From assembly GCA_965178125.1 (NCBI GenBank), contig OZ237738.1, forward strand, positions 248,001 to 312,000: a stretch of 64,000 nucleotides of DNA. The letters are read 5' to 3'. Both the position numbers and the translations under genes were made by a program. Within the stretch, counting starts at the first letter, position 1. Each line of letters begins with the position of its first letter. The stretch comes from Bilabrum cf. latius (taxonomy: Eukaryota). The notes beneath the pieces were generated by a model. The model saw only the letters and a program-made list of their open reading frames with translations, searched no databases and had not been told where the DNA came from. Below are positions 1 through 64,000 of this stretch, in pieces.

Positions 1-3000
1 GCGCGCCGTGCGCGAAAGCTAAGCGTCAATGTGATGGCGATAGACCGTGTGCCCGATGCGTCCAGCGCAATCATGCGCATTTGTGCATTGACAGCGTCGA
101 CAAGCGCAGCAAGTCATCAAAGCCGAACAGCTCGTAGAGCTCCGCTCGGTCTAGTACCCACAAAGTTGCTGCACCGCCAAAGCAACGATCAAGCGATTTG
201 AGTCTTGAGCTTGCTGATCCGGTGGCTGGCTATCCAAGGCCGCCCCCTGGGGGTGGGGTATGGGGCCAGGTGGGCGGGCAAGCCAGTGCCGGGCCCCGCC
301 CACAACCGCTCGTGATGCCGCCTGGAGGCACGCCAGGTGGAATACCGTACCTGGGTAACTCTCCGGGATCGGGAATTGCTGGTGGGCTAGTGAGGCGGGG
401 CCAGAGCGGCGGCTCTCCCCTAGGTCGTGGCGCATCAGCCGAGGCCTCCACAGCTGGCGCGCATAATCGAGGTGGGTTTGGTGCTTCTGGCTCTGGCACT
501 GGCAGGGCCGCGCTGGCCAGCGGGTACAGTGGGGAGATACGAGCTAGCTCTGGACGATAGGGGGGCGGCCGGAAGAGTCTTGCTGGCTAGGCAGTGTTAT
601 CCAACGTGTACCAGGCCCGGCCACCGCTTGACACGTCGGCAGGATCTGCAGTCGATCCCGGGTCTTTCTCTGGGTCCAGCTTGGCTCTTGATAGGTCGGT
701 GCTTCCCCCCTCTGGTCCTGGTTAGATGGACATGCAGCGTGGCTCATTAGGCGCTAGTTCTCGCAGCTTCGGAGCCGGGAGTGCGACTGATGCAGACCTG
801 TTTGCGGAGTCTGCACCGGCGCAACAGCACTCAATGGCGGGGCGGGGTGGCCATAGGGCGAGCGCGGCGTCCTCCTAGCCTGTTTAGCAGTTCTCATCCG
901 CATCTGGTACTCGTGGCACTCCGCAGGCAGCCCATTAGTCTGCTGCAGGCATGCCGATGGGCGCTGGACTGGGACTAGGGACCAGCTCAGCCGGTGCAGG
1001 AATGGAGAGGTTCCCCAGAGCGACCGCTCCGCCCTTCGCGGTGCCTTCCGGGGCGCAGTTTGTCGCAGGTGTGAGGGAGGTGTCCGCGTCTGACAGTAGC
1101 CGGAGCATTTCTGAGAGCAGAGAGATCGAAACGATGCTGCCACCGGCGCGACAGGACAGCAATACCAGCGGACAGTTTCCACTGCTCACGGTGCCGCCGT
1201 CTAGCTCGGCAGCTGCAAGACAGCAGTTGCCACCTGTCCGACCGCTGATGGTAGTTTCATCAGGTGGAAAACAGATCAGGGGCCCAGCGTACCGGCAAGG
1301 CGCGCAGGCAGGCGCCAGCAGCAGCGCCAGCAGCAGCAGTAGTGGTGCTGGGAGTGCTCTGGCGCAGGCGGGGCAAGGTTTGCTGCAGCAGAGCTTCAAT
1401 CGAGGCGGTCCAGGGCAGAATCCTCCCACGATGCAGGCCGTGCAGCAGAGAATGGGAGGTAGCAGTGACAGCCTGCCGCTGGGAAGCTCCAAGAACCGGG
1501 CTGAGCCGTCGCAGGAGAGGGGGGCCATCTACAGCGGGGCAGTAGCAGGGCAAAATGCCTTCCAGAGCGTGACATCTGCGGGCAGCATGTCCATGTTTTC
1601 ATCTGGATAGACGGGTAGGCAAGCTCCGAATCAGAATCAGGGGCAGACCCTGGGCCAAGGGGATGGCCAGGGCATGGGTTCACCTGGAGCCGCGGGTGCT
1701 CGACCAGCGCAGCCAAGCGGCATGTTCTCATCGGGGGGTACCCATGGGCCGCAAGCAACTGCCATGTTTTCGTCCGGCGGGACGGCGGAACAAAGCGGGA
1801 TGTTTGAGTCTGGTCAGAGCGTACCAAGGGGCGGGGCTAGCTTGTTTTCATCTGCCGGTTCCGCCCCGCAGGGGCAACAGACGCGATGGGCGAACAGTCG
1901 AGGCGGTACTGGCCCCAGCCAGTCACAGGGCGGCCCGCCAGCCACTGCCCAGCTGATGGATGACAAGGGAAACGTGCGGTTCCAGCTTCCTCTGCGGCGG
2001 CCGCATCGACGGAGGAAGGTGGATGGATTTGAGGGCGTGTCGATCGACGAGTGCGGTGGCCTGCGCATTGAGCTTGGCGACGTGGCGGGGACCGGACCGT
2101 CCTTGTCCACGGAAAGCGGTGCGAGCGCAAGGTCGTTGGGGCCATAGAGCGGGGGCTGCGGCAGCAGCGTGGAGCCGCCCAAGGCAGGCGTGAAGGCTCT
2201 GCTGGGAGCCGGAACGCACTTTGGGCTTGCGGTCCCTGCAGGCATCGAGGCTGAGATCGATTCCAACATTGGGCGAGTGGGCGACCTGCCGTCCGGACGC
2301 GACTGCTGGATGCCAGAGGATGACGCCGCGTGCGCTGCGTTGGCTTGCTCTGATGTGCCCTCAATCCACTACGTCCACGATGGTCGCAAGCTCGAGCCTG
2401 CCTACGTTTGGTACTCCCCAAGTGCGCTGCAGTTCCTTCGTATGGACAGGGGCAAGCTGCGATGGCTGCTTGGTGCCGTAAAGGGCAGCGTGTCCGGGAA
2501 GCTCAAGGCAAAGCGCAAGCGGCGCGGGAAGAGCAAGAGTGCGTTGGCTCCGTTCGTGTGGATCCACCCGGACGATGTGCCCGCGCACTCTGCTGCTATC
2601 CTGAGACAGCACCTGGTTAGACACGAAGAATCGAGGTCGATGGCTAGAGTGGTGGTGTTTGGCGCGCCGACGGAGCCCGACTATGGCAGCGGAGCATCCG
2701 TGGTGAGTGGTACAACAGGCACAATGCGAACTGGGGCATCCGCAGCAGGCGCTCCTGGGGCGGCCTCGACTGCAGGCAGGGACACTAGCATGCCGCTGAC
2801 TGGACCGCCTGCCAGCGAGCACCCGCTGGACAATTTGGTTGGTCGAGCAGTGCCCTGCGCGTGGGTGACCCGCGTGCACTGGCACGGGGTGTGCCCCCGG
2901 GCGATGACCGTCGTCATGCACCCGCTGCCGCGGGATGGCTGGCACATGCGCGCGTTCTACAACATGCCGAGAGGCATGTCTAGCAGGCAGCAGAGACTGC

Positions 3001-6000
3001 TGGCGTCTCAGCTGCAGCTCACCGTTCGCACTGGCGTGCTGCTTCCGGGCACGAGTTCGGACCCAGCGGAGGACGCTGCTGCAGCCTTGCAGGCGGAGCT
3101 CGCCAACGAGGATGCTGGCTTGCTGTCGCCGCGGCAATCCGAAGGCCAGGACAGTGTTGTGCTGAGGCGGTATGGCACGAGTCAGACCATCGCATCGTCG
3201 TTCCTGGGGCGGCACGGACTGCAACACATGGGTGTATCAGCGGAGTCGCGAGGTGCCTCCGTGACGGCCACCCCTCGCCGAGGCACCACCGAAGACGGCG
3301 ACTACCTGCCTCCGATGCAGGAGGACAGGGACATGGGAGAAATAGCCACTCCGCGCGCGGACAGGCTCAACGGCGGGCAGGAGGCTCCCGACCTCGTGGG
3401 AGTGACTGGTGCTGGGGCGCAGGCTCGACTGCGGATGCACCGATACTCGTCGGAGACCCCATCGTAGCCCCTGATCAACGGCGGACAGCGGGCCGACAGA
3501 TACACTTCGAGCAGGATGCGTGAGCGGGACTCTGCAGGCGGCAAGTCATCTGGGCGTGGTTCGAGCGGTAGCCGTTGGCACCTGCACACAGACGTGCGAC
3601 CTACTGATTACGATGAAGACGCTCAAGCTCCTTCTCCCATTGTGCCTTCACGCACGCTGCAGCCCGGCAGTGACGACAGAGCAGGGGCGAAGGGACGGGA
3701 TGCATCGGGCAGTGACAGCGTTGGGCTGCGGAATAGAGTACCTGCCCTGCCGATTCGCGGGGGAGGTCTAGGTCTAGGGTCCATGGGTCATAGCCAAGGA
3801 TCCGACTCTTATATACTTGGTAGCGCAGGCAGAATGTCCATTAGGAGCGAGGGTGCAGACGGTGACAGCATCAGGGGCAGTCACGACGGGCCGCGGGCTG
3901 CTCTGACACGCTCCATGCGACCAAAGCACGTGACGCGGCAGATGTCGAGCAACAGTGCCAGCAGCGGCTACTGGGACCAACAGAGTGCCAGGGCTATGAT
4001 GACGCAGGGCCGGTAGCAAGTGAAATCTAGCAGAGGACCCCACGGGGCCGCACAGTCTCCAGAGGTGCTTCGGCCCGACGACGTTATCGGGGCTGTCGCT
4101 GGGGGCATGCGGAATGACTCTGCCACTTCAGCGGCAGGTTACGGTCGGGGTAGCTACTCTATATCGGGCTCAATCGGCAAGAGTTTCTCTGGTATGGATG
4201 ACTTGCTGGCAGACGGGGCCCACGGAGAATCGCGGCCCGCGGCTCCAGGCAGTCTATCCTCGCGCGACAGCTTGGCTTCGCCGGGGCACGGCAAGCAGCA
4301 GTTGCCTATGGCAGGAGGTGGCTTCCGTCCCGGCGGGCGGTTGGGGACTGTGAGAGGCAAATTTCACTCGGATGGAGGACCTGGCAGTCCCGGTATGAGT
4401 TCGCCTCCCATGAGCGGCAGGCTGCCACCCGTGAAGGAGGGAGTGCAGTACGACGAGGCGATGCAGCGCGCCATGTCTGGAGATGTCTCCGATGCAGATG
4501 AAATAGAAATGGAGAGACCGATTCGTCGCAGGCAGGGTGAAAATGGAATGGGATCCCCTGGCCAGTCACGGGCGCCACGTCGTCTCCAGCCCCACCCGGC
4601 CGACCGTCAGCTGAACGGGCAGAGGCATTCCACGACGAGCAGTGACGAGAAGCGGCACTCCAGCGGATCGCAAGGAGACAACAGCGTGCGTTACCGCCGC
4701 ATGATGCTGCGGCCTGGTGAGAACGAGTCTTCTAAGCCCATTAGTATGAGTCGACTGCACGCGGACCCGTCTGGTTCCGGCGACCAGGGTGCGGCAGCAG
4801 GCCAGGCGAGCATGGAGGATGACGGCACCAACGAGTCGATACAGCCGATACCAATGCCGAGGGATGGCGATCGCGACAAGCGCGTAGTCTCGTTTGACCG
4901 AGAACAGCCGCGTCATATGCGCGGAATGCAGGGATCAGGCTCTTCCTTTGAGTTGGGAGCCAAGGAGGGGTGGCCCGGCTCCAACAGAATGTCCAGCGCA
5001 ATGTCAGAGGTTTCACTGCAGTCTTCAGTGCTGCCTCGAAAAAAGGCGCGATTCGGCCGATCAGTAGATCCTGACGTTGAGCATTAGCACGGCATGGTAC
5101 CCTTTGGGTCCTCTGCCGGCATGCTCGGCTCGTTGGGACCCGCGGGTGCCTCCGGTGATAGCAACGACAGCGCAATTCCCGGCGGGGGGCTGGACGTGCA
5201 GCCGCATGACCCGGTGCGGGGCGTAGGAAGCCCGCCCTTCGTGGCCAGTCTTGTAGGGTAGCAAAGCGGAGGGCGCAACGACGCTTCGTTTGGCTTCATC
5301 GGTGCAGGCGGGCGAGCTGCGGATCCCATGCTAACTAACACACAGGGAAATGAGATGTCGCGGATTGGCAGCTCAAAGGCAGTACCCAACTCCTGGGTAA
5401 AAAAGCGGCACGCATAGCAAGGCGGCAAGGCAGACTTTGCGATCGATCCTCGGGATGGATGTAGGGACCCGCGGCAGATCTCGCTTCGGGGCCCGTATGG
5501 TCTTCGCCTCATGCAGATGGCACTACTCGAGGTTGAGATCGCAGTCGGTTCAGATGGTGAGCTGTCTGCCTCCATGCACAGGGTAGTTGAGCTGGGCGAC
5601 AGCATGTGGCCGGTGCTGGATGCATTCAAGATTACCACTGGGAGAGGGGTTGAGGGTCAGCACCTCGTCTCAACGGGGAGCAGCAAGACAAGCATGGGGA
5701 TGCATGGCGCTTCCAGCCATGCAATGTCGGGTGCTGACACATCAATGAGCAGCCGGCGCGGCGCGCTGGTTTCGTTCGACCAGCAGTCGACCTCCACTGG
5801 TGGGCGGGGCTCGGTTGCCCGTGGAACGAGCGCCTCCCACTCGGCCCAGTCGACTGCCGTCAGCGCCCTGGCGTTCCCCGCCCTGTTCTGCGCTGCGAGA
5901 AGCGTTGCGACTGCGGTACGGTCCCCCGACAAAATTAGCGAGCATCCGCGCAGCGACATGCTTGCGTCCATTGTTCCCAGTGACCTGCAGGATAAGCAAG

Positions 6001-6446
6001 CTGGAGTCGGTGAGGGTGGAGCTGCGGCGGCCGACAAGCCTCCCGCCTCCTCCCTGCTTGGAGGCAAGAGGACAAGGTAGGAGCGACGCGAGCAGGCAAA
6101 GACTTCCCCCATCCAAGCCGGGACAGGTATGCCGCCACCGCAGTCTTCTGCAGATCAGGCGCCGGGCGGGGGCTCGAAGCAGCTGCCATTTTCGCTGCAA
6201 GTCGTGCTTGAGCCAACGCCGGTGCCCGTCGGGCTTGCCGCGCGCGCCTCTTCTGCCACGCTGCTGATGAGGTCATTCAAGGTGGCTGAGATGCTTGTGG
6301 GTGCAGCCGGTCGCGCTATGCAAATCTAGTCAGCGTTCGAGCTCACGGCCAGCCCTTACGGGGGCGGTAAGCGGTCACCGGCGTACAGAAGCGGTGACAG
6401 CGGCCTGACGGATCCGGATGGATCCGCGGGATCGGGTGGGCTTTGA
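1..6446 (+). CDS. Zn(II)2Cys6 (GAL4-like) zinc-cluster transcription factor, 5' partial, >2,140 aa, possible PAS-like domain
   Basis: Frame starting at nt 3 reads [C]APCAKAKRQCDGDRPCARCVQRNHAHLCID (C-x2-C-x6-C-x5-C-x2-C-x8-C; the first Cys codon is cut by the window edge). The frame stays open through about 16 in-frame TAGs, joining ORFs 198, 951, 1674, 2169, 3516, 4020, 5511 and 6129, to TGA at 6444-6446. The motif YVWYSPSALQFL...FVWIHPDD at about 2400-2580 is PAS_3-like. Confidence 0.85.
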
Positions 6447-6597
6447 CCCGGGATCGTTTTTCCGGGATTGTTTGCTACGTAAACCAAACGTGTTGTAAAC
6501 TAGTATGTACACTACGGCCAGGAACAGGTCAAGATAATCTTCCTGCACGGTATGCATGAAATATCCAAAACAGATCTGGTCCAAAAGCACACGGCGC

Positions 6598-9303
6598 TCA
6601 GAACCTGAAGGTCGTGCTCGCACCCATAGCCCAAGGAAATTTGTCACGGAGCGTCTGGGGGAAGACCTTCTCGATCGGGCAGCTGTTGCGCTTGCACCAC
6701 GCGACGGTGACGCGGGGGTCCATGTAGTTGATCTTGCTGGTGCTCAGACTCACGTTCTTGGTGTCGTCCTTGTTCTTGAGAGCAAGCTCCTTCTTGCGGA
6801 TCCTATCCTCGTATGACTTGACCCTTCTAGTGACCGTTTCCGCGCTCGGCTGCTGGCCAAACAAGTGCGACTCGGCGGCTCTTCGCTCCTTCTGCAGGTC
6901 GGTCAGCTCCGAGGTCTTCTTGGCCCAGTGCGGCTTGCTCGAGTCCTTGAGCTTGAGCTTGGTACCCTTCTTGACCTAGTTTCGCATCGTCTTAAGCTCC
7001 TTCAGCTGCTTCTTGAGCAAGTCCAAACTGGCCTGCATCTTAGCTAGGGACTTCTCGAAGCTCTTCGGCACTGATCTCTGATGGTTGCACAGGATGGCCA
7101 CCTTCTTGTTGGCCCGATCGTACTCTACCTTCATGTCGTTGGCGGTGGCCCACGGCTTCATGTCGCCAATCTCGCGCTCCAGCGTAATCGACGCGTTGTA
7201 GGTACGGAACACCTTGGCCGAGAGCCCAGGCATGAGCTTATGCAGCTCATCGTTCAGCTTGCTGGGGTTCAGCTCGTCAAACACGTCCTCCTGAGGCTGC
7301 TTGCCTCTGCAGAAGCTGCGAATGTTCTCGTACACCTTGCGCCCGATGCGGCCGTACCGCCCGATGTCGAGGGTCTGAAAGAACCTCATAGAATCCTTGC
7401 CGAGGAAGTCAAACGTGATTGCGTACTGCTTCTCCTCGCCTGCAGCAGCGGCAGCTGAAGATGAGGACGACGACGACGACGACGACGACGAGCTAGCCCC
7501 GCCCGTAGCTGCAGTGCCTTCCATGTCCTCGTCCTCCTCGTCGCTTGGCACCGCATCGTAGTACACCTCTTCTCCGTCCATCTTCGGCGCCCTGGGCCCG
7601 CCATCCTCCTAAAACTGGATGTGTTCCACTCGCAGGGAGCAGCATCCCACCGTGTCCGCCTCGTCGTCGTCCTTCTCTCCGCCAACACGCAGCGCCAGCC
7701 GGTCGATGATCCACATGGCGGTGCCGCACTGCTGCTCAAACTTGTCCCTCGAGTCCAGCAGCCGCTCGTAGTGCGACCTGACGCGCCCGATGATGCGCGC
7801 AAGCTTGCGCGCCTTCTCGTACTTGTTCATGTCGCTCTTGCCCTTGAACCCGCTGCTGGCCGCCAGGTACACGTACTTTGTGCCTCCCATGACGTTCTCG
7901 CGCCAGAAGGCCAGCCATGTGACGGTCGGGTCGTGTATGACTCGGCCCCACTGGTGACCAGGGACCGGGCAGGGTGGCACGACTGCCTCTGGGCTGAGGT
8001 TGAGCGTGATCTGCTCGGGCTCCACCCTCCGCTTGAGCGTGCCCATCTTGGGGTGTACGCCGCGCCCGCGGAACAAGCTCGGCGGCTCGCACATGTAGTT
8101 GCCCATCTTCTGCAGGTGGCCGTCCACGATGGCGTACCCGTGCTTGATCTGCAGCTCCGTCTTGCCCGACTTCGCCGCCTCCTTCTCCTCCTTGGTCATC
8201 GCGTCCTTCTCCTCCTTCAGCTTTTCGAACCGGGACACGAAGTCCTTGAAGTCCACCTTCTGCAGGTCCTTGATCTTGTGGTCCCTTCCCAATGCCTGCA
8301 CATGGTGTGTTTAAGAGCGGTGGAAACAGAAACAAGGGATTGCACACAAGCAGTGGTGAGACCAGGAGCACCTTCACCATCTGCCCTCATCGCGAGCGGT
8401 GCTCTGGTTGATCACTCTGAACTAGACGCGCGCGGTTGGCATTTGATCCAGCGGTCTATTCTCTCACCTTGCTCCAATCCTTCCAAAAATTCTTTCTGAA
8501 CAGCCTGGCAGTCTCCTCCTTCTGCAGCTGCTGGATGTTCGTGTACAGGCACTGGGCGTACAGGTTGGCCATCTCCTCCTGCACGGGAGTCAGGCGCACC
8601 GCTTCGCCCTCGTAGTACACGGGCAATCCATGCGGCTCGTAGTCTGGGGGGAAAATCACGCCGGCGTGCTCCATCGTGGTCCAGTGGGTGCCAGCCGGAG
8701 GTTCAGGCTCGTCCCACCATCGGTGGGCTTGCATGGCAAGGTCCAAGATCTTCAGATCGCTGAGCTCCTTTACCTTACCGGTCCTAGCCACTACCTTAAC
8801 GCCACTAGCCGATTTAGATTTCGACTTCGACGCCTTGCTTGCTGTTTTCTTCCCTTTCGCCTTCGCAGAAGGCTTCTTGGCCGCCTTGGGCTTCTTTGCC
8901 GCCGGCTTCTTGGCTTTTGCCTTCCCCTTCTTCGCTGAGGCCTTGCTTCCGGACTTCGATCCAACTCTTGCCTTCTTCTTCGCGGGCTGCATTGCAAAAC
9001 AGAGTCACAGATGAGGGCGCCGAGAAGATATGCGAAACGGTGCGACCTCCAGGCTAGCTAACACCAATCGGGGTCATACTGGACATTCTTGCTCACCTTA
9101 GATGTCTTTGATTCGCCATCATCATCAAAATCACCATCCGAATCGCCATCCGCTCCAGGTCCGCTGTCGTCTGAGGCTTCGAAGTCGTCTTCTTGGCCGT
9201 CGCTTTCAGCATACGAGATTTGGTCACGCTTTCGCTTCCTTGACGACCCTTCGCTTCCCCCTTCCATTGGTACCTGATCCGAACCGGCACCTGAGCTGGC
9301 CAT
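6598..9303 (-). CDS. TOP1: DNA topoisomerase I (type IB), ~807 aa, 3 exons: 9303-9097, 8986-8468, 8295-6598
   Basis: Motifs [79 protein letters not shown] and catalytic SKINYMDPR. Two in-frame TAGs (7609-7611, 6976-6978) must be read through to reach the catalytic Tyr. Ends at TGA. Confidence 0.97.
7466..7491. repeat. (GAC)8 microsatellite encoding poly-Ser in a TOP1 insertion
   Basis: gacgacgacgacgacgacgacgacga on the + strand; TCG run on the coding strand. Confidence 0.9.
8296..8467 (-). other. Spliceosomal intron 2 of TOP1 (172 nt)
   Basis: AAG|GTGAGAG ... TGTGCAG|GCA joins NFWKDWSK to [16 protein letters not shown], matching conserved TOP1 spacing. Confidence 0.9.
8987..9096 (-). other. 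Spliceosomal intron 1 of TOP1 (110 nt)
   Basis: AAG|GTGAGC ... TTTTGCAATGCAG|CCC joins KTSK to PAKKKARV in frame. Confidence 0.8.
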
Positions 9304-9512
9304 TGTTGAACTTTTAGCTTTGTGTGCTTTACAAACTGCCGAGTAAACCTCATTGAACCAATTCAAGTTAAACCACACGAACGAATCGATAAAGTACACC
9401 TTATAAAAATACCAAAAGGAATTACTTTTCTCCAACATGTGTGCTGAGCGTTGTTTAGGAAAGAGATCACATGTCCAATAGAGCTCATTTTCATGCCTTG
9501 ATCAACTCACTG

Positions 9513-12500
9513 TCACACACGAATGGAGCGTCCCAACTCGTGCGAGCCACCCACCGGCTGCCTCGCTTTGGTCCCGTCCACGTTCGCATTGGTGCTAGAT
9601 CCAGCGCTCGTGTCCGGCAGAGCCACCGGCTGCCAGCCTCGAGCCTGGGCCGCAGCAGTGCCAATGAGCGCCTCCAGTTCCGCGCGAGCAGCTGCAGCCG
9701 CAGCCTGGGCCTCCTCCTCCTCCTGCCAGAGCCTCGCCAGCCCGTGCTCCCTGCTCCTCCTGACGGACCCTGCGGAACCGGCAAGCGCCGCCGCGCGCTC
9801 GCGGTACACCAGCCCGCGGGCAAAGCACGCGTGCGCGTGCTCCGAGGACGCAGTCGCGCCCCCGCCCGCCTGCCGAAGAACCCTGAGCAGAGACAGTACC
9901 ACCCGCTCGGACGCCGCCAGCAGCCTAGGGGACGCGGGGCCCAGCCGAGAGGCCGCCTCGGCAACGTGCCAGGGGGCGCACGGGGACGGGCGCGCCGCCG
10001 ACCCACCCGCGCCGGATCGTCCCATCCTCCCAGCATCTGGACTACCAGCTGCAGTGCCAGCCATGGCTGCCTGCGTGCTGTTGAGCTGGGCAGTGGACGC
10101 CAGGATGGCGCCTGTCTAAGTGGACCCCAGGCCGAATCCACCCCGCGACCCCGCGCCGCCACTACCCCTGCTGGAAAGCTCCGCAGCACCGCCGCTGAGG
10201 ATCTTCTCGTGCGATTCCACGCCGCTCTTGCGACCGGCACCGCCCTCTTGCCCGCCCTCCGCATCGCCGACGGCACCAGCACCAGTCGGACTGTTCCTGC
10301 CCGTTGCCCGCCGACCCACCAGCCCATAAGCACCCTGCGAGGCCACGAGCGCGCCTCCATCTGCCATGGCCAGCAGGTGCGCATCGGGAGACAGGGAGCT
10401 CCCCGCCGCCGCCCGCCGCGCCGCGTCTTCGCCCTAGCCCCCTTCGCCGCCAAGCTGGTCCGGGAGACCCGCCGCCCTGGTCCGGCTCGCCTCTAGAGCG
10501 ACCGTTGCCTCAGGCCGGGTGGCTCGGTGCAGCAGCTGGCCAGAGGCCTCTGTCGCGCTGTCGATGGCCCGCAGGGAATCGACGCCCAGGCTCGTGCGCA
10601 GAGTCTCCGGCGAGGCTCGGCCGAGGGCACCAGCCGCGTGTCCGATCTCCCGACCGAGTTCCGCATCGGCGGCGCCGCGCCGCACGGCTCCCGGCAGCGA
10701 TGATCCGATCCCCCCGAAGGGTTTTCCCCTGGAGGATGCTCTCCTCCTCACGTCGGGGTCATCTGCCGCCTCCTCTTCCGCCTCATCTTCGCCCAGCTTG
10801 GACTCCCCGGCACCAGACCCGAACCCCACCAGCGCGCCGCTCGTGGCGAGCACGCCGCCGGTTGCATCGGGCAACGAGTCCCTGTGCCTGATGGCGGCTG
10901 GTGACCCGGGCGGCGCCCTGGAGGCAGCCAGGTGCTGCCCCGTCCTGGCCAGCTCCAACCCCACGATGCCTACCTGCTCCAGCCAGCCCTGGGAAGATGC
11001 GTCCCTTGTCACCCGCACGTTCAGCCTCTCCGCAAGCGAGAGCGGGGTCTGTCCCCGCCTGTTGTGCCGGAGCACGAGGGTGGCTCCCTGGTCCCTGGCT
11101 CCCAAAGCAATCGCTGACACGCAGTCGGGCCTTAGCGCACGCACCGCCGTGTGCAGAGGTGTGTCGCCCCACGCATTGGCCGCAAAAGGGTCGGCGGGCG
11201 CCCATTTGGCGCTTCGGGCTGCTTCTTCCTGCTCCTGGGTGAATCCAGAGGGCCCGGGCGAGTCGAATATCCCGAGCGAGCCGTGCACCCCCCGGCCTCC
11301 GACGCGGCCACGCAGCAGCAGCTAGCAGAGTCGGGCATGCCCGCGCGCAGCCGCAAGGTGCAGCGGTGTCCACCGGAGTGGCCCACACGGTGCGCTGGCA
11401 TCGGCCCCCGCGGCCAGCAGGTGCACAGCGGCGGCTTCACAGCCGGCGGCGCACGCAGCGTGGAGCGGGGTGTGCCAGTGTTCCAGCCATCGCACCAGCG
11501 GTGGCACACCCCCGCCCCTTGCCCCCGCACGAGCGGCCCCACCGAAAAGCCAGGCGGGCATCGAAGGATGCAGCGCGGCCGCAAGCGTCTCTCTCCGGAA
11601 CTGCCGAGCCGCAAACCTGCCGCGCTCGCCAGCCGTCGGGCTGCTCCCGCTCGGACCAAATGCAGACGGCGAGTCACCACCACCGGTCGCAAACATGGGG
11701 CTGCCGAGCGTGGGAGACTCGTTCCCTGCCGACAGGAATCCCGAGCCGCCCAAGACCTCTGCCGCATCAGTCAGGTCGCCCCCCATGGCTGCCTGCAGCT
11801 CCTCGGCCCAGGCAAGGGACAGCCGAAGGGAATCGCCGTCCGAGCCAGCAGCATCTGGCAGCAGGTCGAGGTCTAGCGACGGGCCCTCGCCCTGAGACCC
11901 AAGCACAGCCTCCAGCGACGGCTCATCGCCGCCGCTGCCAGTGTGGCTGCCTGCGTGCTGCTGCACGATGCGCTCAGCGGCAAGCGACCGCGAAGATCGC
12001 TCGCCCTCCGTTGCAGGCGAGGCTGTGGCGGCACCAGCACCAGCGCCAGCAGCAGCGGCTGCGCGCCTCCTCGCCTCCCTCTCTTGCCTCGCCTCCCACA
12101 GGGACCGCGAAGTCGCGAAGCTCAGCGCCCCGCGCGACACACCGGAACTGGCCACGACGGCGAGACCTGGGGGATTCGCAGTCGTGGGCTGCACCCAAAA
12201 GCCGGCCTGCACAGCGAGCCACACGGGCAGTTCTAGCGCCAGCGGCCCGCCGCACGCCAGGGCTGCAGCTAGCCGCCGCCTGTAGAGCTGCTCTGCGGCG
12301 GCCATGGGCAGCTTGCTCGGGCGGTCTTCCACCTTTTGCAGGGCCTGAAGAGCACCGCGAGCCGCAGCACGCAGGCTTTGCGGGTCCGCTGGGGAGGGCA
12401 TGCTTCGCTCCAGCAACGGGCCCCCCGCAGTCTGCGGCGACTCCGCCTTGATGGCCCGGCAAGCGAGGGCGGCCACGTGCCACGGACCAAGCCGCGGCCC

Positions 12501-15500
12501 GCCGCTCCCTACTGAAAATCCAGTCGCCACCCCCGACGCAGTCTCCTCGCCAAGCACGTGAACCAGCGTCTGCAGCTGGCTGGAGACCGCCCTGATCCAC
12601 CGCTGCAGCCCGGCGCTGCTGGCAGACAGGGCGCATTGGAGAGCCGCCTGGTCGGGGACGGGCGCCTCCTCGCTGCCGACCTGCAGCTGCCACGACACGG
12701 CCGCTCGAGGCAGCTGAGAGGCCGCCGCAGAACCGGAGTCACCAAGGTCCTGCACGGTGGCGCCAGCCGGCAAGGCCCGCACCCACTCCTGCGAAGCGGC
12801 AAGCACAATGTGCGCTGGACTCGCGTGCGAGCCGCCGGTGCGGCAGTCGCAGATCGCCCGTGCGCCCGGTTTTCCCTGCAGCTCCAGCGCGAGGCCGACG
12901 GCCCGCAGCATCATCGCTGCCCTGGCCTCGCATGCACCCGCAGCCAGGGACACGGCCTCGTCCAGGCGCTCGCGCGAGACGACCAGCAGCTGCGAGCCCC
13001 CGCTCGCGCCACCCGACGCGTCGGCGGCGCCGTCCGCTCCCACGCCGCCAGCATGGTACACCAGACTCCCGCTCCCCAAACCGGGAGCAGTCTCAACGGC
13101 CTCTGCAGAAGACGGGGGCACGCAGGAGCTCCCCTCCGAGCTGCCTGTCGGAGGCGGGGGCGCCAGAGGGGAGCCGAAGCCCTGCGCAATCGCCTCTGCC
13201 TGTGCGGGACTGACCCTGGCAGCCGACAGGCCGGTGCCCGCGTCCTCCCACCTGAGGCCTAGCTCCCACTGCAGGGAGCCATAGAGCCCTGCACCCGCCG
13301 CCACGTGAATCGGCGAGATGCCGTAGAGGTTTCGCTTGGTCATGGCGGACATCCTCGGCTTGGGCTGATGCAGGCCCGTGCCACCACGCGACGCCTCCTG
13401 AGATTCCTTGGTCTCAGCGGCCGCCCGCAGACCCCCTGTCCCGATGAGAGGCACCTTCCTCATCGCTGCCACACCGAGCTCATCGTGCCCTGGGGCGGTC
13501 GGAGGGATCCCCTCATGGCTGGCAGCTCCCACGCCCGACTGCTTGTCAGAGACAGACCTGGCGCACTGGATGGAGCGCGGAGTCAGCGCAGCGCCGACTG
13601 TTGAGTCAATTGCAGCGACAGCTGCCTCGACCTCTTCGGACGGCAGTGCAATGCCTGCTTTTCTAGCCACACCCCACCTATCGTCAAATACGCCCTCCGG
13701 CCAGGAAGCCTTGGGGCCCCTGGCGTTGGCTTCCGGCGTCGCCTTTGACGCAGGCTCGCCCTGCATGGCCTCCAGCAGCATCTGCAGCAGGCTAGATGGA
13801 CTCCAGGAACCGGCCGAGTCAGCCTGGCTGAAGGCAGTGGCATCAGCGGCACCTCCATCGTGCGACTCCAGCCCAAGCATCGCGACTGAGCCGTAGGACG
13901 GAACTGTCCCCGGCATAGAGAGCTCTCCTAGGTCGACCACATGCTGTAGCTCGTCCGCCCCGTCCATCTTCGATTCTTCTCGGGTGCTGAGGGCCGACTG
14001 AGCGGCAGGGTCGTCCAGCACGTCGGTGCGGAAGGACCGCTGCAGCGTGCCGCGCCTTGCATCTTCCTCGTCCTCATCGCAGATCGCATGCCCAGGCATG
14101 CCCAGAACCACGGTGCTCAGCTGCCTCTACGCGCTGCCTCGAGCCCCTTTGGCAGCCAGTGCCACGCGCAGCCTTCGCTCCCCTGCCCGCGCCTCGGAGC
14201 CCCCGTCCAGCATCATGTCGCTCATGTTCTCCTCCTCCAGCTTGAGGTCATTCGTGGGAGACTGCCAGCCGTAGCCCAGGCATGCAAAGTGTAGAGCGGT
14301 GTTGCCTCGGAAGTCGACGGCAGCCGCAGACACCGCGTCCCGATCGTGCCGCAGCAGAAGGCGCGCAGCCTCCACTGCTCCACTCACGAGACACCGCATC
14401 AGCGGGGTCTAACCACGCACGTCTCCTGTCCCGACGGGCACGTCCATCTGCAGCATGCTAGCAAGAGCAGCGCTCAGCTCGGGCGAGTTAGCCGGCATCC
14501 CGCGAATGCTTGCGGCGCACGCCCTGCTGGACAGGGTGCGGATGGTGGCGCTGCCAGCTGAGCACAGCCAGTGCAGGGCAGTCCGGCCAGTTTTGTCGGC
14601 GCGTGACGGATCGCAGCCCATCTGTACGAGTGCTACGACTGCCCTTTCGACGGAGCGCGGAGACGCGCGCACCTGCAAGGGCACCTCAAACCACTCGTTG
14701 TGGCTCTCCTCCTACCTGATCTAATGCCCCCTGCCATGCTGCTTGTTGCTGTCGCGGCCGTGCATCCGGCCCGTGGCTCGGTTGGCAGCGTCTGTCACTT
14801 CCCTCTGCCGACGAGCCGCGTGCCCTCGAGCCGCAGACCGCCGTGCCATGGCCTGAATCGCCAGCGCCGCCTCTGCCTCTTCGCTGCTTGGGGCCTGTCG
14901 GGACTCGTTTGGCGACTGCACTCCGGCTCGGCGGCTGCATGATGCCGACTGGCTCATGTCAGTGACGCTGCCATGGTAGTGTGAGGCAGCGCTCTCAGCC
15001 ATGCGCTGCTCCGACTCGGATGCAGGGGACAGATACGCCTGGCGACCGGGCAGACCCGACGAGGCAGCCCCCACGCGCTGCTCTGCGGCCAACGCGGCAG
15101 AGGCGGCAGATCGGCTGGACGGGCATGCGATTGCGTACACGAGGACGGTGCGACCCTCCGCGTCTCTAGCATCGAGGTCGGCACCCCCCAAGGCAACGCA
15201 CGCGATGGCAGAGTGCACCGACCCGAGAGACAGGGCGGCCATCGCCGGCGTCCGACCGAGAGCGTCCCGAGCATTCGGCGAGCCGCCACTTGCGAGCAGC
15301 AGCTCCACCAGCCGCGGGCCCAGGCCACTGGACATCGCGTGCACTGCAGCGTGCAGCGGGCTCAGCAGGCCCGCCCCGGCGCTGTGCCTTGCTGCCTTTG
15401 GACACAGCGTAGGCAGATCCTGGGGAGCGAGTGCGGGCAGGCTTCCAGCGAGAATGGACGGCTGCCATGCCAGACCCAGCCTCGGACAGGGGGTCTCTAT

Positions 15501-18500
15501 GCACAGGAGAGCGCCCCAAGACGAGGCAGAGGGCCCTCGATGAGGGTCCCTCACTCCGCGGACCGCAAGACCCGTCGCAGCCCCGTTGGCGGCAAGTTGC
15601 TACACCTCATCGCTTTCCATGCCTTGCAGGGTCTCTTTCGAAACCGGTACTGCCCTTGCCCTGTACTCCTCACTCCTCGCACGACCGCGCGAAACCAGCT
15701 GAACCACGAGCCCGACCGCCTCCCGCCTGAGGGCAGCGACCAGTCTGGGGCGCCAGACCGCCACTGAGACAGAGCCGGCCGCAGCAGGAGCCCCTCTGCT
15801 CGAGGTCCTCGCGGCAGCAGATGTGTCCAGTGCACCAGCATCTGCGAGGCACTCCAGGTGCCATAACGGCGGGGTCTTGCTGTTGCCACTGCCTCTTGCA
15901 GCAATGCTTGCTGATGCAGAAGCGAATGCAAGCGATGGGTCTGACTCCACGACAGCCTCTACCACGTCAGACACCGTGGCTGGCAGCAATGGAGCGGGCT
16001 CACAGGTCCTTACAAGACCAATGGTATGCAACCAAGAGATGCCTGGCACTGCCGCCTCGTCCCTTGGCGGCCACGAGTATCGCCCATCGGCTGCACTGGC
16101 GGCTAGCTGCGGCTGGGGAGACAGGATTCTCCCGCCAGCCTGCATTCGATCCAGTGCCACCTGGCTAGGGCCCACGCTCGCGAGGCAGCGGCTGTCGATC
16201 AACGCAGGATAGGAGCCCTGAGGCGCGCACGGACCGGTGCAGCCGCACCCGGCCAGTGCCAGGACTTGCGCAGAGCTGCAACTCTGCACCCACTCGTCGG
16301 TGCCCTCCTCTGCGGTAGCACCGGAGGCATCTTGATCGGCAGCACCCGAGCGCTTCCCATGCCCAGCAGCCGCAGCTGCCACCGGCGATTCCTTCGATGG
16401 TGAGGCGGCCCAGGCGCCCAGTAGCTCCATGGCAGCCTTCGGCCCATCGGCTGAGAGGACCGCAAAATCTATGTCCGCTGCCTCCGACCCATCAAATGAC
16501 TCGAAGTATTCAGGGGTCCCTGCTTGCTGCGCAGCTCCCGCGAAAGGAAGCGGTGCCTCGGGCCACTCCACGGCGGCAAACAGACTCTGCACGCCACCTG
16601 CAGCCATGATCCAGGCTGCAGACAGGTCTGCAAGCAGACAATTCCTCCCAGAACGCACGGGTGCGGGACCCACCGCGAGTGACCGCAGCCCAGCGACTCC
16701 TAGACGAGCCTCTGGCAGCGGGAAGCGAGCCGCAGGACTGGCCTGCGCAGCTAGCAGCAGGGGGGCAGCGGCAGCGTACAGAGCACCGCCCACAGCTTCA
16801 GCCCTGGAACGGTCGAGCTGTTGAGCAAACTTGCGGGCGAGTCGCCACCTGAGACGGCCTTGCACCGGTACAACGTCCATGGGGGCGTCATCTCCGATTT
16901 TCCGCCGCCTCTCCTGCTCCCCCTCGTCGGCGCGATCAAAAAGCTGGTCCGAGACCTTCTCGTCCGCAGCTCTGAGTGCCTTCGCCCTTGCCCTCTCCCT
17001 GTCGCTTCTGGACTCCCACTCGCTGCACAGCATCCCGTCAGCTCGGCGGCCTCCGCTAGGGCAGTCCGCTCTCAGCGTCTTCCAAGCTACTGGCACTGCA
17101 AATCGGCGAGAGACTGCAAAGGGGCTCGTGCGCAGCTGCAAGAGAGCAAGACGAGTCGCCTCGGGATCCACAGGCAAAGCGTCGGATTCATCCTGCTTGT
17201 CCTTCCCTTTCCCCTTCCCTTTCGCGTCGGCTTTCTTGGATGGCTTCTTCTTAGCGTCCTTCTTGCCCTTACCGCCGCCCTTTTTGCCTTTGCCACCCGA
17301 ATCTTCTGCGGCATCTGATGCAAGAGCGGCGAATCGCGTCGCGCGCCGTAGCTCTGCAAGCACGACCCACTCGCTGCTCGGCGACGACTGGAAAGACGCC
17401 CAGCCCAACTCAGCGGGGAAACATGGACCCAATGCAGCAGAAGAGGTCCCAGATGCAAATGCTTCGCCCGTCTCTTCGGCGGTGGCAACGGCCGCATCCC
17501 CAAAGCAAGCCTCCACGGCTTCAGTTTCATCCACCTCGGCGCCGCCTGCTTGCATCCGATGGGTTACCTCCTCCACGCACCCGACAAAGGCAAGGGTGGC
17601 TGCGTCATGTACCACGCAAGCAGCATGAGCTGCTACACGTGCGCTCGACCCCTCGCGCTGTGACCCGGCTCCACTCGCTGCCTCGGCATCGTCCCCGCCC
17701 TGCGCACCAGAGCCTCCAGCAAGATCTGGGATCGGCGGCATCTGTCCGTCCAAACTATCGATCAGGTGCCAGCCAACGCGCCTGGCACGCGCAAACGAGC
17801 TCGACATGGACCCTTCTGGGAATGCTCCAGGTGAAGAGCGGCCAAGGCTTGCAGCCACTGCGGCATCGTAGCCCCCTACAATTGATGTGCCGAGTGCCTC
17901 AGGGCCGGCCACTTCTTGGTGCCAAGCGCAGGATATGTCAGGCCCCAGCTCAGGTGCTTTAAACCAGGCGTGGCACGCCCCGCTCTCACCACAAACTGCA
18001 GCTACCGTTGCCTCGGCAGCTGACCTCACTCCTGCCCGCAAGACAGCAGTCTGTCGCTCTGACACTGTGGTGTCACCATCTTCAGCCACGGGCAACAGCG
18101 GGCGCGGCCACTACTGCTACCCACCCTCGCCTGAATCACGACTAGTTTCCTCGACGCTACCACTTGTCTTTGCTTCGCTGGGAATGTCCTGCGTCTCGAG
18201 GCCAGCCACCCACTCGGACCTCGAGCCCAGGCCGTGCATGGACACGGCTGCGGCACACCAGTCTGTGCCAGACTCGCGAGCAGCCTCTAGCCCAGCTGCA
18301 ACTTGGTTCTCATAGCCTAGAGCACACGCAGATATCAGCGCATCTTCAGCCCACACGCGCAGCCACATGGGCTCGGCACCTGAGGAAGCCGTGGAATGGG
18401 CCTCGAGAGCCCGCCAGCTCTCAAGCTGCTGCCCCGATGCCGTCTCGATCTCTTCCAGCAGCGCATCTGCCGCCTTTTCGATTCCAGCTGTCAGTTCTTC

Positions 18501-21500
18501 ATGTGTGGGCCTGGCAAGGCTCCTTGCAGCGGCCTCCGCAAGCTTCTCCTTGCCGGCTAGGTCATCCTGGGCTCGCGCAAGAGCGGCTTCATGCGATGCA
18601 ATGCGCTCATCCTTGGCCTTCTGGGCAAGCGCTGCTTCCTCCTCTTCGGAGAGCTCGGATTCGCCCTTACCTTTCTTGCCCTTGCCTTTGCCAGCACCAG
18701 CTCCCTTCTTGCCCTTCCCTTTCTCTTCAGGGTCGGCGGTCGGATCCTGGGCCTCGAGCGCTTCCAGGGCGGCCTTGGCGGCATCACGCTCGTCCACAGC
18801 AGCTGCAGCCACTCGGACTGCTGCCGACCGAATCGCGTGGACGGCAGCATTGGCTCCTGACACCGCACCCATGGCGTTTGCTGCGGGGCAGGCAGGCACC
18901 GGCCGGCGCGCCTTACTCGACCACATGGAGAGGGGATTGCGAGGGCTGTCTGACCCTCGGCTTCTGCATGTCGCGGGCGCTGGCACCGACAAGCGCCCGT
19001 TCGGCACGCCAGAAAGCACCGACTTATTGGTGGCCGCCGCTGCCTACCCAGCAGCCGCAATGGGGCTGGGTGAACCGGGAGATATGGCTGCAGCGAGGTG
19101 CGGCAGCACAGCCACAATATCGGATGCATAGGTCCCAGATACCGCGCCTGCGCTTTCATGCTAGCAGCAGGACAAGCACTCGAGCACCAGCCTCTCTCGC
19201 GCCCCGCGCACCTCCAGGCCAGCTGCAAGCCAACGCAAGAGGGCCTGTCGGAGGGCGGGCCCCAGAGCCTGCGCCGCTGACCTCGCAGCCATCACCTAAG
19301 CTGAGGCAAAGATGGGCAGGCCCTTGTCCCCGATCATGCTCTCGAACGTGCTACCGGCTTTCGTCCACGTACCCGACAGTGCTCTCACGGCAATGGCCAT
19401 GTGACGCGCCGCCGCGACTGCGACACGGTGCGCTGGAGACCACGACGCGTGGGCACCACCAGAGATCCCATAGCCCTCGGCCACAGCCCATGCAGCTCCG
19501 CCTCGTCGGCCACCCGCTAGCCAACGAAGCGAGGCCGAACCGCCTCCAAGCCTAGACGCTGCGCTGCAGGCTGCACGAGCGTCCACTTCGGCCTCGCCCA
19601 ACTCACCCTGTTCTTCCAGTGCGGCCTCTGCCTCAGCATTCAGCTCCTCGTCCCGATCCATGGCCGCCTGACTCGCAGCATCGATGGCCTCCTGTGGCAG
19701 GGCCACAGCACCGCCGGACGCCACATCGCGACCGGACTGTATGCCTATAGTACCATGGTCTAGGCCCACAGCTCTCGCTGCTCCAAACGGAACTTTACCC
19801 GCTGCCGCCGCGGCTGCAGTCGGTGCTGGGCCGCCAATCAGCGCGATCTGGTCTGGCGCTGGTTCTGCGGACCGCCGTCTGCCAGCTCTAGGGGACCGGG
19901 CTCGCCCCAGCCTGGGCGACTGGGCCCGCTTCTTCTTAGCTTTCTGCTGCACGCTGCCGCGCCGACTGGACTGCCTCGACGCTGATGGCTTGCCACCGCG
20001 AGGACTATCGACCACGGGGCCCTCGCTGGCACCCCTTTCCCCGGTGTCCTGGCCATCGCCTACACTCGCTGCGACGCTCTCAGTAGCAGCAGCCGAAGCA
20101 ACCCGCAACGAACCATCCGCCGAGCAGAGACAAGCAAGGCAGTTCACCGCATCCGCGCGTAAATCCACGAGCACGGCAGCATCTGCAGCCATGGGGTCCA
20201 CGGGCAGCACAGCGAGGCACGAAACCGAAGTGCCTGCTGTTCCAGCCAAGTCCGGGATGGCCTCGGTGGTCCTGGCCACAGTGGGGCCACCCTCAGCTCG
20301 TCGGGCGGCCTCGCGCGCCCATGGCCTTCGCAGCACAACCGGCAGGCACTGGCTGCTTGGTGATTCATCAGCAGCAGCTCCGTCGTTCAAACCCGATCGC
20401 ACTACTCCAGGACACGACAGCACAGCGAGCGAGTCTGCAAGACCGCTACCCACCCCCCAGGCAGACAGCTGCAGGGCAGCGTGAACGGCAGAGACACCGG
20501 GCGCCGACAGAAGCAGGGGGATGGTGGCTGCCCCGAGCGCCGCCGCCTCTAGGCCCAAAGCAGAGGTGGTCGCACCTTCGGAACTACCCAGCTCCCTTGC
20601 AATCGCCACGCGCGCACCCGCGGCAACGGCACGAGCACACAGTGCCGCAACGCTCACGCGCCTGCCGCACACCGGAATGCTCGTCGGAAGCGGGCGGTCG
20701 CCCTCGTGACCCCATCCTGCAGCGAGTGCGGCTGCGTTCCGACCAGAGGAGTCCCCGCATGAGGCTGCCGCCAGCCGCAGAGCAACCACTCTAGGCAGGT
20801 GCTGCATCTGCCGAGCCTCTTCTGAGAGTGTAATAGCGTTGTCTGCTGTGTCCAGCCCTTGTGCCCAGGTCTGCAGCGAAAGCACGCCCTTACACACAGC
20901 AAGCCATGCCGCATCTGGCCCGGTGGGGGCTGGCGCGGCCTCAGCCTCGGCCCCTTTGCCCTTGCCCTTACCCTTATCCTTTCCCTTCTTCTTGCCTCCC
21001 TTCTCCTTCCCCTTCCCACCTTTCTTGCCCTTTCCGCCTGCATCCTCTGCTGCCGCCTCTGCCATTTCCTTGGCGGCCCGTGCTGCCGCTGCATCGGCCA
21101 GGTCCAGGCATGACAGCAGGCACTGGTGCCTACAGCCAGGCGCGAGAGGGCCTTCCACGTCGGCCTCTAGCTCCGCCCGATCAGCCGCCCATCTCTGTTT
21201 GCCCCCGTGCACGATCTCCACTGCCCTGTGCCCGCCTTCTTCGAACAACTGTGCAATCCTGATCGCATCTGCAGACGGCTCGTCGTGTGCGTCTGCCTGC
21301 TTCCCCTTTTTGCCCGATTTGCCTTTGGCATCCTTCCCCTTCCCCTTCGCCTTTCCCTTCTTGCTGCCTGCATCCTCTTCCTCTGTCGCGCCTCCCAGCT
21401 GGGCGAGACTCACGACAGCGCGCTCGTCACCTGCACCGGCCGCGACCACAAGCCCCACCACATCCTGCAGATCTTGATCGATCCCGCCGCGGGCAGCTGC

Positions 21501-24500
21501 TGCAATGGCTGCGGCATGCTGCGCTTGAGACTCGGCGTTGACTTGCGAAGCATCCGCTGCATCGGCAAGCGCGGCAGCCACTAACTCAGCCGCACTCGGC
21601 AGGCACGGCGCATCAGATGCGGAGATGCCAGCGTGGCCAACTTCGTCGCCTCGAGCTAGCAATGCAACGAGCAGGGGCAGGGGCACCCAGGGCCCCTCGG
21701 GCTAAGCCCCCCACCTGGGCGATCGCAGTGCGGCACTGGCGGCCCGCCTCCAGGGCTCTCCCATCTCCTCCGCGGTAAGCCCTGGAGTGGTACCCGAGCC
21801 TTCTGGTGGGCCACTGGGTGCATCGTCGCTATTATCGACCTCCTTGCCTCCTTTCTTGGCAGACTTTTTCTTCGTGTCCTTGCCCCCCTTCTTTCCCTTC
21901 TCCTATCCCTTGGCCTTGCCCTTGTCACTTTTTCCCGAGTCGTCGCGCTCGCTCCCACCATGGGAAGCTTCAAGGCCATCCGCACCGGCTGCCACCCGGC
22001 TTGACGCATCCGCAACAAGCTGCGGGTCCCGAATCGCTTTGAGATCTACCCCAAATACTCTTGCGTCGGTGCATGCGCGAATGGCGGGATGCGATCGCAC
22101 CGCGTGGAACAGCGACAAAGCAGCTGGCGGGGCTAGCCCGTTGTTCTCCAAGGCAAGGACTGCAGCTTGCTGAGCCGCGGCTGCCTGTCCACGGTCTGCC
22201 CCCTCTGCCGACACGCCGCTGCCTTCTTCACCCTGGCCCACAAGGGCGTAGAGTGCGGTCTCTGCCGCCCTTCGCAAGGAGGCTGAGGCCGCGTAATGGC
22301 GCATAGTACCAGGACCAATGGGCTGCAGGGCTACGCCCGTGCTGGGCTCCGCAACACCGGCACCTGACGCGGCTTCCCTGGCACCGCCGTCGGCTACTTC
22401 ACCGCGTGACTGCAAAGCGCTGACTGAGGCCAGAGGGACTCCACTCGCGAGCACAAGCAGAGCCGCAGCGGCACCCTGTCCGCCTGCGAGCGACCGGATG
22501 TCCGTCTCAGGTGCTTGTGCCAGCAGCTGACACAGCAGCCCGCACGCGGCCGATTGCGCGGCCTCCAGCTACTCAGCCGCAGGAAGCCGAAGCACCGCGC
22601 AGCAGGCTGTGGCGGCTGCGTGCGCGGCGTTCCGAATGGCTGCAGACCCCTGGTCCTTGCCCATACCAGCGCGCCCCCCGGCGTCTGCAGCCGCAGCCAA
22701 GAGACGCTTCGTGGGCTCTGCCCCCCAGACGCGGTGCATGCCCTCCAGCAGCAGCTGCAGCGAGCGCGCGGCGGTCTGCAGGGCGGCTCTCCCGGGGCTC
22801 GGACCATCGCCTGGCTGCACGCCACCGGTAGATCTGTCGTTACTGGCCGATTCTGCGCCAAGCGGGACCCCAAGAACAGCGTCACTTCCCATGGACTGCG
22901 CCTGCTCCGCAGCGGCCCCGCCTGCAGCAGGCAGCGCCAGCGAGCCCTCAGGCCCATCGCCACACCTGTCAGACTTGGCACCAATCAGCTGTGCCACGCC
23001 CTCGGCGTGCTCGGGGGCACCCGCTGCAAAATTGGGAGTGCTGGCATCGGCGGCGGCGACTTTTTCCTGATCTATTGTCGACCCCTCCAACTCAGTGGAC
23101 AGCGCTGCCGCCCTCTCCGCACCGATCCGGCGGAGCGCCACGGCGACTCTGGCCACCTCTTGCTCCGCAGTACGAGCTAGAGCCTCTAGGCCTACACCGG
23201 CGGGGCGTAGTGCCGCGCTGCCGTTCGCCTAGCCGCTCACTTGCCTGAGACTGGCCAGCAGTGCGCATCCAGTGGCGCCCTCACTCAGACTCGACACGAG
23301 TGCCGCGGCCGCACCTCGAATGGTGGCGCAGTCCCGCGCGAGCTGGCGGCGGCGGGACCGCCTCATGATCAGAGATGCACGGCGCGCAGATTTCCTCAGC
23401 TGACTCTCGGCCGCTGCTGCCGCATCCTCTGGGTCCACTTCTTCGTCGCTGTCCTCGCCGAGACCACCCTCGCCAGACAGGCCATCTGCTAGGCCGCCGG
23501 CAGAGGCTGCGCCGGTCACTCCCGTTGCTTCCATTGCGCGGGCCTCGGCCCCCGCAGCTGCCTGGCTCTCCGCCTCGTCCTCAGCGTCAACATCTCCTGC
23601 TCCGCCGCAGGCCCCGCCGAGCACGCCAGCGCTCCTCGCGGAGAGCATCTCAACGAGGGCAGGGGACGCGCGCGTGCGGAGCTCGATGCCGCCCTATGCT
23701 GGCAAGGCATCATCGCGGCTTGCGCTGCCCCAGGGAGCCACCAGCCCGCCCTGCACCAGCGCCCCGAGGACAAGCCGGCGGAGCGGGTGCGGGGCAGGAC
23801 ACGATGGCCGGCCCGCTTGGTGCTTTCCACGCACAAGCGGGCTCTCCCATCCGAGCGCGGCCGTCTCTGCCCTGAGGGTGGTCTCGAAGGACAGCCCGGC
23901 GAGCTGCTGCTCCACCGCGAGGCTTGCAGCTGCTCGGGCATCCTCCGCCAGCCGTGCTGCCTCTTCCTCTTCTGTTTCGGGCGCGCCTCCAGGGCCAGCC
24001 CGGGATGGTGACGTTGCTGAGGCGCTGAATCCCAGCCCAGTCTAGCTTGCAGACATCCCAAGTGAAGCACCCGACTCCATCGTGCCGAGCAGCTGCTGCT
24101 GCTGCTGCCGCGCTCCTCCCAAGCCGATGAACTCGGCCTCCTGGGCCATGGCATCCGCCCCCGAGGGGTCCTCCTCGGGCCATCCCATAGTGAGCTCGAG
24201 ACCGGCCGATTTGGCGGCGTCCGCTGGCAGCGGAGCCGTGGGCCTCGCTTCCAGTGCCTCCTGCCCGCCCACATTCCCAAGCCAGGCATCTCCTCTCGCC
24301 TCTTGCGCCACGATCCACTCGCGAGCTGCCAGCTGTGGCCCAACACCTCCGCCAATAGCGGTCGCCCCGAACCCGCCCAGGTCCATGGACCCCCCGCCCC
24401 CTCCGGACGACGGCGCGGCAAATTTGTCCGATCCCAAGCCCGTCCCGTCGGTACGGCCTGCCGCACCATCCGTGCTCTCGAGCTCCCTGTACTCTTCATT

Positions 24501-26303
24501 GCTCTCGCCCTGTCCCTCCCCGCCGCCTTCGCTGCCCGAGTCCTTGACCTCCTCATCCTCCACGGGCTGCAGCCCACGTCGAGCGCGCCTGCGATTGCGA
24601 GCGTCGCGCACGCGCTGTCGGAGCGCCCCAGCAGCAGTCGCGCGAGCAGCCTTGGCTGCTTCTGTCAGCATGGAAGCTGCCCTGGCAGCATGACCGGCGT
24701 CGTGACCGACCCCTCCCACTGCCCTGTCATCCGACGATGCCCACTTCCAAGCCGGTCCAGGCCCGGGCAAAGATCCATCTTCATCAGCTGCCGCGAATCG
24801 CACGCCCCTCTTTGACGCGCCATCTTCTTCTTCTTCTTTCTTGCCCTGCGCCTGACCCGAGGATGACTCTGTGGCACCAGCCAGCACCCGCCGGCCAAAA
24901 GGACCAGCCAGGGCGCCTCTCGCAGCGAGCGCGTCTGGTCGCATGGTGACTGAGAGAGCTGCCCCCACTGCCAGCCGCAGACAGATGGATACCTCTGCCA
25001 CGACAGCCGTGGGGGGTGCGAGAGGCACCGCCGGCGGGTCGCCCTTCCTTCTCTTCTTGCTCCCCGCATCCGCCGCTGCCCCGGCTTCTCCGAGGGGGGG
25101 CCCAGATCCGCCCCCATCGCCGGCGGCAGCCGAAGCCGGCAGCTCTTCGCCCGTATTGCCCTGGCCACCGCTTCCGGGGACATCTGCATGCGACGCATCC
25201 TCAGGGGCCTAGCCTGCGGGGAGGACTGCCCACTCGGGCGGAAAGGCGGGGGGCTCCTTCCCTTTCTTCTTTTTCGGCTGCTTCCTCTTCTCCTCACCTT
25301 GCTCTGATGAGCCGGTCGCCTGGCTGGACGCGTCCTCTGCGGCTTTGTCATGTCCTTTGCCCCCGGCTCCTTCCCCCTGGCTCCCTGCCCCATCGCCCCC
25401 CTGGCCCTTGCTTTTCGACAGCGCGTCGTCTGCTCTGCTCAGCAACGCGTCGCCCGCCGCAGCCAGGGCACGCTCTTTCTCCGCCGCCTGCCCAGCGGCC
25501 CACAGCCTCACGATACGGACCATGGCAGCGAGCGCCCCGTGGCCGAGCAGGACACCCTGAAGCAGCTGGGAGCGCTTCGGGTGCTGCGGTGGCAGCGCCA
25601 CGATCGCTGCCAGCAGTCTTCGCACGCAACGCGCAGCTGCCTCGGCCACGTCGGCGGGCGCGACTTCGTCGCGTACAACGTCTGAGCCTGGCAATGATGC
25701 AGCAGAGCCCCCTTCCGCATCCAACCCGACCGGGCCTTGCTCAGGACTGCTTGCTGAGGCAACTGGGAGTCGACCTTCAGAGAAGCACTGAATGAATGGA
25801 GCGGCGTACTCAAACTTTCCGCCTTCCTCCGCTAGTGAAAGTAGCAGCAGAGCGCGCTCCGTATGAAGAGACGACGGGCTGTAGTCGGCAGCGTCGTCGC
25901 GCATGTGTCTGGATTCACCGTCAATCTCTCCCGAGATACGGTCCTCACAAGCCAAGTAGCCGTCCAAGCAACGTATCAATGCAACAATAGCTCTGAAACC
26001 TACTGAATACTAGGCGGGAGGGCGCTTCTGTACGCTAGATACACGTTTCCAAAGGGATGCTAGTACTGCTGCCAAACCGCCGCCTCTAGTCAGGAAGGCT
26101 ATATCGCTCCCATGCTCGCGAAGACATTCCCACACAATCAAATCATCCTTGGACTTAATTTCCTTTGCCCTGGCTTTCCATGACCGCTTTATCGCCTTGA
26201 GTCGCTCCATTTCAGCCTTGGCAGCTTCCTTTGCCGCTCGCTGAGCTTCTTTCTCCTCTCTTTTTCTCTGAGCGAGCTGCTCCTTCGCAGAAGCTGCGGC
26301 CAT
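9513..26303 (-). CDS. Giant (~5,596 aa) ankyrin-repeat protein with an IQ-like motif and Gly/Lys tracts, apparently intronless
   Basis: Minus-strand ORFs ending at 26010, 25209, 24042, 23694, 23229, 22569, 21903, 19296, 18117, 15600, 14721, 14409, 14127, 11322, 10434, 10116 and 9513 are all in one frame, separated only by TAG (about 21). Ends at TGA 9513-9515. Ankyrin motifs include LSPLHAAV, DALGRTPAMAA, DKTGRTALHWL, FRGNTALHFAC, HTPLHAAC, WTPLHLAAARGH and WGDTPLHTAV. IQ-like motif ALAIQAMARRSAAR. Confidence 0.82.
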
Positions 26304-26543
26304 TACGAATCAAATGCGAAGGGTGTGTAAAATCTACGCCAACACCTCTAAGTTCGAACAAATTTTGAGATACGGCCCAGATCCGTTGAGGACTATTGTT
26401 GCGTGTGGTTCCGCCGGCGCCGTCGCCACCAGACTGATTGATCTTGTGGGACCCGCCCCCCTTCCATGCATGGCACGCGAATACTCCAGAATTGATACTT
26501 TGCAGATTGCAAGGAGAAGAATAAGTTAACTCGATCAGACGAA

Positions 26544-29500
26544 TCAGCGCAGTCCCAGTCGCCCGGCTTCGGCTCGTGCCAGCCTTGCCTCCGCACCACC
26601 TGCCCCTCTCCCTGCTGGGCGGCCCCTCTCCCGATCCCGCTGGAACGCGGACTGTGACGGCTCCCTGCCCCCGCCCCTGCCCCTCCCCCTACCTCGTCCC
26701 CCGCCCCTGCCAACCCCTCTACCACCGCCTCGCCCGCGACCCCGCTCCCCGAACCTTCCCCTCCCCGGGCTCCCGCCACGGCCCCTTCCTCCTCTCCCTC
26801 CCCCTCTCCCTCTGAACCCACCCCCTCGCCCACCACCTCGCCCGCCCCTGCCAGAGCCACCCTCCGCTCGGTGCCTCTTGCCACCCCCGTCGCCTTCTTC
26901 CCCACCGTCCATCTCGCTGTCTGCGCCTTCCCCACCGCCCGACTCGCCATCTCGCTGCCTCGGCCGCTTGCTACCCAACGCGTGCCCGGGCCCGTGCCCC
27001 CCTCCACCGGAGGATTGTTCCTTGGCGCGCCGCTTCGAGGCCTCCTTCCTCCTCTCTAGGACCTTAACCTTGGCGACGTTCTCCACGGCAAACTCCACAA
27101 TCAGCCTGGGCCTATCCTCTGCCTTTCTTGCCATGGCCCCCTTGCCGCCTACCGCGGCCCAAGCGTACTCCGGGTTGTTGTTCAGCACGCGCAGCGCCGC
27201 CAGAGCGTGCACGTGCTCCGCGAACTCGATAAAGGCGTACCCCTTCGACTTCGCGGTGACACCGTCCTCCTCCAGCCGCACCCTCCCCGTCTTGGCGTCT
27301 GCTCGCTCCCGGAACAAAATCACCTTGGTGACGCGCGGCTTGGGGTTCTGCTTGGCGGGTTGCAGGGTGGGATCGCCCTCGTCCGAACCCACCATGCCGC
27401 TCCCCATGCCCTCATTGGCTGCGTCCAGGAAGAGGCCCCTGAGGTCGGGCTCTGCTAGAGACTTGGAGATGCCTCGCACGCTCAGCCGCGTGGGGGAGAG
27501 GAAGAACAGAGGGGACTGCAGCTTTGACTTGCGCTCCGCGGCGGACCGCACGCGCCTCTCCAGATCCGTCTTTGGCATGCTCAGCGCCTCCTCCGAGTCG
27601 GGTCTCACGCGGCCCTCCTCGGCGAGGTACAGGTGCCGCTTGTCGTACCTGCGCCCGTCCGCTCCCACACGAGCGTCCGCGTCCTCGCCACGTGCCGCTG
27701 CCAGGGCGGCCTTGGTGAGCTTCTCAGCCCTGGACTTGCCGATCGCGAGATCGATCTGAAGCGGCCGACCCTGCATCCAGATGCCCGCCGCACTGGAGCC
27801 ACCAACTGCATCGCTGCTCGCAGCCGCAGCCGAAGAGGCCGAAGATGACGACGCAGGGGCGGCACCTGAGCCCTCGCCAGCTGCGCCCGCAGCAGACTCG
27901 GCGGCTCCCGCAGCAAGCATAGCAGCCTGTGTCGAGTCCTGATCGAAGAACTGCACGAACGCAGAGCCCCTAGGCCGATCCAGCACGCGGTCCATGACGA
28001 TGCGGGCGTACCTCACGGGACCAAACTCACGGAAGACGGCCTTGATGCCGTCCTCGGTCGCGTCAAAGGGGAGGTTGCGGACAAAGAGGGTCTTGTTCTC
28101 GTGCACGTCTGGCTTGGGCTGTGCCGCAGCTGGCGCATCCGGCTCTGCCTTCTCGCCGGCTTCTCCAGTCTCGTCCTCGCCCTCGCCCTCGTCACTGTCG
28201 CTATCGCTGTCACTATCGCTGCCAGAGCCAGAATCGGATCCGTCATCACCAGCCTCGACATCGCTGTCTTCACTTTGCATCGCTGCGGCACCGCTTGCTG
28301 CTCCCTTGCCTTCAGCGGCGCCCTGGCTGGCATCGCCGTCGCCGCCGCTACCCTTCTCGCTCCCAGAATCTCTGTCGCTATCGCTATCGCTTCCATCTTC
28401 CTCCTACTTTCCCTCTTCTTTTGCCTTTGCCATGTCAGCCACTGCCTACTGGTACTCGGTCTTGCCTAGCGCCCAATCAACGGCCACCGGCCTCCCACGC
28501 AGCTTTGTGCCGTTCACTGCGCGCATCGCGTACACCGCGTCTGCCCTGCACACGAACGTGACGAAAGCAAATCCCCGGTGCATGGGACTCCTGCCCTTGC
28601 CCTTGCCCTTCTTGCCGTCATCCCCTGCCTTGGCTGCGTCGCCCGAGGCCCCAGCCCCGGAAGCAGGGGGCCCAGAGGAGGCGGCAGACTCGCCGTCCTT
28701 AAGCGGCAGGTGCACCTGCTCCACTGGGCCGTGCACCTTGAACTTGGCAAAGATGTCCTGCTCCGTCGCGAGGAAGTGCAGGTTGCGCACGATCAGCCTA
28801 GCTCTGGCCCTGGCGCGAGGCCCCTTGAGAACCTGTGAACCCACCCTCGCCCTCAGCATGTACCCCTGCAAAGTGTGCCTGTCCAGCCTCTTCTGCACGG
28901 CCTCGCACAGCTCCGGGGTAACCAGCCGGTACTCTGCCCACACCCCTGTCCAGCTGGTGGGACTGCCCAGCGGGAACCGATAGCTGGCAATGCCCACGGA
29001 GCGCCCGTCACCCTCCACGGCCATGGCCGCGAGACCGGACTGGGACGGCTTGGCGGCCTCACCGCCCTCACCACCCTTGCCACCGGCAGAGGCAGACGCT
29101 GGCTCCTATGCTGCTTCCGGTTTATCTGTATCAGTCGGTGATTTTCCTTTGCCCTTCTTGCCCTTGCCCTTCTTGCCCTTGCCTCCCGCTGCAGGAACCC
29201 CCGCCGCCTTCCGCTTGGCCTCCAGGACGCACTGCTAGCAGGCCTTCCTAACTTTCTTGTACAGCTTCTTAGGGGCAAAATTGGGAGGAAGGCCCCAAAT
29301 ATGTACCACTGCGCCCCGGTCGCCCTGGTCTCCTCCGCCCAGCGCTTTGTCCCCGATATTCGCCGACGATGAGGAAGCCGAAGAAGCTGTGCTTCGACCG
29401 GCGTCCTGGGCTCGACCCCGCCCACCAGTGCTATCTTGCCTAGAACGTTCTCCCTTAGGCTTGGCAAGAGAGACGTCGATCTTTCTACCGTTGATTTCTC

Positions 29501-29824
29501 GCCCACCGAGACGGATGGTTGCCTCTTTGGCATCATCCGGTACGGAGCTGCGAGGAGCGAATACAACCAGAGTTTGTGAAATAGGAGGGTGATAATCATA
29601 GCTCCAAATCATTGTTTGGATAATGTATGTTTTCCTTACAACTGCACAAATCCAAATCCCTTGGATTCTCCGGCGGAGTCCCGAATCAAGAATGCTCGCT
29701 GCACAGGCCCAGCTTCACTAAAGTGATCCTAAAGCTACTCTTCAGTCACATCAGACGCAATTCTCCGCACAAATACCGTACAATCATTCTTAGATTGCCG
29801 TCCAAATGCAGCTCCAGCCGCCAT
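26544..29824 (-). CDS. RBM28: RNA-binding protein 28 / Nop4 (multi-RRM nucleolar ribosome biogenesis factor), ~1,062 aa, 2 exons: 29824-29640, 29547-26544
   Basis: RRMs TVFVRRIA...SKGFGFVQF, RLIVRNLHF...RGFAFVTF...GRPVAVDWAL, KTLFVRNLPF...RGSAFVQF. Nop4-specific DKRHLYLAEEG, LSPTRLSVR, SKGYAFIEFAEHVHALAALRVLNNNP and RPRLIVEFAVEN. Acidic linker present. Six in-frame TAGs; ends at TGA. Confidence 0.93.
29548..29639 (-). other. Spliceosomal intron of RBM28 (92 nt, phase 2)
   Basis: TT|GTAAGG ... CTCCTCGCAG|C restores RNP1 KGFGFVQF-SVPDDAKEA. Confidence 0.9.
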
Positions 29825-30095
29825 ACCGCGAGTATTTATTGCACTTGCACCTGGAGAGCTGTGTACCCCTTCCGAGTCGAAAACGGAGCGTTCCTTTATG
29901 AGAAAAGAAGGTTCATCAACCCACGGCAACAAAACGACCTCCTTCGCCTCAATTGCTTGGCATTGAAGTATTGATACCAAATTTATAATTATCGTCGCGG
30001 TCTTCAGCGAAATCTTTTTCTTAGGCTGGGAATCGTGCATCTTTGAATCCACCACACCGCCGCGTCTCCACAGTTGAACGGAAACATTCGCCGGG
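29825..30095. promoter_or_regulatory. Putative bidirectional promoter (RBM28 / hypothetical gene)
   Basis: 271-nt AT-richer spacer between divergent start codons. Confidence 0.55.
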
Positions 30096-31667
30096 ATGCC
30101 AAAGCGCTCCGGTGGCCGACTGAACAAGAAAAAGCTGCTCGTTCGATCAAAGAGAGCTGCAGATGAGCTCCGAAGAAGGCGCTTACGAAAAGAGCAGCTC
30201 ATGCAGGAACGTATAGTGGTTGCGTCAAGGGAGTTGGCATCCCTTGAGGCTCAGATCGAGGCCGCCAGGAGCAGTTCAGGGGCAGCGTCTTCCAATTCAT
30301 CGTATCGAGATCAATTGAAGCGGCAAAGAGATGCGAAAAAGTAGTACTTGGCGGAGCTGCAGCGTGAGGCAGATCCGTCGACGGAGCTGGAGCGGGTCGA
30401 TGCAGCGATCACAGCCGCGAAGGAGCTCCATTAGGCAGAGCAGATTGCGCGATAGGAGAAATTTCGAAAAGAGGCACTTCTAGAGCACCGCAGGCAGATC
30501 ATCAAGCTGGGAAGGCCGGCGTTGCATCCGCGCGCGTTCGTGGTGGACCAGCCCGAGCAGCTGCTCATCGGTCGCAAGCACGTGCCCCTGGGCGAGTCGG
30601 ACCCCTCGCTGCTGAGGATGGGGTGGCACCGGGATGACTACCGGTTGCCAGCGGGCCAGGCTGATTTCAAGAAGGCCAAGGAGGGCAAGGGCTTCGGGCC
30701 CGTGCGGTCCACCGGGAGTCTCCGGCTGGGGGGGGTGGGGGACCAAGTCAGAGAGGGCGGGGCGGCGCCACCAGCGGCCATCACGCGGGACTCCCTGCCC
30801 ACCGAGGGGGCGGCGAGACACCCCCGCGCGTGGCAGAGCGCCGACGCGGTGGGCAGGGAGTTCCACAGGTACGACTACTTCCGGCCTCCTACGGCCCACG
30901 AGGCCAAGATGGCAGCCCTGCTGACCCAGCCGGACCGGATCAGGTACCGGCCAGAGGACCAGGGCATGCCCGCGTGGCGGGCCACGGACGGGCAGGACGG
31001 GCAGCTGCAGCGGGGTTTCTCGAGGGTGCCCCGCGACGATGAGGTGCTCGGCTTGATGGAGGAGCGGAAGGAGCGCGAGACGTTCAGCAAGCTCGGCATC
31101 GAGCTGCCGACGAGCGTGCACCAGCGAGCCGCGGAGGAGGCACAGAGGAGGCGGCCAGTCCCAGCGCCCCACGCTGCGCTTCTGAGACGCGGGCGGGCAG
31201 CGATGGGCATCCCGAGAGCCGCACTGGTGGCGGCACAGCGAACTGGATCGAACCTTCTCTCAGACCCGAGGCTGGGCGGGCGGCGGGCTGTGGCCGCCGC
31301 TGCTGTCTCGGCGCAGAAGTAGGGCAGCCAAGGGCCCGTGGAGGGTCACTGGTCAACGTCAAATAGACCAGCAGGGCCGCGCCAGGCGAGCGCTGCATCC
31401 GCCAAAGTGAATGAGCTTGTGGGTGACGCGCTGTCTCGCACTCGCGCTTTCCAAGAGGCCAGGGCTGCTTCTCGCAGCCTGGCACTCTCCCGCTCCCGCC
31501 GGCTCGGGCCGGGGTCGAGAGGAGGTGCCGGTGTGGGGCTGCCGCCGATTCGCGACCCGACGGGGCAGGTGTGGGGATCGGCCGAGCGTCATGGTTTGCA
31601 GCGTGGACCGGGGCGCGGAGGCGAAAAGTCCAAGACCATGCGACCAGGGTTTGGAGGGCTAGCGTGA
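30096..31667 (+). CDS. Hypothetical protein, ~523 aa, basic N-terminal coiled coil
   Basis: ORFs 30096, 30522 and 31338 are in one frame joined by 4 TAGs; ends at TGA 31665-31667. No family recognised. Confidence 0.7.
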
Positions 31668-31761
31668 CGATCGCCAAATGTTGCCAGTGGAGTTGTCGCT
31701 ACAAAAACGTATCAAATGTGCTATCACCTGCACGGGTAAGGTTGACCACGAACCTATTCAA

Positions 31762-33831
31762 ATGTCAGGGTATCAATCAAGACAGTCAAGGCTTCAAGCC
31801 GCGGGAAAATCTGCTGTGGACTCTGCAGCTTTGCAAGAGCACCTGGTCCAGAACCTCAACCTTGGCGACCCCTTTGGGCGAAACAAACGGCGATAGCGGG
31901 TCCCACGCCAACCCAAGAAAGACTCAAATGTGGTACGACGGGTATCGGCCGTTTCTCGAAGCAAACGACCGGCAGGAGGCGCTGCTGCATCGGAGAAAAC
32001 GGCCGGAGCACCAACGGCAACTACGCACGTACGATCCCGACTGGACAGGCATCTAGGCGTCAAGCGCGCGACGAGCGATACTGTGTCCATTATTGAGTCA
32101 AATCCAGTTGTTTCGCTCCGCTAGAGGGGATTCAAACCTCCTAGAATTGAAGCTGGCAAGCTGGTGGACGAGACTTACGATCTCTGGCAATGCGAGTAGT
32201 GCAGCAAGCTAAACCCGCCCACAAAAGACAAGTGCAGGTTATGCAGTGCACAGCGACCGACTCAATTCAAGACGGCCGAGCCGGTCAGCTTGAGCCTGGC
32301 GCAGAAGCGAGGACTCGTGCCAGCGCCTGCGAAGCGAATGTCTGAGACGGAGTGGCACGACGTCGAACGCGGGGCAGTTGCCCGGGGGATGGCGGAGCAA
32401 GACTGCCCCATTTGCATGGATGCGTTGGGACTTCGAGAGCACCTGGTCACGAGCTGTGGCCATCTGTTTCACACGGCCTGCCTGCTGCAGTTTGAGCGGT
32501 TTTCCCGGCTGCCTGCAAGCGCCCGCACGTGCCCCGTGTGCAGACACCCGGGCTACGAGAGGAAAAGCTCCCGGGTCGGGGTTCATCCCCACCGATTGGC
32601 TGCCGTGGTAGCACTGCAGGCCGCCTGGCGAGGCGCGCGCACGCGCCAAGCGGTCTCTCAGCTGCGCCGGCGGTTCTACTTGAGCGGCAAGGGAGACGCG
32701 CCCTCCCGCCGGCGGTTCTTCGCCGAGGCCGTGGGGAGAGCCACTGCAAAGCTGGAAATTGCGGTGCAGCGGTCGCAGGGGAGGATTGACGCGCTGATGG
32801 GGGAACTGGACCGCAGCGCGGAGGAGGCACGGGAGGTCATGGCGAGGGCGCTCGAGATGGCGCACGGGCGGCGAGCCAGGCAGGTGGCCTCGATCGAGAG
32901 GGAGTTTGGCGTGAGACTTGCAGGCGGCAGGGAGTCCCAAAACTCTGCTGCGACTAGCGCAATGGAAACAGCGACTCGTGCAGGCAATAAGGGCGACCCC
33001 GGTTCTGCGATAGGGGCGGCAATGACCCGATTCGGCATCGAACTCAGTGCTTCGAGCCTTGGGCTGCAAGTGCCCAGCGCGTCTGGCGATGGCCCCGCAT
33101 CCTCGCTAGGCGGTGGGTCCGATTATCACCGTGTCCCCATGGGGGACCCCGGGGAGGGAAGATCAAGTCCAGCATGCCGGCAGGCTCGCGTGCAGGCAGT
33201 GGACAGCGATGCAGAAGTGGCTGCGCGGGCGATCCACGGCTTGGCAGCTGATCGGGGCGTTGCAGGGAGCGGGAGCGCTGGCTCAGCATCGGTGACCAGC
33301 GAGACAAATGGGGGTGCACCGTCAAGACGAAAGCCGTGGAAGTACACCACCAGTATTGAGGGCGTGTCGGCCGGGGCGTGGACCAATGCACTCGAGAGGT
33401 GCGCCCGACGGATGGCTCCAGACGTGGGTGCCAGTGCCAGTGGCACTGGGAGGGAGGCCAAGCCGAGCACCGAGCCTTCAGGTGACTGTCCCGTGTGCCT
33501 TGTGCCCTTGCTCGACAGCTTAGACCAAGCAGCCGTGCCGCCTGGGTCACTGCCAGCCAAAACGTCCTCGGCAGGGTCTGCAACCGGTGCAGGCAAGAAA
33601 AGCGGAGTACTAGCCGCTGAGAGTTCCTCCGCTGCCAAGTCCATGGTGCTGCTCTAGTGCTCTCACGTGTTTCACAAGGACTGCCTTGCGTCGTTTGCGC
33701 GATTCTGCACAGGTCACGGCAAGGCCATGAGCTGCCCTGTATGTAGGGCTATCAAGCCGGCAGCAAGGGCCGTGGATCCGGTGAGGCTTGTGGCGGCATA
33801 CAGGGACGGCGCCGTCATGCCGGCCCTGTGA
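31762..33831 (+). CDS. RNF32: RING finger protein 32 homolog (RING-IQ-RING) with an extra RanBP2-type zinc finger, ~689 aa
   Basis: AVDSAALQEHLVQNLNL, LSLAQKRGLVPAP, SETEW, RING CPICM...SCGHLFHTACL...CPVCR, IQ LQAAWRG, RRRFF and a second RING CPVCL...MVLL*CSHVFHKDCL...CPVCR are colinear with animal RNF32 as I recall it. Four in-frame TAGs; TGA at 33829-33831. An alternative upstream in-frame ATG lies at 31678. Confidence 0.88.
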
Positions 33832-33853
33832 TGCCGTAGATTCGATTGCGTAA

Positions 33854-33859
33854 AATAAA
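33854..33859 (+). promoter_or_regulatory. Possible polyadenylation signal (AATAAA) of RNF32
   Basis: AATAAA 22 nt after the TGA in a short AT-rich spacer. Confidence 0.3.
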
Positions 33860-33904
33860 GTCAACTTCCTAAACTTCCTATTGTTGCAGGGCACATGCGG
33901 CCAG

Positions 33905-36900
33905 TCACAGATCCTCCGATATGCTGCTAGGCTCCCGGGAGGTGGACGTGCTTCCAAGCACCTTGGGCGGCTTGGGCGGCACTGGGACCTTCTCAGCCGA
34001 ACGAGCCAGCTCGCCTCCCATGCCAACCTTCTTTCTGCCTCTTGATTGCCGCGCTGCACGGAGTGCCTCAGCGCCTGCCTGCGCCTGCCTGTGCAGCATC
34101 TAAGCAAGCACCGACGGGGGCGGCGGTGGCTCCACAGCCCGAACCGGCACCTCGATCCGCTTCTCAAGCGCAGCAGCCGTGGCTCCCAAATGGCCCTCAT
34201 CCCCCGAGAAAGTGTCGCCCCCTTCACCCTCTACCTCCCGATGCTCGTCAAGCTCATCGTCCGACGCTTCAGACTAGGCATCTGCGCTCCGGCTGCCGGA
34301 ATTTCGGGGGCTTCCCATCGCGCTCTGACTCCCCGACGCGAAGTGTCGCCTGGGCACGGCCATCTCCATGTCCTCTCCACCACGTCGACCGCCGCCGGTT
34401 GACATGGATCCGGAAGTTAGCATGCCGAGTTGGCCTTCTGATGCAATGCTATTGCTTCGAGACCGCAGATCGCCGAGCCTTACGGCTTTCGGGCCGTCTC
34501 GAGACATGGCAGCACCAGCGGACAGGATCGATCCGACGTCTACTGAGGTGGCAGACCCCCCTACCTTACCGGCAGCCGCGCCGCCTCGACTGCTATCGGA
34601 CGACCGAGAGCCGTCCCTGGACTAGCTGCCCGCGCTGCGGCCGAACAATGCACCCATCATGCGGCCCTTCGCAACGATCTTGGTGCCGGGCTTCACCAAC
34701 GGTGTTTGCTGGAACTCCATGGCCAGCAGCTGGGACGCGCCCGGCGCCCGGCCACTGGACGAAGTCAGCGAGGAGTTGTCCCCACTGTGGCCCTTGTTGT
34801 CTGCGATCGAGCTCTGCTCGAGCGCGCGGTCTAGCGTATCCATGTCCATTTGCTAGTTGCCTCCTCTCCCCGCGCGCGATCCCTCCGCCGATACCACAGA
34901 CCCAGTCGCAGAGTGTGCGTCCGTGCCGTCGAAGTTAGTCGATTCCGTGCAGGGGGCCGCGCCAGCGATAGCAGCGGAGGGGTGCCCGTATGGGTTGCCG
35001 CCCGTTCCCCTTGGTGTCAGGCTCCTGCCCAGAGATGAGGAGGGTGAGCCGCGCACGGCCCGGCGGTGCCTTGCATTGCCAGCCACGCCCAGCAACCTTC
35101 GCTCGCGGCCGCTCTCTGTGCTTACCGATGGCCTGCGCAGCACTGCTGCGGAACTCGGCAGCATGTCTCCCGAGGCGCCGCTCGCGTTCGACAGCAACCT
35201 ACGGACGCCGCTGGCTGGCGAATCAATGCCGCCGCCCCCATGGCTCTGATCAGAATCCATCGGCTGCTGCCCCGCGGCGGACTGCCGTACCCGTCTTTCC
35301 CTGGGGAAGAAATCGGAGCTTGCCGCCATGATGTCGGAGCTCGTCCAGCCGATGGGCGGCTCCACGGCGGGTCGGCCGCCGGAACGGCCCCCAGTAGAAC
35401 CTCTCGGCGAGTTGTTTGCAGAATGGCCTGGTGTGTCCCCGCCAAGCAGGTTGCTTGACGGGGTCTAAGCCGCACTGGTGCCCGGATCGAACGAAGTGGT
35501 GGCTAGCAGGCCAAGCCTGTCCTTCGCCGCACCCTGCACCTAGCTGGTGCGCTTTGATTGCTTCTTGCCTGGTCCTCCATTCCCACGGATCGGTCTTGAT
35601 TGCCCGCTTGCTTGGCTGCCGTGACTGGACTAGCTCCGAACATCCTCGTCTCGAAGTGCCTGCGCTGCCAGCTCGCTCAGCGGTGTGGAGTTGGAGTGCT
35701 GGCTGCCCCCGTCGTCGTCTGCCTGCCTCTGTTGCGCCGCCCTCTGCCTGCTGTTGTCGCTATCGTTCAGGTGACCCGACCGGTCTCCCGACAGCGACGT
35801 TGACTTGGTGCGGTTCTCAGAGGCAGTTGTGGAGCGCTCCTCGCTCTCGGCGCTGTGGGGCACAAAGGCCAGTGAGCCTGCCATTCTGGACTAGCCCCCA
35901 CTTCGATTGGACGATCCCTTACTCCGGTTAGGGACTGCCATGAAGGCCAGCGCATCTGCCACGATAGCGGTGCTCGCATCGGCGACACCACTCCGAGAGC
36001 CCACCGTCGACGAGATGTCGCTCGTCCGACCGCCACCTCGCTCCGTCTGACTGCGGGAGGGCAGGTCAGCGGGGAGGCCGTCCGAGCCGAGTGCACCCAG
36101 CTGCTGCTGCTAGCCTGATCCCCGCGACATGCCCGCAAGAGGCAGCTGAGGGACGAGGGGCGCTCCATTCGCGCTGGATCTTGCTTTTGCCTCGCCCCTC
36201 TGCTCCCTGCCGAGTCCCTTAGACCTGCTCGAGGTGGTGGTGGTGGCTCCATCCGACCGACTGTCGTCGTCCTGGTTGCGAGCAGTGAGGTCGCCGCCGT
36301 GAGGGCCTCGAGATGGGGAGTCCAGCTAGTCATCTGCCAGCTCGGCCAGCGCGACCAGTCCACTGGCGCCATGTGGCTTCTTCTTTCCGTGCGATTGCTG
36401 GCTCGGCAGGCTGCCGACAGATGCTGTTCCAATGCCCTGTGTCCGCAGCCTGGCCATCGTGGCCTCTCTCTCTCTTCGCTCCTCATACTGCTGCTCTAAA
36501 GTGCGCCTGCCCAGCTCTGCAAGCGCGAAGAAGTTGTGCACGCTGTCTATCTCCGTCGGTGCGGCGCTTGAGGAGCCTAGCGTGCCCTCGGTGGCGAGCA
36601 CCATCGCCGCGTCTGCTCCAAGCGGACCCACCCTGGGGAGCAAAGGCTGTGAACCGGCCCCATGGCTGCTGGATCCAGCAGAATCTGACGACACCGCTTG
36701 CATGCCGCCCCCATCCGCCAGCGTCCCAAGGTCGTCTGAGGACTCCACATACTACCGCTGCGGGAACCCGAGCATGCCCATGGGCACCGTGGAGCTCGCG
36801 CTGACAGCTTGATGCATGGGTGCCCCAGCCACTGCATAGCTGTGCACAAACTGCGGCTGGGCGCTCACCCCGATTTCTCCCTGGAAGTCCACGCTCATGG

Positions 36901-38569
36901 TCAAGGGCCGCGGCGGCTGCTAGACGGCAACATACACGGGAGGCGCGCCGCCCTGAGGAAACCCTTGGCCTGCGACCGCGAACATCTGTCCACTCTCGGA
37001 CACCATCATCGGGCCTGATACGTGACCCATCTGCATCCCCATGTTGGCGCCAAGTGGCATCACCCCCGCGGAGGTGGGATACCCAGGCATGCCCATGCTG
37101 CCGTGCTGCGGGAGTGCCCCGCTCATGCCCGTGTACGATCCCTGGAGATTGACTCCGCGCAGGACCGAAGTCAGCTGCTCCACAGAGAGCCCGCTGACAC
37201 CCCCGCTCGAAGCGTACACGACATCGGTTCCCGACTGCAGCAGCTGCCCGTCGCCGGCCATCTGCGACCGGGCGAACTGGGCTTGGGTCAGCCCTGCCGG
37301 CGGCACGCTCGCGTCGGGTAGCTGTGCCAGGGCCAGAGCGGCGTTGCGCCGCTTTACGGGGCTCGACTCCTCATCACCCGCTGGGTCAGCGGCGCGGCCA
37401 GAAGAGGAGAAGGCGCCTGCCCGCACCGTCCTTGGTCGGCCCGTGCTGCTGCTTCGGCTCCCCGACGCGCTTCCCGACTTTCCACGGCCGCGACCCCGCC
37501 CCTTACCCTTGCTTGACCCTCCCCTGCCACGCCCTCTGCCCTTGCCCTTGCTGGCGCCCTTCGCTGGCGCCACAGGTGCTGCCTTGAGCCAGTCGAGCTG
37601 ACCCGCCTCCGCCTGCCTAGACAGCGACTTGTACCTGATCTTGACTGCGTTCTCTGTGCGCCCAGGAAGCCGCTTGGAGATGGCGGCCCATCTCTGCCCC
37701 AGTTCCTCGTAGTGCGACATGAGGGCCTTGTCTTCCTCCAGCTGCCACGGCCCCTTGTTAATGGAGGGGTCCAGGTGGTTCTTCCACCTCTCCCTGCACT
37801 GCTTGGCCGTGCGACCGGGGATTAGAGCGGCTGCTTCGCCCCAGTTCTTCATCCCCTGCTGCACGAGGTTCAGCAGTCGGGAGTCTTCCTCCTGGGACCA
37901 GCTGCCTTTCACCAGACCGGGGGCCAGCACTTTGCGCCACCGCTGCAGGCACTGCACGTGGTTGCGTCCGGGCACGTGGCCGGAGATCGCCTTCCAGTTT
38001 CTGCCGCCGAACTTTGCCACTGCTACGCGAAGCATTTGATCTTCCTAATCCGTCCATTTCATGGCATCTCGACGCCTCTGGCCTAGGGGGTCCTTCGTTA
38101 GGTCGTCTTCCCGTCCCTGAGCTGACGGCGCAGCCGAGCTTGCAGTCCTCCCTGCTCGGCCTCGCCTCGGAGCCTCTGATGCTGACGCTCCAGATGCAGA
38201 CGGTGCAGAAGCCATTAAAGAACCGGCTTGGTTTGACTGCAGCAGCTTCATTGCGTCCAACGGGCTGCTACCGGAGGAGACAGCGGATGGACCACCAGTG
38301 GCTGCAACGGCTGCGGCGCTTGCTGGCATCATATCATCGATGTTTCCAAGTGAGCCAATGCTTCCAGTGCTCTAAATTGGAGCACGCGGTGCGGGAGCAC
38401 TGCCTGCGCCAACCACAGACTCGGGCGCATCAGGAATTTCGCCGGCTGCACCACCATCAGCAACCCTTCGTGATGTGCTAGGCCTCTCAGAAGAAGAGGT
38501 TCGCATTGAACCAGGCCTCTCTCGCTTGTCACCAAGTGATTTACCCACATCGTCGTGGGGAGCAGACAT
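33905..38569 (-). CDS. R1R2R3-type MYB transcription factor, ~1,554 aa
   Basis: Three MYB repeats: KWTD*EDQML...NWKAIS...GRNHVQCLQRW, KGSWSQEED...GRTAKQCRERWKNHLDPSINKGPW, WQLEED...RWAAISKRLPGRTENAVKIRY. ORFs ending at 38372, 38045, 36920, 36326, 35630, 34853, 34622, 34274 and 33905 are all in one frame with about 14 TAGs. TGA at 33905-33907. Confidence 0.88.
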
Positions 38570-38931
38570 GCCAAACCGTGGTCAATACCTGCAAGGCCGC
38601 TGAGTCCCAGTGGTGGACGCGCTGACTAATTTCAGGAGCCAGCGCGGATTCCGCTCGAGAACCGTGTTCCCCTTTAAGACTGAATAGAATAAGGATATAT
38701 GCTTAGTTGTATTTGATCACCTGCTAGCAGAAGCACTTCTCATAGGTACTGTTTTCCGGCACCTCGCATATCGTTGGTTGGCGGTGCTGTGCGTTTTTGC
38801 GGAACCATCTAGAACTTGAAAATTGCGCGGCGACCTCAGGGAAATGGTATTCTTTTCTCTCCACTGTGCACTTGGCAAGGCCTCCTGCGCCAAATTTTTT
38901 AGCTTAGAGGATTAAGCGATAGGGTGTAGCC
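38570..38931. promoter_or_regulatory. Putative bidirectional promoter (3R-MYB / LysRS)
   Basis: 362-nt AT-richer spacer between divergent start codons. Confidence 0.55.
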
Positions 38932-40962
38932 ATGGAAGCAGGAGGATCCGAGAAGAAGATTGATAGGTCTGCGGCAGATGCCGAGGAAGCCGAGGCAGCG
39001 AAGCTCGGAATGAGCAAGAAGCAGTATCGCAAGTACCTGAAGAGGCAGGAGGCCGACCAGAAGAAGGCCGAGCGAAGTGTCAAGCAGGCGGCATCCGCAA
39101 AGAAGGGTGCTATGGTGAGCGAACTGCGCGGTGCCGAGTACACTGCGCATCGTGCCAAGGTGTACAAGGCTGCGGTGGAGAAGGAAGGCCAGCCCATGTA
39201 TCCACACAAATACCACGCTACCATGTTGCTGCCAGACTTTGTCGCGAAATACGACCCCCTTGCCGAGGCCGGAAAGGAGGTGGAAGGAGCAGAGGAGGCG
39301 CTGTGCGGCCGAGTTCTCCTGGAGCGCCGGCAGTCGAAGAAGCTTTTCTTTGTCGACCTGCATGCAGATGGCGCCAAGGTCCAGCTGATGATGAACAAGG
39401 CATCATTCAGGGACCCGGCGGAGTTCGACCGGTACTCGAAGCTGGTTGCCCGAGGAGACATTGTGGGCGCCAGGGGCGTGCCATCGCGCACCAAGCTTGG
39501 GGAGCTCTCGCTGTCCGTGCGGTCCGTGACCATCCTGTCGCCCTGCCTGCACCAGCTGCCCAGCTCCGTGGTTGGCATGAAGGACAAGTCTATTCGGTAC
39601 CGCCAGAGGTACCTCGACCTCATGGTGAACCGCTCCACGAGGGACATCTTCACGGCGCGCGCACAGATCGTCAACTTCGTCCGGAGGTACCTGGACGAGA
39701 GGCACTTTGTCGAGGTGGAGACGCCCATGATGAACATGATTCCAGGCGGTGCGACTGCGAAGCCGTTCGTGACCTACCACAACGACCTCAAGATGGATCT
39801 ATTCATGAGGGTGGCACCCGAGCTCTACCTCAAGATGCTCGTCGTGGGAGGGCTGGACCGAGTCTACGAGATCGGGCGCCAGTTCAGGAACGAGGGTATC
39901 GACATGACGCACAACCCCGAGTTCACCACGTGCGAGTTCTACATGGCCTACGCGGACTACAACGACCTGATGACGATGACCGAGGAGATGATCAGCGGAA
40001 TGGTCAGGGAGATCCACGGCACCACCAAGATCAAGTACCACCCCGACGGTGAGGGCGAGGGGAAGCCCGAGATCGAGCTGGATTTCACCACCCCCTTCCC
40101 CCGCGTGCCGCTGGTGGAGGGTATCGAGGAGAGGGGCGGGTTCAAGATCCCCCAGCCGCTCGAGTCCGAGGAGGCCCGCAAGTTCCTGGACGACAAGTGC
40201 ACGGAGCTCAAGATCGCGTGCCCCGCGCCGCGATCCACTGCCCGCCTGCTGGACAAGCTGGTGGGCTACTATATCGAGGACCACATCGTGGAGCGACCGA
40301 CGTTCATCATCGACCACCCTGAGCTCATGTCCCCGCTAGCCAAGTACCACCGCTCCAAGCCGGGCCTGACCGAGCGATTCGAGCTGTTCATCGCGGGCAA
40401 GGAGGTTTGCAACGCGTACACAGAGCTGAATGACCCCGCGGTGCAGCGGGATCGCTTCATCGAGCAGATGTCCGCCAAGGCGGGTGGCGACGATGAGGCG
40501 CAGCCGCACGACGAGACCTTCTGTAAGGCGCTCGAGCACGCGCTGCCCCCCACGGCCGGCTGGGGCATGGGGATCGACCGCATGACCATGTTCCTCACCG
40601 ACAAGAACAACATCAAGGAGGTGCTTCTGTTCCCCGCCATGAAGCCCGAGCTCGGCGGCAGGGGCATCCGGGACCTGGATCTAGGCACCGCAGACGGAGT
40701 GCGCGCCCTCGACGACTTCCTCCGGGTGGAGGGGCGTCTATTCCTGGGAGGCGCCAAGCCAACCAAGCTGGACGCTGATTCCTACGACGCCATGTGCAAG
40801 GCGCCGGAGGAGGACGTTGCCAAGTGTGCCAACGCGAGGGCTTGGTTCGACATGGTTGGCGCGTTCACGTCTGCGGTGCGCAAGTCCTGGGCGGCAGAGA
40901 AGGTCGAAGCAGCCAGCGGGGCCGGAACTGACGGCGGTGCTGCCACTGGCGGAGGCAAGTGA
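38932..40962 (+). CDS. KARS1: Cytosolic lysyl-tRNA synthetase (class II), 676 aa, with a C-terminal extension
   Basis: YPHKY, OB-fold anticodon domain, [80 protein letters not shown]. No internal TAG; ends at TGA. Confidence 0.98.
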
Positions 40963-41144
40963 GCTGCATAGGGACTGTAGGTCCTCGGCGGATTGTTCGT
41001 GCGTGCACGTATCTCAGACGCGCGTAGGCCTCAGCTGCATTGCGGCCAGGCCGAAGCCGCGTCTGAGTGGATGGTGGTTTATCATACACATTAAGTTCGA
41101 ATACGAGCTTTGATTGCATGCTCAACGCGCTGCTCCCACCACCC

Positions 41145-43976
41145 TCACAATGGCAGCGTGCCATCAGGCCGCTTCAGGTCTCCAGCACACGCCCCTCCTC
41201 CTACCGCCCTCACTCTCCGGCCATCCATGTCCGCTTCCACGGTGCCACGGAGCAACTCGGCATCTGCTGATCCACTTGCAAAACGCAATTTTGCGTTCGC
41301 ACTGTGCTCTGCTGCTTCCTAGATCAGGTCAGACAGCGCCACGGGGGGCCTCTCGCCACGAGGGGAGACCCGCTCCCCTGTTGGGGTGCGGGACCACCAG
41401 TGCACGGCGAACGACTGCTTGTAGTGCTCGCAGCAGCCGCCGCCCTTCTCGTAGTGCGCGCACCCGAGCTCACGCAGCTCGTCTCCGTCCTTGTACCGCA
41501 CCGGGTACATGGTCTCTTGAGGCAGGATCGCAGCAGCCCACATGCCCTCCTCGCCCAGCGCCCGGCGCAGCAGCCTCGGCCCTGTACTCCAGTTCGGGCT
41601 GTCGAAATCCACCACGGCCTGGCTGGCGAGGCTTACGGCTCGCTGTGCGACTGGGTGGCCTCTGCTAAATCCGAAAAAACCGTTCGACACGCTCTGCCAC
41701 ATGCCCTCGTCGCCGTCCTCGTGGCAAATCACTGCGCCAGACAGCCTTGTAAACGCGTCGATCGGCCTGCACAGCTCAAAGTCTAGGTCCACGTAGAACC
41801 CTCCATGTCGCATGACAGCGTCGAGTCTCATCAGATCGGCTTTCTGTTCCGGGGCCTTTGCAGCGAGGATCTGATGCTTAAGCGCAGCAAAATGCTCGGG
41901 AGCTCCTTGCTCTCGGTTCAGGTCGCGATCTGTCCAAAGCATGACCGTGAAGGCAGGATGCCGTCGCATCCAGCTCCGCATAGTCTTTGCTTGTGGCCAC
42001 GGCATTGAATCGCTGCCGATCCACACGAAGTGGAGGATGCGTGGGACGGCCGGGACCCGCAATCCCATCCAGGCCGGTGGCGGCGCGATCACAGCTTGCG
42101 GACTGAAAAGGGCGCGAAGGCTACGCGATTTCTTGTTCGAGCGCCCCGATGTCATCATATGCTACGCGTCATACGTGACATGCCACCGGTCCAACGCCTC
42201 TCGGCGCAGCTCGCAGCCGACCGAGTCATCATAGTCGGGGTTTTCTTCCAGCTTTGAAGCTGCCCTGTGAAGCGCGGCAAGCCGAGGCCGGGGAAACCAG
42301 GGAAGGGCGTCAACGGATGCCGGCGACAGCGCGCGAATTCTGCACCCCGCCGAAGAAAACGTACTAAACGAGTCAGATTCACCGGTGCAGAGGCCGCTTG
42401 CAAGTATATCGTCGTACACGCTCCTGATTGCCAACAGGGCAGCTGGGTCCGCCGATGGAGGCAGGTGCTACCAGCTCGACCGCAGTTCCCTGCCAGCCGT
42501 CCATGCCCGCATGTGCCGTACATCGCTACTTTCAGCATATGAGGCGGACAAGTTCGCAAAGAAAGCCCGCCCACGAGCTGTTGCAGCAGCAGCGGAACCC
42601 AGCTACAGCAGCCCATGCAGAACAGCCCGACCAGCAATTCCTCCCCTTTGACCTGCAGCGTACCACGGAACGATGCCACCTGCACTTCTCTCCAGCCCCG
42701 CGACAAGATCTACGTTGCCAACCAAACCAAGAGCCTCGTCAAGTCGACGCGACAACTCCGGCGATGCACCGGCAGTCGCGAGGATCCGGCTGCCACCGGC
42801 AAGGCAGCTGCCGCCGCGCTCAATCACGAGGGCAACGCAGAGGGCGTGTACCTTGATGCTGTGCGGGGCTTGTTCTAGCCAGCGCTCCAGAGCAGCCGCG
42901 TTGACGTCCTGCTCCCCCGTCACTGCGGCTCGCAGGGCTCGCACGCCCTCCTGCCAGTCAACGATACGGATATTTACGTTGGCTGGGCTGTGGGCCCGGA
43001 GGTCCACCTGCATGCGACGCATGCAAATAGATGTGTAACTCGAATGCATCTCTGGGGTACGCAGCAAGTGAATGCTCGTGACGCCGTGGGTGCTGCTTGG
43101 CTCGAGGTGGCCGTGGTGTGGAGCACCGTGCTCCGGCCCCGTGCTGAGCAAAGCAGGCGGGGGCCACGGCACCGAAAGCTGCATCAGGGTCCCTGGCTGC
43201 ATCCATCTGTACATTTCGATGGCTAGCATTCTGCGCGCGATGTACTCCATGGGCTGGACGCCGCACCTCCACGGCAGGGCTTGGTCCAGCAGGGCGCGGG
43301 CAGCGGCAGGGGTGAGCACGTAGGCCGCGCCCATGGCGGCAGCACTCTCCGAAGTGGGGAGCATTGCACCAGGCTCAAATCCGAATGTAGGTTCATTGAA
43401 CCTAGCCACCTTTGCAGCCGCTCCATACTGTTTCCAGTGTATGGCGGCCGACAGACGGTGTGACAGCCGCAACGGTGCAAGACTCAGAACAATCATGTTG
43501 CCCAAAGCTGGCACCGGTAATGACTGCATTGCAGCTATTGAATCAATATGCGACCAGTTTCCAACCACTATCAGGCTTGGCCCTTTACGTGCGGCTGCTA
43601 TTCTCCAGCTCTGAATGTGTTGGAAAGCAATGCGAACACTTGACGGGCAGTCCTCGGCCCACCCCGCCGCAATGGCATCAACTTCAGCTACCACTGGAAT
43701 ACTTGGCAGACAAATTGTTGAAATTGATGCCCTGTCGCACAGTATCTACGGCCTACCATCGTAACACTGGAGCTGAATACACTAATCTATGTGCAATCGC
43801 TTCGAGCGATTCTTTGAGCCAATAAAATGGTCCACTTCAGGGCTGAACCTCAGAAACCATACAAGTATAATACAAACTAAGGCAAGGATAGAGCCAAGAA
43901 TTGTCTGAAGAGAAAGAAAATTGCGGTTGGTTTGGAACGACCTCTTTGAACCCCAATATCTGCGGGCTCCCCCCAT
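41145..43976 (-). CDS. Type II membrane multidomain glycosyltransferase with a C-terminal GT32 (DXD, Gly_transf_sug) domain, ~943 aa
   Basis: N-terminal TM segment ILGSILALVCIILVWFL. C-terminal VPRILHFVWIG...KADLMRLDAVMRHGGFYVDLDF...TGPRLL...FAVHWWSRT. ORFs ending at 43782, 42603, 42162 and 41319 are in one frame joined by 6 TAGs. TGA at 41145-41147. Confidence 0.82.
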
Positions 43977-44832
43977 TCCGAGCGCACGTCTTAGAAATCC
44001 TTGACTCCAACAATGAATTAAACTTTGCCTGTTGTGGTGTCATGCCACACCATTCATCGCTTAGCTGAGGGCACGGGAAAGGTAATACTATCTTCATCTT
44101 TACTTTTTAATGTCGAAAAATTGTCTCTGGCAATGGCCTAGTGGCACGTCTTGCGACCGCCGGCGCTGGCATGCTGCTAGGCCTATGGCGAATTGGATCG
44201 GGCGACCACATTACGCGGGTTACGCATAGACCGCGCTTCAAAGCTTGACTGCGGTGAGATTCGTTGCTTGAGTATTATCTTAAGCAGTTGTGGGTTCATT
44301 CAAGGTGCCATGCAGCGAAAAGAGGCAGTTGGGGAAAAAACCCGCAAACGGCATCCAAGAGTCAGCGCCTGATATATTTCCCTTATGCGGTTTACCCTCG
44401 CAGCTGAATTCGTCGCCTCATATTGCACGACTGTCTAGATCAGTCTGTCGTTGCTGATTTGAGGTGAATAAGCCAGGTGAGAGACAGCCACAGTGCCAAC
44501 TACGTCACTAGCCCTGTGTTCCTATCTCGGGTACTGAGAGGCAGTTTTGACTCAATCATGGAAAATATAGCATTTTGAGGCTAACATGATTCTTGATGTA
44601 CTGCGTGCGACACGCATTGTACCAGATGTTGACGTCAACAGCCAGCGATGTTCGCTTGACAGCCAAAACATTCTTGATGTTGACTTCACGATGCCTTGTA
44701 CAGCCCCACTATTGGTTCTTCTCTTGCCACGTTGCATACGAATGCATTCAATTTTGATGTGGCACAGACATGTACTGCCGATAGCCTAGCTTGTGCAATT
44801 TTTGTTGCCGTCCGCAGCTGGAATCTGCTCCT
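43977..44832. promoter_or_regulatory. Divergent intergenic/promoter region (glycosyltransferase / giant surface protein)
   Basis: Longest non-coding stretch in the window (856 nt), lower GC; may include a 5' exon or UTR intron. Confidence 0.45.
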
Positions 44833-47800
44833 ATGCTGGAATTGCACAGTAGAAGCAGATGCACCGCATCTGTGTTCGCTGCTCTTCTGCTTGCTTCTAG
44901 TGCATATGCGAGTGTAAGCGTAGATGGATCCCTGCCTAGCGACGGTGCGACTTCGGTCGCGCTGTCGCCGTCGACGATTGAGATTCACTTCGACACGGCA
45001 ATCAAGGCGCGTCCAGGTCACTCCGTTTTCGTCGTCCGCCGCTCAGACGGCGTGGCGGTCGCCGAGTTTGACGCTGGTATCGCCGCAATTGACGACAGGG
45101 CTGGGACACCGGACAGTGTTCTACAGTTCAGCCTGAGGGTAGGCGAGGAGCTGGCCGCGCCGCTCGATCCCGAGACAGAGTATGCCATCACTGCCGAGGC
45201 AGGTGTGGCAGAGGACGCCACCGACTCGACCTCGCTGTCCCCTGCCATCGTGCTGGGCGGCAGCACGTCTCCAACTTTTACTACAACCAAGCTTCCCGGC
45301 TGTGCCAACTGGCTTTCGGCCGTGGATGCCATCTCATCCGGAACGTACGAGCCTTGGATGTCCAACACCGCCCACTGCGACTTTGTGTCGCCCACTGGAG
45401 CCATGACTCTGGTGGGATACGCCACTGCGTCCACCACGCAGTCCTCGGCTCTGCTGCCCGGCAACCTCAACGTGGAGGACCAGGCATCGGGCACCTCTGT
45501 GTTCAACGCGAGCAGGAGGAGCGGCGGTGCCACGCTGGAGGCCGATGAGGGGCTGGCGCGCGGTGCCATCGGGCTCATGGTGTCGGGGCGAAGCGGCAAG
45601 TCCTCGGCTGGGCTGCGGGGGTCAAGCACATACGACCACGCGTACCTGATCCAGTACCCCTCCCGGGCGGTGGGCGCAGATGGTCCATCACTGGTGCGCG
45701 GGTCCAGTGCCTCCACCAGCCAGGCCTGCACCAACTTCGACTGGGCCACCGTGTCGTGCATGTCCACGGGGGCAGACTCGGACGCCTGCGTGAACAACGT
45801 CCTGCCGCCTCGCATGCAGGTGGAGGGCAGCACCATGACGGTGCAGGGGGGTGACGGGTACGGAGCAGTGGCCCGTATCTCGTCCACCACCGCACTCTGC
45901 GATTGGACCCCTGATTCCAACGGAGTGGCCGCCATCTACGCAGGAGCCGACTCGGGCGCTGTGAGCGCCCTCTATCGGGTGCCGGGTGGCACCACCTACG
46001 GCCGAACATTCGGCTCTGTGGCCGTGTGGACAGCAGGGGAGGCCCCCATGCAGTCTTGCCGCGCGCACCTCGATGCAGCCACGGGAGATCAGATGGTCGC
46101 ATGGTACCTGCTTCCCGGCGGAGGCGCACCCCGGCCCAACGGCGACGTGCGCGACTACTCCGGCCGTGGCTTTGACCTGCCCGCCACCAGCCAGTACAAG
46201 TTCAGCGCCTCCGATGGTGGGTTTCTGTTCAAGTCCGCCACTACAACTGAAGAGGCCGGCGCAGCGCAAGCAGGCAGCAGCGACACCCCTGTCCCCGTGG
46301 AAGGTGACTAGGCCTTCTCGTTCTGCGCTTGGTTTCGGTACGACGGATATCAAGGCGGCACCCAGTGGCCCTCGTCCCTGTCCTATGCGCCCATCCTGGG
46401 GCTGCGCGCATACAGCGGCATTCAGACGAACCAAGGCCTCGTCTTCGGTGCGTTCAAGGGCGGCCGGCTCGGCGTGGATTTCCGTGGGGCCCGCGTGCTG
46501 TCCAAGGACGCCGGCACCGTGGGCGAGTGGACCCACGTGTGCGTGACCAGGACTCCCTCAAGCAAGAAGCTCGAGAGCACCACCATCTACATCAACGGAG
46601 CCAAGGCAGTGGCTCAGCTAGACACGGACGCCGCCATCCGCGGCCAGCCGTCCGCCAACGCGCCCCCCTCCATCAAGGCAGCTCCCCTGCAGCTGGGAAT
46701 CCACCAGGACCCCGCCAGTGGCAACGAGCACGTGTGGAACGGCAGGCTGTACGACGTGCGGTTCTACTCGCGGGCCCTGTCCATGCGTGACGTGGTCGCA
46801 GTGCACGGTGCTGCAGGCGGAGGCCCTTCACTCATTGGCCTTGAGGTCAGCGCACTTGCCAAGGCAGCCGCTGATTGGGACTTTGACGGGGGATCTTCCT
46901 TGGACGAGGAGGGCGCCAGCACTGCGTCTGCTGCTGCCACCCGCAGGAGTGCCGCTCTGGTGAGTTCGATGAACCGCGTGGGAGGCAGCACTGCCTCGTC
47001 CACTGGCTTCTAGTGCTCGCTGGAGGGCACTGCACGCGTGAGCGGTGGGTCTCTTGTGCTGGACGGGGCTGGGCATGCAGATTGCGGTGCCCTTGCTTCT
47101 GACTTGACCTCGTTCACCATCGAGGCCTGGGTCTCGGCTGCCGATGACCATTCATCTAACGGTGGGGGTGCTGTGATCTCCCTTGCAGAGAGCAAGGACT
47201 CCACCGGTTCATTCGATGCAATCACGTTTGGAGAGCTTTACCGCGGAGAGTGGCTAGACTCGTCCGATGGTCGCCGCCGCACCAGCTCGTCCCAGCGCAC
47301 CCCCCAGGAAGAGGACTCGTTCGGTGGCAGCCGCCGCATTCACCTCGTGCTCACGGTGGATGCAGCCACCAGGACTCGCACGCTCTACAAGGACGGATAC
47401 GCCCTGCGCAGCCGCACCACTTCCTCCGTGCAGACCCACAGCAGGTCCACGCACCGTGTCCTGATCGGGTGCAGGAACCCCTCCTGCACGGACAGCGGCC
47501 GCAGGTTCCGCGGTGCCGTTCATCAGGCTCGTGTGTACTCCGGGTCCATGACAGCCTCGGAAGTGATTGCTCTGCATCGCCTCGGCGCTACCGCCAACGC
47601 TCCTGGGCTTGCCGTGGGTGGCGAGCTTGGCCTGCTGAACGGACCCCGCCTGCTGTCCCTTGCTGGAGACCAGTCAATGGACGCAAAGGGTGGGTGGCGC
47701 GCTGAGTGTGACATGGACACTGACGATGGCGGCTGGACCCGGTTCTGGTGGTACCACGGACACACGCGGTCTTCGTTCCCATCCGGCGAGAACGACGTGC

Positions 47801-50800
47801 TCTCTGAGGACTTCGGCGATTGTGACCCTGACGCGGACTACTGCTTCGCCAAGATGCCCTCCTTCCTAAAGGAGGAGTCCACGCAGCTGATGGCTCGCGA
47901 CAGCAAAGGCACCACGTACATCTGGACCTTCGACCCGAACAATGACGTGGCCCACCGGGCCTGGCTTGCGTTCAGCAAGGGCGAGGAGACTCTCTACGAC
48001 GTGCTCGAGGACAACTCTGGCCTGGCCTCGGGGCACGCAGACAAGCACGTGTGGCAGCCAGTTGTGGTTGCGCAAGGCGGCTTCCACGGCCGAGAGTAGT
48101 CTTAGTTCATGTACCGGCAGCAGAACGGCATCAAGTCGATCATGCTGGATGACGACGGGTGCTCCTGCTACTCCACGCTAGAGATGGGTCACCCTATGTG
48201 CGGCAACTCGTGGGACTCTCAGTTTGCTTCTGGTGATACCGGGGCTGATGCCATTAACGATGATGGATGCAACGGACCACAGGAAGGTGTTGGTCTCGAG
48301 CTGTTCTTCCGAGAGACTCGCACCGGGGCCACCATGCCTACGGTCCGTACCGAGTCTGCTAGCATCGTCAGTTCGGCAGCAGCTCCCGCTGTTCGCGTCA
48401 AGGTTGTCCGTTCTGCTGCAGGTGGAGCCATCACAAAGCGCTCTCGATCTGCTGGCAGCGGAGCAGCTGCACCTGAGATCGTGGTCGGATTCCACACTGT
48501 GGCAGGCAGTGCTGAGGCTGGCACCCATTTCCTGGCAGCAAGCGGCGAGATTTCGTGGGCGCACGGCGACACGAGCCCCAAGTACATCACGGTCCCGCTG
48601 CAGTCCTCCGGGGCCCAGGCTATCACGGATGACAAGCACTTCACCGTCACGCTGCAGGCACCGCGTGGGGCCCGCTTCCCCGCGCCCCATCCACGCGCTT
48701 CCATGCGGGTAGACAGCGCCGCCTACCGGTCCGTGCGTCAGACCCGTGTCACCCTGCAGCCCATCGTGGGGGCTGGGGGCACGGCGGGCCCGCTTCGTCT
48801 CCAGAGCGTGGGTGAGGGCCAGCTGCACCAGGACGAGCTGAGGCCACAGGTGGACTTCACTCTGCCCGCTGCCATGCAGGCTGGCAACATCGCCCGTGGG
48901 CAGCCGGTGTTCACCTCAGGCTTCCGGTCCAGCAACCGTACCCGGTCGCAGAGCGAGCAGTCTCTGGTGGATGGCAGGTACGGAGACCTTGATGCATTTG
49001 TGCCCGCCGCTGACATGTTCAAGTCTCGCGCCCAGTCCAGGGACTACTACTATGCCGCTGTGGTGCTGCCTGATGGCGGCAAGCGGGTCCGTATGGTGGC
49101 CTTCGGGCGCGACAACACCGGCGTGTTTGCCAACCGACTGATGGGTAACATCACGCTGGAGTACACCCGCGTAATGAACCCTACTGCGACTACCATGGAC
49201 ACCTCGTGGGTCGAGATCGACACGATCCAGCCCACTTCGCCACTGAGGCACCTGTACGCACTCAACACGCCTACTTTTGCCACAGCCCTGAGGCTGAAGC
49301 TTGCCAATAGTACCGAGGGCACGCTGGTGATCGATGAGTTCGAGGTGTATGCTGACACTGGGTCCGCAGACACGACTTCTGACCTGGAGGCCTCTTACGA
49401 CTTCACTGCGGATCAGATTGCCACCAACCTGGGTCAGGTGACTGTGGCTGATCTGTCCGGTAACGACCGCACCGCCGAGGTTGAAGGAACTGTGCAGTTC
49501 CCTGCAACCGCCTTCCAGATCTCTTACGTTAGCCTGCGTGGATCGGGGGGTTTCCTCCGCGTTCCCGGCCTGCGTGGAGCCAATTTCTCGAGGACCGGCC
49601 TGACCGTCAGCATGCTGGCTCGCAGGGCACCCACGGATGCCGCGCGGTAGAGCAGCACAGCTTCACTTTTCAGCACAGGGTATGCCAAGGACAGTCAGGC
49701 GTTTGACTTGAGGTACCTGCAGAGCCCAACTGCGCCCAGCGGAACACCTACCATTCCTCTCACCCGTGAGGTGGCGCAGACTGGATTTTCGGCTCTGCCG
49801 GGCTCCTAGGCCATGCTCCTTCCCGACGACTCGACCGAAACCGAAGACTACTCCCCCCCAGGTGTGTCAGTTGTCGGTCAGGTCGAGGATGCGCCCGCTT
49901 GGGTGATGCTGACGGCAGTGTATGACCGTGACACCAATCGCACCCAGCTGTATGTCAACGGACAGCAGGCTGCCGATGTCGCTGTGGATGGCCTACCCCA
50001 GGTCAGCATCGGGAGCGATGTCACGATCGGCGCGGCTTTGGCTGGTCCTGGCAGTACCACTGGCGGAGGCCGAGGTGTGGTTCCCGGCGGATTCCATGGC
50101 GATGTCGGTCGTGTTCGCGTGTTCAGTCGCGCCCTGACCCCGGATGAGGCGGAGCTTTTGTACGATGAAGTCGCGGATGACATGGCTACAGATGGATATG
50201 CCCTGTGGTGGCGCACCCAGGAACAGAGCGGCAGCTTGCTGCTGGATGCTTCGGGGCACAGCAACTCTGGCAGCGTTGGCGGAGGTGTGTGGAAGGACGG
50301 CGCTCTGCACTTCAGTGGCTCATCGGGCAGCACTGGCAACGGCGCGAGGTCCCTCAGTAACTCTGGACTCGTGGGTGATGCCTCCTTCACGATGTCTGCT
50401 TGGGTATACTACGACGGTGACTTCATCCCGTCTGGTGTGAGTCATATCATGGGTACTGACCTGTCTGGTGGTGCCTCGGCAACTGGCAGTGACTATGCCA
50501 CGCAAGGTACCGGCGTGGCCCTATCATTGCGCAGTGGTGTGCTGTCACTCGAATATGGCCAGGATGTGCGCGTGCAGGGTACCAGCGCACTGGCGCCCAG
50601 GCGGTGGTACCATGTGGCAGTGGTCCGCCGCTCTTTAGAGAAGAAGGATGCGGGAACGCACCTGTTCCTTAACGGTGAGGAGATCAGCACGCAACTGCGC
50701 AAGCCCACTGCGACCTCCGCCGAGGCTGCCCAGAACGCACCCGCGATCGCGGCAGCCCCAATCAGCATTGGTCGACTGGGCTCTGGTCGGAGGTGGGCTG

Positions 50801-53800
50801 GTTTCATCGTGGATGTACGCGTGGTCGCAGAGGCTCTGCGCGGCAGTCGGCTGGTTCGGCTGTACAACAACGGCTTGTTCGTGCGTTGGCCCCTGCGGGA
50901 GGGCAGCGGTACTCAGATCGGCAGTGCTGACTCGATGGACGAGATGGACCCCTCCACTGACATCGAGGTGTCCCAGAATGTAGGACGCGGCGGCCAGCTG
51001 ATCGGAACTACCAACAGCATGGCCTGGAACAGGGGTCTATTGCAGCTGGGCAACCAGGCCGGTGATGCTGTGCGGTCTCTGGCCGCGATGCCTCTGCTCG
51101 GGGATGCGGGGTTCACCATGATGGCTTGGGTGTACGCTAGCACACCTGCCACGAGTGGCGGCTGGGCAGGTGGATCAGTGCCCGGCGTATCTCCAGTACC
51201 ATCCGATGCCATCGACAACACCATCGTGGAGGTGGTAGGTGTGAACTCCACTGGCAGCAGCGGCGGGCTGGCGGGTCGCGGCGAGGGCGCAGTCCTCGGC
51301 GTGGATGGGGCTGGCAGGATCGCGATCGATCTCGGTGGGTCTCTTCGAGTCAGATCCGTGCCTTCCGTTGTGCCTCTCCAGCGGTACGTGCATATCGCCG
51401 TGGTGAAGACGCCAGGGATCGTGAGCACGTCTTCCGTGAAGCTCTTCGTGGACGGTAGCCAGGTAGCCCCCACTGACTTGCGGGTCGTCTCGGTTGTGGA
51501 GCAGACCACTGTGTCACCCACTGCACTGAGCTCCGAGTCTTTCACTGGGTCGGTCAGGCCCAGCTTCCGCTCTGGCACCTTCGTTGTCGGTGCTGTGTCT
51601 GGACCCAGTGCCCCCAGACGCGCCCAGCTGGTAGGATACGTTGACGATGCCCGCATGTACCTCCGTGCAATCAGCAACAGCGACATCACGAGGGTCTACG
51701 ATGATTCGCGCAGGTCACACGTTCTAGACTACTCGCTGAAGTTCGACGGGCGCGGTGAGCATGCGCGATGGCAGTCTGCCTTCTCGTTTGGACCCAGCAC
51801 TGGCACCAGCTCCAACGCTGGCATGACGATCGAGGCGTGGGTGTTCCCGTACAACAGTGCCAGGGAGGGCCAGGTGATCTTCGAGACTAACGATGGTCCC
51901 GGGTCCAACGACATGCAGCTGAGGATCGGTGCATCAGCTCCGTACAACTTCGAGTTCCATGTGCAGAGCAGCTCATCCGCAACAAGGGAAGTGGTGCGCT
52001 CCTCGACGTCTGCGGCTGCCATGAGGTGGACCCACGTCGCGGTGACGCTGGCCACCTCTGGATCTGGATCGACAGCCACCACCACGATGCAGCTGTTCCT
52101 CGACGGCACTTTGTCCGGCTCGCGGGTGCTGACAGGTGAGGCCCCCACCACCAGGTAGCGGGCTAACATGTTCGTCGGTCGTGGAATGAGCGAGCCCGAC
52201 GACGAGACGTGGTATGGGTTCATCGATGAGCTCAAGCTGTGGAGCGTGAAGCGGACTCCGGAGCAGATCGATTCCTCCATGAACGGCAGGGAGCTGCAGC
52301 CCGCATCAGCTTCGGCATCCCAGGCCATTGGCCTCGAAGCGTTCTTGCCCATCGACATTTCGTCTTCTAGTCCTCACCACGACGACGTGCTTGCCGACCT
52401 GACAGTGCTTGAGGACGCATCTGTGCGCGGGCGCACCTTCCTTCTGTCTCGCGATTGCGAGATCGACGGTTGCGTAGTACTCAACCCCAGGTAGCTGATC
52501 AAGACCACGTGCGGCAATGGATTCAGGGATCCCGATGAGCAGTGTGACGATGGCAACCAGATCGCAGGTGACGGGTGCTCGGCGGGGTGCTCGATCGAGA
52601 CTGGCTTCGTCTGTCGGCGCGTGGCTCAGACCGGCGCTGATCAGTGCTTTGAGGGCAAGGTACTGTTCGAGGAGAGCTTCGAGAGCACGAATGCTATCAA
52701 CGCTTGGAGCAGGGTATCCAGCCAGCTGCAGGGCGCGGCTATCAGCACTGACTACGCCTCAATGGGCGCCAGCTCGTTGCAGCTGCGTGCTGCCGAGTCC
52801 GCTTCGGGCACTTCCTCGGTGGTGACCTCTGCTGCAAGGCGCGTGTCAGGTCTCTCTGGCATGGCGGCCTACCCGGACTTTTTGTCGTTCCGGTACTTTA
52901 TCCGCAACTCAGGGTCGAACAACATCATCTCGAGCGTGCCTGTCATGGTGCAGGTGTTCGATGCCACGGGGCTGTCCAGCTCGCAGTCACTGCCCACTCC
53001 CACTTCCTGCGTCAACTCTGGCTGCTCTTCAGCCAAGTATGTGATGGTGTGCATCGACCCCCAGGGCTCCACAGGCTTTGGCGCGCAGCATTGCGACATC
53101 GTGATCCGCTCTAATGCTGACGGTGCCTACCCACCCGGGCATGGCGCCAGCGGTGCAGCCAGCTTCTTCTACGCCAACATCGACATCACGCACGCCTTCC
53201 GATCCAAGTACCAGAGCAATACAGGCTTTTCGCTGCCCACTTAGGTAGAGATTCGAATGATGGCACTTGCCGACAACGGCAACGTCGAGTCCTACGTGGA
53301 TGAGATCCGCCTGCAGGAGCTGCGAGGCGCCGAGGCTGTGGCCAGGGTGTGTCCCCCCGCCAAGATCGTGACCATGCCCAAGTGGAGCGCAGAGATGGAG
53401 GACGGCTACTGGACCATGGAGAGGTCTTACAACTACCAGCTGGGAGCAGTGCAGCTGTCTGACCATCCCACCAGTACCGTCACTTACAGCATGTGGGCAC
53501 GCAATCTGCGATACAACGAGCTGTCACACCACAGCTGGAGAGTTCTGGCCCACTTCCGGACCGACAGCTGGTACTACACGTACCAGGTCTACGCCGTAAG
53601 TCCGAGGCTATCCACGCCGCGTTTAGAGCCCAGGTTTATCTAATTTCTCCCAATGCGTAAGCTTGATTCGACTGTGCTATTCTAGTATCCAACGTATTCG
53701 TTTTTCCCGCAGAGTGGTTATCAATACTACGCCTATATTCGGAGCGGCAACTGGGGACCCCGCTCGTACAACCACATGAACAAGGGGTAGCGATGGGAGC

Positions 53801-56800
53801 ATATTACTGTATCGTACACCACCGATTCCAACAAATAGTCCTACGGTTGCAACAGCGGCACTGCGTACATGTTTGTGCAAGGCGAGCTTGAGGGGGTGTG
53901 GTGCAACAACTACGGCAACCTACGTGCAGACGGATGGCTTGGTGTTGGAAGTTACGTCAGTTCCATCTCAAATAGTTGGCCGCGGACTAGCTACTCGCAC
54001 AATTGGGACGGCGACTTGTCCCACTTCAGCATTTTGAGTCATGCCATCACAAACGCCGATGACGCCCGCGAGCTCATGCACGCCCAAATGTACGTGGACA
54101 TGCACGAGTCGCTCAAGGGGCACGTGTACGCATTCTGGTCTGGCATGACTGAGCACGACATCACCGGCAACCAGGCTGGTCAGGGCGACGTGACTTGGTT
54201 TGATCAGACCGGGAACCACGATATTGACATGATGGGCAAGCATCTGCGAGGTCTTGAGGTGCCTGTCTTCGTGAACGAGCGCGACCACAAGGGGGCTGGC
54301 CTCAGGCATGCACCATCCAACGATTTCTGGGGCGGGTCTTTGACCACGCTTAAGAACCCGAGGCCCACCTCCCGCGTGTCTCGCCTGCGCAATGCACGGC
54401 ACTGGGGTGGCCGATGCCAGATTTACTCGTCTTCAACAACGGACTCGAGCAGCCCGAAGTCCTGGTTTCCCACGCAGACATATACTGTGGTTGTTTGGGT
54501 GCGGCCGCAGTTCAACACGTAGCCGTACTCTTACCCGGTACACCTCGCCAGTTCCTCGAACCAGCAAGAGTTTGCCATGTACAAGTACACTACCTACAGC
54601 AGTGAGTCCCACTACTGAAACGCATAAATACTTCATTGAAAATAGACAACTCGCCTCGAATTTGAATCTTTTGTAGCGCGCGCAGTGAGACATGTGATCA
54701 GGGGATCTCATTACAATGGCCCGTACAGCAACTGGGGGTCGTTCTCCAGGACGGGTGGCAAGTGGATGTAGTTCATCTTTTCCTACGAGGCGTCCAAGTA
54801 AGCAATTGGCCTGTGTGTCGTTTTATAAGTTAATGTTCATGCCATTGCATGTTTCTCTGCCTTGACGAACTTCCTTCTCGCAGCTGCGGCAACATGCGGA
54901 CGTGGCAGAATGGCGCCGGCGGGGAGTACTATGGCACCAGCCACCCATACAGCACTGACTCCACCAGTAGGCAGTGCACAAACCGCGGCAACCTGGGCCA
55001 TGCCACTGCGTCGGGCGCTGCCCACTGGGCCATCGGTGGGTACATCAACAGTCGTGGCTCTACTTCTCAGAGCTCCGGCAGCGCGTTCTACGGCCAGGTT
55101 GGCCCAGTGACTGTGTACGAGAAGGCCATCCTGACCACGTACGAGGCCGAGATGATCTACCGTAACCCGACCAATCTGCTTGACGGTGACCTTGTGGCCC
55201 AGTGGTCGTCCAGCTTCCGGATCACCAACAGCGACTGGAGGGCTCGCCGGGCAGATCGCCAGTACGCCGATTTCGGTGGAATCGACCTGAGTTGCGGACA
55301 CAATACAGAACCCTACATCGTCCAGCCGAACGGTTTGGAACGCCCGTCACTGTTGAACTCATCCTACATCCCATTCGTTGATTTCACCGGGTATGAGATG
55401 AACAAAGCCACTCGATTCAGAGGAGCCCATGCCCGGATTGTCGAGTTCGACGACATGCCAGAGGAGGCCTTCAGCGTCAGCGTGCTGGTCCGGGTGGACC
55501 CCACGCACATGGAGGAGGACTGCATCTTCTCATATTTTTCTTCCTCGTCCCGGCAGTTCTCGCTGTGCTTCCCGGCTGATACCTCCTCGACTAACCCAGT
55601 GCGCCTCTCGCAGAACATGAAGGGATAGATCGGCTCCACCAGCTTCGACTTCCCCGACTCGCCAGCAGGTCACGTGGCCACCGGTGAGTGGGTCCACGTG
55701 GTGATGTCATGGGCCTCCAGCGATGGTATCCCCAGGCTCTGGATCAATGGCGAGCAGCAGACGCACAGCACTCCCATCCTCAGGGGATCCGATATGGACT
55801 CGGGCGGGTGTTTGATGCTGGGTCGAAAGGCCACGACGGCTGTGTGCGGTGTGTCCTCCGCGGATGACGACTCGTTCGAGGGCCATGCGGCCCAATTCTC
55901 TCTCTTTGACCATGGCCTGTCGGCCACTGAGGTTGACGCGCTGTACCTGGCAGCCCCCTCTGGCCTGGAGGATGGCCTTGTACTGGCTTGGCTGAACGCG
56001 GTGCCCGGCCCCGACCCAGAAATGGATTCGGAAGATCTCATGGACCGGGACGAGTGGAAGATCGGTAGGGGTCGCGAGACCGTGAATACTCTTTGGCGAG
56101 ACCTACTTCGCAAGAATCACGGCGAGTTTGTCGGCACCACGAGCCAAAGCCTCATGCCACACTGGGTGCATCCGTCCAACATCATGGCTGGAGCCTGGGA
56201 CGGCTACTACGCGTACTATGCGTACACCAGCTAGTACTTTTCGTGAGTCGCAGACTCTTGCCTATTACGTAGCTGTTTGTGGTCTTATTCCCCCTCATCT
56301 TGCTATGCACCTCTGCTTCTTGCTCATACGCGGCCTCAATCTCGCAGGAGGTGGCATCATAAGTACTGGCTGGACGGACATGCCGAGTTCTACGGAACCT
56401 CGTACAACTCGCGCTACACGTCCATCAGAACCTACCATAATCCGAAAAAGAGTGTGCGCTACTACAATCGAAACAACTACTGGACTTACTACACGTCGTC
56501 TACCAGTGGATCAGGGTCGAGCTACTACTCACCGCTGCGAACCGTGGTCAGCGGACTCTCCAGTGGCACTCTCGCCTCAATGCATTCCGCTTGGTATGGT
56601 GAGAACTTCAGTCTGCTTTGTAATGTTCTCGCGAATCATGAAATACTTCATATCGAAGTGTGCCAGTTTAATACTTCTCTACGCCTTTGCAGGCCCATAC
56701 TGGCAACCGCGCTCTGGACTGTATGCTCACGCGTATGAAGCTGCCGACATGCTCGGGTGCAACAACTCGTACCCGTACGCTGCATCAACTGGTACGAATT

Positions 56801-59800
56801 ACTGGGGCTACATGTGCCTTGGACTCCGGAGCACGGGAAGCAACCCTGGCCAGATGATTATCAACGCTGCTGCACAAGCTTGGTACGAGAGTGGCTACAG
56901 CGCTGGTACGTTCACATCTATCCGCTCATCCATCATCGTTGGCGAGTCCAATGGCGTAGTTCAGGGGTCGGCGAGGAACTACAACTTTACCGAGGCCTCA
57001 CCAGGTCAGCCTGGCATCAACATGGTCGTTTTTGATGAAATTAACGGCAGGGTTCGTCGCATGGCCGTGTTTGACATGTCTTCTCACGGAGCCAATGGGC
57101 CGGACGGTCTCATCAGCCTGCTGCAAGAGATCGAGACGAATGTGACCCGGCCTGAAACCCGCTCTGAAGCACCCGATGACCTATTGGTCTACGTGTCGGC
57201 CATGCCTCCAGTGCGTGGGTACAACAGTACAGCAGCCATGTGGTTCAAGCGGGTGCTCGGGCATTCGCTGCCCTCTGGGCCCATCAAGGCGATCAGTTTC
57301 GTCGCAACGCCTGGTCCTGATTCTTCCAATTTCACTGTGTCTGCATCAGAGACCGAGTATGGCCCGTCCACCGTGCGCCGGGACGGTCTGTGCTCCAAGC
57401 AGACCTACGAGCTGCCTGCAAACATGCGCGTGCAAGGGGCGCCAATCGGCTTCCCGGTGTCATTCGGCACCTCGTCCGGTAGAGCAGACACTCGGGCCGT
57501 GCGAGTGAGCGAGTCTGCTTGCGGTGTGGTTCATGACGGATCCAGCGCCAGTGACGGTGGTGCTTTCAACGTCACTCAACACAATGGCGTGCCAGTGATT
57601 GCCGAGCCCGGTGCCATCGGGGTCAGCGGGTGCAAGGTGCACAAGCTGTGGCTGCGCACCCCTTCAAGCAGAGCAAGGTACGATTCAGGTTGGTTTGCTG
57701 TCCAGTCGGAGCACGGCACACTCTCGCAAGTGGACAAAAGTCATGACGTTGGTGTGCAATCGTTTGCTCATCACGAGCTGTACGGCGAGGTGAAGATCTT
57801 AAGCGGTAACAATGCAGACTTTGTGGCTCCCATGATCTACATGATGCCGTTCAACGATTATTGGAACGAGAATTTTGGCGGCGTTGCAGCTATGTTCAAC
57901 TCAACTGAAGTTTCCGTGATGGCTTATCGCAGCTACAGGTACGGGTACAACAATCGGCGCTACGGCTTCTTCAATCCCTTTGACCAGAGCGGCACTACGT
58001 ACCAAGCCGACAGGCGAGTGGACGGCCGCGTGCGCATCTTCGATGACCTGGCTTCTCCTGACTATGACAGCGGCTGGTTCCACGTTCGGTCTCAAGGAGG
58101 CACAGATTCTTACTATGAGATGTCGCACGGTCTGGGCAAGACACCAGCCAAGGTTCGGGTCATGACCCAGATGGGGGAGTCCAATCAGTGCTACCGTGGA
58201 TGGCATCAGTATGCACTGCCTAATGGACTTGTCAGTGATCTTGTACGTTACGAGCATTCGTCGACCGTGTACACCTATGATGACTCACACGTGCACGTTC
58301 TTGGCCCCGATATCCAGAGGTACTACTCGTACGGTCGGGTCGCTGGCAAGGGGGCCGGCTGGGGCACTGGAGGATATTGCATCAATTACTACGCACAGGC
58401 CCGGGTGCAAGCTTGGGCTGACGATGCCGTAGCTCCTGATTTTCAGACTGACTGGTTCGAGATGCAGTCCGGCACAGGGTGCTCCTCGTCGCTGCGGAAC
58501 CGTAACGTGCAGGAGGTGGCGCATGGTCTGGGGCAACGCCCCGACTACGTGGAGGTTTGGGTGAGAGTGCCAGAGAGCACGCCTACTTATGGTGGTCTCA
58601 TGTTCAAGGCAACCGGTGCAACCGGTGGGCACAGCTACCACTCTTCTGGCACACTCACCGCGTGGTCCAGCACCGTAGTGCGCATCTGGATGTCGTGCCA
58701 GTACAAGCGCGGCATCTACCTCACCGGGTTCGGCGGCGAACGTCTCCAACTGCAGGACTCCATCACTAAGGTTGACATCAAGGTCCGAGCCTGGGTAGAC
58801 TACCCAGGCGGCACTGGAGCCGGTGTCAGTGGGGTGACTGTGAACATCAATGATGCGAACAGGCCACCTGTCCTGCCTGACCTGGTCGTGGATGTACCTG
58901 AGACGGCAGAAAGTGGATAGGATCTGGGCGCCCTGGCTGCCACTGATCCCGATGGCACGTCTCAGTTCACGTATGCGATTGGCACTGGAGACTCGCTGGG
59001 CCTGTGGAACATCGGTCAGACTTCCGGCATGCTTCAGGTCAAGGAGTCACAGTCTTTGTCCACGAACGATGGACAGATCCGCCGATTTGTCACGACAGTG
59101 TCAGATGGTGCGCAGTCTGATTCGGCCACGGTGACGGTGCGCCTGGAGGACGCCAACCGCCCGCCCGTGGTGTTCAGTGCCGAGATGGAGGTGCCTGAGA
59201 AGAGCCCCTCTGGGACCCTAGTGTCTGGCATTCTGCGAGCCGTGGATCCAGACCGTGGCGACTCGATCCTGTACTCGATTGTCGGCGGCAACATTGGCAA
59301 CACGTTCCGCATCGCCGGTTGTGGTGGCGAGCTTCGCGTCGGAGATTCCTCTCTCCTGGACGTGGACCTGTACGAGGAGTTCCTGCTGGAGATCCTGGTG
59401 CAAGACGATGGTGTGCCGGCTCTGAACTCCACGGCATTCGCTCGTATCCGAGTATTGGACGTGAACGAGCCCCCGATCTGCACATAGCTCACCCGTAATG
59501 TGAGCGAGACGGCAGTGGTCGGCTCTGCAGTGGGCATGCCGCTCGATGCATACGAGCCCGAGGGCCAAGACCTGCTTTGGGAGCTGTCGTACGGCAACGA
59601 TGACGGTACTCTTGAGATTGACCGATTCACCGGACAGGTTTCCATCAAGCGTGCTGGTGTGCTCGACTTCGAGACTGCTCGCGAGCGAGTCGTCGGATAC
59701 GTCGCCACTGATGTAGGTGCGCCGCCTCTGTCCTGCCAGGGTCAGCTCAGGATTGATGTCTTGAATGCAAACGACGCGCCTGTTGTGGCCATCAACCCGA

Positions 59801-62800
59801 CTCTGAACGTGCTGGAGAACCAAGAATCTGGTCGGGAGATTGGCCGTTTCTCGCTTGTTGACCAGGACGTGTCCGCTGGTGATGTGGTGACCATCACGAT
59901 CACGCCAGGCACTGAAGGATACGACGAGGTCTCGATCCTCCATGACCCCAAGTCGTAGCAGGCTGTTGTGAGGGCCCGCGGTGTGGCCAATCTCGACTAC
60001 GAAAGGAAGCCAACCTTGAACGTGCAGTTCCGTGCCACGGATGCAGGCGGGCCAACTGGCGCCCAGACCACCCCCCAAGTGGTCACTGGTACTCTTCGTA
60101 TCCTTCTGATTGACGGCAATGACCCTCCTGTGTTCCTTACCCCCAACACCACCCGGTTCATCGTTGGCGAGAATGCAGTCCCTGGCACTCCTCTGCAGGG
60201 GCCGTACATTCGGGCTGCCGACCCTGAAGGCAACGAATTCGAGTTCCAAGTGGTGCAATACGACGATGCCACCCAGCAATACTTCGTGGAGGATGAAGTA
60301 AGGCAAACTTGCCTCGATGCGGAGGTGGATGCTGCCCTGAGCACAGACTCTGGACCTGTAGGAAATGCTACCTCTGAGATCGTGACGCTGTGCCGGGACG
60401 ACAGACCCAAGACAGCCTTCGCCATCGACCCTCTCCAGGGCAACCTCACCGTGCGAGACTCGTCTCCTCTCGACTACGAGACCGAAGAGACCGTAACTGT
60501 GTACGTGCGCGTACGTGACCGCTTGTCGTCCACGATCCAGGCTTTTGACGTTTTGCTGACCGACATGGGCGACCCACCCACGATCGACTGCAACTTTGAC
60601 CCCGAGATCCACAGTGGTATCCCCGAGGAAGTCACCGGGTTGCAGCTGGACACCTCGGAACAGGCGGTGATGGACCACATGATGAACTCGTCTAGCCTGA
60701 CCATGCCCATATGCGGCTACAGAGATGTGCAGGAGAACGCAGATATCGGCTAGACCGTTGGAGCGGCACTTGCGTTTAATGACCAGGACGGCGACGGGGT
60801 GAGCTATTCAGCGATCGACATCATCAGCGGTCCATCGACGTCCTTCGGGTCTGCTTCGGACTTCATGCAAGTGGATGGTGGTACGGGCCAGCTATCACTG
60901 TCCCAGGCACGCCCGCTGGATTTCGAGACGAGTGAACTGCTTGTGTTCGTGGTTGCTGCTCGTGACCAATCTAGCGGTCAGCTGTGGGGCATGCCCACTG
61001 CTATTGCCATTCGGGTGGTCAATATCAACGAAGGCCCCGAGTTCAGCGGAGTAGAGACTTCTGGTACCAACGATGGCCACATTGTCCGCTATGTCGGCTT
61101 CAATACGCCCGCCGGCCAGGACATCGGAGACCCCATCGTGGCTGTGGACCCGGAGGGGCAGACCGTGACTTTCACCAAGGATGGAGGTGACACCGGCAAC
61201 AACTTTTTGATCGACAGTAGCACTGGACAGATCCGCACCAACAACCTCGTGGTTGCGTCTGTTGGCACCTCGATTGCCGTCAGCATCCGGGCATCTGACG
61301 CCAGCAATGTTCGAGAATCGCAATCTGTTCGTATCATCGTTGTGGAGGAGAATAATGCGCCGACAGTATCTACGGGACAGTCGTTCTCTGTGGCTGAGCA
61401 TACGAATGCGGGTGAGGAGTTTGGAACTGCCATCGTGGCTAGCGACCCAGACACAGAACAGCGACTGCGATTCAGCGTCACCGCCGTGAGTCCGTCCGAC
61501 CCTGGTACGGGTCTGTTCACGATCAATCCGGACACTGGTGTACTGCAGATTCGTGCAGACGCCAACCCACTATTGCTAAACTTCGAAACAGGCCCGATAA
61601 CGTACCAACTGACCGTCCGTGCCACCGATAATGATCCCGCGGCCAAGCTCTTCGATGAGGCCACCGTGACCGTGACTGTAGACAACATCAACGAACGCCC
61701 GAGGTGCGTGTTCCACAGCACGCAGGACGTGGCTGCTCGCCTGCAGCAGGAGTGGATCTAGGAAGAGCAGGCCAAGGGCGTGGTGGTGGACCTCAACAGC
61801 CTGCCTGTCTACAACCAGAGCGACGTACTTACCTTGATCGACCCTGTGCCACTGTCAGAGCTCGCACCTGAGAACCAGACAGCGGGTGTGCTCCGATGCA
61901 CGGATGAGGACGGCGACGATGTGACCATTTCACTGGCTGCAACTGGCAGCAGCAACTCGATGTTCAGCCTGATGCCGTATGGCAACTCGTCGCACACGCT
62001 GTTCACCAGTGGTGCTGAGGTGAGGCAGGTGCTTCGGGTGCGAGGGCAAAGCGGGCTGGACTTCGAGAGCCTGCCTGACTATGACACGACACTGTCAACT
62101 GCGGACCCGCGCTGGCCCACTGAGCCTGTGTCTAGAGCACACAAGATCACCTTGAATGTGGAGGACGCCTCGGGGTCTGGCACTTTCGTGGTGGACCTAC
62201 CTCTGAGAGATGCCAACGAGGAACCCACTGTGACCGCTAGCCTGAACATCGTGGCCGAGGATGCCCCTGTTGGCACCGTGGTTGGCACTGTTGTTGTGGT
62301 GGATCCCGATGCTGGGGACAGCTACGAGGTCCAGGCTACTGTTGCGAACTACGATCAGCTGTTCTCATTCAACGCAGAGACGCAGGAGATTGTGCTGGAG
62401 GGTGAGCTGGACTACGAGCGTGAGCAGTTCTACAGCCTGTCTGTGACTGCCACTGACTCAGGCGGTCTGGTTGGGCAAACGACTGTGAGCATGGGTGTGA
62501 CGAACGTTAATGACATCACCATCGATGACGTGCAGGGCGAGTTGCCGCTGAGCACGGACGGATCCTCTGCGATCGAGGTGGTCGGCACTAACCTGGGATA
62601 CTTCAACACATCCAAGAACCCCGACATCAAGGTGTCCTTCGGCCCGCTCGGTGACATCGAGCGCTTCCAAGCGCGTGACTGCGTTGTTACCACGATCAAC
62701 ACCAGGATCCGCTGCGCCTCCACAGATGAGGGTTTCGGGGCCAATTTGCGAGTGCGGGTCCAAGTGGGCGAGCACGTAAGAATCTCAGAGGCAGATATCA

Positions 62801-64000
62801 CTGTGAGCTTCGCGCCCCCCGTCCTGAACTCAACCGTGATGACCGCGGACCTGCCAGGCAGTGGGGGAGGTACCTTCACCATCCGCGGTACTGGCTTCGG
62901 GCCGTTGGGTGCTGTCGGTCTCAACAACGCGCGCTCTGCCTTGCAGGTGGTGTATGCCCCTAGCTGGGACACGAGTGGGTACACGTACACTGGCCGGGGC
63001 TGCGCGGTGACTGTGGCCCACACTGAAGCAGAGTGCACCACGGGCGAGGGCTTCGGCGCCTCAAACTGGGTGATCCTTCAAGTGGCGGATGCAAGTGTGG
63101 AGGAGAGCCGCCGAAGCACCGATTCGCAGACGCTCCGGTCAACGACACTGGATGACGCCATCAGGTTTGCTGCCCCTGTGGTGACCGACCTGCAGACCCC
63201 GTCCCAGACCGGGGGCCAACTGAGCACGGCAGGCCGCCAGCTCATCTCGATCTAGGGTAGGAACCTCGGCCGCTTCAAGGCATTCGGAGATGAGACGGCC
63301 CAGTCCCAGCAGCCTGGTCTCTTCCCTGCAGCTGGGTCTGGGGACTGTCCTCGCGGGTGGTCTGCATGCTCTCATGTGTACTCGCAGGGTGTGGCCAGCG
63401 CGCTTGGCTCCACTGCGGGCATGTATCCGACCGAGTCTGACTCCATGGTGCCGCGGGTGTCAGCCGCAACCCCGCCGGGGAGTAGCTCCGATGGTGCGGT
63501 GGGCTAGCCGATGCACCCTGGCATCATCTCGGTGACCTATGGGTATTTGCCGAACGGGACCACCCTCGCCGAGGCTGAGTCCATGATCTCGCAGTACAAC
63601 ACCGACCGACGGTCTAGCGTGGACTCTGCCACTGCAGCAAAGATGACCGATATCTTGCCCCCCAGCCTCAGTGCCCCGCTCTCTCGATTTAGGCCCACCT
63701 GCCTTGTCCTGGTTGCCCACACCATGCTGCAGTGCGAGACTGTGCCCGGCTATGGTGCAGGCGTAGTGTTTGTCGTGCGTGTGGGAGGCTTGATTTCATT
63801 GGTGCAGGAGGAGTCGCCGTTCACCAGCTACATAACACCGAGCGTGTCTGGTGTCACTGGTGACGGGGCATTCAACGCTTCGACTCGCGGGTCGCAACTG
63901 GTGCTGATCTCAGGTGCACAGTTAGGGTCGCGCGACCTGCAGCCCGTGACCAGGGTCCGTTACGGTCCCTACGACCCGTCGAACTCGCCCGCCATGAGTC
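44833..64000 (+). CDS. Giant secreted/surface adhesin-like protein, 3' partial, >6,200 aa: Big_5-like Ig, multiple LamG-like domains, fibrinogen-like segment, Calx-beta, Cys-rich DUF4215-type repeat, ILEI/GG-like domain, roughly 9-10 cadherin repeats, IPT/TIG repeats
   Basis: Signal-like [14 protein letters not shown]. LamG motifs WTHVCVT...IYING...[39 protein letters not shown]...ISWAHGD. CGNG...[18 protein letters not shown]. Cadherin DxNExP, AxDxD and LDYE motifs. IPT motifs GTNLG and GTGFG. About 22 in-frame TAGs and 5 introns. The exact start is uncertain because an acceptor-like ...GTCCGCAG just upstream could indicate another exon. Confidence 0.88.
53596..53712 (+). other. Intron (117 nt) in the giant surface protein
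   Basis: GCC|GTAAGT ... TTTTTCCCGCAG|AGT; contains the TAA that ends ORF 53257..53643. Confidence 0.88.
54602..54676 (+). other. Intron (75 nt) in the giant surface protein
   Basis: A|GTGAGT ... CTTTTGTAG|CG, phase 1, restores the frame. Confidence 0.75.
54798..54883 (+). other. Intron (86 nt) in the giant surface protein
   Basis: AA|GTAAGC ... CCTTCTCGCAG|C, phase 2, explains the frame change into ORF 54849. Confidence 0.85.
56243..56347 (+). other. Intron (105 nt) in the giant surface protein
   Basis: TC|GTGAGT ... ATCTCGCAG|G, phase 2, joins to [10 protein letters not shown]. Confidence 0.82.
56599..56692 (+). other. Intron (94 nt) in the giant surface protein
   Basis: G|GTGAGA ... CCTTTGCAG|GC, phase 1, explains the frame change into GPYWQPRSG. 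Confidence 0.85.

Follow-up and report, generated by a model that had tools for sequence, protein, structure and literature searches.

Changes to the nuclear genetic code are rare. As far as the accessible text of PMC11687900 goes, UAG and UAA have acquired different meanings in only a handful of lineages; this text and that of PMC5304391 list, as cases in which UAG alone has been reassigned to glutamine, the fornicate Iotanema spirale, the ciliate Protocruzia tuzeti and two phyllopharyngean ciliate lineages. The same part of PMC11687900 gives many ciliates, Ulvophyceae, Hexamita, Streblomastix and Amoeboaphelidium as organisms in which UAA and UAG together (UAR) code for glutamine, and records the reassignment of UAG to leucine in an uncultured rhizarian and to serine in Scotinosphaera. 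The window studied here, the whole 64-kb stretch of DNA that we analysed, has a GC content of 62% and calls for comparison with all of these codes. We interpret it as nuclear DNA of a GC-rich unicellular stramenopile near the bicosoecids in which UAG has a sense meaning, most likely glutamine, and give this interpretation a probability of roughly 0.8.

The taxonomic part of this interpretation comes from one phylogenetic tree of lysyl-tRNA synthetase (LysRS) and from the match lists of DNA topoisomerase I (TOP1). In the LysRS tree, calculated with FastTree from 118 rows and 571 columns using top matches only, the window sequence and its relatives group with Bicosoecida sp. ms1 (support 0.975), and the clade that includes Bicosoecida is nested with brown algae and oomycetes (0.87). 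The best named TOP1 matches belong to oomycetes and diatoms. This single-gene evidence suggests a stramenopile close to the bicosoecids.

Twelve gene models occupy the window, on both strands. At its left edge, a gene for a large protein, hereafter gene 1, is open at the window start (3–6446, forward strand; 16 TAG) and has a homolog on L001, a contig from a relative. TOP1 lies next to it on the reverse strand, with a main exon (6598–8310; Pfam Topoisom_I, 1.4e-82, plus Topoisom_I_N and Topo_C_assoc) for which two TAG sites are given, at 7609–7611 (VEHIQF-X-EDG, X being the TAG codon) and 6976–6978 (TMRN-X-VKK); its upstream part (8311–9303, reverse strand; start ATG at 9303–9301), with further exons and at least two introns, is a partial model obtained by three-frame reading and alignment to the exons of L001. 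The giant gene that comes next (9513–26303, reverse strand; 5,596 codons plus stop, 21 TAG) encodes ankyrin repeats (Pfam Ank_2, 5.6e-29) and Lys/Gly-rich tracts. A fragment from a relative (P0252) corresponds to it, and a search for shorter relatives of the giant protein yielded one match among 8000 candidates scored, which gave one conserved TAG boundary. Also on the reverse strand, an RBM28/Nop4-like RRM protein is encoded by exon 1 (29640–29824), holding the first half of RRM1 and two TAGs (29737–29735 and 29731–29729), and exon 2 (26544–29547; four TAG; Pfam RRM_1, 1.2e-36), which is covered by RNA contigs; between them lies a 92-nt GT..AG spliceosomal intron (29548–29639). Two forward-strand genes follow, one for a coiled-coil-like protein (30096–31667; four TAG; RNA contig 30771–31720) and one for a two-RING-finger protein (31762–33831; four TAG in the coding sequence, including those in a zinc finger at 32197 and in RING2 at 33655; RNA contig from 31713).

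The right half of the window begins with a three-repeat MYB protein (33905–38569, reverse strand; Pfam Myb, 1.3e-39), which has 14 TAGs, among them one in repeat R1 at 38047–38045; its RNA contig (33861–38716) shows 0 differences from the window, with a poly(A) tail near 33861. Lysyl-tRNA synthetase (38932–40962, forward strand) is the one TAG-free exception among the twelve gene models. Then come a glycosyltransferase with a DXD-type domain (41145–43976, reverse strand; six TAG; RNA contig 41208–44012) and, on the forward strand, a secreted protein with repeated Laminin_G_3 domains. The first long exon of the latter (44833–53595; nine TAG) is followed by a probable 117-nt in-frame intron (53596–53712; GTAAGT...CAG), read from sequence alone, and by further exons of putative structure (53713–56246; Laminin_G_3/Pentaxin domain) that contain more in-frame TAGs; the TAA that apparently ends the frame 44758–53643 falls within this intron. 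A cadherin-repeat protein with a tentative start (56692–63999, forward strand; seven TAG; Pfam Cadherin, 3.2e-70) runs off the window. Pfam returned no family for gene 1, for the coiled-coil-like protein or for the piece 53713–54615. The six TAG positions quoted in an earlier, sequence-only reading of the window were all found to be correct on re-reading.

In the twelve coding pieces, which amount to 19,129 codons, there are 89 in-frame TAGs, 0 TAA and 0 TGA. The sequence-only reading had counted about 95, a number that fits if the additional LamG exons at 53.7–56.2 kb are included. It had also described nine of ten genes as broken by TAG: the TAG-only pattern stands, and the gene count has to be revised to 12 models, 11 of them with TAG. 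Inside these eleven genes TAG is the sole apparent stop, on both strands, and no frameshifts occur. The two remaining frames of this DNA contain 6.1 TAG, 2.4 TAA and 17.8 TGA per 1000 codons, densities at which one would expect approximately 46 TAA and 340 TGA in frame, compared with none of either seen; from the CAA:CAG ratio, approximately 21 in-frame TAA would be expected. When TAG is read as sense, the longest frame grows from 944 to 5598 aa, and frames of 2961, 2638, 2147 and 1558 aa are opened as well. Pfam domains run across the TAGs in the TOP1, RRM, MYB, RING, ankyrin, LamG and cadherin proteins. Conservation also persists past TAGs located near gene ends, as for position X2109 of gene 1, which is aligned to glutamine in the relative. 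TAG is a sense codon in this nuclear DNA; UAA is not, and keeps its role as a stop. Reading TAA as sense brought zero gain in frame length and opened no gene beyond intron read-through, and reading TGA as sense lengthened frames merely as expected for the commonest stop, up to 1363 aa.

The same use of TAG is found in environmental relatives. Two contigs from two metagenomes, L001 and L002, are 100% identical to each other over 3,665 nt and syntenic with the first 10 kb of the window (1–10 kb). L001 carries 11 TAG, 0 TAA and 0 TGA in frame in 1,891 codons, and its homolog of gene 1 terminates with TAA. Protein fragments from a closer relative (81–92% identity) break exactly before TAGs of the window, at four sites in the MYB gene and at one in the giant gene; pieces of TAG-split proteins are already present in public protein collections. 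Judging from these coding frames and fragment boundaries, TAG as sense is common to the window organism and two environmental relatives, at positions that partly differ from those of the window.

Under the standard code, the default explanation would be that the TAGs are not translated at all and reflect pseudogenes, assembly or sequencing errors, UAG-to-CAG editing or small missed introns. We found no support for this explanation, which is already contradicted by the observations and which we regard as barely credible. As described above, eleven of the twelve genes are interrupted by one type of stop alone, and TAG positions are conserved in the close relative. Moreover, the DNA contigs of one run (X1) span 26400–44100 with 0 differences, and the contigs of three further runs (X5, X6 and X7, from two other studies) do not differ from the window either: in X5, the gene-sized contigs listed take in 31 TAG codons and show neither differences nor gaps, and every TAG covered in X6 and X7 is identical. 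Four runs from three studies, compared as contigs and not as raw reads, thus agree with the window at all covered TAGs, and the CAG that an assembly error would have hidden appears at none of these sites. We take X5, X6 and X7 as RNA because all three contain the joint 29547/29640, from which the 92-nt intron has been removed and which is missing from the X1 DNA contig, and because an X5 contig has a loose poly-T end (23 T) 44 nt beyond the MYB stop; in the run table these three runs are without an RNA entry and X5 is labelled “probably DNA”. The transcript contigs run collinear with the window over the 31 TAGs, yet a true intron has been removed from them, and UAG is present in these processed transcripts, as the sequence-only reading had anticipated for spliced mRNA. 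The TAGs are not assembly errors, editing sites or hidden introns, and the reassignment of TAG from stop to sense which that reading proposed is supported by the in-frame counts, by the spliced and polyadenylated contigs and by the two environmental relatives. UAG might nevertheless have a dual meaning, being sense within genes and a context-dependent stop near some 3′ ends, in the manner of Condylostoma, karyorelict ciliates or, for UAA, Blastocrithidia. Such dual-meaning codes do have precedents, at least in the available text of PMC4967479 and 10.1101/2022.04.12.488043, and the gene ends are few (nine), so that occasional TAG terminators could exist elsewhere. Against this, TAG ends none of the nine complete genes of the window and none of three genes of the relatives, admittedly a small sample; TGA closes all nine, from gene 1 to the glycosyltransferase, and no TAA terminator occurs among these nine ends in the 64-kb window. 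TAGs are also spread evenly along genes, with 5 to 13 per decile and 11 in the last one. The base 3′ of TAG (C 31%, G 33%, A 18%, T 18%) reveals no special context. A dual meaning is very unlikely in view of these data, if less so than untranslated TAGs.

Accepting UAG as sense throughout, its most likely meaning, as deduced from alignments with homologs, is glutamine. Sixteen well-flanked pairs of a TAG and a homologous residue comprise four Q, three R, two A, two K and one each of T, L, D, G and E. Glutamine is the most frequent partner, though in just four of the pairs, and both models applied to these pairs give it the highest likelihood, with log-odds of +6.0 under BLOSUM62 (R +3.2, K +2.2, E +0.7) and of +6.7 under an empirical matrix, where the runner-up scores −4.8; at a background of 3.4%, four or more glutamines among 16 pairs would arise by chance with a probability of 0.002. 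Three of these glutamine partners are encoded by CAG, one transition away from TAG, and the fourth by CAA. A likelihood calculated from neighboring residues (flanks like those of TAG) was non-discriminating, with V, G, M, Q and L at the top within 3 log units. Another polar residue, namely glutamate, lysine or arginine, is an unlikely substitute, slightly less so than a dual meaning, and several sites speak in its favor: apart from the R, K and E partners among the 16 pairs, the column of the MYB R1 TAG has glutamate in c-Myb and SNAPC4 (PDB alignment), one TOP1 column in which the relative has TAG is mostly lysine (74 of 119 homologs) or arginine (21 of 119), and the close relative has glutamate at one window TAG and arginine at another. 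One relative TAG faces a leucine of the window (CTG) in a conserved context. However, in a different TOP1 column where the relative has TAG, glutamine is nearly invariant (118 of 119 homologs) and the window has CAG, and glutamate, which is frequent here and has a self-conservation of 0.69 in the same alignments, accounts for only one of the 16 pairs. The solved Nop4 chain 9qjc_B has glutamine at the first RRM1 TAG, and the base composition 3′ of TAG is close to that 3′ of CAG. If TAG does stand for glutamine, it represents approximately 11% of glutamine codons (TAG 89, CAG 582, CAA 136).

Reading UAG as glutamine would involve a tRNA-Gln with anticodon CUA, or an altered tRNA-Gln able to read UAG efficiently, and an eRF1 blind to UAG. 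Scans of the window, L001 and L002 detected 0 tRNA genes, and eRF1 is absent from the 64-kb window. As for its origin, the dominance of TGA in a GC-rich genome may have left UAG little used as a terminator, and UAG may then have been captured. The reassignment presumably extends genome-wide, the sample here being 64 kb.

Our literature search, confined to openly accessible articles and their main text, returned no nuclear code change in stramenopiles or bicosoecids. We consider it an even bet that the window shows the first case of a stop codon reassigned in a stramenopile nucleus and that the trait belongs to a whole clade of three lineages or more, namely the window organism, its close relative and an environmental lineage (55% GC) that is related more distantly. 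On this reading, UAG was captured for glutamine, with UAA still a stop, in a GC-rich genome after UGA had taken over termination. If so, it would be a natural experiment on whether codon capture can uncouple UAA from UAG, and a stramenopile clade with UAG as glutamine would add a separate origin of such a code in one of the major groups of eukaryotes. The clade apparently includes members that are in culture or have at least been sequenced, at the DNA and RNA level, as well as environmental relatives of different GC content, so that one could follow the changes in eRF1 and tRNAs and date the sequence of events. On a practical level, gene callers using the standard code would fragment about nine in ten of the genes of this organism.

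In formal terms, NCBI translation table 15 reads TAG as glutamine. It is the code with which the window can be translated correctly, a matter of bookkeeping that is silent about lineage and mechanism. Among the known systems, the code of the rhizarian and that of Scotinosphaera are similar in being UAG-only reassignments in a non-ciliate nucleus, but leucine accounts for one and serine for none of our 16 partners and both score far below glutamine. With the UAR codes, the window would share a stop read as glutamine, the tRNA-Gln involved probably having an altered anticodon; unlike in those codes, TAA has no sense use here (none in 19,129 codons against the approximately 21 expected) and ends a gene in the relative. 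The resemblance extends further to the lineages in which UAG alone encodes glutamine: here, too, UAG alone is reassigned, apparently to glutamine, UAA stays a stop and the usual coupling between UAA and UAG is broken. What sets the window apart from them is an apparently stramenopile host, as suggested by the LysRS tree and the TOP1 matches, combined with a GC content of 62% and with TGA at nine of nine gene ends.

Under the standard code, the 64-kb window (GC content of 57–68% in 4-kb bins) contains only short reading frames, the longest of 944 amino acids. Taking TAG as a sense codon opens frames of 5598, 2961, 2638, 2147, 1558, 1056 and 964 amino acids; taking TAA as sense changes no frame in the window, and with TGA as sense the longest frame reaches only 1363 amino acids. 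One long frame codes for DNA topoisomerase I (TOP1; Pfam, 1.4e-82), and Pfam also recognizes an RRM-containing RBM28/Nop4-like protein, a protein bearing two RING fingers, a MYB protein with three repeats, a DXD glycosyltransferase, a Laminin_G_3 repeat (LamG) protein and a cadherin-repeat protein. The window also codes for a lysyl-tRNA synthetase (LysRS) and a giant ankyrin-repeat protein. The gene of the latter (9513–26303, minus strand) is a 16.8-kb coding frame without interruption, its Ala/Gly-rich product of 5,596 residues combining ankyrin repeats, located near the C-terminal third, with several Lys/Gly tracts (GKGKKGKGK type). The RBM28-like and MYB proteins contain similar tracts, and these stretches cause cross-joins between contigs at 28171–29184.

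Across 12 coding pieces (19,129 codons), TAG is found in frame 89 times, TAA and TGA never. The other two frames of the same DNA contain 6.1 TAG, 2.4 TAA and 17.8 TGA per 1000 codons, so that about 46 TAA and 340 TGA would be expected in frame by chance. All nine genes with their 3′ end inside the window terminate at TGA. The sequence-only reading had proposed that TAG was reassigned from stop to sense, with nine of ten genes broken by TAG only. Its observation of in-frame TAG is confirmed, all six positions that it quoted are exact, and breakage by TAG alone holds, but the gene count must be corrected to 11 of 12 models, LysRS being devoid of TAG. The distribution of TAGs along genes is even (5 to 13 per decile), and the base after them (C 31%, G 33%, A 18%, T 18%) is similar to that after CAG; neither position deciles nor following base revealed any read-through signature. 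The genes with the highest GC3 are poor in TAG (none in LysRS, GC3 0.83; two in TOP1, GC3 0.85), and TAG represents 6–18% of TAG, CAG and CAA together in the remaining long genes. A Gln codon directly follows 11 of the 89 TAGs versus 3.3 expected (Poisson p ~0.0007), and only 4.9% of ordinary Gln codons. This excess may stem from TAGs that arose in CAG-CAG pairs, or from a preference during decoding.

In-frame TAGs might also arise from assembly errors at genuine CAG codons, from U-to-C editing, or from hidden mini-introns. We compared the region 26400–44100 with contigs of four public sequencing runs from three studies. The DNA contigs of run X1 show no difference from the window there. Runs X5, X6 and X7 provide gene-sized contigs, each skipping exactly 29548–29639, and X5 has a 23-T loose end 44 nt past the MYB stop, namely a poly(A) tail; spliced joint and tail imply that the contigs of X5–X7 are processed mRNA (the run table carries no RNA label). 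The X5 contigs listed cover 31 TAG codons (14 in MYB, 6 in RBM28, 4 in RING, 1 in the coiled-coil-like P0131 and 6 in the glycosyltransferase), all intact in processed mRNA with no other letters and no gaps, and no run has CAG at a covered site. As far as contigs, which drop rare variants, can tell, all three explanations are excluded for the covered sites. UAG is used as a sense codon in mRNA, and the counts of 89 against zero, together with TAG retention in these contigs, support the interpretation initially made from the sequence. The complete list of run-window differences comprises a G>A at 30062, in one low-depth X6 contig, and a CTT insertion behind 29162, which lies in a repeat coding for KG and is shared by X5, X6 and X7.

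The segment skipped in X5–X7 is a 92-nt RBM28 intron on the minus strand (CT..AC on plus, GT..AG on minus). Introns, overlooked in the sequence-only reading, are also present in the LamG gene and in TOP1, which has at least two in its 5′ part (minus strand). The probable in-frame LamG intron (117 nt; 53596–53712, plus strand; GTAAGT donor and polypyrimidine-CAG acceptor) contains the TAA that seemingly ends the LamG frame, and it mimics TAA read-through under a code with both TAA and TAG as sense. The gene probably extends as far as ~56.2 kb and includes a further Laminin_G_3/Pentaxin domain. TAA does not serve as a sense codon: the CAA:CAG ratio (136:582) predicts ~21 in frame, and there are none.

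Scanning metagenome contigs with TOP1 led from 271 pattern matches to two confirmed loci of an environmental relative, L001 (6,725 bp) and L002 (3,665 bp, 100% identical to L001), from two metagenomes and with 55% GC. L001 is syntenic with window positions 1–10 kb, keeping the order and orientation of the giant gene, TOP1 and gene 1 (3–6446, plus strand), of which the first and last are represented by their 3′ ends, despite identities over aligned residues of just 49–58% in the flanking genes (49% in gene 1) versus 83% in TOP1. Its 1,891 in-frame codons include 11 TAG, none at a window TAG position, and no TAA or TGA; its gene-1 homolog terminates at TAA. Public collections contain protein fragments of a closer relative. 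Fragment P0252 (88% identity) ends exactly before the TAG-encoded residue X3570 of the giant protein, four of five MYB fragments (81–92% identity) end exactly before X554, X610, X984 and X1436 of the MYB protein P0004, and one MYB fragment begins just past the MYB R1 TAG. The L001 TAGs and these fragment ends indicate that the trait is shared across a clade, and the positions in both relatives that TAG sites turn over with divergence, like ordinary codons. The organism appears to be placed near bicosoecids, among stramenopiles, as judged from a single gene and top matches only: in a LysRS FastTree phylogeny (118 rows, 571 columns; P0134 and P0197, partial or fused plant records, and the fused record P0193 dropped), the window and relatives group with Bicosoecida sp. 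ms1 (support 0.975), and this group is nested in a larger clade that includes brown algae and oomycetes (0.87). The best named TOP1 matches are oomycetes and diatoms (43–46% identity). The LysRS C-terminus (40700–40962, plus strand) has an extension of ~90 residues also found in Bicosoecida sp. ms1, Pythium and unnamed environmental sequences, and not in the aligned choanoflagellate sequence.

Given that TAG is sense, we consider that it encodes glutamine with a probability of about 0.85. In a TOP1 alignment of 122 rows (window, two pieces of the L001 relative and 119 homologs; the relative's fragment P0009 excluded), one relative TAG lies in a column with Q in 118 of 119 homologs and another in a column dominated by K (74) and R (21), the window codon being CAG at both; the other TAG columns are variable. 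Among 16 TAG-to-residue pairs, 13 from L001 (identity at 4 or more of 8 flanking residues, with five weaker pairs left out) and 3 from the close relative, TAG is matched by Q (4), R (3), A (2), K (2), T, L, D, G and E; four or more Q would occur with a chance of 0.002 at a 3.4% background. Gln has the top likelihood both with BLOSUM62 (Q +6.0, R +3.2, K +2.2, E +0.7) and with a matrix derived from the alignments themselves (Q +6.7, next best -4.8). Both RRM1 TAG positions correspond to Gln in Pab1 RRM3, and the first of them also in a solved Nop4 chain. Other sites speak against Gln: c-Myb and SNAPC4 have Glu where the MYB R1 TAG aligns, the residues of the close relative at X752 and X824 are Glu and Arg, respectively, and one relative TAG is paired with a window Leu. 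The TOP1 core (7400–7600, minus strand) also carries, between its VEHIQF and ITFDFLGKD motifs, a ~70-residue acidic, Ser/Ala-rich insertion common to the metagenomic relative and absent from most of the 119 homologs (98 gapped at the TAG column).

UAG behaves like a Gln codon, with TGA and TAA as terminators. By analogy with other reassigned codes, a tRNA-Gln(CUA) would read UAG and eRF1 would no longer do so. A codon-capture route is plausible, in which UAG would have been lost as a stop, in a GC-rich genome terminating almost only at UGA, before its takeover as a sense codon. The literature searched, subscription journals and supplementary files aside, contained only mitochondrial code changes for stramenopiles or bicosoecids, and no nuclear one. 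According to the Discussion of PMC11687900, UAG alone encodes Gln in Iotanema spirale, Protocruzia tuzeti and two phyllopharyngean ciliate lineages, Leu in an uncultured rhizarian and Ser in Scotinosphaera, and UAR encodes Gln in several further groups. Our refined reading, in which UAG encodes Gln and UAA remains a stop, is a type of code change already known elsewhere, to which a stramenopile clade is added.

Follow-up and report, generated by a model that had tools for sequence, protein, structure and literature searches.

A nuclear code in which UAG alone has become a glutamine codon (the table 15 type) has been described in Iotanema spirale (PMC5304391) and, as PMC11687900 reports, occurs in the ciliates Hartmannula sinica, Trochilia petrani, and Protocruzia tuzeti. 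In all four, as in the genome studied here, UAA and UGA are still stops. In the UAR code (table 6) of ciliates, diplomonads, and ulvophyte algae, UAG is likewise read as glutamine by a tRNA(CUA), but UAA is also a glutamine codon. According to PMC11687900, UAA and UAG nearly always change meaning jointly; the UAG-only codes have been found in a handful of protists, mostly AT-rich and with UAA dominant as stop, and this dominance has been proposed as the reason that UAA stays a stop.

The window, a 64,000-nucleotide stretch of a 48.6 Mb assembly, comes from the nuclear genome of a bicosoecid-like stramenopile, whereas Iotanema and the ciliate users of table 15 belong to other supergroups. The organism is a unicellular flagellate of marine type and probably a relative of Cafeteria. 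Cafeteria is the closest named match to its eRF1 (69%) and is among the closest matches to its dynein-2. The eRF1 tree groups the two with support of 91/88 (not starred), within a 15-row set at 100/99 that contains both named bicosoecids, and a tree of a dynein-2 slice joins the organism to the Cafeteria clade (SH-aLRT 82) on a long branch; it is probably a distant relative of Cafeteria, and a separate species. When metagenomes were scanned for the DNA behind P0001, a close relative, the one locus recovered was unrelated (30% identity). A GC-rich, intron-poor genome, mitochondrial UGA readthrough, and endogenous virophages are common to this organism and Cafeteria burkhardae/roenbergensis (PMC6972860). 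The Cafeteria genome paper names a non-standard code for the mitochondrion only (PMC6972860), and the Cafeteria eRF1 and 4,414-aa dynein-2 are annotated whole, so its nuclear code appears to be standard.

With all three stops applied, the longest frame in the window is 944 codons. Reading through TAG alone gives frames of 5,598, 2,961, 2,638, and 2,147 codons; reading through TGA alone gives at most 1,363, and TAA alone 944. The 13 long frames hold 100 in-frame TAG codons, some of them 5' of the start codon, and the coordinates, frame, and peptide context of all eleven TAG codons cited in an earlier note were confirmed. In five window frames checked there is no internal TAA or TGA in the coding frame, while each of the two shifted frames contains 3–15 TAA and 20–97 TGA.

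At the left end, a low-complexity protein frame of 2,147 codons (3..6446, + strand) has 16 in-frame TAG, including those at 1608 and 4014, and ends at TGA; a Pfam search assigned it no family. The last exon of DNA topoisomerase I (TOP1; 6598..8310, − strand) has a conserved C-terminus, a TGA stop, and two TAG; it was set aside as evidence for glutamine, both lying at unconserved columns and neither being Gln-conserved. It is followed by an ankyrin-repeat protein frame of 5,598 codons (9513..26309, − strand) with 21 TAG (including 14409, 18117, and 18111) and a TGA stop, and by an RRM protein exon (26544..29547, − strand) with four (28404, 28446, 29106, and 29235), bordered by a 92-nt GT..AG intron (29548..29639, − strand). 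A 529-codon frame for which no family was found (30078..31667, + strand; four TAG) precedes a double RING-finger protein (31411..33831, + strand; five TAG, stop TGA), a three-repeat MYB protein (33905..38581, − strand; 14 TAG, including 34853, 36110, and 36920), and lysyl-tRNA synthetase (38935..40962, start approximate, + strand; stop TGA). The five TAG of the synthetase frame all lie upstream of the start methionine, with none after it. A glycosyltransferase (DXD) frame (41145..44039, − strand) has six TAG. The laminin-G/pentraxin exons (44758..56246, + strand), in frames 44758–53643, 53644–54618, and 54834–56246, have 16, and a cadherin-repeat frame (56086..63999, + strand), which runs past the window end, has seven in the window (including 58918 and 59956). 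One gene call, P0242, terminates precisely at a window TAG; standard-code gene calling cuts the proteins of this lineage short.

These codons could in principle be corrected before translation under a standard code, by U-to-C editing to CAG or removal of micro-introns, or could reflect pseudogenes or assembly errors. TAG is one transition from CAG, and the sequencing runs, none of which is catalogued as RNA, were guessed to be RNA, X1 being labelled probably DNA. The 92-nt intron is, however, absent from contigs of runs X1–X3 and kept in X4, so the X1–X3 contigs come from spliced RNA; their nature was deduced from splicing and poly(A), and they are assembled contigs rather than raw reads. The 28 in-frame window TAG covered by X1 contigs show no differing letter, and more than 20 of these sites are also unchanged in X2 and X3. 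All four TAG of the RRM exon and those of the glycosyltransferase are unaltered in transcript-like contigs. A single contig spans the MYB gene (33861–38716) with all 14 TAG unchanged and a poly(A) end 44 nt past the TGA, and another stops 25 nt past the TGA of the double RING-finger gene, so that contig ends coincide with gene borders. In contigs that we infer to be RNA, UAG is therefore kept, unedited, in mature mRNA. TAG also occurs at the same codons in gene duplicates and in the essential single-copy genes for eRF1, PRP8, and TOP1, and the genome has a tRNA(CUA) gene. Correction or artefact is accordingly hardly credible.

UAG is almost certainly an ordinary, minor glutamine codon of the nucleus (about 13% of Gln codons), with UAA and UGA terminating. 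In-frame TAG is found throughout the genome. On the evidence of sequence comparison, the proposal in the earlier note that TAG encodes glutamine is confirmed: TAG is a third Gln codon of nuclear genes beside CAG and CAA, and four independent tests (dynein paralogues, dynein-2 orthologues, near-identical duplicates, and single sites in eRF1 and an integrase) agree. The internal stops listed for 24 dynein-domain matches are TAG only; 19 dynein stretches contain 270 TAG, and 18 of these are open over 3,274–3,333 codons. Among paralogue columns with a 50% majority residue, Gln lies opposite TAG in 29/59, compared with 296/509 for CAG, 33/58 for CAA, and 16/814 for GAG. The residue profile of TAG correlates at 0.96 with that of CAG, 0.92 with CAA, and 0.86 with GAG. 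The other 30 columns comprise Glu (9), Arg (7), Lys (5), and other residues (9), and in both dynein datasets CAG and CAA miss at rates similar to TAG in this fast-evolving lineage. When dynein-2 was compared with 120 homologues, Gln occupied seven of the eight columns opposite TAG at 90% conservation. The log score for TAG was +19.5 for Gln, with Glu the runner-up at −20.2 (42 of 46 TAG sites), and the same score decoded 61/61 sense codons correctly.

Glutamate is the second commonest majority residue opposite TAG (9/59), the tRNA(CUA) has the D stem and C38 of tRNA-Glu(CUC), and PMC11687900 describes UAG with each of the meanings Glu, Leu, and Ser in other protists. CAG columns nevertheless have the same Glu tail (53/509), and Glu scores about 40 log units under Gln in dynein-2. 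Gene duplicates 97% identical point the same way: the 14 non-TAG codons facing TAG are 11 CAG, two CAA, and one AAG, with no TGG or GAG among them. A reading as Glu, or as Lys, Ser, Leu, or Trp, is a negligible prospect and, judged by the dynein-2 scores and the duplicates, effectively refuted. The pattern that the earlier note had named as counting against glutamine, conserved columns opposite TAG being mostly Glu, Leu, Tyr, Trp, or Ser, was not seen.

The laminin-G/pentraxin gene of the window has a 78–98% identical duplicate with TAG/CAG swaps, located on the same contig at a distance of about 80 kb, and the cadherin-repeat frame has a 97% identical duplicate in which TAG is exchanged for CAG or CAA; some TAG are common to both copies at the same codons. 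Two TAG sites in PRP8 face His and Pro. Usage of TAG across the dyneins was discarded as a test, since TAG follows all A/T-rich codons and Gln is not singled out. Two supporting arguments for glutamine did not hold. TAG had been said to sit often beside CAG or CAA, yet these make up 38/856 adjoining codons, a 1.16-fold excess (p=0.19) compared with 1.88-fold beside CAG. The matches between internal repeats (ankyrin, cadherin, and MFSSG) fall at positions that differ among repeats of one protein, and were therefore selected examples; the protein holding TAG 1608 contains MFSSGGT twice and MFESGQS once.

TAA terminates H4, H2A, one H3, and eRF1; TGA terminates H3, H2B, PRP8, two dyneins, GlnRS, and RNA polymerase subunits. 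A paralogue pair ending in TGA and TAA at one place was dropped as stop evidence because both triplets appear to sit in splice donors. Over 264 kb, TGA ends 53 of 61 long frames, some of these ends being intron borders, and is the most used stop, in contrast to H. sinica, where UAA ends 92% of genes, and to the 8–13% of genes ending in UGA in two ciliates (PMC11687900). TAG is present in 56 of the 61 frames, comparable to its occurrence as a minor Gln codon in 78–84% of genes in two ciliates (PMC11687900). It would be possible for UAG to have a dual role, glutamine within genes and stop at some gene ends by context, aided by very short 3' UTRs. The 3' UTRs of two window genes are only 25 and 44 nt, and eRF1 retains T32, described in PMC5304391 as a contact of the G of UAG. 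However, the conserved C-termini that were checked all stop at TAA or TGA, none at TAG. Across the 61 frames, TAG is neither enriched nor depleted toward 3' ends, its share of Gln codons in the last 10, 20, 30, 50, and 100 codons being 0.21, 0.10, 0.16, 0.11, and 0.11 against 0.13 inside, with low power in the last 10 (four TAG). In ambiguous codes of the Condylostoma/Blastocrithidia type the reassigned codon also terminates and is rarer before the stop, and neither feature is seen here. We regard a dual role as improbable.

The eRF1 gene itself, whose exon joins were deduced from DNA alone, holds two TAG codons. That at human position 44 faces Gln in 83/86 homologues; that at position 69 faces Leu in 82/86 and Gln in four. 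Unusual substitutions near the codon-reading motifs are G29A, N30D, I35V, S60V, and the TAG-encoded residue at L69, while T32, E55, NIKS, S70, and YxCxxxF are kept. Since these motifs are kept and the whole protein is divergent, no substitution can be attributed to UAG. The T32G change of Iotanema eRF1 (PMC5304391) is lacking here.

One well-formed nuclear tRNA(CUA) gene was found (G000:C23:907607-907679), scoring 69.8 bits, the best nuclear match among the 63 of 780 candidates scored. By comparison, such a tRNA was merely predicted for Iotanema in PMC5304391 and went undetected in H. sinica and T. petrani according to PMC11687900. A pattern search of the genome found no tRNA(UUA), though intron-containing or atypical tRNAs would escape the pattern; unlike in table 6 organisms, UAA is still a stop here. 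The scored candidates and listed pattern matches included neither a His nor a Leu(CAA) tRNA. The label 'Pyl' given by ARAGORN reflects the anticodon alone, and the columns opposite TAG are Gln.

Among 34 distinct nuclear tRNA-like sequences (three ARAGORN matches were left out), tRNA(CUA) is closest to tRNA-Tyr, at 39/57 positions and 12/14 in the acceptor stem, followed by Ser(CGA) with 35, Gln(CUG) 34, Glu 33, and Gln(UUG) 32; unrelated pairs average 27.8 (sd 5.3, max 43). Its C1:G72 pair, a tyrosine determinant, is common only to tRNA-Tyr in this set, and its acceptor stem is not that of the tRNA-Gln genes in this genome. The acceptor stem is thus suggestively nearer to tRNA-Tyr than to tRNA-Gln. 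The exchanges between codons agree with an origin of TAG from CAG by one transition, as the earlier note implied, but derivation of the tRNA from a tRNA-Gln is not obvious. A tRNA built on a tRNA-Tyr acceptor stem might be expected to insert Tyr, or to make the decoding of UAG ambiguous. Tyr is, however, depleted opposite TAG in the dynein paralogues (log2 −1.07) and falls outside the five best dynein-2 scores, and the discriminator is G73, A73 being the conserved Tyr determinant described in PMC9976931. Decoding as Tyr, or ambiguous decoding, is therefore very unlikely.

For the glutamine reading, we propose that tRNA(CUA) decodes UAG, that its C34 would bar reading of UAA, so that only one stop codon moved, and that the cytosolic, unmodified-looking GlnRS may charge it via U35 and G73. 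The anticodon-binding region of GlnRS shows no departure at columns 85% conserved in 150 homologues; a Gly replacing a human basic residue was dismissed as a special change, Gly being present there in 84/150. Amber derivatives of E. coli tRNA-fMet, -Trp, -Ser, -Asn, and -Lys(A73G) are charged by GlnRS (PMC9976931), and these Gln-inserting tRNAs of non-Gln origin have the CUA anticodon, U35, and G73 found here, although they are laboratory mutants paired with a bacterial enzyme (PMC9976931), whereas ours is a natural eukaryotic gene with putative charging. eRF1 would either read UAG poorly or lose out to tRNA(CUA).

An endogenous virophage uses the same code. A TAG in an integrase lines up with the Gln that Ty3 and foamy-virus integrases have in PQxxG. 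The viral contigs searched contained no match to the tRNA pattern or the integrase.

The type of code is already known; what appears new is its occurrence in a stramenopile nucleus, for which no report was found in the literature searched, passages of PMC12220804, PMC11412368, PMC12574857, and PMC12560768 included. A fuller account, which we offer tentatively as doubtful in its entirety, is that this is the first stramenopile nuclear recoding, in a GC-rich genome with UGA as main stop and shared by at least one more species; that a tRNA-Tyr-scaffold amber suppressor was captured by GlnRS (A73 to G73, Gln-type D arm), a route unlike the published prediction; that resident virophages adopted the code; and that such flagellates are the missing hosts of TAG=Gln giant viruses. 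As UAA is a minor stop here yet was kept, the genome favours the simpler account in which a CUA anticodon is unable to read UAA. It provides the tRNA, GlnRS, and eRF1 sequences missing from earlier UAG=Gln cases, making the mechanism directly testable, and represents a further origin, independent of the others, within a supergroup for which the literature searched gave no nuclear case. Bicosoecids are hosts to giant viruses and virophages, which makes flagellates of this type candidate hosts of recoded viruses of eukaryotes.

With all three stop codons enforced, the window's longest open frame spans 944 codons. Read-through of TAG alone opens frames of 5,598, 2,961, 2,638, 2,147 and 1,558 codons; read-through of TGA alone gives at most 1,363 and of TAA alone 944. 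Five long frames that were examined contain no internal TAA or TGA, against 3-15 TAA and 20-97 TGA when shifted. Products of the window's frames include topoisomerase I, RRM, RING, MYB, LysRS, glycosyltransferase, laminin-G, cadherin and ankyrin proteins, and a Pfam family was found for 10 of 14 frame queries. Eleven TAG codons cited in an earlier note were all correct in position, frame and peptide context. The convergent RING and MYB genes almost touch (window positions 33831-33905), their 3' UTRs being just 25 and 44 nt long, and the giant laminin-G and cadherin-repeat gene cluster (44758-63999) is unusual for a stramenopile.

The earlier note read TAG as most likely Gln, arguing from internal repeats and adjacent CAG/CAA codons. 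Neither argument survives: the cited positions differ from repeat to repeat, and no enrichment is seen beside TAG (38 of 856 neighbour codons, p=0.19). The assignment itself is upheld by dynein paralogues, dynein-2 homologues, duplicates at 97% identity, and eRF1 and integrase sites, and TAG almost certainly encodes Gln in nuclear genes. Seventeen of the genome's 24 dynein-domain matches list internal stops, every one TAG; 19 dynein stretches hold 270 TAG in total, and 18 are open over 3,274-3,333 codons. In paralogue columns with a 50% majority, the residue opposite 59 TAG is Gln at 29, Glu at 9, Arg at 7, Lys at 5 and another at 9. The same alignment places 296/509 CAG, 33/58 CAA and 16/814 GAG codons in Gln columns, and the residue profiles of CAG (correlation 0.96) and CAA (0.92) come closest to that of TAG. 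Against 120 homologues, the 46 TAG of dynein-2 fall opposite Gln in seven of eight columns at 90% conservation and 9/22 at 50% (CAG control: 6/11 and 12/34). Summed log scores over 42 of these sites are +19.5 for Gln and -20.2 for Glu, which are not probabilities, the homologues being related; the same score assigns 61/61 sense codons correctly.

The laminin-G/cadherin cluster has an inverted duplicate about 80 kb away (contig C4, 370055-393782; 78-98% identity). In two duplicate pairs at 97% identity, 14 TAG lie opposite another codon: 11 CAG, 2 CAA and 1 AAG. None of these 14 replacements is TGG, which like CAG lies a single transition from TAG. Across all six pairs, 78 aligned TAG face 50 TAG, 16 Gln and 12 other codons, the last mostly from more diverged pairs. 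An eRF1 TAG at human position 44 corresponds to Gln in 83/86 homologues, and a TAG in a resident integrase aligns to the Gln of PQxxG in Ty3 and foamy-virus integrases. Against Gln stand two PRP8 sites opposite His and Pro, and the eRF1 TAG at position 69 (Leu in 82/86 homologues). Both TOP1 sites occupy variable columns.

The code in which only UAG becomes Gln, named code 15 (PMC9523058), has been described in Iotanema (PMC5304391) and in Hartmannula, Trochilia and Protocruzia (PMC11687900). A suppressor tRNA is reported as undetected in H. sinica and T. petrani (PMC11687900), whereas here one tRNA(CUA) gene was located in nuclear DNA of 61% GC (C23:907607-907679). Its stems are fully paired (69.8 bits) and a T run lies downstream. 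A genome-wide CUA/UUA anticodon-loop pattern recovers the same gene, with no tRNA(UUA) among its 17 matches. In a position-wise comparison with 34 distinct nuclear tRNA-like sequences, the gene comes nearest to tRNA-Tyr (39/57 positions; acceptor stem 12/14), with which alone it shares C1:G72, followed by Ser(CGA) with 35, Gln(CUG) 34, Glu 33 and Gln(UUG) 32; its T stem equals that of Ser(CGA) and its D stem that of Gln(UUG). Because unrelated pairs reach 43 identical positions (mean 27.8, sd 5.3) and 3 of 535 attain 12/14 in the acceptor stem, a tRNA-Tyr origin is suggested rather than demonstrated. The discriminator is G73, not A73. TyrRS requires A73, and several tRNAs converted to amber derivatives, with U35 and G73, are substrates of E. 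coli GlnRS (PMC9976931). The anticodon-binding region of GlnRS has no unusual residue relative to 150 homologues.

None of the sequencing runs is catalogued as RNA. A 92-nt GT..AG intron present in run X4 is absent from contigs of X1-X3, and these contigs end at gene borders, one with poly(A) 44 nt past the MYB stop; from these features we infer that they represent spliced RNA. Six X1 contigs (assembled, not raw reads) span 28 in-frame TAG without one differing letter. Correction of TAG by RNA editing or splicing out is therefore unlikely.

Across the 264 kb surrounding the window, 61 long frames end in TGA (53) or TAA (8), some of them at intron borders, whereas UAA terminates 92% of H. sinica genes (PMC11687900). 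Genes for H4, H2A, one H3 copy and eRF1 end in TAA; those for other H3 copies, H2B, PRP8, two dyneins, GlnRS, a GluRS-like protein and three RNA polymerase subunits end in TGA. Among Gln-type codons, TAG accounts for 13% (429 of 3,346), and 56 of these 61 frames contain it. UAG could also serve as Gln internally and as a stop at some gene ends, but its frequency has no trend towards 3' ends in the 61 frames (with low power over the last ten codons); dual use is therefore not indicated.

The eRF1 gene (C35, locus L072, 1068-2941) retains T32, E55, NIKS, S70 and YxCxxxF, and carries G29A, N30D, I35V and S60V at positions near-invariant among 86 homologues. Position 69, itself encoded by TAG, has been linked to UAG recognition (PMC5304391). 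Since the protein is divergent throughout and exon joins are inferred, we offer as hypotheses that these substitutions may bear on UAG reading. The gene has 16 Gln-type codons, of which two, both within the N domain responsible for codon recognition, are TAG; one of these lies immediately 5' of a splice donor. If eRF1 weakly reads UAG, these codons could, speculatively, create a feedback loop.

The assembly (48.6 Mb, 111 contigs), in which the window occupies C4:248001-312000, appears to come from a bicosoecid-like stramenopile, judging by sequence affinities. The best named matches fall in the stramenopiles: TOP1 points to oomycetes, dynein-2 to Pythium and Cafeteria, and eRF1 to Cafeteria (69%). 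An eRF1 tree of 31 rows, with 30 of 120 matches picked by name and rank, groups it with Cafeteria (support 91/88) within a set at 100/99 that includes both named bicosoecids; a 23-row dynein-2 slice tree gives the same neighbourhood (SH-aLRT 82) with a long branch. The mitochondrial contig (C111; 38,401 bp, 24% GC) reads through TGA, carries tRNA(UCA), stops at TAA and gives no indication that TAG encodes an amino acid. Such TGA read-through with tRNA(UCA) is reported for Cafeteria and Cafileria (PMC6972860, PMC6723347). The 18S array on C12 is divergent (1,700 nt). A second 18S of conventional length (C95:6099-7900, L048) is unlike it and presumably dinoflagellate-like, judged by eye; it may reflect a little foreign DNA. 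Near the ends of at least seven contigs lies a probably subtelomeric tRNA-like repeat with a GGT anticodon, long variable arm and imperfect acceptor stem (C6:2445, C9:4362, C11:1340305, C12:1321472, C14:1213368, C18:1115851, C23:7854). The tRNA-Ile genes at nuclear loci L008 and L041 have the anticodon GAT, which is uncommon in eukaryotic nuclei.

The topoisomerase I entries P0001 and P0241, a single cluster 84% identical to the window's TOP1, both stop right before a position where the window and the next six matches have Gln, as would be expected if a related species had TAG there. Cafeteria eRF1 and dynein-2 are annotated whole. An AT-rich, multi-copy virophage-like element of more than 25 kb (about 37% GC), present at C5:270001-291200 (L170-L172) and C7:1144200-1170000 (L175-L177), encodes a virophage-type capsid (PF22031), an rve integrase and a methylase, together with a tRNA-Met(CAU) also found on several other contigs. 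Similar sequence lies near C9:664000-666500. Frames in the C5 and C7 copies are whole only when TAG, present at matching places in both, is read through; the resident viruses therefore follow the host code.

Searches of mainly open-access literature found no nuclear code reassignment in stramenopiles; a database entry may list this code already. We are highly confident that TAG encodes Gln here, an independent new case of a rare known code, distinguished by UGA-dominant termination and an atypical tRNA. A 2026 catalogue places code 15 among giant-virus codes and describes the isolates as all from standard-code hosts (PMC13524828). An organism that reads TAG as Gln offers a testable link to such recoded viruses.

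Follow-up and report, generated by a model that had tools for sequence, protein, structure and literature searches.

Which of the three standard stop codons still end translation in this genome, and what do the others mean? The question is raised by the window, by which we mean the whole 64,000-nucleotide stretch of DNA analysed here. An earlier reading, made from the sequence alone, had proposed that UAG is decoupled from UAA and encodes glutamine, with TGA as the only terminator observed. We consider it likely that the window comes from the nuclear genome of a eukaryote grouping with stramenopiles, GC-rich and dense in genes, in whose cytoplasmic code UAG stands for Gln (table 15), without any reassignment of UAA; UGA would be the main stop codon and UAA a rare one.

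Gene content and the reading of UAG

The GC content of the window is 0.57-0.68 per 4 kb. Translation with table 11 splits its long frames into many fragments. Once TAG is taken as a sense codon, the longest ORF grows from at most 944 aa to up to 5,598 aa and about ten large eukaryotic genes extend across the window. Table 15 yields proteins identical to those of a TAG=Q translation and leaves all long frames open. The frames and the genes that they hold are as follows.

3..6446, plus strand: gene A, 2,147 aa, open at the 5' end; 16 in-frame TAG; TGA at 6444-6446
6598..8310, minus strand: last large exon of DNA topoisomerase I (TOP1), 570 aa; 2 in-frame TAG, at 7611 and 6978; TGA at 6598-6600
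9513..26309, minus strand: gene C, 5,598 aa, with ankyrin repeats close to the C-terminus; 21 in-frame TAG; TGA at 9513-9515
26544..29714, minus strand: gene D, RRM protein, 1,056-aa ORF; 4 in-frame TAG; TGA at 26544-26546
30078..31667, plus strand: gene E, 529-aa ORF; 4 in-frame TAG; TGA at 31665-31667
31672..33831, plus strand (long frame 31411..33831): gene F, RING-finger protein; 4 in-frame TAG in the counted part; TGA at 33829-33831
33905..38581, minus strand: gene G, three-repeat Myb protein, 1,558-aa ORF; 14 in-frame TAG; TGA at 33905-33907
38932..40962, plus strand (long frame 38626..40962): gene H, class II lysyl-tRNA synthetase (LysRS), 676 aa; TGA at 40960-40962
41145..44039, minus strand: gene I, glycosyltransferase-like, 964-aa ORF; 6 in-frame TAG; TGA at 41145-41147
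44833..63999, plus strand (long frame 44758..63999, in pieces): gene J, giant LamG/pentraxin/cadherin gene that continues beyond the window; about 20 in-frame TAG

Pfam families were found for TOP1 (Topoisom_I, 8.8e-83, plus Topoisom_I_N and Topo_C_assoc), gene D (RRM_1, 1.1e-36), gene F (zf-RING_2, 1.2e-11), gene G (Myb_DNA-binding, 2.4e-40), gene I (Gly_transf_sug, 1.3e-9) and gene J (Laminin_G_3, 7.4e-72; Cadherin, 9.9e-71). The Pfam search gave no family for gene A, and gene E has neither a homologue nor a Pfam match. A search for shorter relatives of gene J returned just 3 fragments among 8,000 scored candidates.

The codon counts were made on a stricter coding set, consisting of the long frames minus UTRs, candidate introns and stop codons. 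Its 19,463 codons comprise 90 TAG, 587 CAG and 146 CAA, with neither TAA nor TGA, in agreement with the earlier report of no in-frame TAA in about 20,000 codons despite regular use of CAA. In all long frames together there are 100 TAG, 604 CAG, 150 CAA and a single TAA, and TGA is found at ORF ends only. In-frame TAG is present in 11 of the 12 coding stretches counted. The sole exception is LysRS, whose coding sequence has no TAG, the five TAGs of its longer ORF all lying upstream of the ATG.

Conserved TOP1, RRM and RING sequence lies past in-frame TAGs. The alignment of the window TOP1 with human TOP1 spans both TAGs and runs through the C-terminal SKINYMDPR region to the C-terminus, and the top RRM stretch of gene D (543-599) is past its last TAG. 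In gene F, TAG 33655 stands immediately upstream of the second RING-H2 motif (CSHVFHKDC), and translation therefore has to read through it. UAG is thus translated, and is not a terminator, in the window organism.

The TAGs are neither an assembly artefact nor an editing site. Across genes G, H and I, the contigs of four runs (X1, X5, X6 and X7; three studies) show 0 differing letters. For gene G, contigs of X5, X6 and X7, runs that are RNA by guess only, span 36500-38767 with 0 differing letters, the TAGs at 36754, 36922, 38047 and 38374 included; for gene I, those of X5 and X6 span 41208/9-44012/48, again with 0 differing letters. The X5-X7 contigs end near gene borders, as transcript assemblies do, an observation that, like depth, we do not count as evidence of expression.

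Relatives with 82-88% protein identity to the window organism have the code change in common with it. One of them is represented by a metagenome contig, L001, which encodes a TOP1 about 83% identical to that of the window and has 9 TAG and 0 TAA in 1,669 codons (GC 0.55; CAA:CAG 18:42), which brings the two together to 0 TAA in 21,132 in-frame codons. Among matches in public assemblies, two LysRS are 99% (P0002) and 88% (P0003) identical to that of the window. Clade DNA was sought by a TOP1 scan of metagenomes, which yielded just L001 and a second contig of this relative, L002; a LysRS scan of genome contigs gave 80 loci (L003-L082) that are bacterial by title and at most 54% identical and were set aside, and a scan of viral contigs gave no clade locus.

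UGA and UAA at gene ends

All nine gene ends visible in the window are TGA (6444, 6598, 9513, 26544, 31665, 33829, 33905, 40960 and 41145), at the same coordinates as those reported from the sequence alone. A codon-usage score finds the 50 codons past the TGA to be non-coding at all eight stops tested. In 8/8 genes the tail from the last TAG to the TGA has a frame-0 score in the coding range, which at most 1.3% of off-frame windows reach. The gene I tail scores 0.028, against -0.535 past its TGA; the gene E tail is weakly coding (-0.004), with frame 0 ahead of the other two. UGA acts as a dedicated terminator that is never sense, and it is by far the commonest stop.

Nine TGA ends out of nine are, by themselves, no significant evidence against termination at TAA. 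The three gene ends of L001 are TGA, TGA and TAA. This TAA is the first stop-like codon of its ORF and lies about 10 codons or less from the end of the window orthologue; the next TGA is 12 codons downstream. The 11 codons past the TAA score 0.045, a non-discriminating value, since 27% of coding windows are equally low. Because a relative that shares the code ends one of its three visible genes on TAA, UAA is probably still a terminator, though a rarely used one. The sequence-only reading had not decided between a rare and an unused UAA stop, and the TAA end in L001 favours the former. TGA as the sole terminator is thus probably a property of the window and not of the code, and "TGA only" is probably an effect of sampling and GC content.

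A different account of the same gene ends, which we regard as unlikely, keeps UAG as Gln and makes UAA effectively unassigned, neither decoded nor efficiently released, with UGA as the sole working terminator. Changes in eRF1 that weaken the reading of UAG often weaken that of UAA too. The nine TGA ends and the lack of TAA in 19,463 codons agree with this account, and the TAA end in L001 has a back-up TGA 12 codons on, in a stretch where the codon-usage test does not discriminate. However, nine genes at GC3 of about 0.7 are a small sample, and a TAA so near the end of the orthologue is far likelier to be a terminator than an unread codon placed there by chance. UAA is also kept as a stop in all the UAG-only codes described in PMC5304391 and PMC11687900.

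We find it very unlikely that the code is context-dependent, with UAG read as Gln internally and as a terminator near 3' ends, such that some genes would in fact finish at a TAG ahead of the TGA taken as their end. Context-dependent stop codons occur in Condylostoma, karyorelicts and Blastocrithidia. In favour of this reading, convergent genes in the window lie 74-182 nt apart, so that 3' UTRs are necessarily short. Gene I offers a weak hint: contigs from two studies (X5 and X6) end at 41209 and 41208, 111 nt after the last TAG (41321) and 61 nt before the TGA. Against it stand the eight coding tails between last TAG and TGA, and conserved sequence or domains past the last TAG in A, TOP1, C, D and F. 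The L001 orthologue of gene C, which is also TGA-ended, matches it with 58% identity over 434 aligned residues at the C-terminus.

This contig break is a caveat on the end of gene I. A hypothetical last intron of this gene (41213..41130), with which it would end in TAA at 41093, was rejected on account of its high GC content, its lack of a pyrimidine tract and the coding score of the tail.

Glutamine as the probable meaning of UAG, and the exclusion of UAA from sense

One site that bears on the residue lies in the TOP1 of L001, where a TAG occupies a column that holds Q in 118 of 119 TOP1 homologues. The window has CAG there, and the two DNA sequences align as CCC CAG ACG and CCG TAG ACT. Four of the five TOP1 columns with TAG are variable; the two TAGs of the window TOP1 are uninformative on the residue because both fall at variable positions of the human TOP1 alignment. 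Across the orthologous sites of the window and L001, a TAG is aligned with Gln in 5 of 18 cases, and these are in the best-conserved contexts. One of them, in the conserved stretch RAMQI_SA[F/Y]EL, is TAG 6327 of gene A, opposite which its orthologue in L001 has CAA. The other 13 partners (Ala 3, Lys 2, Gly 2, Arg 2, and Phe, Asp, Thr and Leu 1 each, with no Glu and no Ser) are mostly in poorly conserved stretches. Glutamine is the most likely and best-supported meaning of UAG, with moderate support from these few aligned sites, and the claim of a table-15-like UAG=Gln code made by the sequence-only reading is borne out to that extent.

That UAG encodes another residue, such as Glu, Lys or Leu, has in our judgement a very small probability. 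It would accommodate the 13 non-Gln sites and the TAG in Myb repeat 1 (KWTD#EDQML), which by eye aligns with Glu in repeats 2 and 3 of the same protein, and PMC11687900 describes codes in which UAG is Leu, Ser or Glu. Yet the only invariant column that bears a TAG is the glutamine column of TOP1, and Gln is the commonest partner in the 18 sites, against Glu in none, Leu in one and Lys in two.

For the mechanism we follow section 9 of PMC5304391 in its reasoning and infer two components. A tRNA-Gln(CUA), which differs from tRNA-Gln(CUG) by a single anticodon change, would pair with UAG and not with UAA, and eRF1 would have lost or weakened its recognition of UAG while keeping that of UGA and at least some of that of UAA. 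An ARAGORN search of the window, L001 and L002 turned up no tRNA genes, and Rfam at gathering scores gave no match in the window or L001. The genes identified in the window and the other loci include neither eRF1 nor GlnRS.

UAG is decoupled from UAA, as the sequence-only reading had claimed, and UAA is not a sense codon. Had TAA followed TAG into sense, 9-23 in-frame TAA would be expected beside the 90 TAG, where none is found: 22.4 at the CAA:CAG ratio, 17.4 at AAA:AAG, 22.9 at GAA:GAG and 9.4 at TTA:TTG. The probability of zero TAA under coupling ranges from 1e-10 to 8e-5 (2e-10 at the CAA:CAG ratio, 8e-5 at the TTA:TTG ratio). The off-frames of the same stretches contain 31 and 64 TAA, and 303-388 TGA.

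The one TAA in the long ORFs falls in gene J, in the first of several candidate introns.

53596..53712, plus strand: candidate intron, 117 nt, GTAAGT...CAG, containing the sole in-frame TAA of the long ORFs (53641-53643)
about 54602-54684, 54799-54884, 56245-56347 and 56596-56692, plus strand: other candidate introns of gene J, short

The first has a GTAAGT donor and tttttcccgCAG as acceptor, with a GC content of 0.47 against 0.58 upstream. Gene calls of a relative break at both borders: one (P0267, ...YTYQLYAVS) stops two residues inside the candidate intron and another (P0269, MLALFDSQ|SGYNYYAF) restarts shortly upstream of its end, in flanks 74% and 82% identical to the relative. These borders agree with the earlier view that this TAA is intronic. 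At the other gene J candidates, intron borders and dips in GC fall at the same places. Four runs aligned over 36500-56490 gave no joints, with thin coverage at 53596-53712, and the intron therefore keeps its standing as a candidate. Reading through the TAA as X, Pfam gives across the J/J2 junction a weak and at most suggestive Laminin_G_3 match (E 0.012, under the cut-off) that starts from profile position 42.

A ciliate-type code (table 6), in which both UAA and UAG are Gln and TAA is rare through GC richness, is barely credible: UAA and UAG commonly change jointly (PMC5304391) and A-ending codons are under-used in the window (CAA:CAG 0.25, TTA:TTG 0.10), but even the strongest avoidance of A (TTA:TTG) predicts 9.4 TAA where there are 0, the sole in-frame TAA sits in a candidate intron whose borders match breaks in the relative's gene calls, and L001 likewise has 0 TAA against 9 TAG.

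Lineage, known codes and meaning

TOP1 and LysRS were used to place the organism, and both gave stramenopile matches. Among the best 120 TOP1 matches, the named rows are stramenopiles (oomycetes, diatoms, Triparma, Epipyxis, Phaeomonas and Mucochytrium) with two exceptions, a nematode and a row bearing the label Alexandrium that the tree shows as identical to Thalassiosira. The top named match of LysRS is Bicosoecida sp. ms1, at 61%. In the TOP1 tree, a single-gene tree of best-match rows only with one animal as outgroup, the window and L001 group together (SH-aLRT 100) inside an uncultured group of 11 rows (86), which is separate from the ochrophytes (99), the oomycetes (100) and the group of the labyrinthulomycete Mucochytrium quahogii (95). 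The LysRS tree, also of a single gene, gives no resolution: the clade is on a long branch beside the rhizarian Guttulinopsis and an environmental row, with a support of 84. The rows of both trees come from a short search, and the window contains no 18S. To judge from these gene trees, the organism probably groups with stramenopiles, without a close named relative, and neither with fornicates nor with ciliates. The simplest reading is therefore that the change arose independently of the UAG-only lineages already known, as the sequence-only reading had suggested. The next nearest lineages, at about 55% TOP1 identity, probably lack the change, so that it looks like a separate and fairly recent origin.

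The background on genetic codes that the earlier reading gave agrees with the accounts in PMC5304391 and PMC11687900. The cases that these name are the rhizarian exLh, Iotanema spirale, Scotinosphaera, phyllopharyngeans, Protocruzia tuzeti and PL0344, with no stramenopile among them. Topic searches of the literature returned no nuclear UAG reassignment or nuclear code variant for stramenopiles, and matches to "stramenopile" or "genetic code" in PMC12152300, PMC13768787 and PMC11412368 were reference-list entries only.

In the fornicate Iotanema spirale, UAG is Gln and the stops are UAA and UGA, with UAA primary (Panek et al., 2017; PMC5304391). As there, UAG alone appears to be reassigned here, to Gln, and UAA is not sense; a tRNA-Gln(CUA) and an altered eRF1, predicted for Iotanema, would be expected in the window organism as well. 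Unlike in Iotanema, UGA ends 9/9 genes of the window and 2/3 in L001, the organism belongs to a different supergroup if it groups with stramenopiles, and the genome is GC-rich. Likewise, in Hartmannula sinica, Trochilia petrani (both phyllopharyngeans) and Protocruzia tuzeti, only UAG has become Gln, and it is widely used as sense. These ciliates end 86.9-98.3% of their genes in UAA, which the authors see as fixing UAA as a stop (PMC11687900). In contrast to this retained and dominant UAA, no gene of the window ends in UAA; the organism is not a ciliate, and its GC content is above the range of 27.4-53.6% given for Phyllopharyngea in PMC11687900.

Formally the code matches NCBI table 15 (Blepharisma nuclear code, TAG=Q), which carries no information on the use of terminators; the organism is unrelated to Blepharisma. 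Table 6, shared by ciliates, hexamitins and ulvophytes, has UAG=Gln in common with it, but here UAA is not sense. UAG is likewise decoupled from UAA in the nuclear genomes of exLh (UAG=Leu) and Scotinosphaera (UAG=Ser), whereas here Leu is found in 1/18 and Ser in 0/18 TAG-aligned sites and the invariant column is Gln. We thus appear to have a table-15-like code in a new lineage, one that seems unreported in stramenopiles and is unusual in having UGA, not UAA, as its main stop.

Standard-code gene calling cuts short most proteins of the clade; the public call for the L001 TOP1 (P0131), for example, terminates exactly at the TAG of the invariant glutamine column.

UAG-only reassignments are rare exceptions to the joint change of UAA and UAG, and this one would add a new supergroup-level lineage. 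Each independent UAG-only origin helps to show that the translation machinery distinguishes UAA from UAG. There is an outside chance that this is the first nuclear code change of a stramenopile and goes beyond table 15, with UAG captured for Gln in a GC-rich genome, UAA all but abandoned as a codon that is neither decoded nor a reliable stop, and UGA as the sole working terminator; if true, it would be a eukaryote with one stop codon, or an intermediate between the standard code and UAR = Gln.

UAA is dominant in the published accounts of Iotanema, exLh and phyllopharyngeans, and on the strength of this UAA has been argued to be "locked" as a stop. In the GC-rich genome of the window organism nearly all termination is at UGA, with few UAA, which leaves UAA unprotected by heavy use. 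This makes the lineage a natural test case, both for whether UAA joins UAG as a sense codon and for whether AT-driven codon capture is required at all.

Gene content of the window

Standard stops break the 64-kb window (GC 0.57-0.68) into a patchwork of ORFs, the longest of 944 aa. Once TAG is read as sense, about ten large genes occupy nearly all of it; the sequence is nuclear, from a eukaryote, and the spacers between its genes are very short.

Genes of the window with TAG read as sense (window positions, strand, product)
A: 3-6446, +, no family
B: 6598-8310, -, eukaryotic DNA topoisomerase I (TOP1; Pfam 8.8e-83)
C: 9513-26309, -, 5,598 aa, ankyrin repeats
D: 26544-29714, -, RRM protein
E: 30078-31667, +
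F: end at 33831, +, RING protein
G: 33905-38581, -, three-repeat Myb
H: 38932-40962, +, class II lysyl-tRNA synthetase (LysRS)
I: 41145-44039, -, glycosyltransferase-like
Giant gene: about 44.8 kb to the window end, LamG/pentraxin/cadherin, split by short introns

The stops of convergent genes lie 151 nt (6446-6598), 74 nt (33831-33905) and 182 nt (40962-41145) apart, which leaves room only for very short or overlapping 3' UTRs. The genome is very compact, and its few introns are short (83-117 nt). Gene C is a single unbroken frame of 5,598 codons whose Ala/Gly-rich product carries repeated lysine-glycine blocks (KGKGKKGK-like), with ankyrin repeats near the C-terminus only; family recognition gave nothing else in it. 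The 5' part of TOP1 apparently contains one or more short introns, both in the window (8311-9512) and in L001, a metagenome contig of a related species (2567-3028); ahead of the conserved core, the ORF in the two runs from exon through junk to exon.

LysRS extends about 100 residues past its catalytic core (40600-40962). This C-terminal extension is kept in the public match P0003, and brown-algal homologues carry an EF1_GNE domain (PF00736) in its place. TAG is absent from the 676 codons of the LysRS gene, where all 16 Gln codons are CAG. TAG makes up 10-16% of presumed Gln codons in the neighbouring genes, a difference that is not significant alone (P about 0.15); a TAG-free LysRS would be consistent with a highly used gene avoiding the new codon. 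The giant gene (44833-63999) encodes more than 6,000 aa, with its 3' end beyond the window, and is apparently present as several divergent copies or alleles. Summed contig depth in sequencing run X1 is 17-45 over this gene versus 9.4 in adjacent genes, and the sites at which runs X5-X7 differ from the window there are mostly three bases apart.

Codon counts and gene ends

The sequence-only reading had proposed that UAG is decoupled from UAA, and the counts show this to be real. All long frames together hold 100 TAG, 604 CAG, 150 CAA and one TAA, with TGA at ORF ends only. After removal of UTRs, candidate introns and stop codons, the remaining strict set of 19,463 codons contains 90 TAG and neither TAA nor TGA, versus 31 and 64 TAA and 303 and 388 TGA in the off-frames of the same stretches. 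Had TAA a meaning in common with TAG, the A:G ratios of other purine-ending codon pairs (0.25, 0.19, 0.26 and 0.10) would predict 22, 17, 23 or 9 in-frame TAA, and the probability of finding none ranges from 2e-10 to 8e-5. UAA is therefore kept out of frames as strictly as UGA, whereas UAG is not. The in-frame TAGs are not an artefact: contigs from four runs of three studies (for X5-X7 the kind of run, RNA or DNA, is only a guess) match genes G, H and I without a differing letter, so that ten TAGs of G and I, those that the contigs span, stand in independent assemblies.

The single TAA, at 53641 in the giant gene, had been read as intronic. It is flanked by GTAAGT at 53596 (phase 0) and by tttttcccgCAG, whose last base is 53712. 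The stretch so bounded is 117 nt long, with a GC content of 0.47 versus 0.58 upstream. Few 60-nt stretches of this 19-kb gene fall below a GC of 0.45, mostly here and in the gene's other candidate introns, whose borders are similar. We searched the read-through translation of this region against 1.84 billion representatives. P0267, a relative's gene call (74% identical), ends in ...YTYQLYAVS, two residues inside the proposed intron, and P0269 (82%) starts with MLALFDSQ-SGYNYYAF, just ahead of its end; the 33 residues between them have no match among the representatives. Read contigs, whose cover is thin over 53596-53712, report no splice joint. Border signals, the GC dip and the breaks in a relative's gene calls support an intronic position of this TAA but do not prove it.

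All nine gene ends seen earlier (6444, 6598, 9513, 26544, 31665, 33829, 33905, 40960 and 41145) are indeed TGA. A codon-usage score trained on the window's own coding sequence is negative over the 50 codons past TGA in all eight cases tested (-0.16 to -0.54). Between the last TAG and TGA, frame 0 scores best in eight of eight genes, at a level that no more than 1.3% of off-frame windows reach. The conserved C-terminal region of TOP1, the RRM domains of gene D and the RING motif of gene F all lie downstream of the last TAG, and conservation of genes A and C with L001 continues past it.

In gene I, contigs of X5 and X6 (two studies) reach the 5' end and stop at 41209 and 41208, 61 nt before TGA, where GTGAGG is found on the minus strand (41213-41208). 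This is a weak hint of a last intron, or of a 3' end ahead of the TGA, neither of which fits well; an intron looks unlikely because the stretch is GC-rich, lacks a pyrimidine tract and has a coding score.

UAA in a relative and the meaning of UAG

A metagenome scan with the TOP1 query recovered L001 (6,725 bp) and L002 (3,665 bp), contigs of one related species with a GC content of 0.55. Gene order in L001 is that of the window (end of C, TOP1, and the end of A, convergent with TOP1), with 58%, 83% and 49% identity, respectively. Its 1,669 codons include nine in-frame TAG and no TAA, and P0131, the public call of its TOP1, terminates exactly at a TAG.

Genes C and TOP1 of L001 end in TGA, and gene A in TAA. 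This TAA is the first stop-like codon of the ORF and lies no more than about ten codons from where the window orthologue terminates; an in-frame TGA comes 12 codons further on, which leaves 11 codons, too short a stretch for a codon test. Elsewhere in the frames of the two organisms, 21,132 codons in all, TAA does not occur. On an argument from likelihood, the TAA of gene A is much better accounted for by termination than by a sense codon present by chance. A nearly unassigned UAA appears unlikely to us. The earlier claim that TGA is the only terminator describes the window well, with nine ends of nine, but probably does not hold as a property of the code: since the relative seems to use TAA, the pattern is probably an effect of sampling and GC content.

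UAG itself very probably encodes Gln, judging from aligned sites. Both TAGs of the window TOP1 fall in variable columns. One TAG of the L001 TOP1 occupies a column with Q in 118 of 119 homologues, where the window has CAG, and another such site reads CCC CAG ACG versus CCG TAG ACT at the DNA level. Orthologous comparisons gave 18 sites with TAG in one partner, five of them facing Gln.

Sites at which TAG faces Gln
Gene A: window TAG, partner CAA
TOP1, two sites: window CAG, partner TAG
Further sites: window TAG, Q in the public protein matches P0122 and P0124

These sites have the best-conserved flanks of the 18. The other 13 face Ala (3), Lys (2), Gly (2), Arg (2), and Phe, Asp, Thr and Leu (1 each), and none of the 18 faces Glu. 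Counter to Gln, a TAG in Myb repeat 1 aligns by eye with Glu in repeats 2 and 3 of the same protein. Taken overall, codon counts and Gln-aligned sites support the original reading of UAG as Gln with UAA not reassigned.

By the reasoning applied to Iotanema and the rhizarian exLh in section 9 of PMC5304391, a tRNA that decodes UAG and passes over UAA would need the anticodon CUA. Such a tRNA-Gln(CUA) would be a single change from tRNA-Gln(CUG), and the release factor eRF1 would have to lose its affinity for UAG. None of this machinery is encoded among the genes recognised in the window: a search for tRNA genes found none, and Rfam gave no match.

Placement of the organism and known UAG codes

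LysRS matches in public assemblies are 99% (P0002) and 88% (P0003) identical, and the best named match is Bicosoecida sp. ms1 (61%). The LysRS tree, which lacks resolution, gives the clade a long branch within a stramenopile-rich group. Among the best 120 TOP1 matches, the named ones are all stramenopile except two rows, one nematode and one labelled Alexandrium that the tree shows as identical to Thalassiosira. The TOP1 tree, like that of LysRS a single-gene tree from a short search with rows chosen from best hits, joins the window and L001 (support 100) within an 11-row, mostly uncultured group (86), apart from ochrophytes (99), oomycetes (100) and a group with the labyrinthulomycete Mucochytrium quahogii (95). 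These trees point to a stramenopile, probably a heterotrophic deep branch, without a close named relative. The next six TOP1 relatives (P0132-P0137, 48-55% identical) have public calls spanning 98-99% of the query, unlike the L001 call cut at a TAG, which suggests that the change may be confined to the window/L001 clade.

Formally, the code is NCBI table 15. PMC11687900 and PMC5304391 list UAG-only reassignments in the rhizarian exLh (Leu), Iotanema (Gln), Scotinosphaera (Ser), phyllopharyngean ciliates (Gln twice, Leu) and Protocruzia tuzeti (Gln), and group with them the ciliate PL0344 (UAA = Lys, UAG = Glu). The window organism, unlike these, groups with stramenopiles. The literature check called for at the outset found no nuclear code variant, and hence no reassigned UAG, for a stramenopile in open-access papers, although other papers or supplements could hold one; in a 2024 stramenopile overview, the phrase "genetic code" occurs solely within a cited reference on mitochondria.

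Termination differs as well. UAA is the primary stop in Iotanema (PMC5304391), dominant there and in exLh (section 9 of the same paper), and ends 86.9-98.3% of phyllopharyngean genes, where the authors of PMC11687900 regard it as thereby locked as a stop. In contrast to these UAA-dominated cases, UGA ends nine of nine genes in the GC-rich window and two of three in the relative. UAG as Gln with UAA not reassigned is a known kind of code, seen here in a lineage where it is apparently undescribed, and the UGA-dominated termination is unusual for such codes.
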